Below the pieces are notes generated by a model. The model was not told the origin of the DNA. It worked only from the letters and a program-made list of their open reading frames with translations, and did no database searches. DNA of 63,832 bases, the filler included, from Reclinomonas americana ATCC 50394 (taxonomy: Eukaryota), in the NCBI GenBank assembly GCA_048213135.1. It is 6 parts of 3 records of this genome, joined end to end, with 100 filler letters (N's around TTAATTAATTAA, not from the genome) between each part and the next. Parts side by side here need not be neighbours in the genome. Positions count along the whole stretch, not along the records: positions 1 to 23,335 come from PS015571.1; positions 23,436 to 47,912 come from PS015572.1; positions 48,013 to 53,355 come from PS015572.1; positions 53,456 to 59,050 come from PS015572.1; positions 59,151 to 61,548 come from PS015574.1; positions 61,649 to 63,832 come from PS015574.1. One strand, given 5' to 3'. The position numbers were made by a program, and so were the translations under genes. Shown here piece after piece: positions 1-63,832 of this stretch (positions within the stretch are counted from its first letter, which is position 1; every line of letters starts with the position of its first letter).

Positions 1-2
1 CT

Positions 3-506
3 GTGCTAGGCATTCGTCGCGAGCTTCTCGCCGACCTGGTCGGCAACGCCGTGGCCACGGCAGCAACGTCGGCCTCGTGCAACACCGGTGGAGAAGCGGC
101 GGTGCACACGGGCATTATCGATCTTGGTGGTGATGAGGGTGATCATGGCGATGTGGAGCACGCAGTGGCCGTGGCGGACAGCGAGGCGGAGGCAGAGAAT
201 GCAGATGACTCGCCATCTGCACAGGATGTGTATGCGGTGGCCGTGGACTGGATGCGGCAACACGCCGAACCCACGAACCGTCACCTGGACACACTGTACA
301 ACCTCTGCGTGGCCAATGTGGCCTCGGTGCATCGCCGCCTCGACTTGGCACAAAACGTACTGCTCGGTCTCCGACGTGCCTGCCAGGAGCATCCTCGCCT
401 ATCGTCGTGGACCGCTTGTTTCAACGAGCTGCTGGCACGCACCAATGATCGACTCGCGCAGACAGCTGGCGTGTTTGGAGCTCTGCATCGCCCGCAGCCG
501 CTGTAG
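3..506 (+). CDS. 3' end of an uncharacterised protein (runs off the window start)
   Basis: Open frame from the window edge to TAG at 504-506, with an acidic stretch followed by helical-looking sequence. No family recognised. Confidence 0.45.
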   Translation: MLGIRRELLADLVGNAVATAATSASCNTGGEAAVHTGIIDLGGDEGDHGDVEHAVAVADSEAEAENADDSPSAQDVYAVAVDWMRQHAEPTNRHLDTLYNLCVANVASVHRRLDLAQNVLLGLRRACQEHPRLSSWTACFNELLARTNDRLAQTAGVFGALHRPQPL

Positions 507-758
507 ATGAACTCATTGAGGAGGTTTACTTCTGCTTCCACTGACCAGAGGAGTCGATGTCAACAGTCGGAGCTCTGCATCGCCCGTAGCCATGACGGGC
601 GTCCAGGGTCAAGGGTCAACAAGCTGCTCGACGGTACTCAGTTTTCCGCGTCGAGTTCACATCGAGTGAAGTTAGTGCGAATCGCAAGAAACTGGGCAGT
701 CCTGCATGTCCAGTTTCGAACACATAGACACGACAGAGCGAAGAAGAAGAAGAAGACC

Positions 759-3700
759 ATGGCGAGTTCCTACTTTTCCACTGGCGACGCTGACGAGCGT
801 TCAAGTCGCCTGCGAGAGCTCGCGCGTCGTATTGCTGCGCCCTTTGAGGCCGCCTCCGCCTCCTCCGCACCACCACCATCAGCAGCAGCAGCACACGCAC
901 ACGCACATGCGCCCACCACAGTGTCACTGGCAGCTGCCTCTGCGGCCGCTGCACCAGCGTCGCCTTCCGTGATGTTGGCGCGCAACTCGACGGTGTTTCT
1001 GAGTCGCGCAGAGAGTGTGGAAGTGGGCTCGGATCGCGCAGAGTTGCGCCGTGTGCTGACAGCAGCAGGTGCGCCGATTGATATTCACCGCGAGATGCAG
1101 TGGTTGCGGTCGGTGAGTGGCATGTTTTTCACAAGATTGCAAATGAGATTGAGTGAGTGCTCATGTCAATGGTCGGAAAAATCCTAAGGACATCACCGAG
1201 GAACTGATCTGTGAGGCGGTGGACTCGTTTCCGCCGGCCTCCATTGGCTACTACCCGGCGGAACGGTGTATTCGTCGGCGATCGGTGGCGCACGAGATTG
1301 TCTTGTTGATCGACGAAGGTACGCTGTTTGAAGTCTGTTTGCAATGCTAGTGTGCTGACGATTGATGGTTTGTCCAGCGTTTGCCGCCGCCGAGGCGTCT
1401 GCGCAGCGAGGCGATGACGAAGTGGATGCCGCGGCGGTGCCGCTGCGAGAGGAGTTCAAGAAGGGAGCGGACGGAGTGGCGTTGTCGGCCGAGGTGCTCC
1501 TGCGACAGCTGCCACTGGTGGAGATTGTGTGTCGCACGCGTGTGGCGGCGATGGCACCCAGTGGCCGCGCGTTCTCTCCCGCCGAGATCGTGCTGGAGGC
1601 CATTGGCTTGCGGCAGCAGAGCCACACGAGCGGCCGCGTGCGCATGAGTGCCGATGGATCGACGGTGCTGTGCGTGCCGACGGCGCGTGTCGTGGAGATG
1701 CAACTGGCTGCGTGTTTCTCCGCGCAGCAGCAGGATCGTGACCCGCGCTTGCGTGCGCTGTGCGAACCACACGGAGGGAATCTGGCGCTCCTCTCCGACA
1801 TGCTCCACACGTCGAGCATCATGCAGACGCTGCGCTACATCCCTGCATCGGAGCGTGAGCCGTTCATCATTTCCGCTGTGGGACGTGAGTGCTTTTCATG
1901 ATGTGCATTACTCGCGCTGTCACACTGCGTTCACACAACGACCCATCGCAGACTCGCGCTTCGTGCAAGTGGTTCAGCCGACACCATCGTCAGAGTTGCT
2001 CATCGGCATGTGCCCGCGCGGCACGTACATTCGCCGGACGCTGCACGACTTGTTTGCCAAGCGTGGCCTCAGTCGATATGTTGCGTGCAGCGACGAGAGA
2101 AGGACGGCACTTATCAGCTGCATGCACTCACACACCTCTTGCCCGCAGCCGGATCTCCTGGAGATCATGGAGGACAGTCCGGAGCGCGAACTGCCGATCG
2201 ACAGCCTTATCAGCCTGGACGAGTTCACCTCGTTCTCCGCGACGGAGCCCATCACGGCTTCCGACATTGTTGCCGCCATTGTGGAGGGCTTTGACGACGT
2301 ACCTGGGTGCCAGCCACCAGTGATCCTGTCCGCCAACGATGAGTGGATCACACCGTTGCGTTTTTCTCTCCCTTTGTCGTCTTGCACCCCCTTCACCACG
2401 CCTTACGCGGATGAGGGTTTCACAGACTCCAACTGGCCGAGAGGTCGCCTGTGCCGCACGGGGCAGCCGACGATGAGCTGCATGATGCATTCCGCGATGC
2501 CATTGCCGTTTCGTCACTTGCTTGCTCACCACAGGCACGATTTTTCGTTGTTTAATACAATGCGCACGCACACAGCATCCCTCGCAGGCACTGTCAAGCC
2601 CACCAGTCGAGGTGGCTCGTTGGTCTCCCGAAGAGGCTGCACATCGTGTGCGCCGCCAGATCGAGTTGTACATGAGCGGTACGCCTGCTTGCCTTTTCCC
2701 GTCGCTCCAGAATTCTTCTCATGTTTCCTCGTGACAGACCGCTACCTCTTGCACGACCGTTACCTGGCTTCGCTGCTGCTGGACTCGGAGGACTGGAGCG
2801 TGGCCGTGGAAGACCTGTTGGGTATCCGTGTGCTCCGCGAGTGGCTGCAGCGGGAGCAGGGTAAGGCACCAGGCGCACGCTTTCGCAAGCGCAGTGGGTG
2901 ATGGAAGGCTCAAATTTGGTGCTGCTTTGCAGATCCGGTGGCATTCATCTGTCGTGCTCTGCGCGGTTCTCGTCGATTGACGGTGATCGGAGAGAGCAGC
3001 AGTGTGCCACGGGTTCGCCGCGACACGCCGCCTCCTGAGTTCCGTCAGGTGCGCATTGCTGGCGCAGAGGAGAACATGCTCAGCATCTGCCCGAAGCCGC
3101 GCAGCGCACCGTTGGGTGAGTACGCATGCATTTGTCACTGCGCACAACTCGAAGCTCACTCGGAAGCGCGTGCGCATGCAGGTCCGTCGTTTTCGGTGGC
3201 CACGTACAACATCTTGGCGCAACATCTCAGTTTCGTTGCAGAAATGGTGCTGCGCAGTTTTCTGTTGTTGGCGCAGGCACTCATCGTGTGATATCCGCGC
3301 AGTTGAGAGTCATCTGACCAACAACCCTGTGCGTAGAATGCGTATCTTGCTAAGCCACTCACTGCGCATGCACCAGTGTTCATTAACTGATTGCTTTTGT
3401 TTTCGCCTACCAGGAGCACTTCGGGTACCTGAGCAGCTTTGAGTGTCTGAGCTGGAGGAATCGCTCGTGGAGTCTGTTGCGTTGCATGCGCATCCTCTCG
3501 TCGCACCACACAAGTATTCATCCAATATACTCTACCTCCCTGCAGTGTACGCGAGATCATGTTCTACAGCCCCGACATTCTGTGCATGCAGGAGGTGCAA
3601 GCGCCCGTCAACCACACCCACCCACAAGAGGACAATCACATGCTGCAACTGCATCAGATGCTGCTCGGCACCTCGGCCGGCTCCGATCCCGTGTACTGTG

Positions 3701-4635
3701 GAGCCTATGGTTCGTGTACCCACATACGCCATGCTTCTATTCTCCCTCACTCTCCACTGGCCGCAGTGCGCAAGCGTGGAACCAACGGCTTTGTGGTCGG
3801 CCCTCGCGGCCCCGTCATCGGCAACACTGTCCACTGGAAGCACGCGGTGTTTGAGCGCGAGTCTGTGTGGCCGGAAGAGTTCGATACATGCGGCTACGGC
3901 GATCGACTGCTGAAGGCCGCCAAGGGCTCGCGCAACCCCGCCTTGACGCGCGTCACGCAAGTCGCAGTGGGCGTCTTGCTGCGTCACCGCGAGTCGGGTG
4001 ATCGAGTGATTGTGGTGTCGACACACATTTCGTGCCAGCACCGCGATCCGCATCTCCAGCTGCGTCAAGTCAAGGTGCTGACGCAGTACATTGAGGATCT
4101 GCAGCGCTTCGTGCGCGCCACGTACGGCGAGGACACGCGTGTCGCAACTGTGCTGTGCGGTGACTTTAACTCGCTGCCCGGCAGCGCGTGCTACAACTTT
4201 ATGGTGGACGGCAATCTCCCTGCTGACGACGAGGTGGCCCGTGCGGCCCTGCAGGATGGCCTGTTCCGCCTGGGAGGACGCGAAGGACGCCTCCGCCACC
4301 CGCTCAACATGCGCAGCTCGTATTTCAGCGTGCTGGGTCGCGAGCCGGTGCACTCGAACTTTGCCATGGGATTCCGCAACTGTCTCGACTACATCTTCTA
4401 CTCGCACGGACTGCTGCGCCCCGTGGCCGTGCTGGATGTGCCGTCGGAACGCGCACTGTCGCTGTACGGCGGCGCGCTGCCGAACGAGTGCCAGCCGTCG
4501 GATCACCTTCCGCTTGTCGGTGAGGAATAGGCGAAGGGAGGGGGGTTCTCGGATGATTCTCATTTTACAAAATTGCTGCGCACAGCTCGTTTCCGATTCC
4601 CACCGTTCCACGGGCCGGCGGATGGCAGTCAGTGA
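759..4635 (+). CDS. Multi-exon protein: tandem La-motif-like repeats + C-terminal CCR4/Angel/PDE12-type EEP nuclease (paralog 1)
   Basis: ATG at 759. Spliced EEP motifs: FSVATYNILAQ, PDILCMQEVQ, STHI, CGDFNSLP, LDYIFY, PSDHLPLVARF. La-like repeat: FLVTDRYLLHDRYLASLLLDSEDWSVAVEDLLGIRVLREWL..DPVAFICRALRGSRRLTV..RVRR. The last exon ends at TGA 4633-4635. The EEP call is firm; the La call is by-eye similarity. Confidence 0.8.
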
Positions 4636-4789
4636 CAGAAGGTGGAATGAATAGTGTAATATGCCCGACAATCAAACGACAGTCACGCACAGCGCTAGCG
4701 AGCTTGAAAGGCAAATCCCGTCGCGTTTGGCCGGATTTCAAGTTGACGGGACAAGTAATATAACACTCACACTCACCACTCGCGAGCCA

Positions 4790-7700
4790 ATGGCTGACGG
4801 GTACAGCCGGTTGGACGATCATGTGAGAGGTTCCATGGAGATGATCCCCTTGGTTCCGCGTGATGCCTGGGGTGATGTCATCGCGTCAGTGCGCGATATC
4901 TGTTGCGTCTCTGCCGCTCTCTCTCTCTTTTCATGCGCGCGCGTGTGTGTGCTCATGCACTATGCGCATACAGTGGAGACACACATGCGTGATCACTCGC
5001 GACAGTCGGCCAACGACGTGCATCTGTGGCACGAAGAGATGCAGACTGTCAAGGTGCTACGAGAGGCCTGCAAAGAGCGCGCAAAGTACGACCGAGAGGA
5101 CCAGGGCGTGCTGTTGTTGGCCTACACCAAGTTCTTCAAGTGGTGGTCGCAGACGCGGTGCACGCGCGCTGCGTGGGATGCTGTCCGTTGCGCTCTCTTG
5201 CATGCACGCAAATGTGCTCGTCGTGTGTGCTTCTAATCACGCGCGGTGAAACACCAGAGTGTCGCTCGCCAGTGGCGTCGCAGCGGTACCCGGATCTCAG
5301 CAGCGTGATCAGTGTGTGTGCTGCGCGCGATCGGGAGCACGAACCACGCGATGTGTGGACGACGGTGCAAGCACTGGCGGATTCTCGCCCTCCTCCGCCC
5401 AAGCCATACGCTGCGCGCCGTCCGCACGTGTACTATGAGCCGGAGCCTGTGAACAGATACCAGCAGTCGGCGCAGCAGCAGTCCATGTATAGCCCGGTTA
5501 TGCCGCCAGCTTCCGCGCAGGCGTACGAGTACTCGGGTGGAGCTGGTGTGGCGCCTCCGATGGCATACTATTCACCGGCAGCAGCAGCAGGGGCAGGCGG
5601 TCTCTTTGATGCACCGGTCGACCGTCTGAGCCATGTGGGCCATCGGGTGCGTGTGGGAGAGAGAGAGAAAGGAGAGGAAAGACTTTGTCAGCGGCACTGA
5701 CTTGTCGATCGTCACCAGCCGGGAGTGGAGATGGGCGCTGCTTCTGGTGGTTTGTTTGACTCGCCGGTCGAGAGACTAGGCCGCCTGGACCTTCAGGTTT
5801 GCGTGAATGGTTGAAGGATTGACAGTCCGTGTGGCGCTCACTGACTGTCACTCCCAGGCGGGCCCTGGTGCGGTTCGCCCCCCCTCGGCTGCCTCTGTAG
5901 CTGGTGGGGTCTTTGATGCACCAGTCGACAGCCTAGGCCGCGCGGACCGTCAGGTGTGTGCCAGCGAGTGAAGAGTGACTGCATCGATCTGTTAGGTGCT
6001 GATCTGATGGTCTTCGTCCAGGCGGTTCGACCGCCGACAGCCGCCGCCGCCGCAGCTTGGTCCCCAGCACCCGTTGGCGCTGCTGCTTCTGGAGGCCTCT
6101 TTGGAGGTCCGGCAGAGCGACGCAGCATCTTGGACCAGGTGCGTGCGTGTGTTTTTCGCGGCGACATGTGAGTATGCTCACTCGACAAGGAGGCCCACGT
6201 AGCCGGCCGAAATCAATCCGTCTGCGGCAGCAGCAGCACCAGCTTCTGGCCACTTCAGCTCCGACGAGCGCAGGTCAGACGCTCGCGCTCGCAAACCAGC
6301 TCGTGAGAAGTCGCGCAGTGATGAACCGGTGCTCTTTGGTCCACCATACTTCCGCGTTCCGCATTCATCACTGCAGTCCGACGCCGGCTACGAAACGTGA
6401 GTTGCTGCCGTGCTCTCTGTTTACCAGTCTCTCGCATTCTGACTGAACATTTGTGCAGGCTCAAGACGCACCGGTCCATCGTCTTCCGCAAGGACTGCCG
6501 TGAGGAACACGACAACAACTTTATCTATCGTTGCGTGCTGTGGTCCACCCACTCCTCCAACTCCTCTGACGCTGGTGTGTGTTTTTGTCTCCTTGCAGTG
6601 CTCGAGTTAGAGGGTGGACGCGCCTCGCGTCGTGTGCGACTCAGTGCGGTGCGTACAACTCATGTGTGTGTCGTGCACAATCACGCACGGCCTGCACTGA
6701 CACTCTTTATGACAGCAATCGCGACAGCAGGGCATTGACCTGTTTCGCCAAAAGTGTGCCTCTAGTGGTCTGCCAGAGTACATTTGCGGCAAGTGCACTG
6801 CGGTGGCACAGGTGGCTCCGAACACCATGGAGGTGAGCCGCATTGTCGTCTGCGCGTTCATTGGGTATGTATTTCTCACCACACAGCGTCTGCAGGCCAC
6901 CCTGGACTTTACGGAGGAAGTGAGGCAAGTCACGCGCATGGGTGAGTCGACCTCGGTCGTCGGTATCCTTTGATTGCATCCTGACGCAATGTGCAGATCT
7001 GGACGCCATTGCGCAGGAGATTGAGGCGGCTGGCTGGCGCTCGGCAGAACGACCCGATGTCAGGCTGCCCGATGTCGAGATGAGCGTCCGCAACCAGTGG
7101 AACGCCGACATCTCTTGGGCCAACGGCACACCGAAGAACATCCGCGCCATTACCATGGTCGTGTGGAGTACCTCGACGCGCAAGCGGTACGGCGAGGTGG
7201 TGGAAGAGATGCGGCGTAACCGACAAGGAAGTGCGTCGCCACCGGCTGCACCTTTCGCTTTGTTGTGATCTCTCACGCAACGGCACGCAGAGCCACTGAT
7301 CCCCATGTTGGCGTTCCACGGCACCAGGGGCGATGTGATTCCAAAGATTCTCCAGGAAGGCTTCAATCCGGCGATGCGCAGGCGAATGGCGTATGGGCAG
7401 GGGTGCGTTACTCTCCACTGCTTTTCGTACTCCTGAATTCCTGTGTATATCTCACGTGTGTGTGTGTGTGCATCAGTGATTACTTTGCACGCAACGCCTC
7501 TGTCAGCATCGGATACGCCGACGCGGCGAACCGCATGATTGTGTTCGAGTGCTTGTTGGAGAGTGCGTGTCCGATGTCTTTCTGTGCACTTACCTACGCA
7601 GTGGGCTCACCGATGCGCTGCCAGGTGGTACCGTCACGTGGGTCGACGCGCAAAACTACTTTGTCGTCAACGAAACCGACAAGTACATGTGGCCGATTGC

Positions 7701-7792
7701 TGGTGAGTGCCGCTGTCGCTGCGATTCTGCTGCTTCGAGGCTGGCATACTGACGGCGCGTGCATGCATGCAGTGATTGATTTTGATCGTTAG
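4790..7792 (+). CDS. Multi-exon protein with a C-terminal PARP-like ADP-ribosyltransferase domain
   Basis: Spliced C-terminus LAFHGTRGDVIPKILQEGFNP..AYGQGDYFARNASVSIGYA..RMIVFE..NYFVVN..WPIAVIDFDR* matches the PARP HGT / YGxGxYFA signature. Continuity with the upstream exons is inferred from GT-AG phases. Confidence 0.72.
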
Positions 7793-8376
7793 GCGCCGTG
7801 CGCGGAAGCGCGCATCATGTGCATGGTGAATGAAGCTTTGTGGAGTGTAACAACTGTATGTTACACTCATTCAGCGACGTAAGCTGCTCTTTTATTACCA
7901 TTTTCCAACCACGGATATCGATGCTTGTGGATTCCCTGTGCTTATGCAAGTGCTGTCTGCGAGAAGATGAAAAGCGAGCACGTCCTCGGTGCAATTATGG
8001 ACCGGAAAGTTTAAGGTCTGCACACCGGCCAGGTTCAGCTGACCAAGGACCGAAGGAAATCGAGTACAATGTCACCGAAAACTGCGAACACGTGAAAGCA
8101 AGAAACTGAAAATGGTATCTGTCCGTGTTTTGCTCTCGACATTGGATGTTTTCAACGCGGACCGTCTTAGTTTACTAACTCTAGCCACCTGGACTCACGC
8201 CTAACATGCACCAATGAACCGACACTTCGCGCTGCAGCCTGGACCGAAATCCGCGCAGCGCAGCGCAGCGCGCGCGCGCTCTAGATCTGCCCGAAATTAA
8301 AAACTGCGCATGCAGCGCATGCTATCTGCAGTCGCAAACATCGAGGCGCAAACCAACGGCCAGAGGGTCCTTTTCG

Positions 8377-8655
8377 TCACTCACACGTGGCACCGGCCGC
8401 GTTGCCAGTCTGAGACGGAGTGGGCGTGGAGGCCGCAACGGGATCATGATCATCAGATTTCGATCGCTCTCGCTCTCGAATGGCATTCAGGCGGCTCTGC
8501 GCGTCGGCCAGTCCACGCCGAGTCTCTTCGGCGCAGAGTGTCGCCAACTTTTCGCGTCGAGTCTTCAGCTCAGAGAGAAGCTCTTCTCGCGACAAAGTGG
8601 TGCGCGGGATGCTGCGGACGATGTTGAACACGCGTTCAGCAGCGCGACAAGCCAT
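8377..8655 (-). CDS. Possible small hypothetical coiled-coil protein
   Basis: About 92 aa ORF (EELLSELKTRREKLATLCAEETRRGLADAQSRLNAIRERE) lying head-to-head with the gene at 8775. No homology recognised. Confidence 0.3.
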   Translation of the reverse strand: MACRAAERVFNIVRSIPRTTLSREELLSELKTRREKLATLCAEETRRGLADAQSRLNAIRERERSKSDDHDPVAASTPTPSQTGNAAGATCE

Positions 8656-8774
8656 CACGATGATGCAGCCTCCCGACTCTCTCCTCGTTCGCGTTTACAC
8701 AAGGGTTCGCCACAGATCGCCAATCAACCGACCGTGGATATCTCGCCTAGCCAAGTAGCCAGCCAGATCCAGCC

Positions 8775-11700
8775 ATGGGCGCCTGTTGCGGGGGCGGTGG
8801 CAACAGCGCCAGTGCTCGTCGACGCAGCATGCTGGACGGTGGCACTGGACTCCCGGTGCGCACACCACTGCCCCATTTCTCTCTCCCCTCACTCCCCCCT
8901 CACACACATGTGTCAGCCCGCTGTTCTGCGACAACTGGCCGCCGATGTGGGTGCCGTGTACGAACGCCTCTTCGAGCAGCTGCCTGAGGACACCGGCAAG
9001 GGCGCCGACTTGTCAGTGTTGGTGAACAAGAAAGGCGAGAATATCGATGTGCAGTTGCTGCTGCCACGACTGGCGGCTGTTGCGTTCTCCCCTCCCCTCG
9101 CCCCTCTATCTCTCTCCCTCATCCTCATGTGTGTTGTGAGCACAGGGCGTTACTGTGTACGACATTGGCGAGGCACTCGAGCGCTTCCCGCTCTACACGG
9201 TGGAGTTTGTGCAGCCGGTCGGCACCAAGCAGTCGCCGAGTGTGCGCGGTCGTCGTGTGGCCGATCAGATCACCGCCCGCCTGGACGACAGTTGCGCCCG
9301 TGCGCGCCAGTCCACACCTGCGCCATGTGCCGTCTCACCCCCCTTCTCCAGTGCTCGCCGATCTGCAGGATGGACGCGGCAACAGCACGGCAGTGGCCGA
9401 TGCCATGGCGCACAGTCCCGACGGGCGAGTCGAGCTGCGCTTGTTTGTTTCCGAGCACCCGGTACTCTCGGCGCTGTGTCAGCGCTACTTTCCACGCCGC
9501 TCGCCTGTGGAGGTGGTGGCGGAGGCCCTCGAAAAGGCCGTTGCGTCTGTGCTTGGTGTTGCTGGGCGGACTTGTCTCACAACCCTCCTTGCGCGCAGGA
9601 TAAACGCGGATCGCGGGTCTGTCTGTGTGCGGATCAACCGCAGTACATGAAGGCGCGCCCGCTGTTGCAGCACCTGGAGCTCATGCTGGGAGTGTGGTTC
9701 AGTGATCGCGGTCTGACGCACTTTCCGGTGCTGCGTGAGCTGTGCGAAAAGTACAACTTTTCCGACAAGTCGGTGCCGCTCGCCGACTTTCTCCAGCTCT
9801 CACGCGTGCGTCACTTGCTGCGACGTGAACCCGAGGCACGGCACGAGGACCACGTGCGCGCGGCGGCCACAGGTACAGATCGTGACTCGCTCTGCTCTCT
9901 GTCTACCATCCGCTGTCACTTCAGTCCTTCGCCACTCGTACTGTGCTCTCCGTCGTCTCACGTGCGTGGTGCTGAATTGCAGCCTCGCCACTGGTCACCA
10001 TCAGCGTGCGACAGCGTGGACGTGGCGCGGTGTTCATTGGGCGCACCAACACGCAGGATTTCGTGCGACGTGCACTCAATCGCATGTTCTCGCCCGAGTG
10101 GATCCACGTGAATCCGCAACTGCTCGAATGCAGCAGTGGGAAGGAGATCCCGGTGGAGGAGTTGCCGCACATGTGGCCCTTCAAGTCGATGACGAAGACT
10201 CCCGTCACGGCCTCCACCATCCGCTCCGTGATCAAGGGCGACTTGTCGGCGGTCTGTCGCGACTGTCGTGCGACGGTGCGCCAAACCTCATCTTCCTCTG
10301 TTTTGCGTAGGTGTGTGTCCGACTGACGCCAAACGGAAAGGCGATTGTGCTGCGCGACGGATCCATGTCACCACTCATGTCGCCCGTCATGAGTCCGGCG
10401 TTCAGTGGAGTTGTGAGTGGACGCGGTGGGATGACATTAGATGCTCGTGCGCCGACTGAACGACCTTCTCTTCGTGCTGCAGATCATGAGTCCACAGGCA
10501 GGCAGCCTTGCGAGTGCCGCCGGCGGTGCAGGTGAGGGCATTGACGATCCTGGCAAGTGGTCGCACGACGAACTGCTTCGTCGACTGCGCTCGCAAGTCC
10601 AGTCGTGGTTCGACGAGTCGTTCCTCCTCTCCAATGCGGTGCGTCGTTGGGGGCGGGGGAAAGATGAATGCATGCATAAGGCTTGGCTTTCATCTGACTG
10701 CTGCGCACAGCAACTGCTGTCGATTCTGCGAGAAAGCGACGGCAGCATCAAGCTGCGTGATCTGCTCAAGTTGTATCCGCTGAAAGAGTGGCTCAGTAAC
10801 TATCCAGGTGCGTGTGCTTATCATAATGCAATGTGCTGGAGTGGCGCTGACAAGTTGGAACAGACCCACTCGACACGCTGTCCACGGCACTACAACGCTC
10901 GCGTGTGCTGCAGGTTTTCAAGGACTCGCGCAAGTCGGCCATGCGCGTCTGTCGACGAAAGGCGCTGCCGGAACTGCGAAAAGTTGCGCTGCTTGACACA
11001 CTCACCACTCGCGCGCTGTTCTCAACTCTCGTGCAGTTTATCGATGAGCTGGATGTGCCAAAGGATGCTGGTGGGGTTGTGTCGCATCTGTTGCTGCTAG
11101 TGCATGTGCGTAACCGTGGCCTCTTGCATCATGCAGTGTACTTCTCGGTCATGTCGTGGAACATTTTGGCCGACATGCGCGCCATCAAGGTCTGTTGTGC
11201 TTCACCGTGTGCGCGCACATGTGAGGCTTGCTGACGCTGTGCAGGAGTTGTATCCACACGTGCCGAACCCGGAACAAGTGCTCGACTGGAACGTGCGGCG
11301 TGCTGGCATGTGCGTTCGTCTGTCTTTGCTCTCGTTGCTGTCATTGCCACTGCTACTGACAGTATTTCTCATTTGTTCCACTCGACGAACAGCATCACCG
11401 AGGTAGGAGCATGCGTCTCGTTGTCTCGTTGAGCTCCTTGTGCTGAGCATGTCGTGTCGCCAGATCGCCATCCGCCGCCCCGACATTCTGTGCCTGCAGG
11501 AGGTGCAAGGCTACGAGGATCACGACGTGGCCGAAGACAATCACGTTGCGCAGCTGACGGAGGAGCTCGCACGCGGCAGCGTCGACGGTGGCGTGCTTGC
11601 CGGTGGTGTGTATGTGCGCAGACGTGGACGCAATCGAAAGGTGCTCCTGCCGGGTCGGCCCAACCTCGGCTGCTCACTCCTGTGGAATCCACAAGTTGCG

Positions 11701-12814
11701 TCGTCTTTACAGTGCGTGTTTTCGTTCAGTGGCTGACGACTCCTGTCGCGTGAGGCAGGTCTTCAAACTCGTTGATGTGCGCGAGTTTGCTCTCGCCGAC
11801 GGTGTGGCAGGGCTGACAGACGACCCGCGAGTGGCGCGCGACATTTCCACCGGGCACACCAATGTGGTGGTGACTGCCGTGCTGCGACACATTCAGTCAG
11901 CGCAGGCGGTGATGGTGTGCTGCGCGCAACTGACCAGCGGACAGCGCGGCCGGTATCCTGCCATTCAGTTGCGACAAGTTGAGTTGCTCTGCACCTCCGT
12001 CCTCTTGACTGTGAGTCGGCCGCGGCAACTGAAAGCCACTCCCTGCAGCTGGTGGCTTTGGTTCGTCACATTGTAGAGTTCCGCGAGGCGTGTCAAATGA
12101 GCGACAAGCCGTTGATACTGGCCGGCGATTTCAATCTGCTGCCAGACTCGCCCGGCTATCGGTACCTGGTGGGTGGCCATCTGTCAAGCAGCGATCCCGT
12201 GTTTCGGTGAGTGGCCGAACATGACTCGTCTCGTAGCGGTGTGTTGCTGACGTGGTGGTTGTGTCGTTCAGTGAGGCCGCAGAACTGCCGGGCTCCACTT
12301 CACCGCTTGCCATCAGCAGCCGCCACGACTTGCATTTCGAGAGCGCATACAAGCACATGCTGGGCGGGCACGAACTTGCTGTGACGCATCGCGCTGAATC
12401 GTTTGCCGGCTGCATCGAGTTGCGGCAGCGTGCCGGCATTGCCAGAAGAGCTCCTGTTTCTCACACTCGCGCATGCGCAGCTACATTCTGTTTGCACGCA
12501 ATTGCGGTCTGCGAGTGGCTGGCGTTCTCGACACGTTCCGTGCTGTGGAGAAAGACGAGGTTGTCGTGTGGCCGAGTCGCCGTGTGGCCTCGGATCATCT
12601 GCCGCTGATGGCCAAGTTCATCTTCGAGGGCGTCTCGCGCAGTGCGCGTCGCAGCAGCAGTGGCGCCATTGACACTGCCGCAGGCGGCAGGCGTCCGTCG
12701 GCCACGGCGATAACGACAACCACAACCACGACGACGACGACGACGACGACGGCAACGCCAGCGGTAACCGCTACGGCAGCGGCGTCAACGGCAACAGCAG
12801 TGACGCGCCGCTAA
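8775..12814 (+). CDS. Multi-exon protein: tandem La-motif-like repeats + C-terminal CCR4/Angel/PDE12-type EEP nuclease (paralog 2)
   Basis: Starts MGACCGG, with intron 8856-8916 in phase 0. EEP motifs: FSVMSWNILAD, PDILCLQEVQ, LAGDFNLLP, IDYILF, ASDHLPLMAKF. La-like repeats include LRSQVQSWFDESFLLSN..RESDGSIKLRDLLKLYPLKEWL..DPLDTLSTALQRSRVLQV..RVCRR. Confidence 0.8.
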
Positions 12815-12827
12815 GCAGCAGTTGGCC

Positions 12828-14952
12828 TCAGCTGTGCGGGCGACGATTCCGAGCGCGGTAGTCGAGCACGTAGAACGAGCCCAGCATCACCGACGACACG
12901 ATACCGGAGGTGAGGAACACGAGGAAGAGCACGCCAAAGCCGTGCGTGTCGGCCAGCTCGCCGCCGAACACATCGAAAATCATGGCAGCGCCGTAACCGA
13001 ACTGCCAACGAAATGAATACGACCAAGAAGGAGAGAAGAGGGGGGCGGTTAGGGAACCCCACGCACCGCATCGAGCAAGCCGACCAAGGCACCGACATCA
13101 GTGGGTATCGCCTGGCACGAGTACACACTCATGGCAATGTAGTAGGGCGCCGCTGTGGCATTCGTGAGTTGGTGGAGGGGAGGCGTACAAGCACAACTCC
13201 ACCCTCACGCACTCACCCACAGAGAAGCCGTACAGGAAGATGAGAACGACGGCGAATGCGGTGGAGACCGGAAAGGCCCACAGACACGCCGAGACGAGAC
13301 AGTTGAACACCATGTTGATGGTGATCAAGATGTAGCCGCCACGCTGCGACAGACGATCCATGATGAAGCCGATGAGCAGCACCGAGGCACCGGCGCCCGC
13401 AGGAAACGCTGCACCGATGTAACAATGAGGAGGATGCACAGAATGAAGGGTGTCAGCATGGACGACGCACCGGCGGCATAGGTAGCCGCGGCTGGCTTGT
13501 CGACATCGAAATTGGCTGCGCGCATGCACGTGAGCGAAACAGCGACAAGCGACGAGTATCAGGCCATACCAACGCACCAACAAGATACGAAGCAATGTAC
13601 TGCTCTCGACGACAACGCTGCGGTGTAAGCAACAATCGCATTCATGCACACAACCAATCACCAAACCGACACACCGATTCAAACTCAAAGACAATGGTGC
13701 AGGCCGCCATGAAGAAACCTGCACGCACGCAGTCATTCTTCTCATCCATCCATCCATCCATCCACTCATTAACATGATTGATCGATCGTACCCATCAACC
13801 AGAATCGCGGCTCCTTGGCAAAGCGCACCACCTTGCTCTCGCAAAAGGCGTCCCACCGACTGCGAGGCTGTGCGTCGGACGGCGACTTGGAACCGGTGGG
13901 CGTCGTGGAGACATCGCTGCTCTCGTCAGTCTGCTGCAGTTCGTCTCTGGCCAGCACACCGACCGTCTGCATCTCCACCTCCTGCTGATCGGTGCCGCCG
14001 CCAGCACCAAGCCGTGCCTCCTCTGCGAGCCGTGCCTCTGCCACAGGCGACGGAACAAAGCCGGCCTTCTCCGGTCTATCACGCAGGAAGAGGAACAAGA
14101 CGACAGAGACCACTGCCAGCATCGCCGAGGCGAGAAAGCACAACTGCGAAAGGGGGGGGGGGGGGTGGAAATTCGAAGGTGAGCCGAGCAGGCACATACA
14201 TGCCACTCCACAGGAACACGTACGCAACAGTCCGCCACCCCAGTCCAAACGCATACAACAGCGCGCCGACGCCAACACCCGACAGCACCGCGCCCAGCCG
14301 CGACGACGTCGAATAGAGTCCCCACACCTTGCCGTAGCTCGAGGGAAAGATCCACGCCTGTGTGTGCTTGGCCAGGCCCGGCCACCCAGCCGCCGAGCAC
14401 ATGCGGAACGCCAGCCACGCGATCACAAACAGCGGCAGCGACGGCGACAAGCCAAACAGCAGAATGGCCAGACACGGCCCGACGACACTCGTCATTGTGG
14501 CAAACTGGCGCGTCTCATCATGAGAGCAATCCCGCGCGCACAGATGCACCCACACAGACCTTGCCACCGGTGCAATCAGAGACAAAGCCGAGCAGGATCT
14601 TGCCCGTGAGCACACCCGCATTGCCGGCAGCAAGCATCCGACCGGCCTCCGTCAACCCAAATGGCTGCAGATGCGCAACTACCTATCAGCACCCACACTG
14701 CATCTTCTCCCGCAATCCACAACGCACTTGAATCGATGGATCATCGTACATGGTCGGCAGCAGCACAAACACCGATCCGCGCGCGAAACTCATTCTGCAT
14801 TCTCTGTGAGTCACTTTGATGCAAGAGCACACACACACACTCACAAAAGAGAAACGCAACGTTGCGTATCCAATGTACAGCAAGACCACGACAAGCACCT
14901 GCCATTGCCGAAAGCGCGGAGGCAGTGGCGGTCGCGTTGCCTCGTTGTCCAT
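12828..14952 (-). CDS. MFS transporter, organophosphate:Pi antiporter (GlpT/UhpC/SLC37-like) family
   Basis: LLYIGYATMSFARGSV in TM1, AAGWPGLAKHTQAWIFPSSYGKVWGLYSTSSRLG, FLRDRPEKAGF, GFIMDRL, and many hydrophobic segments across exons. Confidence 0.8.
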
Positions 14953-15025
14953 GTGAAATAAAAGTGACGTCATTGTCCTCGTTTGTCATGCATCACTCAC
15001 ACGATTACAAAAAAACTGAGGAGAA
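14953..15025. promoter_or_regulatory. Compact bidirectional promoter (MFS / Rab7)
   Basis: 73 bp between divergent ATGs. Contains the palindrome TGACGTCA (14965-14972) and TCACT motifs on both strands. Confidence 0.55.
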
Positions 15026-16777
15026 ATGGCGTCGCGACAAAAGGGTTTGTTCTTTGCTGCTCCAACTCTCGCACTTTCTCGCTCTCTCTGCACATGTGTT
15101 TCGCCTGCGCTCGAGTGTTTTTCCTTGTTTTCTTTGCTGACACTTTTTTTTTGTTGCACTCTTTGCTATTTCTTTGCTCGGTTCTTGCTATTCTTGCCTC
15201 TTGTTTGGCACTGACCCCTGCTGATAATAACTTTTCAAACTTACCTTTTGTGTTTGCATGAGCGCAGTGCTGCTGAAGATCATCATTCTGGGGTGAGTGG
15301 CTTTGTGTGTGAGAGTGTGTGTGTGCAGAAGTGTAGAACATCTCGCTTGAGCCCCGACTCACTTTTCGTGCGCGCGTGATGTTTTTTTTCGTCTTCTCAC
15401 TTTCCGGTGTGTGTGTGTATGTGTGCTTGCCCATGTGCGCAGTGACTCGGGGTGAGTGCGGGCAAGTTGACGGCGGAGTGTGTGTGTGTGTACATCGCGT
15501 CATGTCGGTTCTCACAACAACGCATTGTGTGTGTGTGTTTGTTTGTGCGCGCTCCTCCTCCTCGTCTACGTTGGTGGCTTCCGCGTGTAGTGTCGGCAAG
15601 ACCTCGTTGATGAACCAGTTGCGTTCGAGTGTGTGTGTGGAGTTGCACATGTCGAGAACATCGCGCACGCAAACACACATACACACGCGCGTGTGTGTGT
15701 TTGTCACTGTGTTGTTGTGCGCAACTCTCTCTGTTTGGTGTCTGCGTGCGCNNNNNNNNNNNNNNNNNNNNGTCGTCTCTTGTGGGTGTCGCGTGTCAAC
15801 AATGTATATGTGTGTGAGCTCTGACTGATTTTTCCGCTTCTCTCTCTCTCGCTCACTCTCTCCTCCCTCCCTCCTCTCTCTCTCTCTCTCGTGCAGGTAT
15901 GTGAACCGCAAGTTCTCCAACCAGTACAAGGTGTGTGTATGTTCACACACATCTCGTCATTGTTGTCAGCCGTGACTGAAGAATACTCTGTCGTCCGCAG
16001 GCAACAATCGGTGCCGACTTCCTCACGAAGGAGGGTGGGTAGCAGCAGAATAGCACGCGGGCGAGAATCACACCTGGAAGCTGATTGGATGATGATGTGT
16101 TTGTTGTGTACAGTGACACTCGACGATCGCATTGTGACGATGCAGGTCTGTTGGGAGATGATTGTGTTTTTCGATGGTGGCACGGCGGCTGATTGATGCT
16201 GGTGGCTTGAGTAGATCTGGGATACTGCAGGACAGGAGCGCTTCCAGTCGCTGGGCGTGGCTTTCTACCGCGGCGCCGACTCGTGCGTATTGGTGTTTGA
16301 CGTGAACGTGGCCAAGACGTTTGAGAACTTGGAGAGCTGGCGCGACGAGTTCCTCATCCAGGTGAGAGCTCTCTCCTCTGTTGCGCACCATTGGTTTGAT
16401 GCTCACTCTGCTTTGGCGCCTCACAGGCCGGCCCGTCGGACCCGGAGAACTTCCCCTTCGTGGTCATCGGCAACAAGGTCGACAAGGACGAGCGCATGGT
16501 CACCCAGAAGCGCGCGCTGTCGTGGTGCCAGTCCAAGGGCGACATCCCATTCTTTGAGTGCTCAGCCAAGGACGCTCTGAACGTGGACAAGGCGTTCGAG
16601 TGCGTCGCACGCAACGCCCTCAAGCACGAGGATCGTTCAGAAGTGTTGCGTACTCCCTTATGCAGAGGCAGGATGTGAGGGGGTTTTTTGGTCTCACTCT
16701 TGCGGTGCAGCTACGTGCCTGACCCCGTGGACTTTGAGCATGGCGACGAGGCCACCAAGAAGAAGGGTTGCTGCTAA
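15026..16777 (+). CDS. RAB7: Rab7 small GTPase (10 exons)
   Basis: Spliced [92 protein letters not shown]. Confidence 0.96.
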
Positions 16778-17415
16778 GGTGGATCGCGCTCTTCTTCGTT
16801 GCATCTTTGGTTTTTTTGTGTCGCGGCGCGCCTCGGGTTTCGTCTTCCAGAATCGTTTCACTCTGTCCCTGTCGTCTCCATTATATACTTTGGTACTTGT
16901 GTGTGGATATCGCCGAGAGGGGGATCGGGAGGGGGGAGGGGAGAGGGGGAGCCGACAGGAATAGCTTGCTGGCGGTAACGGTCTGAGTGTCGGGGGTCTC
17001 GGCTATTTTTTCCAGGCATGTATTCTCGGATGTCGCGGCGGGAAATAGAACGTCCACGTGTGTGTTGCCAACCATGAGCAGTTCACTCATTGCCTGCTCT
17101 CGTCAAAATCGCTCGGCATCATCCACGCACGAAACGCCTTCGCCGAGCCGGTCAGCCGCTCAACTATCTATGTCTCTGTCTCATCTGACTGCTCGCTGTC
17201 ATTCACTAACTCACTCTCTTACTCACTGGCGCGCTCTCTCACTCCTGTTCTGCTATTTTTTCAACTAGGGGGGAAACGTAAAGAAGACTCAAGGAAAAAA
17301 AGGGGGAAAACCAAACAAATGGCACAACATACAAACACACACATGCACACGCACACAACAGATCTACACACACACACACAAGGTCGCCGCCCTCACATTT
17401 TGCCCGCTCGCTCGC

Positions 17416-20400
17416 TCACATGCCGTACTCGGACTGGAGCACCTGTCGCAGCCTCTCCGGGAAGTCAGCGCCGTGGACGTAGCCGTCCCACGCATCCTGG
17501 CCACCCATGAGCTCCTTGTATCCTGCTCACCGCAGTGAGTACATTGGAACACCACCCCATTGTGCTGTGCGCGTACGTATCACGCAACGATTGAGAATGT
17601 GCGCCATCATATCCTTCAGGTGCGGATCGAGCCGGTTGGGTCTCCACGAGCAAAACGCCGAGCACAGGTACGGGAACGAGTCCCACATCAAGTCGGGATC
17701 AACCACCACCACATGACAGAGGCCCTCAAAGGCCTCCTTCTTCTCGTCGTTGTCGGCAGCACCGCGCAGCACCACCAGCCATTGGATGGCAATCTGCTTC
17801 AGGTACGGCAGAATGATCTCTGGCGAGAATTTGCCAATGCGGCCGAGACACACGGCTGTGGTCTCCAGAATACCACGGCCCATGTTCTCCGTCGTCAACG
17901 TCTCCACACACTTCAGCGCCAATTGCGGGAAGAATGTCGCCATCTCCAGGCCTGTCGAAACGAGTCGTGAGAACGCTGGTCGGCGAGAGAGAGGGTGGAG
18001 TGCGCTCACCGAGTTTGGAGACGATTTCACCAAGCGCCCAGATGGCATTGTTGCACACATTGACATACACAATGTACGGATGAACTGCGTCGATGAGGAG
18101 CGGTACAACCTCGCCGAGGTGCGGCTGCAGGTGCGGCATGCAGTGCTTGGCCAACTCGCCAATGAGTGCAAATGCTGATTGCCGGATGGCCGGCACCGCG
18201 TCCTGTACTCCCCCGTGTGTTTAGAGGCGCTCGAGAAGGCAGGAACTCCCAAGTGTGACCTGCATACCTTCATGCACTCGAACGCCAACGGCAGCAGATT
18301 CGACTGTGGTACTAGACTCTCGAAGCTGGCCCCCAGACCCTCCGCCATGCCCGTCATCAGATCCAGCGAGCACACAACAAAGTTGCGGTCCAGCTGGTCC
18401 TCGCCAGTCATCTCCGCCATCTGCACGCAGCAACAATGAGCCANNNNNNNNNNNNNNNNNNNNNNNNNNNNNNNNNNNNNNNNNNNNNNNNNNNNNNNNN
18501 NNNNNNNNNNNNNNNNNNNNNNNNNNNNNNNNNNNNNNNNNNNNNNNNNNNNNNNNNNNNNNNNNNNNNNNNNNNNNNNNNNNNNNNNNNNNNNNNNNNN
18601 NNNNNNNNNNNNNNNNNNNNNNNNNNNNNNNNNNNNNNNNNNNNNNNNNNNNNNNNNNNNNNNNNNNNNNNNNNNNNNNNNNNNNNNNNNNNNNNNNNNN
18701 NNNNNNNNNNNNNNNNNNNNNNNNNNNNNNNNNNNNNNNNNNNNNNNNNNNNNNNNNNNNNNNNNNNNNNNNNNNNNNNNNNNNNNNNNNNNNNNNNNNN
18801 NNNNNNNNNNNNNNNNNNNNNNNNNNNNNNNNNNNNNNNNNNNNNNNNNNNNNNNNNNNNNNNNNNNNNNNNNNNNNNNNNNNNNNNNNNNNNNNNNNNN
18901 NNNNNNNNNNNNNNNNNNNNNNNNNNNNNNNNNNNNNNNNNNNNNNNNNNNNNNNNNNNNNNNNNNNNNNNNNNNNNNNNNNNNNNNNNNNNNNNNNNNN
19001 NNNNNNNNNNCACACACACTGACGGAAATGAATCCATAGAGATCATTCACGCAACTGCTCTCTGGTGCAACGTGCTCTCCACAATGCGGATACACCGCTC
19101 GAAAATCGACGGAATGTACTCGGCAAAGGCCTGACCCAGTGCGGCTGAAATGGACGTCAGACACTCCAACAGAGGAATGAGACCGCGGTCCGTGTCACTG
19201 AGAATCGACCACTGCGCACACATATGAGAGGCGAGCGTGTTGTAGAAAGCCACTCCTTCACCACCCACCCTGTGTGTCAGCGGCGACAGCAGCAGCTCAA
19301 AGTGCTCCGGTCGTGCCAGCTCCTCCTTCACTTGTTCGGCGAGCACACCGATTGCGTCGTACAGGACCATCAAGTTGCGCTCCTGGTAGTGCTCAAAGGC
19401 ACTGACCAACACCTCCAGAATATTGTGCAGGTACGGTGTCAACTCACGCCCGGCATCCTCCTCCAGGGCGGCGAGCGCCGAACACGCTGCTTTTTGTACC
19501 TGCAGTGCGTACGTGAGCACCACCGATCAGTGAAACCGTCAAAGGTCGGCGGCTTGCCAGACTCACATTTTTCTTCGGGTCGCACACCGCGGTAAGCAAC
19601 GCGCGCAAGCACGGCTCAAAGTAGGTTTCTGGTGGATAGTTGGCATTCACCACCCATGAAGTGTACCGGCTCAGCGTCCAGCATGAGATGGCACGGACAA
19701 GCGACTGCGCAGATGAATTGTCTTCCAGTCAGCACCCACTTGACTCCGCGCAACATCACGCAAGGACAACGCAACGACTGGATCAGAAATCGCAGCCACC
19801 AACATCGGCACAATGTCGGGCAGGTAGCCCTCCATGGCCTCGAAGCACCCGTCGGCAATGGCACCGAGAGCTAGTGTGGCTCTGATGACGGCACGGGAAT
19901 GTGAGCCACTACCACTCACCAATGACGAGGAAGCTGACGATGACGGACGCAACGCTTCACGAATGTGCCACGGATTCTCCGCCACCAACCGATTGGCCAG
20001 TTGTGGAACGAGTGCCGGCAGAATGGTGGGTCTGTCGGGAGAGTCAGTGGTTCCAATCATCATCACCACCATCGCATCTCCAGTGCAGCTCACCCGAACG
20101 CATTGGGCCCCGACAAAATGTCCAGAGCGTACGCTGCACACTTGCGCGCGGTCCACTCTGATGGATCTGCATAGTCGCCCGAATCGGCGTTGTCGGCACC
20201 TGAGCCACCATGACCTGTCGCGCGTGCCGAACGACGATGAGGAACGAGCACACTAAGAGGGCACATAGTGAGTGAGGCACGATTGGTGGTACCTGAAGCC
20301 TTGGCTTCGTGATGGTACAACGCCGGGTTGATGTTCTCGGGCTTGTCGGGAACATTGGAGTCCTCCTCCGATGCAAACGTCACCACATCCTCAGTGTGGA

Positions 20401-21836
20401 TCATGCGGTTCAATAGCGTCTCACACACTCTGCCGTGGAGAGATGGGCGTGTGAGTTCTCCAGCTACTCGTCCCACGAATGGGGGGAGAAGCGACACCCC
20501 GCAACTTCTCCAGGTGCGGCGAGAGAGCCTCGATGCACAGCGATGACTCGGCAATCGCCACCCAGAATTCGGTGGCATCCACCGCCACCTCCTCGTCGTC
20601 GTGCAGCGTGTTTGCCATAATGAATTCGATGATTGTGTTGATGAATGGCATGATGTACTGTGCGTGCTCGACCAAGGCCATGAAGCAGCTGCATACCTGT
20701 GCAATAGAATGAGCGCGTGCAGAACCACCTACGCAGAGGGCAGAACAACGAACCCTGCGCTTCACACGGTGCTCGTCGTCGCTGCACAGCAGGAAGAGTC
20801 CTTGCAAGAACGAGTCCATGTTGGCCACCAGCGCAGCCGGCATCACGGGCACAAAGTGCGTGATGCACCCGAGCGCCATTGACCGCACTTCAGAGTCACC
20901 GTGCGCCAACAGGTCCACCAGCTTCGGGATGATGGAGTTGATTGGACGACCATAGTCCTGCACGCACGCACACCATCACGTCAATGACGACACAAGATGA
21001 AAAGAGCATGCAGTGGGGGACGCACATCAGAGATCAGCGCCCGTCCATGATCCTCGCAGATCTGGTACAGCGCAGTGGTGGCTCCATGCACCGCGCACGG
21101 ATCGCCCGACTCCACCGCACTCAGCAGGAACTCGATGAGATGCGGGAACGAGCGGAGAGTGCCTGCAGCAGCGCTTGCATCAGCCACCACGACGAATGCG
21201 ACTGGTAGAACACACCCACACACCCACACAGACCTTTGCCGACAAGCATGGTGAGGCACAGCGCAATGGTTCTCCGCACCAGCTTCTCTCCATCGTTGAT
21301 ATTCTCACACAGCAGCGTGTACACATGCTCAATCACACTCGGGTCCAAGTTCTCATAGTGCTGGCGAATGTTGTTCTTCAGCTGAATGCCCGCTTGCTGC
21401 AGCAGTGCCAATCGAGTGTGTGTTTGTGTCAGACAGAAAGGAGGAGGGGGTTTCTGTTGTTGGGAGGCAATGATGAGATTACCTGTCGCACTCGTCGATC
21501 GGCCTCCTTCAGTGCGCAGAAGATGTAGCACAGATAGTTGTTGTAGTCGGGCACACAGGCATTGAAGGACTCCAGTTGCTGTGTGAGTGAGAGCGAGAAT
21601 GAGGAGCGTGAATGAGGACAACAGTGAATTCGTGGTTGACAATGCACTCAGTTGCGCAATGTGCATGTGTGAGTGTGAGTGTGTGAGAGAGTGTGCGCGC
21701 GTGAGTGTGTGTGTATGAGAGAGAGAGTGCGACCGTTGGACATGTTGGTGACAACACAAAGTCGAACATCTCTCGCACGCCTCACACACACTCTCTGTTC
21801 TCTTCTCTCTCACTCACTCTTGTGGTTCCACACACG

Positions 21837-21879
<43 letters not shown>

Positions 21880-22008
21880 ACACGCACACACATGTGAATG
21901 ACTGACCTCGCGCACAGTGTTTTGCACATCAGTGTCGCCAATAATAGTCTGCTCCAGCATGCCAAGGAGGTCGCGCAGACCTTGCTCGGACGGTAGCCAG
22001 GCAGTCAT
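17416..22008 (-). CDS. TNPO1: Transportin-1 / karyopherin beta-2 (interrupted by N gap 18444-19010)
   Basis: MTAWLPSEQGL, PDYNNYLCYIF, AGIQLKNN, ALYQICED, EFWVAIAE, SEWTARKCAAYALDIL, ALGAIADGC, VQKAACSALAALEEDA, NLMVLYDAIGVLAE, VCNNAIWALGEI. Confidence 0.93.
21841..21876 (+). repeat. (CT)n microsatellite, representative of the many intronic CT/GA and GT/CA tracts
   Basis: Directly visible dinucleotide run. Similar tracts flank most assembly gaps. Confidence 0.9.
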
Positions 22009-22247
22009 TTGAACACACTACGCAAACTCTGGTGACCCGCCTCGGAAGACAACTTGGTCGCAGCGGGACGGACGGACATTGTGCTTCATTTGCAAGACAC
22101 GTCGCTAGCAGGCAGCAGCAGCAGCAGCAGAAGGAGAAGGAGATGTACACATACAGACAAGAGAAGGGATGCACACACACATACAGATAATACGATACGA
22201 CGCTGAGCAGAGGATGCGAAGACAGAGCGATACAAGAAAAAACATGA

Positions 22248-25200
22248 TCAGCAGCAGCCACCCTTCTTCTTTTCCTCCACCACCGGGTTGGCAAACTGCA
22301 TTATTGGCTTGCATGTGAGCATCACTTCCCTCTATGTACCAGAACACACGCACACAGTGGGGAACGGGCACACGCAACTTGCACAGGAGCATCTCGTTCG
22401 TGAGACGGCTCTCCCCGGTTCGCATCACCGCCGTGAATTGCGTTCTGCTTCGCAATCACCGTGTCCAGCAGCTTGCCAATGGCACCCAGCTCCGACGACT
22501 GCGGAATCGTCTTGTCCGTCAGCGCTGCGTCCATCCACGGCACACCGTGAGCAGCACACAAGAGCGAGAACGAGACCATGCATGACACACCGTAGCCGGA
22601 GAGGGCGGAGCAGTACGACCATCCCTCAAAGCCCTGCTGTCTGACCAGCTCCTCGATCTGTTGTCTCGACACCTGCGTGCGGTCTACCAAGTCGAACTTG
22701 TTCGCCAGCAGAATGCACGGCACGTTGGTCTTGCCGTCGGCCAGGTGCACCTTCCTGTCGAGATCGGCCTTCCACTTGGCCACGGCCTCGAACGAGTCTC
22801 GCCGTGTTACATCAAACACCACAAAGGCACCCACAGCGTCCTTGTAGTACACCTGCCAAACAGCATAAGTCACGGCAGCGAAACGGGCTTGACACACACG
22901 CAACACACACTCAACTCGAGTCATTTGACCAAAGCGCTCCTGCCCTGCGATATCCCACAGTTGCATGCGCACGAGGCAGTCGGGTCGCGGCACCACCTTC
23001 AACGCAAAGTCAACTCCAATCTGCAGACACGGCACATCATGTGAGTTGAACTTGAAGCACTCTGCTACGTGATGCGCCCTCTCTCTCTCTTTCTCTCTCT
23101 CTTTCTCATACACTGTGCGCGCACATGCATGCGTGCGCGTGTGCGTCTGGCAACTCGCAGACGCGGCGAGTGAGCATGCGTTGTTGTGTATCACTCACTC
23201 ACCGTTGACTTGTACGATCCACTGAACATGTTGTGCACCTGCACACGCGCCACGCACACATCATCAGCACCGGCCCCACCACACGCACAGAATGCGTGCG
23301 CGTGTGTGTGACGCGCGTCATGTCAAAGCACACACNNNNNNNNNNNNNNNNNNNNNNNNNNNNNNNNNNNNNNNNNNNNTTAATTAATTAANNNNNNNNN
23401 NNNNNNNNNNNNNNNNNNNNNNNNNNNNNNNNNNNAGAGAGAGAGAGAGAGAGAGTAGAGTACACACAGGTCTCCGTAGCACGCAACAGATCATATCAAT
23501 GGCGTCAAAGATCTTTTTCGCTGCGCAACCCAGCCAGATGAGACACGCGACAACGACAACAGGCACACAGCAATGCACACCATTCCGGAATGGATGCTTG
23601 CCGCAGGCCAGAGTGAGCAGCGTAAGACCAAAGCTCCAAATGTCAGACGACGTGTTGTGTTCCAGACGAGCAATGCGCTCCGGCTGCGCACTCCACGGTG
23701 AGACGAGGCACACACAGAGAGAAAGAGAGACGAGGCACACACAGAGAGAAAGAGAGACGACGGCACATAGTCGCGTACCGACATGTAGATGGCAGTGCCG
23801 GTGTAGGTGTTGCCGGCATCTCGCCTCTCAATACCCACTCGCGCCGAGTTGAAGTCCGACAGCTTCACCTCGCCCTTCTGATTCAACAGCAAGTTCTCCG
23901 GCTTGATGTCACGATGCGTGATTGGGTTCTCGCGGTTGTGCAGGTGCACCAGACCCTCGACCGCCTTCAGCAAGCACATAAAGATGAGTGGCCAGCAGAC
24001 CACACAACCCATTCACCGCGCCAACGAACCTGCAAAGCGATACACAGCAGCACATCCTCCGGCACCGCCTTGGCAGAGCGCGCCACCGAGCGGCAGTCCA
24101 TGTACTCCAGCACAAAGCAGATAAAGTGCTCGTTGTAGAAGAAGCCAATGGAGCGGATAATGTTGGGATGCGGGTTCTGCACACACACACAGTGAGCGAG
24201 AGAGATAGTGAGCACATGCACAGACTGGCCGACGCGCGTCATGATGCAGACCTGCAACGAGAAGAGCGTGACGGCTTTCTCACGCGCAATAGGATCCACG
24301 GGCGCTTCCGCACTCAAGCTGGCATACTGCACCACTTTGACGGCCACCAGCTCATCAGTGACCTTGTTGCGCCCGAGAAACACCTGCGCGCGTGCGTGAG
24401 TAAGAGTCGCACGAGACTTGACCCCCTGTGCCCATAAATCGCACCTCAGAAAAGGCGCCTTGCCCGAGAAACCGCACGTTCTCGTAGTCGTCGACACACA
24501 GCAGCCCAAACTCCGCATCCATCGCATCCCCACTGCACAGAGGCAGTCAGTCAGTCATTTTCTTCATGACAAGAGGTGTCGCGCGACTCACGAGTGGCGC
24601 TCCACCACCAACAGATCCTCGGGGAGGTCGATGCGCACACCACGCTCCACCATTGAGAACGGCGAGGCGGAGGTCGGTGCGTCGAGCGGGTCCAATTGAA
24701 GTGACTCAAAAGTCACTTTTATCACTTCACAATGTCAGCAGCAGCCGGCGGGTCGTCATCATCAAGTGCAGCAGGCGGCGGCAGTGCGAAGCCTGAGGTG
24801 CTGTTCAAGATCCTGGTGGTGGGCGATGTCGGCACCGGCAAGACCAGCATCATCAGGAAATACGTTGCNNNNNNNNNNNNNNNNNNNNNNNNNNNNNNNN
24901 NNNNNNNNNNNNNNNNNNNNNNNNNNNNNNNNNNNNNNNNNNNNNNNNNNNNNNNNNNNNNNNNNNNNNNNNNNNNNNNNNNNNNNNNNNNNNNNNNNNN
25001 NNNNNNNNNNNNNNNNNNNNNNNNNNNNNNNNNNNNNNNNNNNNNNNNNNNNNNNNNNNNNNNNNNNNNNNNNNNNNNNNNNNNNNNNNNNNNNNNNNNN
25101 NNNNNNNNNNNNNNNNNNNNNNNNNNNNNNNNNNNNNNNNNNNNNNNNNNNNNNNNNNNNNNNNNNNNNNNNNNNNNNNNNNNNNNNNNNNNNNNNNNNN

Positions 25201-25742
25201 NNNNNNNNNNNNNNNNNNNNNNNNNNNNNNNNNNNNNNNNNNNNNNNNNNNNNNNNNNNNNNNNNNNNNNNNNNNNNNNNNNNNNNNNNNNNNNNNNNNN
25301 NNNNNNNNNNNNNNNNNNNNNNNNNNNNNNNNNNNNNNNNNNNNNNNNNNNNNNNNNNNNNNNNNNNNNNNNNNNNNNNNNNNNNNNNNNNNNNNNNNNN
25401 NNNNNNNNNNNNNNNNNNNNNNNNNNNNNNNNNNNNNNNNNNNNNNNNNNNNNNNNNNNNNNNNNNNNNNNNNNNNNNNNNNNNNNNNNNNNNNNNNNNN
25501 NNNNNNNNNNNNNNNNNNNNNNNNNNNNNNNNNNNNNNNNNNNNNNNNNNNNNNNNNNNNNNNNNNNNNNNNNNNNNNNNNNNNNNNNNNNNNNNNNNNN
25601 NNNNNGCAACGTATTTCCTGATGATGCTGGTCTTGCCGGTGCCGACATCGCCCACCACCAGGATCTTGAACAGCACCTCAGGCTTCGCACTGCCGCCGCC
25701 TGCTGCACTTGATGATGACGACCCGCCGGCTGCTGCTGACAT
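22248..25742 (-). CDS. RAB32: Rab32/38-like GTPase (exon 1 at about 25611-25742, remaining exons 22248-23238; intron 1 broken by gaps and a duplicated contig)
   Basis: [100 protein letters not shown] is diagnostic of Rab32/38/29. Confidence 0.9.
23380..23391. other. Artificial scaffold linker TTAATTAATTAA inside N padding (also at 47957-47968, 53400-53411, 59095-59106, 61593-61604)
   Basis: An identical 12-mer with stops in all six frames, always centred in N runs. Confidence 0.95.
23435..24868 (-). repeat. Inverted near-identical copy of 25606-~27020 (5' part of the MAP2K gene on minus, Rab32 exon 1 on plus); probable haplotig
   Basis: Reverse-complement match with scattered SNPs and intronic indels (for example SAEAPV vs SADAPV). 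Bounded by N gaps on both sides. Confidence 0.85.
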
Positions 25743-25828
25743 TGTGTGAAGTTAAAAGTGACTTTTGAGTCACTTCAATTGGACCCGCCGCTCGACGCAC
25801 CGACCTCTACTCCGCCTCGCCGTTCTCA
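25743..25828. promoter_or_regulatory. Compact bidirectional promoter (Rab32 / MAP2K)
   Basis: 86 bp between divergent ATGs. Inverted repeat AAGTGACT-TTTG-AGTCACTT at 25756-25775 is retained in the duplicate copy. Confidence 0.55.
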
Positions 25829-28052
25829 ATGGTGGAGCGTGGTGTGCGCATCGACCTCCCCGAGGATCTGTTGGTGGTGGAGCGCCACTCGTGAGTCGCG
25901 CGACACCTCTTGTCATTAAAAAGAATGACTGACTGACTGCCTCTGTGCACACAGTGGGGATGCGATGGATGCGGAGTTTGGGCTGCTGTGCGTCGACGAC
26001 TACGAGAACGTGCGGTTTCTCGGGCAAGGCGCCTTTTCTGAGGTGCGATTTGATGGGCACAGGGGGTCAAGTCTTCGTGCAACTCTTTACGCACGCACGC
26101 CCGCGCGCAGGTGTTTCTCGGGCGCAACAAGGTCACTGATGAGCTGGTGGCCGTCAAAGTGGTGCAGTATGCCAGCTTGAGTGCGGATGCGCCCGTGGAT
26201 CCCATTGCGCGTGAGAAAGCCGTCACGCTCTTCTCGTTGCAGGTGTGCATCATCATGACGCGCGTCGGCCAGTCTGTGCGTGTGCTCACTATCTCTCTCG
26301 CTCACTGTGTGTATGCAGAACCCGCATCCCAACATTATCCGCTCCATTGGCTTCTTCTACAACGAGCACTTTATCTGCTTTGTGCTGGAGTACATGGACT
26401 GCCGCTCGGTGGCGCGCTCTGCCAAGGCGGTGCCGGAGGATGTGCTGCTGTGTATCGCTTTGCAGGTTCGTTGGCACGGTGAATGGGTTGTGTGGTCTGC
26501 TGACCACTTATCTTTATGTGCTTGCTGAAGGCGGTCGAGGGTCTCGTGCACCTGCACAACCGCGAGAACCCGATCACGCATCGTGACATCAAGCCGGAGA
26601 ACTTGCTGTTGAATCAGAAGGGCGAGGTGAAGCTGTCGGACTTCAACTCGGCGCGAGTGGGTATCGAGAGGCGAGATGCCGGCAACACGTACACCGGCAC
26701 CGCCATCTACATGTCGGTACGCGAATGCGTGCCGTCGTCTCCCTTTCTCTCTGCGTGTGCCTCGTCTCATCGTGGAGTGCGCAGCCGGAGCGCATTGCTC
26801 GACTGGAACACAACACGTCGTCTGACATTTGGAGCTTTGGTCTTACGCTGCTCACGCTGGCTTGCGGCAAGCATCCATTCCGGAATGGTGTGCATTGCTG
26901 TGTGCCTGTTGTCGTTGTCGCGTGTCTCATCTGACTGGGTTGCGCAGCGAAAAAGATATTTGATGCCATTGACATGATCTGTTGCGTGCTACGGAGACCC
27001 GAGTGTACTCTCTCTCTCTCTCTCTGCTAACACTCACTGTGCGCCACACAGTGAACCAAGATCCGCCGCGTCTCGACGCCGACAAGTTCTCCCCCGATCT
27101 GTGCGACTTTATCAGTCTGTGTCTGCAAAAGGATCCTGCGTGCCGACCGAGTGCCGTCGAGTTGCGGCAGCATGCGTTCTTGCAGCGCGCCCCTGCCAAT
27201 CCATGTTCCGTGGTGGCCAAGTGGGCGGCCGTGCACTGCCCGCCGGGGCAGGCCACGGATGCTGTGGATGGTGTGATACAGCTGCTGCTTCTTGCTTTCC
27301 TTTGTGCGCTGCTGTCTCATTTCGGCTTGAACAAAGAGGCCATGTTCTACATGTCGCGCGGTCGCAGCGACCGTGGGTTCTTCCCCTCGTCGGCACCGGT
27401 GTCCATCAGGGCGCCGCAGTCGCAGCAGCGCAGTGTCGCGTTCTCCGTGCGCAAGAGCCCACAGTCGACCGCCACGCGCCTCGTGCCCAGCGAGCTGCGG
27501 TGCGTTGGGTGACGACTTGCTTCACGCCCTCACCTGCTCACTCTGATCTGTGCCTGTGTGCATGTGTGCAGGTTGGTCAACATTCCACTCAAGACGCGCT
27601 CGGCCGACCAGTTGCGCGAGGACTACGTGCATCGGGTGATGCTCAACCCCACATCGCCGCTGCGCAAGAATCTGAGGAGACCAGGCGTGGCAGGTGCCGC
27701 GGCGGCAGCAGCAGCAGCAGGTGGAGGAGGTGGAGGCAGTGTGCCGACATCCATGGGCATCAAGTCGTGGCGCGCAGTGGATCCTTCACAGTGGATGGAC
27801 GTGGCACCCATGTCGACGAGACGAGCGGCAGTTCCGGGTCCGCCTGGTGGTGATGGTGCGGACAGCACCGACGCCGTGCAGCAGGCCATGATGGAGGCGA
27901 ATGCGCCCTCATTACGGCGCCACCTGGACCCGGTGATGGACGTGCTGCCGGGCATGCACGACGACACAGACTTGCACATGGCGGGCATGTTGGTCGGATC
28001 GCTGGAGGAAGGCGACCCGGGACCACTCATGCTGGGCGACGTGGAGACATGA
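25829..28052 (+). CDS. STE7/MAP2K-like Ser/Thr protein kinase with a C-terminal extension
   Basis: LGQGAFSEV, VAVK, VLEYMD, HRDIKPENLLLNQKGEVKLSDFN, TYTGTAIYMSPERI, SDIWSFGLTL, PPRLDADKFSPDLCDFISLCLQKDP. Confidence 0.88.
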
Positions 28053-28128
28053 ACTCACTCATTCCGTCGCCCGTGCGAGCGTATAACAGTTTGTTTTGCA
28101 GAGTGTATTTGACTCAAGAATTGTTTGT

Positions 28129-29515
28129 TTACATGTTGTGCACTCGTTCCTCCAGCGACGCGCTGCTCCCATCCATCTCGTCCGTGGCAGCAGCGGCAGC
28201 AGCAGCAGCGTCCTCGGTTTCCGCGCCATCCATTGCACCCGCAGACACGCGAACGGTACCGGCCGCGCGTTTTCGCGCAATGTCAGTCGCCTCCTTGTCG
28301 TCCGCTTCGACCTCCATGGTCGCCACAGCGTGATCGATCGAGCGCGCCTGTATCACCATGCCGATGGTACCTGCGTCCCCCACCACCCGTTAGTTGTGCA
28401 GAATCGAAGGGCAGCTCGGCGGGACTGCGACCAACCGACGGCAAAGGCGGTCCATATGGGCGTATCGGAGAGCGTTTGTGTGTACCACAGACTGAGGCCG
28501 GCGGTGATGAGCACGGCCAGCAGGAACGGCAGCCACACCAGCAACAGAGGTTTCCTGCGCGAAACGAATTCAGCACAGCGAACACACTCTCTTCCTCTTG
28601 GCCAGCCTGACCTGACATGAACAGTCTTCTTCTTGCTGCCCGTCGACGAGGCACTGGAAGCCGGCGACGCAGCAGCCGGACCAGCACTCGCAGGTCGCTT
28701 GGCCGACCCAGCGGCCACCGGCGACAGTGCCGAGCGTATTGAGCCGGGCTTGATGGCCTACACAGCGCGCACATAAGCACCCACCGATTCGCACAGACGC
28801 ATACACACACACACACGAACAAACCGACTTGAGCGGCACCGCACTGGCATCCGAGTCGAACGCCACTCGCTTCCCCTCACCACCTACAAACAATCATCAA
28901 TCGTACGCCCGACAACAACAACAACAACAGCATCCGCGTAAGGCCACTGACCTCCCCCAGCTGCCGCCGACTTGGGCGTGGCCGCACGCGCAAGAGGAGC
29001 CGCCACTGTGCTCGTCGCAGTGGTCGTCCCTCCTGCTGCTGCTGAAGAAGAAGAAGGTGTTGTCTGCGCAGCTGAGGGCCAGATCGATGTCGGCACCACC
29101 AACGACGCAATCTTATCGCCGCTCATCGAGGTCAGCTTGATGGCCACTCGCTCCCCTCCGCTGCTCGTCGCCTCCTCTGGTTGAATGGTGATGCTCCTGC
29201 GCACATACCTCTCATGAGTGTGATTGATTGATGATTGTGACTGAAAAAAGCTCAACAATGTGACTTCGCCGCGCGCATCAATCGTTCCCTTTGGTTGCGA
29301 CACATAGAAGAGTGTCTTCTTGGTGGAGAGTACGTTGTATTGGATGGATTCTGTGAGCGGGTTGCGAAGTCGGAACGAAATGCGCTTGGCACCCTGTGTG
29401 CGTGTGTGTGTGAAAGAGATGAGCGCGCGTGTTTGTGAGTGTGTGTCTTGCGCATACATACCGTGGGCCACACAAAGGTGTCCACGTCGAGATAATCCGC
29501 GCGAGAAGCACTCAT
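28129..29515 (-). CDS. Motile-sperm (MSP) domain protein with C-terminal transmembrane helices (MOSPD1/3-like)
   Basis: FRLRNPLTESIQYNVLSTKKTLFYVSQPKGTIDARGEV at the N-terminus, then LLLVWLPFLLAVLITAGLSLW..WTAFAVGTIGMVIQ. Confidence 0.65.
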
Positions 29516-29581
29516 GAAAAGCACAGTGAGTGTCCCGCTCTTCGTCCTCCTCCTTCGTTCTCTTTCTGTTCTCAAGTGACG

Positions 29582-30872
29582 ATGAGCGCGGCGAGTCTGT
29601 CGCGCAGTGAGCGCACGTACATTGAGGGTGGTGCCTCACATGATGTGCGTGTGGATGGGCGAGGGCGACTGGACGCGCGACACTCGTCTGTGCGCACGGG
29701 TGTGTTGCCGCAGACGAATGGCTCTGCAAGAGTTGCGCACACTCTTCTCTGCAAGTGAGTGAGTGTGTGCGTAGTGTCTCATTGGTGAGTGATGCAGGTG
29801 CGGCTGGGAGAGAGCACAGAGGTGCTGGTCGGTGTCAAAGTCGAGCTGGGCGATGTGGATGTGGCGTTCCCGAATCGTGGGCGTGTGGAGCTCAGTGTGG
29901 AATGGTGTGCATACACACACCCATGCACACACTCACTCACTCACTCACTCTCCTCATTCATTCACTTGCATGCAGCTCGCCGAGTGCGTCGCCTGAGTTT
30001 GAGGGCCGCGGAGCCGAGGACATTAGTGCAGAGCTGGCACGCATTCTGTCGCTGATGAATGGCAGTGCGACGTTGGACTTGGAGGCACTGTGCATTGTGC
30101 CGGGGCGCATCTGTTGGATTGTGTTTATCGATTGCCTGGTGCGTCTGCTGGTGCCATTTCACGGTGGTTGCGTGAGAGTCTTACGAGGTTGGTGCGTAGG
30201 TGTTGGACTCGTCGGGCAACCTCGTCGACGCGCTGCAGCTGGCGTGTCATGCCGCGCTGGCGACCACATCGTGCGGAATTTTTTCTTTTCCGAGTCTCCT
30301 CCGCTGGCGCTCATTCGTCTTTCTGCAGCTACCCGAAGATCGAGGTCACCACGCTGGCCGACGGGCAGCCGGAGATCGACGTGTCGGATGATCCGGAAGA
30401 CAGTGTCGCACTCAACACCAACAAGGTGCCGCTGAGCGTCACACTGGCCAAGGTGGCGTTCGATGAGTCATTCCGCGCATGCGCACGCGCTCGTATCTCA
30501 CTCACTCATCCTATCTTCCCCTCCACGTGCAGTTGGGCAAGCGCTTTGTCGTGGACCCGAATGCACAGGAGGAGGCTTGCATGTCGTCGCGTGTCATTGT
30601 GGGAATCAACCGCGACGGTAACGTGTGTGCGGTGGAGAAGATTGGTCGGCAGGGATTGAATCCGACCGAGCTCAGCGACATGATTCAGGTGCGGTGGTGG
30701 TGGCACTCGTGTTGTGCCGATCTTGTCGCCCTCACTCTTCCTCTCTGTTTTGCAGTGCGCCAAGACAGTGGCACTACGAAATCTCCGAGTGCTGCAGGGC
30801 GTGCTGGAAAAGGCAAGGGCGAGCGATCCGTCGACCGCGGCCACCGGCAGCTTTTTTGATCCCTCCGAATAG
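29582..30872 (+). CDS. RRP42: Exosome complex component RRP42
   Basis: LSRSERTYIEGG..RVDGRGRLD..QTNGSARVRLG..VLVGVKVE..SPSASPEFEGRG..LCIVPGRICWIVFIDCLVLDSSGNLVDA..FVVDPNAQEEAC. Confidence 0.93.
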
Positions 30873-30918
30873 ACAAGCAGATAATGTGTGCGCTCTTCTG
30901 TTGTTTTCTTTCACTTGC

Positions 30919-32978
30919 TCACGTCGACCCGAAGCACACGCACACTGGCGAGGGGACGTGCGCGCAGCACACGGGATCCGAGAGACGACCGGTGCGCAGG
31001 TCGGCAGCAAAACGCACCAACGTGTGCGAATTTTGGTTCGCCACCACCAGCCACTCTCCCGACGACGACAACGCAAAATCACGCGGCGCAGATCCGTACG
31101 TCGACACAACGTCGACGACGTGCCCATCGTGCGCGTGCACGACAAAGATGCAATTGGGTCCGCGCACCGACGCAAAGACAAAGTCGGCGGTCACGCGGAT
31201 GGCGGCGGGCGAGATGAACAAAGTCGGCGCCCACCACGCGGGCCTCAGGTCGACGCGAATCAGTGTGTCGCCCAGTGTGCCGTCCTCGTGCACCGCGTGC
31301 GATGTCAACTGCGGTGGCGTGTAAGCTGGGACTCAGCGTGCAAGAGTAGTTGCATCGACAACAAACCGTGGCGTCCAACTCGTGCACACACCACAGTCGA
31401 CTGCCGTCGGCGGTCAGTGCAATGTGTCGTGGCCCACTGCCTGGTGCAGTCTTCAGTGGCGTCAGTGCGCGCAGCTTGCCGTCGGCAGTGTTGATCTCGT
31501 ACGCCTTGACCTGTGCACAACGTTGAGTGGACGAGGCACGTATGCACACTTACACACTAAACACGCACCTCGTCTAGACCCAGATCGGCCACATACAAGT
31601 TTCGTTCCGTAAACAGGGCGCAGTGTGCGTGCGCCCATTCCTGTCGTGCGGCATTCACACCGCTGCATCCCGTGTGCTGCACGCAGTCGGTCTCCACCAA
31701 AGTCGACCCGTCGTCGGCAATACGATACACCACCACCCAGCCATCGACGTAGGAGACGGCGGCCACCAGCGGCGCAGACGGATGGAATGCCACGTGGCAG
31801 CCGGCGAGACCACGGGCGTCTATCAGTGAACCGCACGACCACGGCGCATCGCCGCCCTCGCCACGACGCAACACGCAGACGCCACTGGTGACCTTGACGG
31901 TTTCGCAGATGGCCACCGCCATGCGCGGGTCACGCGGGTGCGCAGTCACGTACGACGGGTTGGCAATGGGAGTCGGGAGCGGCTAGACATTTCTCAGCGA
32001 CGATGAAGAAGTGACAACTCGCGGCACGGCACACACGCAACAGGCTGCGACAAGCGGACACGGCCGGTCGACTGGGAGAACAGGGCCGGATAAATACCTT
32101 CACCACGGCCGTACACGTGACCCTCTGGCTGTGTGTATGTGCCAACCAGCAGTGCCGTGGTGGTGTCGTCGGCTGTGACACGACACGAGTGGGCACACGA
32201 TTTCTACCAAGCTGAAGGAGGCTGGGCACACGACGAACCGACATCGGCGTGTTGATAGGCAAACGAGGAAGACAGCACGCGTGCAACTGCGGCAGACAGC
32301 TCGCGCAGCCGTGCACCACTGCACGCCTCGCCAGCAGCGTCGAGTGCACCCTCCAGCACTGCGGCAATCCGAGATGCCGGCAGCAGCACATCACCACCAC
32401 TCACGCCCAGCAGCGGCCTCAACGACGGTGCCTCGGCGCCCACACTGACGCACAACTCATCAACAGCTGCCGCCCCCTCTGTGTCCGCAGTGAAGTGGAA
32501 CCCGGCCTGCCCACGCCCGCTCGCTGCATCGAAAGTGAGAAACAGACTCGACAAGTCGCCGTCGTCGTCGTGCCCGGCTGTGGCCACACCCTGAATGTTG
32601 ACCAGCGGTCCTACCATGGCATCCAGTGCGCCGAGAGCGCGCAGTACGACTGCCAAGAAGCGCCGCTCGCCCCGCATCCGCGACGACCGACTGTCGCAAA
32701 CACAGTCAATGGCTGTGCGTGGGCTCGAGACAGAGGAAGCACAGACGCAACAATGTGTAGGCGACAGTCACGTGAGATGCAGAGTCGAGGCGCGACACAG
32801 ATGAGGCCAGTGGCACTGCGTGCGCACTGGAGGACGACGACGACAAGAGAGACAACCAGTCGGACTCGACAGCCGACCACGCCACGCGCGGCAGTGCAGC
32901 CCAGCAGCAGCTGGGTGCCGACGATGACTGCAACAAGTCGCGCACTTGTGCACCTCCTGCTTGCGTCTCACTGGCCAT
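30919..32978 (-). CDS. Seven-bladed beta-propeller lactonase (6-phosphogluconolactonase Pgl/YkgB type) with an unrecognised N-terminal extension
   Basis: LLVGTYT..GEGIY, NPSYV, CHVAFHP, RQEWAHAHC, VADLGLD, PGSGPRHI, VHELDAT, SVRGPN, PRDFALSSSGEWLVVANQNS, PSPVCV. The start codon is tentative. Confidence 0.82.
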
Positions 32979-33203
32979 CACAATGCCGTCACTCGCCGGC
33001 ACCTCGTCCCCGACAATCACGGCCTGCTTGACGTGCGAATGAGATGCAGAATCAACACACTCATAAGAGAGAGAGAGAGACGACTGCACTCAACCGGTGC
33101 ATGCAGCGTGTCACTCCACTCGCCAGCCGTGTCGACCAATGCACACCAACGCATGATGATGATAAACAAAGCTGATTAAATTTCATTCTCCTTCCGACGA
33201 CGG

Positions 33204-36200
33204 TCACACGGCCGCCGGCGACACTCCACCGGCACCTGGACGTGCATTCTGTTGTAGGCGCTGCAGTTGTGCATTGACGACGGCCGAGGTTTGCTCTCGC
33301 AGCAAGGCATTCAGCTGCTCGACTCGGCCATGCAACGACACAATGACGCGCTCCTTGGCGCGGACCTCTTGCTCCAGGACCTCGAGGTGCTCGGCCATCG
33401 AGTCGAGAGTGGAGGTGAGCGTTTTGACCACGGTTGCCGGGTCCTGCAGAGAGCGTGGTCAACTCAAAAAAAAACAGCGGAGACTTGATAATTCACGAAA
33501 AACAGACGCACCACTGCATCGCGGTTGTCCTCCTCGTTCACACGCCCACGCAGCTCCAGAGCGTACGACCTACTGAGCGGATAGAAACCGATATCCGAGG
33601 CAAAGAAGCGACCGTACAGGTACAACTCGTAGCCGTCAAAGTCAATGTCCTCGCCTCGCGCCTTGGCCTCCATCACACGCGCGTAGTAATGCACGTAGTC
33701 CCACAGCAGGTGTTCGCGGAACAAATGCTGCTGGAAGCCGTTGCCTTCGCGATCGAAAGTCGCATTGTCGAGACCGCACACCAGACAGCGCGTCTTCAGT
33801 TCTCGCTGAATGCTCTCGCGAGTCGTACGCAGCTCGGAGAACGTATCGCTGCAAGCAACAAAGTCAGCAAACAAGCACACACTCGCTGAGAAGGACGAGT
33901 CAAGTGATGCCGGTGACGCAACACAATGATACCGAAGAGGATGTTGAGGATAATGACGAGAATCGCAAAGAAGAAGGTGAGCTGGTAGAGGACTTGCAGT
34001 GGACTGGTGACTGACAGAGACTGCCGCAAAAAGTCGCCACCACTGGAGATTTGTCCCACCAGCGCCAGCCAGCACTGGCCAACCGACGTGCACACCTCGG
34101 TGCCCGGCGTGCGCATTGTCGGATCCGCAAAGATCTCGTCCGACAGGAACACGTAGCCGACAATCGCGTATCCGTACACGATAAGCAGCAGCAGCAGGAA
34201 CGTGAGGAAGAACGACGTGCGCGGCTTGTTGATACTCTGCAACACGCCGACCAACACTTGCGACTGGATGACCAGGTCGGCCAGTGGCACCGCAAACCTA
34301 CAACGTGAGAGGGAGAGGAAGAAGAAGAAGTGAGGGTACTGGTATTCTATCCATGTCCAAGGGGTGGCGGCTCACCAATAAAAAGTGTGCACGAGGCCCA
34401 ACAGCGAGCATAAACCAAGAATAAACATGTAAACAAGTTGTGGATTTTGTACATGAGCCACAATGCGCATCCACTGCACGGAAAGGGGGACTGGTTGAGT
34501 TGATGGGAGAGGCGGCAAGAGCAAACACGTGAAAACATGTCACACACCCGCGCACGACTGGGGCTCGGATTCCAGTTGCGGTCCTCACGCTGACGACGCA
34601 GACGCCTGATGCGTGCTCTATATAGACTGTCACCGTACACGCGAAACTCGAGTGTCCAGAACGAGGCTAAGATGGCCACGTGGGCCAGGAAGAGCATGAT
34701 GCCGAACGTGTAAATGGCAATAGATAATGGCGGCTTGGTGTCATCGTCCACCTGCATAGACAGCAGAGTGTTGAGAAGAAGCGACATGATGCTCGACGAT
34801 GGAGAAAGAGAGAGACACACCTCCGACCACGCGATCATGAGAATATTGACCAGTATGCACAACAGATTGCCGATGATGCGCACGAGCCTGAGGACAAGTG
34901 TCAGCAGTGCAACGCGAGGCAACACGACCGCTCTCACTGAACGCACCCCACATCGACGTAGCGCGACAAGAGTTTATACGAGCGCGTCTGCTTGCGCTCC
35001 CGCCGAATGGTCATCTTGTCATACGTCATCTCGATACCGGCGTGGAAGCTCTGCAGCCGCTCCGAGTCCTTGGCCTTGGTTACCGATCTGTCGCGCCGCG
35101 CTCCCCCAAGTCAGTCGGAAACGCAGCACACAAAGCATCGCACAGAGACGATCGATGTAACTGCAACAACTCAGTCCGATCGACCTTGCGCAGCTCCTCG
35201 CTCAGTGTGTCCTTGGCGAAAATCACCGGCAACACACGGTCGTCACTGAACGTGCAGATGCTAAGTGACGGGATATGAGGCGAGAGAGACGCGCAGAGAC
35301 TCACGCACCGCAGAATCTCAATGCGACCCAGACGCCGGTCAAACTCAGCGCGCAGTTGAATGTCACTCTTGTGTCGCTCCTGCTTGTCGGGAGGGAAGTC
35401 GACAAGGAGGTACGAAAACAGCACGTAGAAGATCATGCTCTGCAAGAAAAAGAGAGTGCGAGTGGGGCGGTGAGGAGTGCATTGGCTTTTGGCGAGGCAC
35501 ACTGACACACACCTCTTGCATGATTTCGTCAGCAAGGGAGCGTGAACGGCCACGCGTGCGCACGACGAGACCAGCGTACGACTCCAGCTTGTACCGCAGC
35601 ACCTCCATGAAACCACCCGTGCGAATGGCACGGACATGCTGCAGCATGTTGGGCCCTGGCGAGGGAGATTGACAATGTTACTGACGTGTGCAGAGGAGGA
35701 GGAGGGTAGCGAGCAAAGAAGCAGCACCAACCCTCAAGCGTGGCCAACAGCAGTTTGCAACACTTTTGGAATACGACACGCTCGGCGGTGGTGGTACGCC
35801 ACAGATACGAGATCTCAAAGAAGCGGTTGTGCCACACATCCGTGCGCGACAACGTCTCCAAGGTGACTGATACCGCAGAAATAAGTGACACAGACATGTT
35901 CAAGCATGCGCACAAGCTCGTGGGACTGACTCAACATGTCAGCCGCAAGAGGTTCTTGGCTGCCTGCAACCCGCTGCCGCTGAGGAACTCGGTCTGGTTG
36001 CCAGGGCATGGTCCTGCAAGGAGAGTGTGCGACATGCACAACTCAGTAACAAACAAGCATAGTCAACGAATGGAACACGTTGACACATACCCTGGATGGT
36101 CTCCGTGAGCGTGTCCAAGAGGACAGAGACGGGCTGGAAGATGGTTTCGATACCCTTGATCGAGGCAACTCCCAGACGTTCAATACGGTCGGCTACCAGT

Positions 36201-39200
36201 CTGTCGTTGGTAATAAAGTCAAGTCACGGTAGATGGAGGGAGAAGAGAGAGACAGAGAAATTGGTGCACGCAACAGCGCCAGGTCGGTTCCACTCTCACC
36301 GAGCAAACCATAGTCTTTCAGATCTGTCAACGAATCATCAGCCATCCAGGGCGACTGCAGTGACAGTAGGAGTGACGAACAACCAGGAACTTACCAGGCA
36401 GTTCAGAAGGCACCAGCGTTTCCAGATACTCGCACAGCGCGAGTAGAATGTTGATACGGGTGTGCGTCTGCTCACGCAGCACATCCTGGCTCTGCAGGTT
36501 GTGTCCCTCGCAGAGCTCCTTGATAAACTGCATACCGCCTGTGAGTGTGCTGGGTGTCGTTGAATTCAGGGGAAAAAGACGAAACTCTCAAAATCGCCTC
36601 CTGCGTCTCAAACTCGGACGTCGAGACTTCCACTTGGCGCACTCGCAGGTTCACAGTGCTCTCCGACTGTCGCGCAGCACTCTCGCGCTGCTCTTCTTCT
36701 CGCAATGCACGCACAAACTTGACGCGATGGTACCCTGCACACGACAGAGTCAGTCTACAGGCGCATGTTCGCACTCTGGCGACTCAAGCCTCGCAACGTT
36801 CGCGCATCTCCAGCCACCACGGTCGACGAGTGCTTTCGTCGACGGTGCGCCGAATCATTTCTCGCAAGCCGTGCAACAAACTGAGTCGGCCACCTTCGGC
36901 GGACTTGGTATCTGCGCGAGTCAATCAATGAGCCGTGTGCATCAATGTTGAAATGCTATGGCAGACACCACCACCAACCAGCATCGTCCTCGTTGCCGGC
37001 CTCCTCAATCGTGCGCAACACCGTGGCCTGCACGCTCTTGTTGCCACCACGGAGTAGCAGCGTAAGCGTCTCGACAGCCTGCGGTCAACACACACACACA
37101 CAGTCAGCGCACATCGAAGATGAGAGGGCCACAGCACAACACTGACGCAACGCGCTGGAACACGGCTCGGTTGGTGGTCGACAGGAGAGAGATGACAGTT
37201 CGCGTGCCACCCAACTGATCCAAACGTGTTTGCCACTGGACGTACACCGTCGGCATGTCATCGTCACTGGAAGCACAAGAAAGGCGGTGAGCAAGCGAGA
37301 CACACGCACACAAAAACACTTGCGCACATGCTTTATCCCACTTACCCCGGCACCACTTCTTCCTCTGCTGCGGCGGCGGCAGCTGCGCCAACCTGCACTG
37401 GCGGCTGACCGTCGCCACCCAGGTGAGCGTCACCGCCGGCGAGCGACGTGGGCGACAGCGGAGCAGTGGTCGCGGCGAATGTGCCGCTGCCAAACATGCC
37501 ATTCTGGGCCGACTCGAATGCCTCGAAGGAGGTCGCCGGCGAGCGCAACTGCTGACGGTAATCGCCGACCAACAGATACTTCATCAGATCGAGAATGAAC
37601 ATGGTCAGCGGAACGTGGTTGCCATTGCGCTCCAGATCCGCTTGCTCAATCACATTCTACATATGCAGCAAGCGGTGTGATGAGTACATCGTCGTGCTGC
37701 ACACATACACGCATGAAACTCATTTGAAACCTTCAGCGTGGTGTCATTCATGTGGGCAATCACTCGCACGCCCTCGATGCGCTCGTCGAAAAGTTCGTCT
37801 TCCCAGTGCCGCCGAAGCACTTTGATGTAGAGCGACCACACCAGCCTTGCATCGCTGCAGAGACAACATGAGCAGACAAGGGAGGAAAGGGAGATAGATC
37901 TGAGACAATGACGCACGCTTCGATCTGCGGCGTCGACTGATTCATGCTCTCGGCCAGCATCTCTTGCAACAAATCCAGTCCATCTGCCAGTCGCTGCTCA
38001 TCGTCCTCGTGCTCCAGCAATCCTGCAGCATCACCAGTCAATGCATGACACAATTGTGTGCGTATCGCTCTGTTGCACAAAACGCACCGTGAAACTGATC
38101 CACTTCGCCACCGACTTCGTCGGGGTTCATGTCGTGCATCNNNNNNNNNNNNNNNNNNNNNNNNNNNNNNNNNNNNNNNNNNNNNNNNNNNNNNNNNNNN
38201 NNNNNNNNNNNNNNNNNNNNNNNNNNNNNNNNNNNNNNNNNNNNNNNNNNNNNNNNNNNNNNNNNNNNNNNNNNNNNNNNNNNNNNNNNNNNNNNNNNNN
38301 NNNNNNNNNNNNNNNNNNNNNNNNNNNNNNNNNNNNNNNNNNNNNNNNNNNNNNNNNNNNNNNNNNNNNNNNNNNNNNNNNNNNNNNNNNNNNNNNNNNN
38401 NNNNNNNNNNNNNNNNNNNNNNNNNNNNNNNNNNNNNNNNNNNNNNNNNNNNNNNNNNNNNNNNNNNNNNNNNNNNNNNNNNNNNNNNNNNNNNNNNNNN
38501 NNNNNNNNNNNNNNNNNNNNNNNNNNNNNNNNNNNNNNNNNNNNNNNNNNNNNNNNNNNNNNNNNNNNNNNNNNNNNNNNNNNNNNNNNNNNNNNNNNNN
38601 NNNNNNNNNNNNNNNNNNNNNNNNNNNNNNNNNNNNNNNNNNNNNNNNNNNNNNNNNNNNNNNNNNNNNNNNNNNNNNNNNNNNNNNNNNNNNNNNNNNN
38701 NNNNNNNNNNNNNNNNNNNNNNNNNNNNNNNNNNNNNNNNNNNNNNNNNNNNNNNNNNNNNNNNNNNNNNNNNNNNNNNNNNNNNNNNNNNNNNNNNNNN
38801 NNNNNNNNNNNNNNNNNNNNNNNNNNNNNNNNNNNNNNNNNNNNNNNNNNNNNNNNNNNNNNNNNNNNNNNNNNNNNNNNNNNNNNNNNNNNNNNNNNNN
38901 NNNNNNNNNNNNNNNNNNNNNNNNNNNNNNNNNNNNNNNNNNNNNNNNNNNNNNNNNNNNNNNNNNNNNNNNNNNNNNNNNNNNNNNNNNNNNNNNNNNN
39001 NNNNNNNNNNNNNNNNNNNNNNNNNNNNNNNNNNNNNNNNNNNNNNNNNNNNNNNNNNNNNNNNNNNNNNNNNNNNNNNNNNNNNNNNNNNNNNNNNNNN
39101 NNNNNNNNNNNNNNNNNCATGGAGAGCGTTTGCGTTGTGGTGCTCATCTGCTACGAATCAGACAACTCTGCGGAGCATCTATCCGCTCGACTCGGTGCTG

Positions 39201-42200
39201 CTGGACCTCAACGACAACCTGCTGCCGTGGAAGTATCGCATTTCCTTTGCGTACTACGTGCAGGTACGATGCATGCGGTAGACCGCTGGTGTGACTCGCG
39301 CAGCAGTCGCTGATGTGCTGGTCGCTCGGCGTGCAGAATGTGTTCCTGGAGGTCAATTTCAATTCGTTGCCGGTCATTGTGCGCGACAAGCTCCAAGACA
39401 TTTTCTCCATGTTCAGCGCGCACCTCACCGCCATTCTGGACCAGCCCGGTGAACTCGATGTGGACGAGGTCAGTGCAGAGCTGCATGTCTGCGTGTGTGT
39501 TGTATGTACTCATTCGTGTTGGGATGCAGTTGGCGTACATTCGACTGGCCATCTGCCCGTGTGTCAGCAGCATGCTGTCGACCATTATGGCCGAAAACAA
39601 GCGGCGTGAGTATGCCGATCTGCAGCCACTCCGCACGCACTCATGGTACCGACATTTGGCGGAGGTGCGCATTTCGTTGTCAAGTGTCATGACGTGGCTG
39701 GCAACGGAATTGACTCTGTGCACTCGCCAACTCTGCGCAGCACATAATCCGTACCTGCGAGCAGCTCATGGGCGTCATTCCACGCATGTTCAATCCGGCT
39801 GTGGCCGAACGCATTCGTCGCGTCTTGGAAGACCTGGAGGTAATGTCGTTTCCTTTGTTCTCCCGTGCACCGTCGACAATTGACTCTGTTCACTTGTGGC
39901 AGCTGGCATTCGGTCGTCGTGAGTTGGATGCGCTTCAGTTGGAGGCCATTGAGCGAGCGCAGGACTCGTGCGACGAGATTCGCGTCAATGCCGAAATGCG
40001 TCGCCGACAGCTGATTGGCGGCGAGCACGCTGCACTNNNNNNNNNNNNNNNNNNNNNNNNNNNNNNNNNNNNNNNNNNNNNNNNNNNNNNNNNNNNNNNN
40101 NNNNNNNNNNNNNNNNNNNNNNNNNNNNNNNNNNNNNNNNNNNNNNNNNNNNNNNNNNNNNNNNNNNNNNNNNNNNNNNNNNNNNNNNNNNNNNNNNNNN
40201 NNNNNNNNNNNNNNNNNNNNNNNNNNNNNNNNNNNNNNNNNNNNNNNNNNNNNNNNNNNNNNNNNNNNNNNNNNNNNNNNNNNNNNNNNNNNNNNNNNNN
40301 NNNNNNNNNNNNNNNNNNNNNNNNNNNNNNNNNNNNNNNNNNNNNNNNNNNNNNNNNNNNNNNNNNNNNNNNNNNNNNNNNNNNNNNNNNNNNNNNNNNN
40401 NNNNNNNNNNNNNNNNNNNNNNNNNNNNNNNNNNNNNNNNNNNNNNNNNNNNNNNNNNNNNNNNNNNNNNNNNNNNNNNNNNNNNNNNNNNNNNNNNNNN
40501 NNNNNNNNNNNNNNNNNNNNNNNNNNNNNNNNNNNNNNNNNNNNNNNNNNNNNNNNNNNNNNNNNNNNNNNNNNNNNNNNNNNNNNNNNNNNNNNNNNNN
40601 NNNNNNNNNNNNNNNNNNNNNNNNNNNNNNNNNNNNNNNNNNNNNNNNNNNNNNNNNNNNNNNNNNNNNNNNNNNNNNNNNNNNNNNNNNNNNNNNNNNN
40701 NNNNNNNNNNNNNNNNNNNNNNNNNNNNNNNNNNNNNNNNNNNNNNNNNNNNNNNNNNNNNNNNNNNNNNNNNNNNNNNNNNNNNNNNNNNNNNNNNNNN
40801 NNNNNNNNNNNNNNNNNNNNNNNNNNNNNNNNNNNNNNNNNNNNNNNNNNNNNNNNNNNNNNNNNNNNNNNNNNNNNNNNNNNNNNNNNNNNNNNNNNNN
40901 NNNNNNNNNNNNNNNNNNNNNNNNNNNNNNNNNNNNNNNNNNNNNNNNNNNNNNNNNNNNNNNNNNNNNNNNNNNNNNNNNNNNNNNNNNNNNNNNNNNA
41001 CCACAAAGTCGAGCAATGTACCTCAATTTCCGTGTTGGAGCCGACTGCTGTCGCAGCCAGCAGCTCCACAAAGGAGAAGTGATAGTACAGCACGCTCTCG
41101 GACTCGCCAGGTGACGCATGCAGCTGCTGATCACGGATTGCTCGCTCTGCAAGTCACAAACAACATAGTGTGAGTAAGGGCATTCATGCATTCTCGATGT
41201 GCATCTCTCGCAGCGTTACCTTCGGGTGTCTGGTACAAGCAGAATGTTCGCTTCTGATTCTTGATGAGAAAGTCGAAAATCACCGACTGGTTGTGCGGCA
41301 CGGGGCGATCGTTCACGACACAAATCGTCCTGTGCATCCACTCGTGATGAATGCGCGACCTCACACATGACTGCAACACGCGCAACGACACTGATCGCAA
41401 CTTCAACAGCTTGGCGTAGCGTGGCTGACGCTCGTTCTCGAGGATCAGGCGGCAGAAGCGCAAGATTTCCGAGTCCTTGAGTTGCGTCACCGAGTTGAGG
41501 CTGGTGGAGAACATTTCGACAAACACCGGCGCAGCCTGTGTCGCGACATTCGCAGCCGTGTAAGCAATCAGGGTTTCATCACTGCAATCAACGGACACCC
41601 TACCTTGAGATTGCGCGCCATGTGGCCGATCATGATGGGGAAGAATGGGCGGATGGCCTCGGCGTTGGTGGAGTTCTGTCGCACAAAGAGGCGCAGAGCG
41701 TGGAAAGCAAGCCGGTACACGTTGAAGAACTTCTTCTCGTACGGGAACGAGAGGATGCGGAAAATGGCCCGATGGGCCTACGCGCGAGGTGGTGTGTCAG
41801 TGAGGATGCCAGAGAAAAACAAATGCAGCATAGCAACAGTCTGCATACGCAACCTGAATCTCACGCATCAGCTGCTGCGTGCGGCGGCTCGGCACGCCGT
41901 CCAAGTTGATGGCATCGCCTTGGTCGGCCTCCGCATCCGCCGACACAATCAGATCTCGGACGAGCTCGGACAGCAGTCGGTATGCCTGTTGCGCAAAAAA
42001 GAGACACGTCAATCGAGGAGCACGACGAACGCACGACACCTCGCACAGACCTTGTTGAGTCCGTCCGTCAGCGTCTTCTCACTGAGGCCAATGCTCCACA
42101 ACTCCGACACAATGGTGGCCAAGCGCTGCTTCAGCGAACTGGAGTCGTCACCCACCAGAATGAACACGTTGCGAATCTCGTTGAGCGTGTGATGGCCGTG

Positions 42201-45200
42201 CATGCGCTGTTCACGAATTCACACACTCTGTGAGTGCCTGTGGGCAAACACGTTGCGCAATAAATCTGCGTTACCATGGTGAACGATGCCAAGATGGCGC
42301 GCTTGCGAAGTTCGTGGTCCGGACTGAACTCAATGACCTCTCGATTGCTCGCCGTCCACGAGCCGCCGAGACCGAAAAACTCAGATGCCTCCGAGTGGTG
42401 CAACCGCGGCAACGAGGGGTACTCCAGAATATTGGACTGGAATCTGTGACGGGGACGATGGTATGGTGAGAATCACGCCGCGGCGCACTGCAATCAAGAG
42501 GCCGCGTACCTCATAAAGATGCTGTGCACTTCCAGATCCATGCGAATGTCCATGATAAGCTGGATAAAATCAAAAATGTGCCGCTTGATGCGACTCAGCA
42601 GCGCCGCTGGGCTGCCTTTCGGCGCGTCTTCCAGCGCCGGCACCTGAGCCACTCTGCACAGCAAGGCAAAGCGTAAGCCAAAATCCACCACACGGAAGCT
42701 TGGGCTATCGGCACTGCACTCAACTTCCACGCGACAATCGTGCAGAGGCTGTCCAGAATGCGCGTAATGACATCCGGCGACGTGAGCAAAAAGCCACGCT
42801 GGTACCGGAACAGACCGTGCAATGCCTCAATACCCGACAGCACGCAAGGCAGTTGCTCAATGGTCTGCCGCAAAGCAAGTCAGCAAGTCGAAATACTGTC
42901 AAACATCTCCATTCGTCGCCAGCCAACCTCTTGGACGAGAATCAGCTCCGGCGTGGTTGGCACGCGAGCGCCTTCCGCACCACCAGAAGCAGCGGGTGCT
43001 GCAGACGACTGTGCTTGACGCACAGGCGACGGTGCCTCGATCGCCGACCGACGTGGCAGATCCGCCGGCTCTGCCGCGCGCTCCAGTCGATCTCGCTCTT
43101 GACTGACGCACGGCGGAGCAATGAGATGAACATTCGAAAGAGTCGGTACTCCATCTCTCTCCACGCAACATGTGCTGCGCAAACTGCTCCAAGTATTGAG
43201 TAGTGAAGACAATCAGCCGCTCGCACTCGTCCTTGTACAGCGGTGGAATGTGTCTGCTCGAAACAGGTCAGTTCTCTTGTGACAAGGAAGGACACAATCA
43301 CATGCGTGCAAAAATGACCTTGGTCGCCGATCGTGGATGACCTTGACTGTCTCAATGTCGAATGCCGACACACCAACGTCAGCGGTTTCAACGTAAATGT
43401 TGGTGATAATGTCCATGATCTGCAAAGGCCGTGTCATTGCATGTGCGTTGTGCTACGGATCCACACTTGTCAAACCTTGGCTCGGATGGTCGAGTCGAGT
43501 GGCAACTCCATGGCATGCAGCAGATGCGGCAGTTCGAACAACTTGCGCAGCTCGTCCTCGTTGTTTCGCTGCAGCTCCAAGCAAAGCACCTGCGGAAACA
43601 TACAAGTGCGTGAGTGCACAGCGAAGCGGACACGGACTATTGCTTCGCATGATGAACTCAACCACAGCCAAATCTAGGAAGGCAATGTGTCGACTGCCCA
43701 TGTCTTGTGCGGCGTCAAAGGCTGGCGAAAAGTCGGCACCCGCCGCACCGGCAGGGCCCGACTTGCGGGTGCGCCGCTTTAACGCCGCATTGACAAACTG
43801 CGAGTTCGTGAAGAATCGAAGCGGGAGTTCGCGCGCCTGTCGCCCCTCCCACATGCTGACGACTAGTTCCGGAGTATCTGCGCACGTTATATCTGCGTCA
43901 GCGACTGCCGTGTACGGGATAGAGGGATCATACGCAATGCCGCACCACCACGGTCGCCAAACGACACCACATATTTCTGCAGCAACTCGGGGAATCGTGA
44001 AAAGAGAATGTCACCAGCAATGGCTTGATTGCGCTTCAGCAGGCGACGCTGCACACGCCCGACGGTATACAGCTCCGGCTCAATGACGTCTGAAGGAGTG
44101 TTGTGTCAGTCAGTGCCCGCAAAGAAGCGATCATCACAGCACTTCCTATCAACGCGTACCGCTATCCAGCGTGGCCGACGACTGCGCAGTGACTGGCTCG
44201 CCGCAAATGAATGTCACCAGACGGAAACAGTCAGACACCAACTGTGGCTTCTCGGAGGCCATCTCCAGCCACTTGTGAATCTGTACAGCAAAGTCAGAAT
44301 TGTGTTTGTTGATGCGCAAGTGCACCCGGCTTGCGTGACGCAACATGATCCTGCTTGACACCACGGCACACAGTGTGCGAGCTGGCATACAACAGAGCAA
44401 ATGTACTGACGGCCGCGTTGGAGACGAGGGAACGGCTGACGAGCTCAAACAACTGCAGCTGGTGGTTCTTGTACACCGTCTGTGCACACACACAGCCCAC
44501 GTGAGCTTCGTGCCAACATACAAAAGATTGCAAAGAGAGCGAACCGCTGATGCGACATCGTTTTTCTTGCACACAGCACGGACAACGCGCAGCAGCGCGC
44601 TCGCGGCATCCACGGAGTTGGCCACCATCTTGTGGAAATCCTCCAACTCGATGCGATAGTCGCGTGCCTGCTCGTGAACACCATTAGAATGAGAGGTGAA
44701 GACGAGGGCGTTGCATGCCTCGGAGACGCAACAGCCTCGGCTGCACTCTGGATGGAGATGGTCAGCTTCAGCGTGATCAGAATGTTGAAAACATACTGAA
44801 TGCCGGCCACATCGACTGCCGTCGCCTGCAAGTCCTGGAAGGCTGCAATGCGCGCGCATACACACACACGTGTTACACCACAAGTGCGGAAAGAAACAAT
44901 GCAAGCGCAACGTGTGACGCAACTCTTGAGACCTCGTCGCCCGAGGCTCTTGAAGAAATCGGCCAGCGCGTCAGCCTGGCACCACATTGTGTCAGTTGTT
45001 CGTCCTTGCGTGTGATGGAAGCAGGAAACGCAACTTCATCGGCAAGCGGAATCAGCCAGTCGCTACCAGTGATAATGACGGCCATCTCCACAATGCGGAA
45101 GCCTCCAGCCGAGTTCGCATCTTGCGTGAGGTGCTTGATGATGACGCCGAGACGATCGAACCTGTGCGATACGTGATGTGAGCAGCTCCACTGGCATTGC

Positions 45201-47755
45201 CAGGCGCATCACCGGTCACACACACCGTTCGGCCATGGAATAGTAGTGCGCCAGCAGGCTCTGTGGAATGACAGACACGTTCCATGCATCGTGCAACGTC
45301 GACGTCTTACGCACACCGAGTGGACGGCCAGCCTACAAGCATGCGATAACATGAGGTGAGACAGACTTAACAAAGACACAGACAAGTGCTTGAACACGCG
45401 ACCGCACAAACCTTGCCGGCGGCGACGGCATCTGCGGGAGTGGGCGACACGCCTGGCACAGCAGCCGCAGCCGCAGCAGTAGCCGCTCTCTGACCTCGTG
45501 CCTCGTTCACTGTAAACTCCCACTCGTCCTCGTACTCGGCAAGCTCATTGGCAGCCTCGTCGGCCTGTCGTTGTGCCGCCAGACGCACTGCACCAGGAGA
45601 GTCAGCCGACGCGACGGACACACACACACAGAAAGAACCCCCGCGGCACCTTCGCTCTCCGTGAGCACCCGCAGGAACAGCTTGGTGTCCATGTGCTGTT
45701 CGTGGTGATGCATGTGAGCAACAAAGCAAGAAGGAACAACACACACACGCATCACACCTGCACGAGAAAGAACGAGTCCTTCAACACAGGAGCCGTGGGA
45801 TCATCAACGACGCCGGTCGGGCGAAGAATCCACACAGCCTCGTGACGATCGGACGTGCCCATGAGATCTGCATCACGGTGTGAGGCTACACGTTGACCAG
45901 CACAGAAAAAGCACACCAGCCGCACCAAGTGTCTCCTGGTCCACTTCTGGCAGATTGACCAACACCAGGTCGACGGCATCCGGCTCTGCAACATCGCAAG
46001 TGAGACACACACACATCCACTCCATTCACTTTACAGCAAGGCGCACCGTCGTCAGTGGCATTGTTGATCAGCACGAGATAGCGCCCGGAGAGCACGTGTC
46101 GAATTCGCACTTGTTGGTTCCTGCAGGCGGAGCGAATCAACACCAGAACGCGGAAGGAACGTGGTCGGCTAAGCGCACCACCGAATGACACCACCGGTGC
46201 GTGTCTGCAGCGGCTCGAAACTCCACCAGTCCAGAATCGACTCTGAATTGACTTTTACGGTTAGAGCCGAGTTGAGAAAGAGATCCGTGGCCTGCAGTGC
46301 ACTCGGATTCATCAGTCTTCCACTGCTATTGATTACCAGGACATGTACAACAATACACAACCTGCAGGTCGTCCATCTGCAACCGATACTGCGTCGCTCG
46401 AAGGCACCGATTGTCTTCGGTAAAGTACAGCGCAAAGGCTTGACCGTACTGGTGGAGAGAAGGGGAGCATCACATCTCAGCATGACGAAAAAATCACGTG
46501 GAGAGAAACACTGACGACACATGCCTCAAGAGCATCCGGGATTGTGTGCCGAAGAGCAAATCGATGGACCGTCCAGAGAGTATTGGGCGCGGGTCCACTT
46601 ACTACCGTGTGGTAGCTGTGATATCGTGAGCGGTAAGAGAGAGAGAGAGAACTCACACATTTCCATCAGCGCACACCTCCTCATAAAGATCAGCGTCGAC
46701 ATGCGCACATCAGGCAGATCTGACACGGCATTCAGGTACAGCTTGGTGCCCTGTGCTCCACATGTGGATCAGCATAACACACACATACACACCACGGTCG
46801 GGGGGAAGGAATGGGGTGCGCAACGGTGTTCATGATCAGCAAGCTGTCGCGCACAAACACTGGACCGCCTCGACTGCGAGCGCGTGTTCCAGGCACAAAT
46901 GTCCACAAGGCACTCCCGTGATGCGACTCACTGGCGTCGACTAGCGACACACGCAACGAGGCCGATCCGGTCGCAAACTGCTCACACCATCAAAGCGAGA
47001 TCAGTGACACTCGCTGTTGGCCGGTCGGCGACGACTACACGAACCTCATCACGTCGCAGCGACAAGTACTTTCTCGACAGCTTGTGCCGCAGCTGAAATG
47101 GCGTGCCGTATGTGAGCCGAAACGCTGCAAAGTCCTCTGGGTTCGCACTGCATCGACTGTCAGTGAACACACGCAGGACTCCACGCGCTTCCTCCATCAC
47201 GCAACGTGCTCTGCAGATCGAGATGCGAGTCCACAATCTCCCACACGTTGCCATAGAAGCCACTCGGCAGCGGCTCAAACGACTCGTGCTGCATGTCCTC
47301 GATGCACACCTGCCATGATTGACTGCAGTCAGCAGCAGCAGCAACCCCCTTATCATCATGACGACGCATTGAGCGGCCCACACCATCTCCTCTCGTTCGC
47401 ACAAGAACCGACCACCAACGTTGATCGCCGACGAGGCTGCAGCGGCGGCCGCTGCTGCTGCTGCCGCCGCCGCTGCGGCCACAGCATCCGATGACGATGT
47501 TCCGCCCTCCATCAGCGACGCCACTGAGGAGGCCGACTCGCCCAGTGAAATGGCATCACCAAAGTGCACATAGTACCGTGTGGCGTTGCTCTGTGTCAGC
47601 ACCGACGACGAGGCTAAAGTCCGAAGTCAGCATGGGCGTATGGGTCAGTGTTTTACAGTGCAGTGAGCGCAACGAAGGGAGAGTGAGAGCGCGGTTGGTG
47701 GTGCACGCGTTGTGGCTGTGCCTCCGCCTCCGCCCGCGGCCACCGCGGCCATCAT
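33204..47755 (-). CDS. ITPR: Inositol 1,4,5-trisphosphate receptor / RyR-family Ca2+ release channel (two internal gaps)
   Basis: N-terminal YVHFGDAISL, MIR-like FQLRHKLSRKYL and VRIRHVLSGRYL, RIH-like YHFSFVELLAATAVG, RIH-associated ELCEGHNLQSQDVLREQ, and channel C-terminus TFFFAILVIILNILFGIIVDTFSELR..RCLVCGL..EHLLWDY. Confidence 0.92.
39118..40036 (+). CDS. IP3R-like exon block in the opposite orientation between two gaps
   Basis: Spliced LRSIYPLDSVLLDLNDNLLPWKYRISFAYYVQNVFLEVNF resembles the post-RIH armadillo segment of IP3Rs. Introns read GT-AG on the + strand. Confidence 0.55.
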
Positions 47756-48277
47756 GTTCGAGAGCGTGTGAGATGAGTGAGTGGAGGTGAGTTTGCCGCC
47801 CGCGAGCGCCCTTCTGCATCTGTCACTCTCTGAAACAAGCGACTGAGTGCGCGTTCTCGGTGCCTCTGTCAGAGTAGTCTCGTGAAGAGGGTGCTGAGAG
47901 GGAGAGGAAGCCNNNNNNNNNNNNNNNNNNNNNNNNNNNNNNNNNNNNNNNNNNNNTTAATTAATTAANNNNNNNNNNNNNNNNNNNNNNNNNNNNNNNN
48001 NNNNNNNNNNNNAGGGGGAGGGGGAGGGGGAGGGGAAGGGGGAGGGGGAGAGATAAACAAATGAGACAGGGAGAGGGAGTATGTGAGAGAAAGTGAGAAT
48101 GTGTGCGTGAGTGTTCCGTGTGTTTCTGGGGCTGTGTGTGTATAAATGTGTGTGTGTGTGTGAGTGTGTGTGTTTGTGGAGACATGTGCTTGTGGAATGC
48201 GTGTATGTGTGGATGTGTGTGTCTGTGTGTGGGCACACACCCTGTGCATAGCTCGTGACTTATTCACTCCCTCCCAG

Positions 48278-51200
48278 ATCGGAACGGTGCTGAGTCACAC
48301 GGCATACGGCACCGAGTTCAACGACAAGAGTCCGTGCAAGAGCATGAACCATTTCATTCGCGAAAACTCGGATCGCCTGCAGTCGTTCTTTGAGCAAGTG
48401 GCGCAGGTGGCAGACCTCGAGGAGGTGTACGAGCACTGCAAAGTCGACGATTTGGTGCGTGGCCTTGTTGTCCTCTGTGCGTTGCAACTTGCTACTCACG
48501 GTCGTGCGTAGGCCGAGTATCCGATTCTGCCCGGCTGCATGTCCAACCAGGATCTGTACACGGCGCACCTCATTTTGTGGTCCCACATGGCTGCCCAGGT
48601 GACGTATTGTGTGCCGGCTGGGCATCGCGTGCATGTACTGTTGTGCTGACGAAGAGTACCTTGTGTGTTGCTTGGCAGCCGGAGGACATGGTGTGCGAGC
48701 TGGAGGAGATTCTGCGCGCCATTGGCCAGCCGGACCCTGAGCGGCCACCCACCTCCACCAAGTATTTGCTTGTACACGAAGCACGACCACCATACAAGCC
48801 ACCAATTACTGGTGAGTTGTAGGAAAAGGAAAAAGGGGAGCTACTGATTGTCGCTCACTTATTGTGCAACCAGAGGATCAATTCTGGGGCGCGGTGGACG
48901 GCACACGAGTGGTCAAGACACGACTGCGGCAGCTGGTGTGTTCAATCGACCTGTCCGATTATGTGCACTCGGCGTGTACCCTGATGCGATTCTTGGAACG
49001 CGCCGTCCACGTTGCGTCTCCTTCGTCGCTTGCCGCTGATCGCTTCACATGCTGATAATCGTGCGTGAGTAGCAAGAGCGCTCCAGCGGGTCCTTGATGG
49101 TGGCGGCGTCCATCCGAGAGATTATGGTGGAGCTGGAGAGACTCGGACCCGAGTACTCGGAGAACGACTACGAGGCACTGCTCGCTGAAATCGGCAAGGT
49201 GCGGTGCTGCTGCTGCTGATGGTAGTGGGGTAGCTGAGGAGCTGACTGCGTGGTGCAGGACATGGATGCACGCGCTCACATGCTGCTAGACTTGCGCAAG
49301 ACAAAGGAAAATATTCTGCTGTCGACCGAACTGCTGTCCATGCAGATCAAGGGTTCGTCTCCTTTCCTTTTGTTTGTTGTTGCCCAACCACTCATCCCCC
49401 GTCTGCGTGCAGAACTGTCGACGGAGCGTGAGCGCCTCATTCAATTCCTCGAGGAGCAGCGCATGACGCCGTTCTATGAGAGCATTCAAGGCTTGATCGG
49501 GCAGTTGCGCAGCGTTCGAGCCGCCCCAACTCACCGCGCATGTGTTGTAAGCGTGTACGATCCCCCCTCGCGCAGTTTCCTGGAGGAGCTGCCTGGTTGT
49601 GCATACATTGAGGAGATGAACGACAAGCTGCGCGATTTCGGTGAGCAGCTGCGACTAGAGGTGAAGCGCTTTTATGGCGGCACCCCAGGAAAGGGCATCA
49701 CGGCGCTGGAGATCGACCATGCTGTGCGCTCGGGTCAGAACATGGTTCTGGCTCGCATCCACAACAAGTGCGTGTGTGTGTGTGAGGGAGATAAGTTGGC
49801 GAGGAGAGGCTCACTGCTGGTGATTGGTTACAGTGGCCTCGCCAGTCCCGACGACGGCAAGGACATGAAGATGATGCAAAAGTTGATGGAGCTGTCCTTT
49901 GTCACGCCGCAGTTGCTGGACATTCCGAAGGCCTTCTTGTGCGAGAAGACGTGGGAGCTGGCACGCGATGGTGTGTGTGTTGCAACGTGTTGGAGGCTGC
50001 GTGTGAGAGAGTGATATGTGTCGCTGAATTGTTTTTGTGCAGAGCTCGAAAAGATGAGCAAGTTTACTGGCCCGCAAGACAAGCTTCGCTGTATTGTACA
50101 TTTTACCAGCAGTCTGTTTGGTGAGTGCAGCGGGGGAGGAGGCGCTGTTTACTGTTTGCTGACACTCATTTTCTGGTGCATGCAGAGTTGATGAAGCTGT
50201 CGGGCAGCGTGCACAAGATCATGCCGTCGGCCGACGACTTTATTCCCATTCTCATCTACAATATTATCAAGTGCCGACCGGCGACCCTCTGCTCCGATCT
50301 CTCGTGCGTAGTCAACCTCCTGGTGTCGGCCATTGCCTTGTACTGTTTCGTTTAACTCGTGTGTGTGTGTGAATCAGTGTATCACAGCGCTTCATGCAGC
50401 TGGCCGAGGGTGCCTTGGAGGATGTGGGCGGGGCGGCCGAAGGTGACAGCCTCTTTGCGCTGGCGGATTACTGGTTCCCGCACTTTGAGGCGGCATGCTT
50501 GTACATTGAGAGCACTGATGCGGAGAGCATTCGTGCGGACTCGCGCATCAAACCGACTCCGTCGTCGTCGTCGCAGCCGAGCACGGCCGAGTCGTCGCCG
50601 GCCCAAACGTTGCGCGCACACAACTGCAATGTCGTTTGCTGTTTTTGTGCTTGTCGCCTCTCACGTGTGTCAGTCATGAGGACAGTCCACCGCGCAGTCC
50701 GCGTTCGCGAGCCACCTCTCCTCTCAGTCAGGGATTCACCGTCGCCAGTCGCCACCTTTCCATGATGCCGGTTGATGTTGCGTCTGTTCTCGCTATTCTC
50801 GCGTGCGCCGTCGCGCTCATGGTTGTTTTCTCTTCCTTTTCTTCTTTCCCTTTTCCTGTCTTTGTGCTTCCTCTCTCGGCGCAGCATCACATTCTCCATC
50901 ACTATCACGAGGTGCGCTGTGCTGTTTGTGTCTTCCTCTCTTCTCTTTCACCTTGTCTCGGAAAGTGGTTGCTGACTGTCAACGTGCACGTTACAGGCAC
51001 CAGCCGAGCCCGTGGTGCTCCGGCGGCAGCGATCACGCACCGTGTTCGGACAGAGCTCGTCCACTGGCGGTGGTCCGCCGCTGCTCGGCCAGCACGCGCC
51101 ACTGCACATGTCCAGCTCGGTGCCCATGCCCTCCGGTCACCACTCGATGCTGGAGACCATGCACGCACACCACAGTCCGTCGGGTCGTCGCGGCTCCGTC

Positions 51201-51620
51201 TCCTCGGTCTCCTCTGACTCGCACCCCGTGCCCACCATGCTCATTGAGCAGCACAAGGCCGCATTGGCAGTTGCGTCTCGCCCCCCTTTTTTTGTATCGT
51301 TGTTGTTGTTGTTGTTGATCTAGGTCGTTCAGCAACGAGCAAACTCGCGATCCAACTCCCCGCTTCCCACCGGCCTGCACTCGTCTGCCTCGTCCTCACC
51401 ACCGGCATCGCCCGCACTCCCGGCCTCGGCGCACTCGCCTGGTCCCGCGCCGCACCTGCATCACAGTGCCTTCTCTCCGGCCTCGTCGGCCTCCTTCACG
51501 GCCATTTCTTTCGCCGAAGTAACGCCGGAGACAATTACGGTGGCCGATCTGCCGCGATTGCTGGAGGAGTACAGGCACATGGCGCGTGTGCTGATGGGTA
51601 CTTCGGATATGTCGCTGTAA
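48278..51620 (+). CDS. GAPVD1/RME-6-like Rab5 GEF (RasGAP-like tail + VPS9 domain), 5' part missing
   Basis: MNHFIRENSDRLQSFFEQV (RasGAP C-terminal-like). VPS9 motifs WELARDELEKMSKFTGPQDKLRCI, PSADDFIPILIYNIIKCRP and YWFPHFEAACLYIE. Confidence 0.78.
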
Positions 51621-52069
51621 AAAAATGAAGACTGTATTGTGAGGAAGAAGGAGAGGGTGGAGCGACATGGTTACATCATCGAAAGAGCATGCTGTTCAGG
51701 ATTGGTCATCAAGACAGCTTGCTTGTTTGTTGGTGAATGAATTTGTTGTTGTCATTTGTTTGGAGAAGTCGAATGACGCAGTAACTGTGGTTTTAGCTGG
51801 CGGGAGGAGGAGAAAGAGCTGGGTTTGTTTCCGAAAGCCGCTCTCGATATTCGCAATTATTACATTGCAATCGCCAGTTTTCGGTCTGTACATCTCTTTC
51901 TCACCATGCAACTCCACCATCTAGTGCTTCTACTATCTCCCCACAATCATAGCCGTGCATACGCGATGAAAACCCAGTCGCGGGAAACCAACTCCGCCGT
52001 CGACCGAAATCGACCGCCCACTCCGACCAACGGAACGCACTATCACACTCACTCACACTCAATCGCGAA

Positions 52070-53306
52070 ATGGTGAGTGCCCCGCCGCAAACTGTCGCAG
52101 TCACTGTTCGCTCCCTGCCCCATCTCTCCTGCGTGTCACTCTTTGTAACTCCTGCGCGTGCGTCTGCGTGCGTTTTGTGTGCGCGCGTTGGCGCCATGGA
52201 CATTGCTGCGCGGCGCGCGTGCGTGTGCGTCGTGTTGCAGTTTCTCTCTCGCAAGCGCACACACGCACATCGCCGCATGCAACACACACACACACACGCA
52301 CAGAGATAGTGCACACACAGTCGTCTTTGCATACACGCACACGCATGCACACATGATGAACGAGAGAAGAGAGAGCCAGCTCGCTCACTTTGTGTCACAC
52401 ACACAGGCCTCTCATCGTCGCCCTGCTGCTGGTGCATCCCGCGCACGTGGTCGCGGACGGATGGAGCTCACGGAGGAGCAGAAGCACGAGATCCGCGAGG
52501 TCGCGTCACGATTGCGATTTACCCGCTTGCCTTGAGCAGCCCGTTGAAACTCATCTCTCTGGCGACTCTCTCTCTTTTCTCGTTCTTCTTCTTCTTCACA
52601 GGCATTCGATCTGTTCGACACTGATGGCTCGGGTGCGTTGGGTGTATGTGTGCGTGTGTGCGTGTGTGTTTGAGTGCACGAGTTGCGCGCGCGCCATCTC
52701 GCGTCTCTCTCGTGCTTGCCATGTCCCGTCTTGTTTCTCTCGCAAATGCACATGCGCGCGCCGTCTCTCCTTCTCGCTCTCTCTTCACTTGTTGCATTGT
52801 GTGGTGTTGTACGTGTATGTCTTGCGCGCGTGTGTGTGTGGGCGGTGGCGAAGGTGCAACATGTCCTGACTCCTTTGTTGTTTGTGTGTTGCAGGTCAAA
52901 TCGACGCCAAGGAGTTGAAGGTGGCCATGCGAGCACTGGGCTTCGAGCCATCAAAGGAGGAGATCAAGAAGATGATGTCAGATGCCGACAAGGACGGCAA
53001 CCAACAGATCGACTTCCAGGAGTTCCTCGAGGTGTGCATGTTTGCCAGCTCACGACTCAACGTGCACAGAGGCTCACCTGTGCTGCCCCTGTGTGCATGA
53101 TAGATGATGACGGCGAAGATGTCGGAGAAGGACTCGCGGGAGGAGCTGCTGAAGGCGTTCCGCTTGTTTGACGACGGTCTGTTTCTGCTGTTTGCGCAGC
53201 TGTCTCTTTGTGTGCCTGTGCTCACTCGTCGCTGCAGACGACACGGGCAAGATCTCACTGAAGAACCTGCGCCGAGTGGCCAAGGAGTTGGGCGAGAACA
53301 TGACTG
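52070..53306 (+). CDS. CETN: Centrin (3' end lost in gap)
   Basis: [85 protein letters not shown]. The first exon is ATG only. Confidence 0.95.
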
Positions 53307-53753
53307 GTTTGTCGTCAAACTTGTCATGTTTTGCATGGCAGTGTACACAACTCATNNNNNNNNNNNNNNNNNNNNNNNNNNNNNNNNNNNNNNNNNNNNT
53401 TAATTAATTAANNNNNNNNNNNNNNNNNNNNNNNNNNNNNNNNNNNNNNNNNNNNTGTAGTGTGTCTGTTGTTGCTTTTTGCGTGTCGCGCGGGAGGGAA
53501 GAGAGTGTGTGTGATGCGTCGATACCGGTCACGCATTTTTTCCTTTTCTTCCACCCATCGATGACCATCTTTATAAAGGCGACGGGGCGTTGATCTTGTG
53601 CATGCTCTCCGCAATCAATCAACATTAGGCAGGCACCGTCCCACGTCAGCTGCACGTAGCGAGCGAGCGCATCGCCGAGGAATCCACCGCTCAACTCCGA
53701 GAATCCGGCTGTCTTACGATATTTTTTGTGCCCTTGTGCGCGTGCATATACTC

Positions 53754-55451
53754 ATGCTTGGCGGCATTCTCAAGACGCTCGGCGTTTTCCGCCCACCCGG
53801 CGTGCCACTCTACAAGAGTACGTACCTCTCTGTGTGTGTGTATGCGTAAACTCCACGGGGCCACGGTTTCTTTTCGTGGTTTCTCTCTCTCTCCCTCGTC
53901 ACTCGCACACTCATGACGACATCAAGCGGGAAAAAAGACACGATGCGAAACTCTCTCCCCTCTCTTTCCACTCCTCCACATCTCCCTCGCTCTCCTCTCC
54001 CACACACGCGTGTGTGTGCGTGTGTGGGCGCGCCCGCGTCAACATTTCCCCCAACATCGGGTCATGTTGATCACACCAACACGCACGCACGCACTCGCGC
54101 CTCCTGCCCCCGCCCTCCGCGCATCTTTTTCCACTCTCTGCGCCTCACAATAGCTCCCCCCTCTCTCCACCCACTGCCACGCACCGCGCGTCACGCCCGA
54201 CAATGCGACTCACGGTTATAACTGCCTCTTCCCCCGCGCAGTCATGTTGTACTACTTCATGTTCTTCCTGACGATGCTCGGCCTGCACAAGCTGCTGCCG
54301 GTGATCACGACGCTGAAGCACCGCGTGACCAACTGGATGGCCAAGGACATGCCGGCGACGCAGGCCAAGGGCCCGACGCTGGTGGAGCTGCCGACGATCC
54401 AGGCCTCGCAGCTGGACGTCGAGTCGTTCCAGGCCAAGTACCTTCGCACCAACACCCCCGTCGTCATCCGTGGCCTCGGCCGCGAGCAGGGCTGGACGGC
54501 GGTCGGCAAGTGGAACTTTGAGTTCTTCCGCCGCAACTACCCCGACCTGGAGCTGGCCGTCTTCAAGGACCACTCGAAGAAGGACCTCACCTTTATCAAG
54601 TGCAAGGAGTTCATCGACAAGGTCAAGGCCGGCGAGCGCGTCTACGGCCGCGGCCTCGACGAGTTCTTTGTGCACGATCCGGCCCTTCTGCAGGAGGTCA
54701 ACTACCCCCTGGTGCAGAAGCTGCGCGGCGCCGATCACAACATTGGCAAGATGGGCTCGGGCCAGTACGAGGGCCTCCTCTTCATGAGCGCCCAGAACAC
54801 CTACACCCAGATCCACTCGGATGTCGGCACCAACTTCAACATGCAGATCGAGGGCACCAAGGAGTGGCACATTTACCCGCCGGACCAGCTGCCGTACTTT
54901 TACGCCGAGCCCTGCAGCACCAACCTGTTCTACCGCAGCGCCATTCGTTGCGTGCACTGGCAAAGTGGGGTGTGTGTGTGTGTGTGTTTTGTCAGCGACT
55001 GACAAGCACTTTGGATGATAACAGAGGACCCGACCAACCCCGACATCAAGACGTTCCCGATGTTCAAGTACGCCTCGGGCTACAAGGTTTTGTGCATGCC
55101 AAAGAGAGAGAGAGAGAGATTGTGAGCCTACTCATGCTCACTTGCTCTTTGTGTTTGACACAGGTGGAGCTGCAGCCGGGTGATGCGCTGTTCATCCCGC
55201 CGATGTGGTGGCACGGCGTGAAGAACCGCACCGACGCCATTGGTTGCGCGCTGGACGGTTTCGTGAACCTGGGACTGACGCTGAAGAGCAACCCGTTCCT
55301 CTCACTGGGCACGCTGCTGAACCCGCTCAACGTGCGCGGCGCCTTCAACCTCATCACCAAGTTCGACTTTATGTTGCGTACCAAAGCATTTGCGATGCAT
55401 GATTTTTTGGACATCACACTCATTGCATCGCACGCGCACAGTGGCAAGTAA
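53754..55451 (+). CDS. JmjC / cupin-8 Fe(II)-2-oxoglutarate oxygenase
   Basis: KYLRTNTPVVIRG, AVGKWNFEFF, TYTQIHSD, QIEGTKEWHIYPP, LQPGDALFIPPMWWHGVKN (HxD...H triad). Confidence 0.88.
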
Positions 55452-55631
55452 GGTGGTCGACCCCACCGTGTGCTTCGCGAGAGCAGAGCAGTGCTTGTTA
55501 GTGTGTGTGTGTGTGATTAAATGAACGATGAGAGGGAAAGAGCCGCATAATCGGAGGAACGAGTGATCATGATCGTTCGCGAGCCCGCCGTCAAAGATCT
55601 TCCATTGTTTTTTCCAATCGTTTGAAGAGCA

Positions 55632-56858
55632 ATGAAGGCGGTGTTGTTTGTGGTGCTTGCGCTGGTGGTGGTGGCGGCTGTGCATGCTGCGGACCCGCCG
55701 CGCCCCAAGATGTTGCGTCTCTCTTCCTGCATCTATTTCTCCGCACACAAATGTTCTCACACACTCTCTCTCTCTTGTGTGTGTGTGCGTGTGCAGTCCG
55801 GAGACCTTCTCCTCCCTCATCCACGTCGACGTGGCTCGCCCCGGCCGCCAGGTCGTGCGCGCGACGGTGAGCAAGCACGCGTTTGTTATTCTCCGCGTCA
55901 TGGCGGTCACATTTCGCACCGACCCCCACCTGTCCCCCCTTTCTTTCCTCCCTCCTCACTCTCTCTGCTGCTGCTGCTGCTGCTGCTCTGCTTTCTCACC
56001 AGTGTGCATGTGCAATAGGGTGTGTGGAACCAGGACCAGCCCAAGGGCCTCGGCCGCCAATTGTGGCAGTTCCAGGTGCAGCCCAACGTGGAGCGCGACG
56101 TGGAGATCATTGAGCGCTTTGACCTGCACCGCGTCTACGTTGCGTCACTCCACGCACACACACAACGCGCGCGCGTGGTATCGCGACTCACATTATTGTT
56201 GTTGTATTGTTCCGCATGTGCAGTCGTGGTTCCCTCGGTGAGTACTCTTGTCGGCACACACGCTCGCTTGATTGTTGTTGTTGGTGCTTACCGCCTGTGT
56301 GTGTGCGTGCGCGCGCAGCGAGCAAGACTGCAACGTGAAGGACATTGTCGGCCTCATGCCGCGCACTTTTGGCTTTGTCGACTACGCCGGCTACATTGTT
56401 GCGTTTCCTGTCGCCCTGCCTCCTCCTCCTCGTTGCGTGTTGTTGTAACACGTGTGTGTGTGTGCATACAGGGCCAGCGCAAGTTCCCCGACGGCACGGT
56501 GTGCGACCTGTGGGTGGAGGAGGAGGCCGGCCGCAAGCTGACTCTGTGCGTCGACGACTCGAACCCGAACGTCCCGGTCGCCCTCACTGTCCAGCGCCAC
56601 GACTCCGACTTTGACGTCATCACCTTCCGCACCTTCCACGCCGAGGCGCCGCCGAGCAACGACTTTGACGTGCCGCAGGGCGTTGCGTTTTTCATTGCAG
56701 TTTTTCTCTCTCTTTTCTGAGAGTTTCTCTGACACGCCCTTTCCTTTGCACAACAGTGCCAGACGAGCAACTCGTTCGACTCTGCTCCTCACCACAACCA
56801 CCACCACCGCCGCAGCCGCAACGGTTTCCTCAAGACCACCATCACCCGCCAGCAGTAA
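55632..56858 (+). CDS. Secreted/lysosomal ependymin-related (EPDR-like) protein
   Basis: Signal peptide MKAVLFVVLALVVVAAVHA, then PPRPKIPETFS, IIERFDLHRVY, CDLW, PVAL, FRTF..PPSNDFDVPQGC. Confidence 0.6.
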
Positions 56859-58164
56859 GCGGTCTCGAGAGACGTCTTTTCCCCGGTTTTTCTTCACAGA
56901 CTTTTTTCCCCCCTTTTTCCTGTGAACCCTTGTTCTGCGCCGCAATGTGTTCTTTTCTTTTTCGTCTCACTGTTTCTCTTTGAGATGGGGATGACGTGAG
57001 TGAAGAATGCATAATGGTGTGTGACGTCGAAGAATCCGGCTTGATCCTGTCCTGCATCGACCGATCCACACGCGCTCGCGGAGCTGTTACGTCTCCCGCA
57101 CACACAGCCACACTCGCACTCTCCCATTCCTGCCCCCAAGCAAGAGGGGAATCTCCGCGCTTGCACTATCCTCCCTCTGCGCATTCAGCTGTTGCTGTGC
57201 ATGTCATGTGCATGCCCACTCTCCCCCGTCTCCCCCCCTTTCACACACCAGCCAATCGCCCTTTCCCTCCTTCCCCTCTCCGCTACCTCCTACACAAACT
57301 CCGACGACGATTATGAGACTGACTCTCTTCACACACGCACACGCAGAGTTTGTTCAGTTTNNNNNNNNNNNNNNNNNNNNNNNNNNNNNNNNNNNNNNNN
57401 NNNNNNNNNNNNNNNNNNNNNNNNNNNNNNNNNNNNNNNNNNNNNNNNNNNNNNNNNNNNNNNNNNNNNNNNNNNNNNNNNNNNNNNNNNNNNNNNNNNN
57501 NNNNNNNNNNNNNNNNNNNNNNNNNNNNNNNNNNNNNNNNNNNNNNNNNNNNNNNNNNNNNNNNNNNNNNNNNNNNNNNNNNNNNNNNNNNNNNNNNNNN
57601 NNNNNNNNNNNNNNNNNNNNNNNNNNNNNNNNNNNNNNNNNNNNNNNNNNNNNNNNNNNNNNNNNNNNNNNNNNNNNNNNNNNNNNNNNNNNNNNNNNNN
57701 NNNNNNNNNNNNNNNNNNNNNNNNNNNNNNNNNNNNNNNNNNNNNNNNNNNNNNNNNNNNNNNNNNNNNNNNNNNNNNNNNNNNNNNNNNNNNNNNNNNN
57801 NNNNNNNNNNNNNNNNNNNNNNNNNNNNNNNNNNNNNNNNNNNNNNNNNNNNNNNNNNNNNNNNNNNNNNNNNNNNNNNNNNNNNNNNNNNNNNNNNNNN
57901 NNNNNNNNNNNNNNNNNNNNNNNNNNNNNNNNNNNNNNNNNNNNNNNNNNNNNNNNNNNNNNNNNNNNNNNNNNNNNNNNNNNNNNNNNNNNNNNNNNNN
58001 NNNNNNNNNNNNNNNNNNNNNNNNNNNNNNNNNNNNNNNNNNNNNNNNNNNNNNNNNNNNNNNNNNNNNNNNNNNNNNNNNNNNNNNNNNNNNNNNNNNN
58101 NNAAAACACAACAGTCGTGGGAGAAATCAAGTCAAGGGGTGAACTGGGTGCGGGGGGGCAGCCT

Positions 58165-59020
58165 CTATTCGGTCGCCATTTCGGCGCTACCACCACCGCC
58201 ATTGCCGCCGCCAGCAGAGCCAGCGTCGCCACCAGCGTAGGACGGGGAGCGGCCCATCATGGCCTGCCGCCGCATTTCATCTTGCATGCGCAACATTTCT
58301 TGCTGCTCCCCGCCAACCAAAACGACCGTGAGCACCACGCTCCCGTCTCACGTCTCATACACGTAGCGCGTGTTGACAAACCTTTTGCATCTCCTCGCCC
58401 ATACGAATCTTCTCGCCCATCCATCTGCTCACCAAGATACCAACGCCCTCAATCAGCGCCAGCAGAATGCCGCCAACGGCAGCGGACTGAAGCATTGCTT
58501 TCGTGCCACCTGTCGCCAAAACACCACCACGGACGAGTGAGCTCCAACAACGTCCATCAAACGACGACGACGACAACAACGCACCGCGCATGGCCAAAAT
58601 GCCACCCGTGATGGCTCCACTGGCAATCGCATTCCACGGATCCTCCTTCCCACGCAAGTAGGCCAGCGAGCAATCGCACGCCGAGAACAAGCCACCCCAC
58701 ACGGCAAAGTTGCCTAACCACTGAGTGTGAGAGGGAATCAATGGAAAGCAAAAAGAAGAAGAACCGACCTCCGAGCACAGGCGCTCGCATCTTGACGGCC
58801 GTCAAGCTGCCCCACAGACGCTCTCCCTTTGGTGAGTCCTTGGCGCCGCGAATGGAGTGCCAGATGGCTGATTGACAAACATGAGCATCTCTGTCTCTGT
58901 GTGTTCTCTCTTAAAAAAAAAAGAGTCAAACTGACCTCCGCCAACGCAGCCCATCGCAAAGGCACCACCAATGTCATCGAGGATGCGTTGTGGGCATGGT
59001 TGTCTCAACTCGTACGCCAT
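58165..59020 (-). CDS. TIM17: Mitochondrial inner-membrane translocase Tim17
   Basis: [87 protein letters not shown]. Confidence 0.96.
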
Positions 59021-59199
59021 GCTGCTGCTGCTTGGGGAGAGACGGTCGTCNNNNNNNNNNNNNNNNNNNNNNNNNNNNNNNNNNNNNNNNNNNNTTAATT
59101 AATTAANNNNNNNNNNNNNNNNNNNNNNNNNNNNNNNNNNNNNNNNNNNNTTTGTTCTCTCCATATATTCCCCTTGTGCTCACTCTCTCGCCCGTGCAG

Positions 59200-59508
59200 C
59201 TTCGGCTACTTGACCAAGACGCGCATCAAGCTGGTGGCCATTATGCGCGACGCCATGTACTCGGAGGCACACATTCAGGAGGTTCTTGAGTGACAATTTC
59301 TCTTGCTTATGCGCAGGTGGATCACTGACGTTTTGCGCAGTTCTTTGAGCGGTTGCACGTATGTGTCATGGACGCCGTCTCCAATCCGTTCTACGTGGAG
59401 GGCGAACGCATCACATCACGGCGATTCCGGGAGCACTTGCTGGTGCTGATTAGCAAGATGACGGACACGTTGCGGCACACGAATAGCGCCAGTGGCGGCG
59501 GAACATGA
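59200..59508 (+). CDS. TRAPPC2L: Sedlin-family TRAPP subunit (TRAPPC2L-like), 3' part
   Basis: FGYLTKTRIKLV..FFERLHVCVMDAVSNPFYVEGERITSRRF. Confidence 0.8.
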
Positions 59509-60051
59509 CATACGCAGGAGAGAGAAAAATTGTGGCACAGTGAACACGCAAATGAGAGCAGCCCACGAGGAGTCAAGCTGCATTCCGAAAGCGTCGTCAC
59601 CCGATCGAAGTTGAGCTGCATGCACAGCTGCAACTGATCGGAATCCGTCCTTCTCCTGTCGCATTCACCGTCACCACCTACGGCATTATTCGCGCTAAAT
59701 GAGCTTTGCCGCCGCCGCCGCCACCATATGCTCGACATCGGGAGAATTCTGCAAGCCGGGTGCACCATCATGTCCAATTGCATGTTCGGGTACACACAGT
59801 ATACCTCTTTGCAGCGAGACAGACGAAAGAACCCGCTTGCAGGCTTGCACAGACCCATTTGCGAAGTAGCAGTAGGAGGTCTGAGAGAAGGCGGGAGCGC
59901 CACCGACAAACCGCAACTTTGGGTTGTCGGACAAAAGTTGAGTTGAAGCGGCGAGCAACGAGCACGCGTCGTAGGCACCGTTGTGTGAGAAGAGTGTGAG
60001 TGAGTGAGTGGCGTGTGTGTACGCGAGTGAGCGAGAGTGGCAGGCGCAAGG

Positions 60052-61486
60052 ATGACGGATCAAGCGGCGCCGATGGTGCCACAAGACGATGGCTTTGACA
60101 TCCAACGGTTTATTTTGCTGCACTCACACAACACTCACCTCTCACAATCTCACATTCCCACCTCGCGCGCGCGTGTTTGTGTCTTTGTTGCGTAGTCAAT
60201 TCGTGCTGGCACTGCACTCGTTTGAGCAACAGGTGTGTGTGTGTGTCTGTGTGTAACCGCACTTGAACAAAAAATACGTTAGTGTGCTCACACATTGTTT
60301 GTGTTGCGCTCTCTCCTCTACAGCAAGCCATGCAGTTGTCGATGAATGCCGGCGAGGTCATTGAGGTGGTGGCCACTGACGAGTCGGGCTGGTGGTGCGT
60401 TGCTTTTTTGCTTTTTGTTTGCGTGTAACGAAATGGACATCAGCACGCGCGCACTCTCTCTCTCTCTCTCTTCCTCTCTTCCTCTGTCTCTTCTCTCCTT
60501 GTGTTGTGTCTGTCTGTGTGTGGCGAGAGGGGTACATCATGATGCTGACAGTTGTGCGTCAAAAGGTATGGACAAAACCTGCGTGGCGAGGAGGGCTACT
60601 TCCCCTCCAACTTTGTGGCGCCCATCTCGCTCAATGAGGAGGGCCCCAGTGGCATGGTTGCGTCTGGGAGAGGAGCGGAGTCAACGAGACACACAGCGCA
60701 AAAGATGACTGACGTGCGTGTGCGTGTCTCTGTCTGTGTGTGTAGAATGGGTCCACGGCTGGCATGGATGAGTTGGCACACGCACTGGCTCGTGTGAAGC
60801 ACGTGAACCGTGTGCTGGTCTACAACATGGAGAAGCGTGGCATCTCTCTTATGAGCTTGGAGACCGATCCGCCAAGTGTACGGGGAGACTCTGATCCAGG
60901 TGAGGACAACAACTCTATTCTCCCTCCTCTCTCTCCTCTCTCTCTCTCTCTGCGTGTGTGTGTATGCGTGGTTGTCGTTGGCCACCACAAGTCATTGCTG
61001 CTCACACGCTTTCCTTTCGACAGTCGCGCTGGATGACGATGTGATGCGGCATTGCCAGCAGATCCTCGACTCGCTCAAGCCGCATGTTGGCTTTGTGGCG
61101 GCGGATACGGAGGGCATGGCGCGCAAGGACGCGGAGATTCGCCGTCTCCAGGAGCAGTTGGCACGAGCGTTGCGTCCATAACCGCCTTGACGAGTGTGAA
61201 TTGCGCTGATCCTCACTCACCCTCGTGCGCAGTGAGTCACGACCAACCACGGACCCGCGCCAGACGGCCGAGCTGGAGGAGATGAAGCGAGAAAAGGCCG
61301 ACATGGAGGAGATGTTGCAGGAGTCGGAGGCGGAGAAGGAGAAGCTCAAGAAGCAGCTGGCGCAGTCACGCGATCGCTTCAAGTCACTGAAGGGCGGCAT
61401 TGGACAGTTGGCGGCCGTCAACGACAAGATCAAGCGCGTGAAGAAGGACATGGATGAGCTGAAGGCCGCCGTTCAGAGAACAAATG
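60052..61486 (+). CDS. SH3 domain + coiled-coil protein (3' end lost in gap)
   Basis: Spliced FVLALHSFEQQQAMQLSMNAGEVIEVVATDESGWWYGQNLRGEEGYFPSNFVAP, followed by EK-rich coiled-coil exons. Confidence 0.8.
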
Positions 61487-61873
61487 GTTTGTTGTTGCTG
61501 CTGCTTCTCCTTTGCTGTGGTCGCCAACAACCCGTGTGCTGACGGTGANNNNNNNNNNNNNNNNNNNNNNNNNNNNNNNNNNNNNNNNNNNNTTAATTAA
61601 TTAANNNNNNNNNNNNNNNNNNNNNNNNNNNNNNNNNNNNNNNNNNNNTCTCTCGATGCCAGTGGTCTCCGCGGGCAGGTTCTCGTGCTGGTCGATGCCA
61701 TGTGATTTTGTAAATTTAGATGCAATCCACAACCACAGTAAGAGGAGGAATGAGTACACCATGCTGATACAATCATTCAAAAACATCGAGAAAAAACAAT
61801 CAGCACGGTGCTTGTTCTCTCTACACGCGAACGTGAGAGGCTTGTTGCGTAATAAAGAAGGCGGCTCGGTCGG

Positions 61874-63042
61874 TTAGCCGGCGGCGAGTCGCACAAGCGC
61901 CTCGTACACCATCAGCGCAATGCCAAACAGCGGCCCGATGATAAGCACACGAGGCGTGGCGCCGCGGAACAGACCCTTCATGCCCTCATCCTGGTACAGC
62001 TTGGCAGCCGTCGGCATAATGTGCAGCTTGACAGGCGAGTCCTGGATCTTGGTCTTGATGCAGTCGGCCGGTGTCGACAGGAAGGCGGCCACCATACCTA
62101 TGTCACGATAAGGAAAGGAGAAGGAAGCGTGTGAAATGGAGGGTGACGCACCGGCAGCCGTGCTGGCCGTCAGCGTCTTCAGCGGGCCGAGCGAGCCCGT
62201 CTCCTGGTACCACGTCTGCTTGCCTTTTGTGCATGAAGAGAGTGCGTGTGAGAGAGAGAGAGAGAGGGCGACACGCACACCGTGAGCCGCGCGCGCTCAC
62301 CCTTGGCATACATCGCAAAGTACATGATCGAGAATGGCACATCACGCAGCAGCGTGGCGCTCGTGCCACGATAAACGCCGGCCAGTCCGCCCACCGTCTT
62401 GTAGATGTCCGCCAGTCCCTTACCGCCGGACTGCCCACCGATCTTGAAGAGCTCCATCGGCGTGGTGACAATCACCTGGCACATGCCGGCGAAACCACCA
62501 GCAAACATCTCCTGCGCAATCTTGCCGGGCGTGGTGTCGTTGCAGCCGAGTCTGCGCCTTGTCACATCGTTGACGGTGATCTTCAGCGCCTTCTCCGGGC
62601 TGGCGCGCGAGTCAGTGCACGGGGAAGAGCAAGAGAATGGGGGGAAAGAGAGACGCAACATGATACCAATGAGGTTGGCGGGCAGACCGCGATACAATCG
62701 CAGGTAGCCCTCGCGCGGCACAATGTCGCGCAGAGCGGCTCCAATGGTGCCATACACGCCCTTCTGGATCAGAGTCTTGCACGTGTCCAGTGGGAACATG
62801 CAGCTGGCGCCTGGAACAAACAAACAACAACAATGATGATTACAATGAAACGGAATCCGTGAATCACATGCATGTGCGTGTGAGTAAGAGAGAGTGTATT
62901 GTGTGAGAGTGTATATGTGTGTGTACCACGCACCGACCATGCCAGAGAAGCCAGAGAAGAGCAGCTTGGTGCCGAAACTCAGCTTGGCGAGGCGCGCCTG
63001 GCGCTCTTCCTCGGCCTTGGCCGCAGCAATGCCTGGGCTCAT
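61874..63042 (-). CDS. Mitochondrial carrier (glutamate or aspartate-glutamate carrier-like, SLC25A22 type)
   Basis: Three PxDxxK-type motifs (FPLDTCKT, TPMELFKI, TPADCIKT), plus PEKALKITVND, ATLLRDVPFS and PLFGIALMVYE. Confidence 0.88.
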
Positions 63043-63347
63043 CTGTGTGAGAGAGAGGGAAGGAGAGCAGGTGAGTTGTGGTGTGTTGCACAGCTGTTGT
63101 CTGTGCGCGCACACACACCGCAAAAACTTTTGTGTTCGCTCACAACTCCGTCTCATTCAATGGACGCCGTTTCCGTCCACGCCACGACCTGCTTCCTTCT
63201 CTTTCGGCAGACAAAGGGATGCCTTTTTGCTTGCGGTTGTTTTTATAATGTACGACACGAGACGAGAGAAAAGAGGAGAGGGAGAGGAGGGGGGAAAATG
63301 ACACAACAAAATAATGTAGAGTTGCACGATCGATGCACAGGCAGCGG

Positions 63348-63786
63348 TTACTTGGACACGTTGGCCAGGCCCTCCAGTTGCGCCTTGAGCTGCTGGTTCT
63401 GCTTGCGCAAGAACGTCATTTCATCCTGCAGAGCGGAGGTGAGCACACAACGATCAGCCGCTGACTGTGGTTGGCGGCGCAAACCTGATGCGTCTTCTCA
63501 TCGAGTGCCCTCCGCTCGGCCTCCTTCTTGGCATTGGCCTCGATACGAGCCTTGAGTTCCTGCACCTGTCGCGACAGCTCCTCCTTCTCGCTCTCCAGAT
63601 GCAACACTCGCCTCTCCAGCTCGCCCTTGCCCTGCTCCGCCTGCAACGCCTTGCGCATACCAAACGCAATGGCGCTCTCATACAGCGTCCGGTACGCCGC
63701 CACCGTCATTCGCATCTCATCGCGCACACGCAGCAGCAACAGTCCACGCTCCGCGCACGTAATCGTCACTTGTCGAATCAACTCGT
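63348..63786 (-). CDS. DNALI1: Axonemal inner-arm dynein light chain p28, 3' part
   Basis: DELIRQVTITCAERGLLLLRVRDEMRMTVAAYRTLYESAIAFGMRKALQAEQGK..FLRKQNQQLKAQLE. Confidence 0.95.
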
Positions 63787-63832
63787 CTGAACACAAAGAG
63801 GCAAATGTGAGCTACAAACAGAAAGGATAAGA

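Follow-up and report, generated by a model that had tools for sequence, protein, structure and literature searches.

CCR4-type nucleases are usually delivered to their substrates by partner proteins, and in CCR4 proper (CNOT6/6L, yeast Ccr4) N-terminal leucine-rich repeats (LRR) dock to CAF1. La motifs (LaMs) are regarded as single modules, paired with an RRM, which protect or chaperone RNA 3' ends. A related arrangement is found in the small-RNA 2'-O-methyltransferase HEN1, where one La-like domain is combined with the methyltransferase. According to excerpts of PMC9458460 and PMC11259064, a LaM can recognise an RNA 3' end by itself, and the latter paper provides in LARP1 a precedent for a LaM acting without an adjacent RRM. 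A term search of the text of a 2020 survey of La/LARP architectures (PMC7928011) returned no mention of tandem or multiple La motifs or of a nuclease, and no paper on a family joining a La array to an Exo_endo_phos (EEP) domain was found in the literature searched.

The window analysed here is a stretch of 63,832 nt from Reclinomonas americana ATCC 50394 (GCA_048213135.1), in which positions 1 to 23,335 originate from PS015571.1. Gene models were produced by a splice-aware dynamic programme and subsequently refined against the family spacing and, for gene 1, on the C-terminal strand 'PLVARFRF'; all splicing is predicted. The models reproduced the limits 759-4635 and 8775-12814 proposed in an earlier note on this DNA. 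The two genes are intron-rich neighbours, both on the + strand, and the ATG at 8908 is an alternative start of gene 2.

759..4635, + strand: gene 1, predicted model, ATG at 759, TGA at 4633-4635, 10 introns, 957 aa
759-1112, 1189-1318, 1378-1884, 1994-2079, 2149-2354, 2599-2678, + strand: gene 1 predicted exons, first part
2738-2860, 2933-3234, 3414-3475, 3546-4519, 4586-4635, + strand: gene 1 predicted exons, second part
8775..12814, + strand: gene 2, predicted model, ATG at 8775, stop at 12812-14, 14 introns (8856-8916 included), about 955 aa
8775-8855, 8917-9078, 9146-9290, 9352-9539, 9599-9853, + strand: gene 2 predicted exons, first part
10015-10275, 10441-10638, 10711-10807, 10864-11189, 11245-11309, + strand: gene 2 predicted exons, second part
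11448-11694, 11759-12010, 12049-12206, 12320-12418, 12481-12814, + strand: gene 2 predicted exons, third part

In both genes the La repeats and the EEP domain form a single-gene fusion. The end of repeat 5 shares an exon with the first EEP motif (FSVATYNILAQ in exon 2933-3234 of gene 1, FSVMSWNILAD in exon 10864-11189 of gene 2), and the fusion is therefore independent of any splicing assumption. The uninterrupted frame that spans the La-EEP junction runs from 2935 to 3234 in gene 1 and from 10866 to 11189 in gene 2.

Five repeats of about 80-110 aa, alignable in one register, precede the EEP domain of each gene. The array followed by an EEP domain described earlier thus holds in the spliced models, and the two stretches then singled out as the best repeats (2711-3020 and 10570-10965) correspond to repeat 5.

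960..1281, + strand: gene 1 repeat 1, aa 68-149, perhaps a degenerate La-like unit, aligned by eye and with MAFFT
1282..1679, + strand: gene 1 repeat 2, aa 150-262, carries an insert, perhaps a degenerate La-like unit, HMM -0.4 bits
1680..2037, + strand: gene 1 repeat 3, aa 263-345, divergent La motif, HMM 7.8 bits, hhalign E=7.1e-9
2038..2599, + strand: gene 1 repeat 4, aa 346-428, divergent La motif, HMM 6.7 bits, hhalign E=8.9e-7
2624..3024, + strand: gene 1 repeat 5, aa 437-526, best La motif, HMM 42.5 bits, E=5.9e-15
8908..9256, + strand: gene 2 repeat 1, perhaps a degenerate La-like unit, aligns colinearly with repeat 1 of gene 1
9257..9661, + strand: gene 2 repeat 2, perhaps a degenerate La-like unit, HMM 3.6 bits, barely over the control maximum of 2.5
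9662..10044, + strand: gene 2 repeat 3, divergent La motif, HMM 14.3 bits, E=3.4e-6, hhalign 95.8% (repeat-3 pair)
10045..10455, + strand: gene 2 repeat 4, divergent La motif, HMM 12.8 bits, E=1e-5, hhalign 91.4%
10561..10961, + strand: gene 2 repeat 5, best La motif of this gene, across three exons, HMM 36.3 bits, E=4.9e-13

The La profile (HMM) was derived from stretches that Pfam identifies as La in the EEP relatives; one of these stretches matches the solved LaMs of LARP7, La, LARP6, LARP1 and LARP4. The controls, 402 shuffled or reversed sequences, reached a maximum of 2.5 bits, to be compared with 42.5, 7.8 and 6.7 bits for repeats 5, 3 and 4 of gene 1 and 36.3, 14.3 and 12.8 bits for their gene 2 counterparts. 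Alignment to the La family with hhalign gave these same repeats probabilities of 98.5, 95.8 and 91.4%, with E=2e-15 for repeat 5. Judged by these profile comparisons, repeats 3-5 of both genes exceed chance as La motifs. No La HMM match was obtained for repeat 1 of either gene (hhalign just 7.9%), and repeat 2 reached 46% (E=2.1e-4), its register matching that of the C-terminal two thirds of La; the La identity of repeats 1-2 is unproven. The earlier reading of the repeats as La-like is consequently retained for repeats 3-5 and not for the first two. Pfam detects La in none of the 13 raw ORFs and none of the 12 exon pieces of the window because introns split the repeats; gene 1 repeat 5, for example, is spread over three exons (...RRQIELYMS / DRYLLHDRYL...REQ / DPVAF...VPRVRR). 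An AF2 model of the single gene 1 exon 1380-1883, which covers the repeat 2 region, was poor (pLDDT 49.8).

The six conserved La positions that bind the 3' end (Q, two aromatics, D, F and F) were placed on the repeats through a LARP7 alignment. Gene 1 repeat 5 displays Q, L, Y, D, Y and I and thus keeps about four of the six (Q, Y, D, Y). All other repeats keep two at most, including gene 1 repeat 3, where the Q and D positions are retained, and gene 2 repeat 5, which displays Q, S, W, N, Q and L. The Asp to Asn change in the latter falls at a position that presumably contacts the 3'-OH. Among the six positions, only the Asp is common in the La arrays of relatives (15/23, 14/18 and 7/10 by array position). 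The RNA-binding residues had been called partly degenerate, rightly so by this comparison.

The EEP domains and the motifs discussed below are located as follows.

3184..4599, + strand: gene 1 EEP nuclease domain, aa 580-946, Pfam PF03372, E=2.4e-10
3583..3642, + strand: gene 1 segment 'CMQEVQ...QEDNH', which follows the Mg-binding Glu and is common to both paralogs
11136..12625, + strand: gene 2 EEP domain, by alignment to the family EEP, aa 530-869 in the model that starts at 8908
11491-11547, + strand: gene 2 QEVQ...EDNH stretch, counterpart of the gene 1 segment
11915..11935, + strand: gene 2 'VCCAQLT', Gln at the active-site His column H605

In gene 1 the Pfam Exo_endo_phos match lies on ORF 3451-4530 (E=2.4e-10, 41 bits for a cut-off of 24.5), and in gene 2 one exon ORF gives a weak match (E=0.014). 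When compared with solved sequences, the gene 1 domain matches PDE12 best (3.9e-19), followed by yeast Ccr4 (7.4e-16) and then by Nocturnin, CNOT6/6L and ANGEL2; PDE12 is also the best named database match, at 30% identity. Together with the model of a relative, these matches make the domain CCR4/PDE12/Nocturnin/Angel-type, in agreement with the assignment made earlier. The CCR4-type active-site set (N, E, H, D, N, D, H) was taken from excerpts of PMC6158716. In an alignment with relatives, gene 1 keeps all seven residues and gene 2 six (the N, E, D, N, D and D-H columns), the remaining His being replaced by Gln in a column, H605, that is His in gene 1 and in 16 of 16 aligned relatives. The equivalent His286 of Nocturnin is a conserved CCR4-family active-site residue, and its H286A mutant did not appreciably alter repression in cells, as reported in the same excerpts (PMC6158716). 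On that ground, the substitution in gene 2 need not kill function.

The two spliced proteins are colinear through the N-terminal region (127/478 identical, E=2e-27), and their EEP parts are identical at 120 of 325 positions (36.9%). Three introns are shared.

2861..2932 in gene 1 and 10808-10863 in gene 2, + strand: intron before 'DP' in repeat 5, phase 1, same alignment column
1113-1188 in gene 1 and 9079-9145 in gene 2, + strand: shared intron, phase 0
1319-1377 in gene 1 and 9291-9351 in gene 2, + strand: shared intron, phase 1

The intron before DP had been noticed previously, as had the likely duplication; with the two additional positions, the predicted gene structures support the two genes being duplicated paralogs. 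The QEVQ..EDNH insert, formerly advanced as a further mark of duplication, is indeed present in both genes. It is a family hallmark rather than a trace of local duplication, because the consensus of 16 relatives contains it too, as 'LQEVQG..........DH', with its His in 15 of the 16.

When the EEP exon of gene 1 served as query in an exhaustive search, 2125 relatives were retrieved at E<=1e-3, the best at 43% identity. Of 36 long matches, 20 contained Pfam La at E<=0.01 and 15 reached the gathering score; the La stretches, up to three per protein, preceded the EEP domain in every case. Among 158 stored proteins, 29 carry La stretches (three in 16 proteins, two in 7, one in 5 and four in 1). The same architecture occurs in many microbial eukaryote sequences, with the La-then-EEP order also found on transcript-sized contigs. 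The relative P0004 has three Pfam La stretches (E=1.8e-36), and its model (pLDDT 77.5) displays four consecutive small helix-rich units, each closing in two strands, ahead of an EEP domain that superimposes on CNOT6L with a TM of 0.86 (Foldseek). Nocturnin with NADPH and ANGEL2 '2',3'-cyclic phosphatase', so named in PDB titles, were also returned (E~1e-22). The pTM of 0.53 makes the inter-domain arrangement of this model unreliable.

The EEP phylogeny suggested earlier was computed on 103 rows. Both genes and all 23 La-bearing rows fall in one 45-row group (SH-aLRT 100), apart from the clade of seven LRR-bearing representatives (SH-aLRT 99) and from a 12-row clade containing six carriers of the PDE12-like N domain, PF21171 (SH-aLRT 100). 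Gene 2 has the longest branch of the tree (1.86), and eight clade members have 126-377 residues ahead of the EEP domain with no clear La match. The earlier note had considered the architecture unrecognised; this does not hold for sequence databases, where relatives already carry precomputed PF05383 and PF03372 assignments and the JGI automatic name 'mRNA deadenylase ... Ccr4'. The architecture extends beyond this genome, and by their La motifs, their 'LQEVQG...DH' segment and their place in the 45-row clade both proteins belong to an uncharacterised La-array + EEP family.

This La-EEP family differs from each of the systems described above. It shares with CCR4, CNOT6 and CNOT6L the EEP fold and, in gene 1, the same seven active-site residues, but it has a La array where these have LRR, and an extra 'QG....DH' segment after the LQEV motif; no LRR was matched by Pfam in the window ORFs or exons. 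PDE12 (2',5'-phosphodiesterase 12, a mitochondrial deadenylase), the best-scoring solved sequence, carries an N domain (PF21171) that is likewise absent from the window ORFs and exons. Repeats 3-5 share homology with the La motif of La and LARP1, 4, 6 and 7, whereas the family has several tandem LaMs, no RRM and an attached catalytic domain. Neither RRM nor LARP-specific Pfam families were found in the window ORFs and exons or in the 36 relatives scanned, and with no RRM these proteins lack a 'La module', in which the LaM is directly followed by an RRM1 and accompanied by regions typical of each family (DM15, PAM2, LSA, xRRM). HEN1 (PF21224) resembles them in placing a La-type domain within an enzyme acting on RNA 3' ends, but joins a single such domain to a methyltransferase; one relative, P0023, gives a weak PF21224 match (E=0.0024).

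We consider it fairly probable that these proteins form a distinct CCR4-like EEP subfamily in which the La array guides an RNA 3'-end exonuclease without CCR4-NOT. The N-terminal partner-docking module (LRR in CCR4, the PDE12-like N domain in PDE12) would be replaced by a tandem, RRM-less La array. The array would bind single-stranded RNA at or near its free 3' end, as do the LaMs of La and LARP1, and would bring the bound tail to the Mg-dependent EEP site, which would remove 3' nucleotides, by deadenylation or 3' trimming, with no CCR4-NOT scaffold. In this organism the array appears partly decayed, the EEP-proximal motif alone being near canonical, and the outer units probably act as spacers or provide low-specificity RNA or protein contacts. 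Several points count against this reading. The 3'-end-binding positions are poorly kept, and a hold-and-cut geometry is not obvious, since the LaM and the exonuclease site would compete for a single 3' end. PDB titles further indicate that CCR4-like EEP proteins are not all RNA exonucleases, ANGEL2 being a 2',3'-cyclic phosphatase and Nocturnin having been solved with NADPH.

A first alternative, which we regard as unlikely, is that the EEP domain acts on a special phosphoester (2',3'-cyclic phosphate ends as for ANGEL2, NADP(H) as for Nocturnin or 2',5'-oligoadenylate as for PDE12), the La array merely localising it to RNPs or RNA ends. The PDE12 match, the Foldseek return of Nocturnin with NADPH and ANGEL2, and the separation from the LRR-CCR4 clade are in its favour. 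Yeast Ccr4 nevertheless scores close to PDE12, gene 1 keeps the full CCR4-type set, and no feature specific to those other activities was identified. Moreover, the La pocket reads a free 3'-OH, which a cyclic-phosphate end would probably not fit.

Still less probable is that the repeats are decayed La folds that bind no RNA end and serve in protein interaction or as spacers, gene 2 being an impaired pseudo-enzyme or scaffold. Such decay would agree with the replacement of most key La positions, the barely recognisable repeats 1-2, the eight clade members with no clear La match, and the Gln and long branch of gene 2. It fits poorly with the Q, Y, D and Y of gene 1 repeat 5, with the well conserved La domains of relatives (E down to 1e-36) and with the tolerance of Nocturnin to H286A in cells (PMC6158716, excerpts). 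An annotation artefact, in which separate La-like and EEP genes or chance repeat similarity would mimic a fusion, is very improbable, for although the models rest on splice prediction, one open frame joins repeat 5 to the first EEP motif in both genes, transcript-sized contigs of relatives have the same domain order and control scores are far under those observed.

Returning to the La-guided exonuclease, gene 2, with its His to Gln change, its Asn at the La position and its Met-Gly-x-Cys-Cys start, a possible N-terminal acylation signal, is probably a copy whose function has shifted or weakened. A broader scheme is doubtful, though conceivable: La-EEP proteins would be widespread protist self-targeting 3'-end nucleases reading poly(A) or oligo(U) and bypassing CCR4-NOT, with gene 2 a membrane-tethered, catalytically altered RNA-end binder and the two paralogs, both ancient, retained.

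If the La-guided reading is true, a LaM array can serve alone as a targeting device, and a fold known as a 3'-end 'protector' has been recruited to a 3'-end 'destroyer'. Automatic annotation at present mislabels the family 'Ccr4'. With up to four La motifs joined directly to a nuclease in one polypeptide, it offers a simple system in which to ask which RNA ends a LaM array selects.

The scaffold that carries the two genes is eukaryotic, with a G+C content of about 60% and with N-gaps, though none within positions 1-14000. Introns of the window are short and of the GT-AG type, and in regions 759-4635 and 8775-12814 the frame of the raw open reading frames (ORFs) switches every few hundred bases. 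Gene models were built with a codon log-odds table trained on unambiguous coding parts of the window, followed by a splice-aware dynamic programme, and four spots were corrected by hand using the spacing kept in relatives. The limits assigned in the earlier note to gene 1 (759-4635) and gene 2 (8775-12814) were reproduced exactly by the predicted models, which include the following splice features:

3235 (+): predicted gene 1 donor, by which the conserved Trp falls 18 residues beyond NILAx, its place in P0004 (a La-bearing relative from public protein sets)
4520-4585 (+): last predicted intron of gene 1, recovering the final strand of the family, 'PLVARFRF'
8856-8916 (+): first predicted intron of gene 2, with a G|GTGCGC donor and a pyrimidine tract
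11190-11244 and 11310-11447 (+): predicted gene 2 introns, recovering 'LDWNVRR' with the family-invariant Arg

An initial gene 1 intron at 799-957, which jumped a low-complexity stretch, an initial gene 1 donor at 3286 and initial gene 2 introns at 11209-11278 and 11293-11406 were all replaced, and the new models regain the family spacing and the invariant Arg. Of the 24 introns in the two models, eight (2080, 2355, 3476, 9079, 9291, 9540, 11695 and 12419) start with GTTGCG and one further intron, at 3235, with GTTGCA; the exon preceding such introns never ends in G (9/9).

The spliced products are colinear throughout the N-terminal region (127 of 478 positions identical, E=2e-27) and share 120 of 325 positions in the EEP (Exo_endo_phos, PF03372) nuclease part. 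The duplication proposed previously, together with the intron shared before 'DP', is borne out by three intron positions that coincide in both alignment column and phase, the 'DP' intron among them. Repeat n of gene 1 pairs with repeat n of gene 2, and the array is therefore older than the duplication. The C-terminal strand of repeat 5 and the opening EEP motif share one exon and one frame in both genes (…VPRVRR with FSVATYNILAQ in gene 1, …MRVCRR with FSVMSWNILAD in gene 2), so that the fusion is independent of the predicted splicing.

The Pfam La model (PF05383) gave no match in 13 raw ORFs and 12 single-exon pieces of the window. The best repeat, number 5, is interrupted twice by introns, and this silence is explained by introns falling inside the motifs rather than by absence of La. 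When the gene 1 EEP exon was searched exhaustively against 1.84 billion representatives with HMMER, 2125 sequences matched at E<=1e-3; the top one shares 43% identity, and there was no self-hit. Pfam La was found at E<=0.01 in 20 of 36 long hits scanned, 15 of which reached the gathering score, always upstream of the EEP and in at most three stretches; 115 further hits yielded one more carrier. An initial guess that the repeats were LOTUS/OST-HTH domains was dropped once these relatives showed Pfam La. In P0004 (Pfam La E=1.8e-36), an 81-residue La stretch finds 17 La-motif sequences of solved structure, among them LARP7 (6.9e-9), a La protein (1.5e-8), human La, LARP6, LARP1 and LARP4. A La profile of 106 positions, built from 67 La stretches of 29 proteins, was then searched against the spliced window proteins and scored 42.5, 7.8, 6.7 and -0.4 bits in gene 1 and 36.3, 14.3, 12.8 and 3.6 bits in gene 2, the maximum of 402 reversed or shuffled controls being 2.5 bits. 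Profile-profile comparison of each gene 1/gene 2 repeat pair with the La family alignment, using hhalign, gave the following probabilities:

Repeat 5: 98.5%
Repeat 3: 95.8%
Repeat 4: 91.4%
Repeat 2: 46%
Repeat 1: 7.9%

On the basis of the profile scores above controls and of the hhalign values, three La motifs (repeats 3-5) are established at the sequence level in each predicted protein. By eye, repeats 1 and 2 follow the same pattern, and each lines up with its counterpart in the other paralog, their La identity being putative. A search of the ESM Atlas with exon 1380-1883 gave no usable match, and an AF2 prediction of this exon, which covers repeat 2 and the larger part of repeat 3, was too poor for a structure search (pLDDT 49.8 with a 4-row alignment). 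The P0004 model (pLDDT 77.5) displays a fourth, Pfam-silent unit of identical helix/strand order ahead of its three La domains, and hints that degenerate outer units may be a family trait.

The combination of a La array with an EEP is not unique to this genome. The earlier note held the architecture to be unrecognised, a view that stands in part: public protein sets contain relatives with both Pfam domains precomputed and the automatic name 'Ccr4', and no description of a La-EEP protein was found in the openly accessible literature searched. A term search of the text of a 2020 survey of La/LARP architectures (PMC7928011) retrieved none of 'tandem', 'nuclease', 'orphan', 'two La motif', 'multiple La' or 'several La'. 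An EEP tree was computed with IQ-TREE (LG+C20, quick search, midpoint root only) from 103 rows, obtained by reducing 164 EEP-positive sequences to the 111 covering the domain and removing 8 near-copies. All 23 rows labelled as La carriers fall, together with the gene 1 and gene 2 proteins, in one 45-row group (branch SH-aLRT 100), within which the placement of the long gene 1 and gene 2 branches (1.21 and 1.86) is not fixed by the tree. Separate groups are formed by seven LRR-bearing rows (support 99), six PDE12-N rows (100) and four zf-C6H2 rows (85). Among the 20 unlabelled rows of the 45-row group, the EEP is preceded by no more than 101 residues in 12, and by 126-377 residues with no clear La match in the other 8. 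Other builds were observed in relatives: P0109 joins La and EEP to a MavL-like ADP-ribosylhydrolase macrodomain (E=2.8e-87), and P0046 carries CCCH zinc fingers, three La motifs and an EEP.

The gene 1 EEP matches solved sequences of PDE12 (3.9e-19), yeast Ccr4 (7.4e-16), Nocturnin, CNOT6, CNOT6L and ANGEL2. Foldseek with the full P0004 model returned EEP matches only (CNOT6L at TM 0.86, then PDE12, Nocturnin and ANGEL2) and none to the La units. Word-indexed homologue searches retrieved only two spider PDE12s with the EEP exon ('longer' lengths) and only 4 proteins with a 16-sequence profile. The 'LQEVQG…DH' segment is shared across the La-EEP family. When both proteins were aligned with 16 relatives, gene 1 kept all seven conserved active-site residues of the CCR4 family (PMC6158716); gene 2 has Gln at an active-site position (within 11915-11935) occupied by His in 16/16 relatives. 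Of the two copies, gene 2 appears the more derived. Its first exon (8775-8855) begins MGACCGGGG..., with Gly2 then Cys4 and Cys5; provided that translation starts at 8775 and the intron 8856-8916 is real, this predicted N-terminus resembles a myristoylation and palmitoylation signal. Its low-complexity tail (12700-12811) contains a 13-Thr run and a sub-threshold Pfam mucin match (E=3.1e-6, 27.7 bits for a cut-off of 34.7).

The LARP1 La motif is reported to need no RRM for binding a free RNA 3' end (PMC11259064, PMC9458460), and the La array would act likewise. EEPs of the CCR4 type take off 3' nucleotides, and elsewhere in the family an N-terminal module serves for reaching a substrate or partner, a role that the La array would fill here. 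These three elements together make a stand-alone, La-guided 3' exonuclease the simplest mechanism, and we consider it moderately probable. In the main rival explanation, the EEP, whose matches extend from Ccr4 to PDE12 and ANGEL2, would act on a non-RNA or cyclic-phosphate substrate.

A second and possible alternative is that the La array has decayed and does not bind RNA. The six classical La 3'-end-binding positions were placed on the repeats via the LARP7 alignment of the P0004 La stretch. Repeat 5 reads Q, L, Y, D, Y, I in gene 1 and Q, S, W, N, Q, L in gene 2, and the remaining repeats keep at most two of the six residues. The suspicion of partly degenerate RNA-binding residues was correct, most positions being replaced outside gene 1 repeat 5. 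Of the six, the Asp is the one conserved most often among relatives (15/23 EEP-proximal, 14/18 second and 7/10 third motifs).

Elsewhere in the window, another component of RNA 3'-end decay is encoded 18 kb downstream of the La-EEP genes, by an ORF at 30467-30856 (+) that matches the C-terminal domain of RNase PH (3' exoribonuclease family, E=4.6e-10). Near-identical protein-kinase ORF fragments at 23494-24554 (-) and 26504-26974 (+) flank an N gap at ~24.8-25.7 kb, from which a small-GTPase-like N-terminus (…VGDVGTGKTSIIRKY…) reads outward on both strands; the arrangement reflects an inverted duplication or else an artefact of assembly. An ORF at 63419-63811 (-) encodes an axonemal dynein light chain (PF10211, E=4e-41), showing this to be a flagellum-building organism; its best matches, of ~70-75% identity, lie in cryptophytes, a green alga and animals alike.

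Follow-up and report, generated by a model that had tools for sequence, protein, structure and literature searches.

GTTGCG as a major 5′ splice-site class in a 64-kb window of the Reclinomonas americana genome

In Reclinomonas americana ATCC 50394, many otherwise ordinary short GT-AG introns begin with GTTGCG(T), a genuine and major 5′ splice-site class to which roughly 16-21% of introns belong in the one 64-kb window (the whole stretch of DNA analysed) that all counts below refer to. Such a class hints at a splicing machinery that reads its sites out of step by one base, or with an altered guide RNA.

Abundance of the GTTGCG donors and support for their junctions

We predicted introns with a purpose-built Viterbi gene finder whose donor input was limited to GT and whose acceptor input was limited to AG. 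Its stages used flat donor and acceptor scores, then trained acceptor and length models (the donor-agnostic model), and finally a learnt donor tetramer at +3 to +6, with the exon side never an input (the trained model). GTTGCG made up 17 of 160 predicted donors with flat scores, 31 of 195 in the donor-agnostic model and 41 of 196 in the trained model, and was the commonest donor hexamer in all three; the runners-up in the trained model were GTGCGT (20), GTGAGT (15), GTTCGT (7), GTCTGT (6) and GTTGAG (6). The initial annotation had proposed an abundant GTTGCG class from about 30 introns counted by eye; its 18 named sites all read as described there (17 GTTGCG and one GTTGAG, at 11978), and the proposal is confirmed. 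The 41 donors also far exceed the 2.92 of 196 expected under independent position frequencies. In the trained model, 105 of the 155 donors other than GTTGCG carry G at +5.

Across the window the hexamer occurs 113 times (59 on the plus strand, 54 on the minus strand), where base composition would predict 36.7 copies and an order-2 Markov model 62.5, and it ranks 41 of 4096 hexamers by count; GTAAGT occurs only 6 times. The 72 copies that are not donors lie near the Markov expectation for the whole count. GTTGCG introns are found in 14 of the 20 gene models with at least three introns.

Our own gene finder is the sole basis of 31 of the 41 junctions. For ten GTTGCG junctions there is outside support, which comes from a same-organism EST-derived protein, homologue profiles, Pfam and PDB numbering, or an in-window paralogue (Table 1). 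The EST-derived protein P0001 reads SLMNQ|YVNRKF across the Rab7 junction at 15618, which is cDNA evidence at the protein level; this junction can slide by one base, and the GT-AG placement was chosen. In the transportin-like gene, all four GTTGCG junctions tested were the best among all GT/GC..AG alternatives in an HMM of 13 homologues: 17588 was top of 22 (46.8 vs 40.6 bits), 19775 top of 18, 19953 top of 37 (58.6 vs 52.1 bits) and 20505 top of 25, by a narrow margin (61.8 vs 61.3 bits). The match to Pfam HEAT_EZ also continues across 19775 (positions 7-40, then 43-55), as the match to Pfam Ras does across the GTTGAG junction at 22915 (positions 32-65, then 67-150). In the RRP42-like gene (29732), residue 54 of PDB 6h25_E is the last one matched by the upstream exon (GSAR), and the third residue of the downstream exon falls on 57, which places its first at 55; the second exon alone gives E = 0.08. 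For the IP3R/RyR-like pore region (33922), the upstream exon runs to residue 2337 of PDB 6uqk_A and the downstream exon starts from 2339, the split codon being 2338; the corresponding residues of RyR1 (5gky_A) are 4936 and 4938. Scored with an HMM built from the C-termini of 7 homologues, the last intron of the EPDR-like gene (56682) came top of 13 candidates (59.5 bits vs 55.6 for read-through), and splicing restores the cysteine of F-x-V/I-P-x-x-C, present in 6 of the 7 homologues. At 12419, splicing gives GCID|YILFA, which agrees with NCLDYIFYS, encoded without interruption in a paralogue within the window. The upstream exon at 54947 matches Cupin_8 positions 3-180.

Among 19 coordinates checked (the 18 named sites and 4902), the trained model finds 14 and misses 15618, 56682, 14860, 47673 and 62659. 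Of the missed sites, 15618 is confirmed by the cDNA-derived protein and 56682 is supported by homologues. The named donor at 22378 is doubtful: an alternative donor at 22406, used by the donor-agnostic model, leads to a Rab C-terminus ending GGCC, with which 22378 as donor is also compatible. A GTTGCG intron in the mitochondrial-carrier gene is probable from the reading ...ANLIGI|IPEKALKITVND obtained by splicing 62659 to 62600, its sole support; the gene finder read through 62659. The length predicted for 59469..60195 lies far from the 66-69 nt median.

Table 1. GTTGCG and GTTGAG introns in the window. A, donor-agnostic model; T, trained model.
Feature	Coordinates	Strand	Basis
Rab7, 20-N run inside	15618..15896	+	exact mapping of P0001
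Rab7, phase 2	16645..16710	+	P0001 exact mapping, 66-nt gap; A, T
Transportin-like	17523..17588	-	homologue HMM
Transportin-like	19705..19775	-	homologue HMM, Pfam HEAT_EZ
Transportin-like	19882..19953	-	homologue HMM
Transportin-like	20430..20505	-	homologue HMM
RRP42-like, phase 0	29732..29797	+	PDB 6h25_E numbering
IP3R/RyR-like, pore region, phase 2	33849..33922	-	PDB numbering
EPDR-like, last intron	56682..56756	+	homologue HMM; missed by gene finder
CCR4-like EEP nuclease, phase 2	12419..12480	+	in-window paralogue
MAP2K-like kinase; motif recurs at 23487 (-) in inverted duplicate	26981..27051	+	A, T
Cupin/JmjC-like	54947..55024	+	A, T
EPDR-like, intron 1	55712..55796	+	A, T; sequence read
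EPDR-like	56139..56223	+	T only
EPDR-like	56398..56471	+	A, T
GTTGCG	2080..2148	+	A, T
GTTGCG	4902..4973	+	T only
GTTGCG	6530..6598	+	A, T
GTTGCG	9079..9145	+	A, T
GTTGCG	9291..9351	+	A, T
GTTGCG	9540..9598	+	A, T
GTTGCG	10983..11036	+	T only
GTTGCG	11695..11758	+	T only
GTTGCG	31983..32041	-	A, T
IP3R/RyR-like	36201..36274	-	A, T
IP3R/RyR-like	36735..36797	-	A, T
IP3R/RyR-like	37079..37151	-	A, T
IP3R/RyR-like	41330..41401	-	A, T
GTTGCG, G at -1	41778..41853	-	A, T
GTTGCG	43103..43169	-	T only
GTTGCG	44281..44344	-	A, T
GTTGCG	44668..44732	-	A, T
GTTGCG, second GTTGCG 12 nt downstream	44843..44923	-	A, T
GTTGCG	44976..45034	-	A, T
GTTGCG	46751..46824	-	A, T
GTTGCG	47148..47205	-	A, T
GTTGCG	49011..49072	+	T only
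GTTGCG	49504..49575	+	A, T
GTTGCG	51270..51332	+	A, T
GTTGCG, G at -1	60657..60745	+	A, T
GTTGCG	61169..61232	+	T only
GTTGAG, minor sister motif	11978..12048	+	A, T
Rab32-like, GTTGAG	22853..22915	-	Pfam Ras
GTTGCG, donor use doubtful	21579..22378	-	T: 800-nt intron joining two genes
Mitochondrial carrier, GTTGCG probable	62600..62659	-	carrier-like reading only
GTTGCG donor, acceptor doubtful (727 nt)	59469..60195	+	A, T

Exon end, cut position and the rest of the intron

The link between GTTGCG donors and the exon-end base is real. In the trained model, the base at -1 of the 41 GTTGCG donors is G in 2, A in 12, C in 14 and T in 13, compared with G in 99 of the 155 other donors and in 81 of the 105 other donors with G at +5. 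The Fisher p for this contrast is 1.9e-12; the donor-agnostic set gives 2/31 vs 92/164 (p = 9e-8). The initial annotation had held that the exon never ends in G here: G is indeed scarce, but is present at 41853 and 60657. Since G precedes 45 of 401 non-donor exonic GTT (11%), a frequency that 2/41 is not clearly below, we describe the class as one without a requirement for G at -1 rather than one that excludes it. Other donors starting with GTT have G at -1 in 20 of 24 cases, and A at -1 of the GTTGCG donors (12/41) is not enriched over a background of about 25%. On the intron side, T occupies +7 in 31 of the 41 GTTGCG donors and +6 in 69 of the 105 ordinary +5G donors. The variable base is C in 41, A in 6 and T in 1 of the GTTGNG donors and C in 27, A in 18, T in 8 and G in 2 of the GTGNG donors (Fisher p = 1.4e-4).

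The encoded residues show that the junctions lie at GT..AG, with cleavage before the G of GUUGCGU. At 12419, GT-AG boundaries yield Asp, as in the CCR4-like (I/L)DYI motif, and boundaries one base later yield Glu; at 26981 GT-AG boundaries read ...DMIL|NQDPP with Leu, which the +1 reading turns into Trp; and at 56682 they give Cys (TGC), otherwise GGC. Apart from the donor, GTTGCG introns are shown to be ordinary. CAG acceptors (35/39 vs 130/145 in other introns), CTSAY branch motifs (33/39 vs 100/145, lying 18 and 19 nt before the 3′ end) and median lengths (69 vs 66 nt) are alike, and intron phases do not differ (p = 0.23). With the heptamer removed, we found no repeat shared among GTTGCG introns beyond low-complexity matches of 13-21 nt, which are as frequent with other introns (16 pairs within the class, 51 between it and other introns, 47 among the others).

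How the GTTGCG donors may be read

We give about even credence to the reading that these are major GT-AG donors recognised by a U1-type reader on a string shared with the main donors, in a register shifted by +1. GUUGCGU would correspond to G|GUGCGU, the main donor string, with the reading displaced by one base: the ordinary last exon G becomes the first intron base, a U replaces the following G, and the same UGCGU comes next. The shared G-N-U-G-C-G-U would be bound in a single register by a reader for which the U1 snRNA 5′ end is the likeliest candidate; relative to the cleavage site this register is shifted by +1 in GTTGCG introns, and the cut would be fixed later by the GU itself. A shifted register with such a later cut would leave the exon end free and G at -1 unneeded, and loss of that requirement is expected if the intron +1G substitutes for the exon -1G. 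Human cells are known to use a shifted U1 register while still cutting at the GU, as stated in a passage of PMC4856993 citing its reference 10.

Pairing with a canonical U1 5′ end fits this reading poorly. For the 41 GTTGCG sites the predicted duplexes average -1.37 kcal/mol, and 3571 decoy GT sites pair more strongly (-2.83 kcal/mol; Mann-Whitney p = 8.8e-7), with 90% of GTTGCG sites above -3 kcal/mol. In the shifted register, pairing with canonical U1 is broken at +2 and +5. Canonical U1 could pair with A at +5 but not with C; even so, C is the commoner base by 41 to 6, and this bias exceeds that of ordinary donors (27 to 18). An A at -1 would pair as well in the shifted register, and shows no enrichment. 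The +5 C preference and the poor canonical fit together suggest a reader that likely has G opposite the +5 C, which would mean that the U1 5′ end of Reclinomonas americana is not fully canonical. The window holds no snRNA genes. The initial annotation's idea of one consensus displaced by a base stands in part: T at +7 mirrors the ordinary +6 T and the -1G requirement is gone, but the weakness on canonical U1 and the C/A/T spectrum depart from a simple displacement.

A variant snRNA, either U1 or a second U1-like RNA with the 5′ end ACGCAAC, would match GUUGCGU unshifted, and seems to us somewhat unlikely; the initial annotation had raised a variant U1 or U6 as its alternative. GUUGCGU would then be the perfect-match consensus, and the GUGNGU donors would be imperfect matches for which -1G compensates. 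This would suit the sharp seven-base peak (41 GTTGCG, most with T at +7), the scarcity of neighbouring motifs (GTTGAG in 6, one other GTTGNG), the strong +5 C preference, the dispensable exon contribution and a canonical-U1 fit worse than that of decoys. Hypothetical U1 5′ ends strengthen the class from -1.37 to -5.17 kcal/mol (U5 to G) or -10.70 kcal/mol (GC plus extra A), but they were picked after the motif was known and improve the separation of donors from decoys only slightly (AUC 0.66 to 0.71-0.72). The U1 5′ end is among the most conserved eukaryotic RNA sequences, and other GC-rich lineages have GTGCGT donors with canonical U1, both of which count against a variant. So does the somewhat smaller need for -1G in GTGAGT (9/15) than in GTGCGT donors (17/20), the pattern expected from U1 pairing with A at +4.

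Recognition largely independent of U1 pairing, in which U1C, a Luc7-type or other RNA-binding protein, or U6 reads UUGCGU by the GU of tiny, intron-defined introns, is improbable in our judgement. It would account for the poor canonical-U1 fit. A passage of PMC11842720 describes two 5′ splice-site classes in animals and plants that carry exon-side or intron-side information and depend on different LUC7 proteins, and part of 10.64898/2026.05.17.725761 describes a red-alga spliceosome without U1. An invariant seven-base motif with G/C positions, however, resembles base pairing more than protein recognition.

We rate lower still a bulged-U register on canonical U1, in which +1G and +2U pair, the +3 U bulges and GCGU takes the usual pairing of positions +3 to +6; the initial annotation does not raise this register. 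The sequence is indeed ordinary GUGCGU with one inserted U, and registers with a one-nucleotide bulge at +2/+3 have been validated in humans, where they are rare, with 68 predicted sequences in a passage of PMC4856993. The -1 base would still face U1 C9, so a -1G preference should persist or grow, and it is absent; duplexfold, which allows bulges, found no stable bulged duplex without -1G (+0.5 to -1.4 kcal/mol).

That there is no true class, the junctions being misplaced or GTTGCG being the end of a repeat or introner in recent insertions, is very improbable: most junctions do come from one ab initio model that may reinforce its commonest motif once trained, and 72 of the 113 copies lie outside donors, but GTTGCG already came first in donor-agnostic runs, ten junctions have outside support, the intron matches are low-complexity and equally shared with other introns, and the class is spread over most multi-intron gene models.

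Comparison with known systems

Mammals have 5′ splice sites of the GUUAAGU type that are read in a shifted register, reportedly described by Roca and Krainer in 2009 (reference 10 of PMC4856993), and bulged-nucleotide U1 registers are said to have been described by Roca in 2012. Like the mammalian shifted sites, GTTGCG donors carry after their GU the consensus of their own species moved along by one base, are cleaved at GU and have a +1G that may replace the exon -1G. The mammalian sites, however, are rare exceptions with an experimental basis for their register, whereas GTTGCG marks about a fifth of the window's introns and its register is suggested by sequence. Human shifted sites also pair well with U1 in the shifted frame (-6.5 kcal/mol for a test oligonucleotide in a passage of PMC4856993), compared with a predicted mean of -1.4 kcal/mol for GUUGCGU on a canonical U1. 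With the +2/+3 bulge registers (Tan 2016, same passage) the class shares one extra U between GU and the remaining consensus, but those registers keep the exon-side pairs and favour -1G, a preference that the GTTGCG class lacks.

Right- and left-handed 5′ splice sites (LUC7 classes), as described in part of PMC11842720, likewise form two donor populations per genome, one that draws on the exon (-1G) and one that draws on the intron (-1H), as here. The classical right-handed site in that source has -1H and +5G in the normal frame, whereas most of the -1H population here consists of one fixed heptamer, in which +5 is C and +6 is G. Unlike in that split, our ordinary donors carry -1G and +5G together (81/105). 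U12-type introns, whose donor consensus is /RTATCCTT, also place a second, highly constrained donor motif beside the main one; the GTTGCG donor differs from that consensus, and the branch and acceptor of its introns are the same as in other introns of the window.

Abundance of GTTGCG donors in the window

The window (63,832 nt, G+C 53.6%; 16 masked runs, 4,446 N in total) is eukaryotic DNA in which genes are dense and very short introns numerous. Among its gene products are Rab7, transportin, a Rab32-like GTPase, a duplicated MAP2K-like kinase, RRP42, a very large IP3R/RyR-like channel, a VPS9 protein, centrin, a cupin/JmjC protein, an EPDR-like protein, a mitochondrial carrier and two CCR4-like nucleases. 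Intron density is extreme, with 196 predicted introns per ~33 kb of predicted coding sequence. Introns across the window have a median length of 66-69 nt and frequently contain (TG)n and (CT)n runs; their acceptors follow the consensus TGCAG, with a CTSAY motif ~18 nt upstream.

It is customary to regard the 5' end of U1, and a donor consensus of the GURAGU type, as near-universal. GTAAGT occurs 6 times in the window; GTTGCG occurs 113 times on both strands, with 36.7 copies expected from base composition or 62.5 from an order-2 Markov model. We called introns with our own Viterbi gene finder, which combines codon log-odds with GT..AG introns between 35 and 1200 nt long and runs on one strand at a time; all predicted introns have GT..AG ends by construction of this model. 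When donors and acceptors were both scored flat, it returned 160 introns, among which GTTGCG was the commonest donor hexamer (17), followed by GTGCGT (8) and GTGAGT (7). When the acceptor matrix and intron length were learnt and donors kept flat (the agnostic set), 31 of 195 introns started with GTTGCG. The trained model, which learns the tetramer at +3 to +6 and never uses the exon side, gave 196 introns, with GTTGCG at 41, GTGCGT at 20, GTGAGT at 15, GTTCGT at 7, GTCTGT at 6 and GTTGAG at 6. Training can bias the model towards the motif that it already finds most often, so the conservative estimate is 31/195. The initial annotation had named 18 candidate donors (17 GTTGCG and one GTTGAG), all of which have the sequence it reported, and had proposed a comparison with independent position frequencies; these predict 2.9 GTTGCG donors where 41 of 196 are found. 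GTTGCG donors almost certainly form a real and abundant class, and introns of this class occur in 14 of the 20 gene models with at least three introns.

Beside the 41 predicted donors, the window holds 72 other copies of the hexamer, about as many as the Markov model predicts for all copies together. They are distributed over sense exons (19), sense introns (17), antisense exons (19), antisense introns (6) and intergenic DNA (11), and include 15618, 56682 and 62659, which are probably donors that the model missed.

Junction evidence and the position of the 5' cut

Support from outside the gene model covers ten GTTGCG junctions, and 31 of the 41 predicted donors have none. On removal from mature transcripts, protein-level cDNA evidence extends to two introns and homology continuity to eight more (see the table). 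The cDNA evidence comes from P0001, an EST-derived ORF of the same organism (EukProt); a homologue search that took a Rab7 exon as query returned it at 100% identity over the 72 residues of that exon. P0001 also lacks part of one Rab7 exon and the next exon, switch regions included. In its transcript an exonic GT (tcg/GTGCCG, the slash marking the junction here and below) was joined to a downstream acceptor, and this transcript is therefore an alternative or aberrant isoform.

For transportin, all in-frame GT/GC..AG alternatives up to 48 nt away were spliced in turn and the resulting peptides scored against an HMM of 13 homologues; every GTTGCG junction came out on top, and three junctions of other types were shifted. 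A Pfam scan of the 79 exons that border GTTGCG or GTTGAG introns gave two junctions with matches on both sides and no pair among the other 75 exons. A representative search with the EPDR-like exon returned no self or EST match and seven weak homologues only, which served for comparison of the C-terminus at 56682.

A cut one base later would keep the ordinary register, with an exon-final G and an intron running UU...AGN. Both boundary readings encode the same protein in 21 of the 41 introns, including the two in Rab7, so that P0001 alone cannot decide the cut position. The junctions at 12419, 26981 and 56682 rule the later cut out. All three favour the GT-AG boundaries, and judged from these encoded residues the 5' cut is in front of the G of GTTGCG.

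Junctions and other features of the window, with the observations made at each
Position (strand)	Feature	Observation
12419	GTTGCG junction	Spliced GCID/YILFA agrees with uninterrupted NCLDYIFYS of in-window paralogue; GT-AG boundaries give Asp in (I/L)DYI motif, one base later Glu
14855-14866	Palindrome GCAACGTTGC	GTTGCG on both strands, at 14860 (-) and 14861 (+)
15618-15896, 16645-16710	Rab7 introns, both beginning GTTGCG	Required by exact mapping of P0001 with GT..AG gaps
16011-16230 (+)	Rab7, exonic GT to acceptor	P0001 reads ...KATIG/QERF..., without the residues encoded here
17588, 19775, 19953, 20505	Transportin GTTGCG junctions	4/4 top-scoring, 20505 by 0.5 bit only; Pfam HEAT_EZ continuous over 19775 (7-40, then 43-55)
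18030, 21227, 20093	Transportin non-GTTGCG junctions	Shifted to 18009, 21233 and 20099 (the last by 0.6 bit)
20280	Transportin non-GTTGCG junction	Another acceptor preferred by 0.4 bit
22378	Doubtful GTTGCG donor	
22915	GTTGAG junction	Pfam Ras continuous (32-65, then 67-150)
23508-24653 (-), 25829-27000 (+)	MAP2K-like kinase, 5' two-thirds inversely duplicated	Around N run 24869-25605; near-identical predicted proteins; intron contexts agree (e.g. 23487/26981, 24366/26128)
26981	GTTGCG junction	GT-AG boundaries give Leu, one base later Trp
29732	GTTGCG junction, RRP42	6h25_E numbering continuous (54, then 57 at residue 3); second exon alone E = 0.08
33207-47294 (-)	IP3R/RyR-like gene	Apparently a single very large gene across masked runs 38141-39117 and 40037-40999; Ins145_P3_rec, RIH and Ion_trans matches; C-terminal CxxC...H region; broken into pieces by the gene model
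33922	GTTGCG junction	PDB numbering continuous: IP3R3 6uqk_A 2337 then 2339, split codon between; RyR1 5gky_A 4936 then 4938
39176-40011 (+)	Spurious gene call	Made within the IP3R/RyR-like gene
44911, 44923 (-)	Two GTTGCG 12 nt apart	One predicted donor; may be a tandem donor
54244-54946 (+)	Cupin/JmjC exon	234 residues; Pfam Cupin_8, E = 9e-15; no homologue at E <= 0.001 in a word-indexed search of 5.8 billion proteins ('near' lengths)
56682	GTTGCG junction, EPDR-like gene	Splice to 56756 best of 13 candidates; restores C-terminal F-x-V/I-P-x-x-C cysteine present in 6/7 homologues; GT-AG boundaries give TGC, conserved Cys, one base later GGC
23336-23435, 47913-48012, 53356-53455, 59051-59150, 61549-61648	N stretches	Identical layout: 44 N, 12 readable bases, 44 N; apparently something repeated was masked

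Exon end and other features of GTTGCG introns

The last exon base before the 41 GTTGCG donors is A in 12, C in 14, T in 13 and G in 2, whereas G stands at -1 in 99/155 of all other donors (Fisher p = 1.9e-12) and in 81/105 of those with +5G. The agnostic set gives 2/31 versus 92/164 (p = 9e-8). Among other donors starting with GTT, -1G is found in 20/24, and among GTTGAG donors in 1/6. The initial annotation had stated that G never precedes these donors. Rarity of G holds, but 41853 and 60657 are exceptions, and the class as a whole is at background: G precedes 45/401 (11%) of non-donor exonic GTT, 18/166 of GTTG and 7/58 of GTTGC. GGTT is depleted in predicted exons generally, where G precedes non-donor GTT in 11% and GTG in 31% of cases. 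The apparent rule follows from this depletion, and we dropped the notion that G is excluded at -1. Since -1G in the class matches the exonic background, what has been lost is the requirement for -1G, and G is not excluded. The -1 composition of the class is background-like, and the idea that it copies position -2 of ordinary donors is unsupported (G 5% versus 26%).

Acceptors are CAG in 35/39 and TAG in 4/39 of the class introns (CAG 130/145 in other introns), and a CTSAY branch motif is present in 33/39 and 100/145, respectively. The median distance from the branch A to the 3' end is 18 nt in the class and 19 nt in the others, median intron lengths are 69 and 66 nt, base composition is the same, and intron phases do not differ (p = 0.23). 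The class introns are neither U12-type nor introner copies. U12-type introns have a /RTATCCTT donor and a TCCTTAAC-like branch site; here the donor is GTTGCGT, and branch and acceptor are as in other introns. Introners or transposon-derived introns would have near-identical bodies, terminal repeats or target-site duplications, and an all-against-all blastn of 184 introns without the heptamer returned only 13-21-nt low-complexity matches common to both classes.

U1 pairing and comparison with known donor systems

These donors had been described as the ordinary consensus displaced by one base, and the comparison of GUUGCGU with G/GUGCGU bears this out: T is at +7 in 31/41 class donors and at +6 in 69/105 ordinary ones. 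Upon alignment on the shared UGCGU, the exon -1G of ordinary donors coincides with the intron +1G of the class. A reader that bound G-N-U-G-C-G-U in a single register would therefore need no exon G at class donors and would meet T at +7 rather than +6. We regard this shifted-register reading as evenly poised.

The canonical U1 5' end is AUACUUACCUG. Duplex energies computed by ViennaRNA for an 11-nt canonical 5' end, with naked RNA and neither pseudouridine nor proteins considered, average -1.37 kcal/mol over the 41 sites, -5.18 kcal/mol for the 155 other donors and -2.83 kcal/mol for 3,571 non-donor GT sites of the same genes, so that the class is the weaker-pairing even compared with the latter (p = 8.8e-7, canonical U1 assumed). 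A shifted register should bring adequate U1 pairing that is more stable than in the canonical register; if the organism's U1 is canonical, -1.37 kcal/mol is what the best register offers. At the variable position, GTTGNG donors have C 41, A 6 and T 1, and GTGNG donors C 27, A 18, T 8 and G 2 (p = 1.4e-4). The poor pairing and the preference for C, where A would pair with canonical U1 and C would not, argue against a plain shift on canonical U1.

A variant snRNA is the main rival explanation. With a G in the reader opposite the +5 C, UGCGU would become a five-pair block, which, if so, would account for both the weak canonical pairing and the preference for C over A. With a hypothetical U5-to-G U1 the class sites average -5.17 kcal/mol, and with full complementarity of the 5' end -10.70 kcal/mol. 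Discrimination of donors from decoys rises with U1 variants from an AUC of 0.66 to 0.71-0.72 only. The five 5' variants scored were hand-picked after the motif had been seen, and the scoring shows the idea to be coherent and nothing more. An Rfam search of the window gave nothing at gathering thresholds; with E relaxed to 1 it returned two matches at chance level, neither of them an snRNA. More specifically, the lineage may have changed its 5' splice-site code: the 5' end of U1, or of a second, dedicated U1-like snRNA, would pair with GUUGCGU by means of a G facing the +5 C and possibly an extra base, making GUUGCGU the best-matched donor and G/GUGNGU an imperfect one that needs the exon G. 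This account is tentative, and we consider it rather unlikely. A bulged-U register has low probability, because the exon-side pair of -1G with U1 C9 should then persist and keep -1G useful, and -1G is not kept in the class (2/41, at the 11% background).

The commonest donor in the window is one off-register heptamer whose fit to canonical U1 is poorer than that of random GT sites, and the class offers a natural case in which to study how the cleavage site is set while guide RNA and cut are out of step. It may reveal a lineage with altered U1 or U6 reading, and gene finders trained with a single donor matrix would, in such a genome, put a fifth of the junctions in the wrong place. Among the top-ranked literature matches we found no description of GTTGCG as a donor class, and to our knowledge U1 registers other than the canonical one have been described only in mammals, where they are rare exceptions. 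The nearest known systems are the mammalian shifted and bulged U1 registers and the LUC7-tied handed donor classes. PMC4856993 describes a shifted U1 register with the cut kept at GU for rare human sites, and a bulge +2/+3 register that is rare in human, with 68 predicted sequences. In PMC11842720, 'left-handed' and 'right-handed' donors are exon-side and intron-side classes tied to LUC7 proteins. Right-handed (LUC7L2-type) sites combine -1H with +5G; the GTTGCG class has -1H in 39/41, but carries C at +5 and G at +6. In being one fixed heptamer that is the commonest donor, with a worse-than-chance fit to canonical U1, the class is unlike both the mammalian registers and the LUC7 classes.
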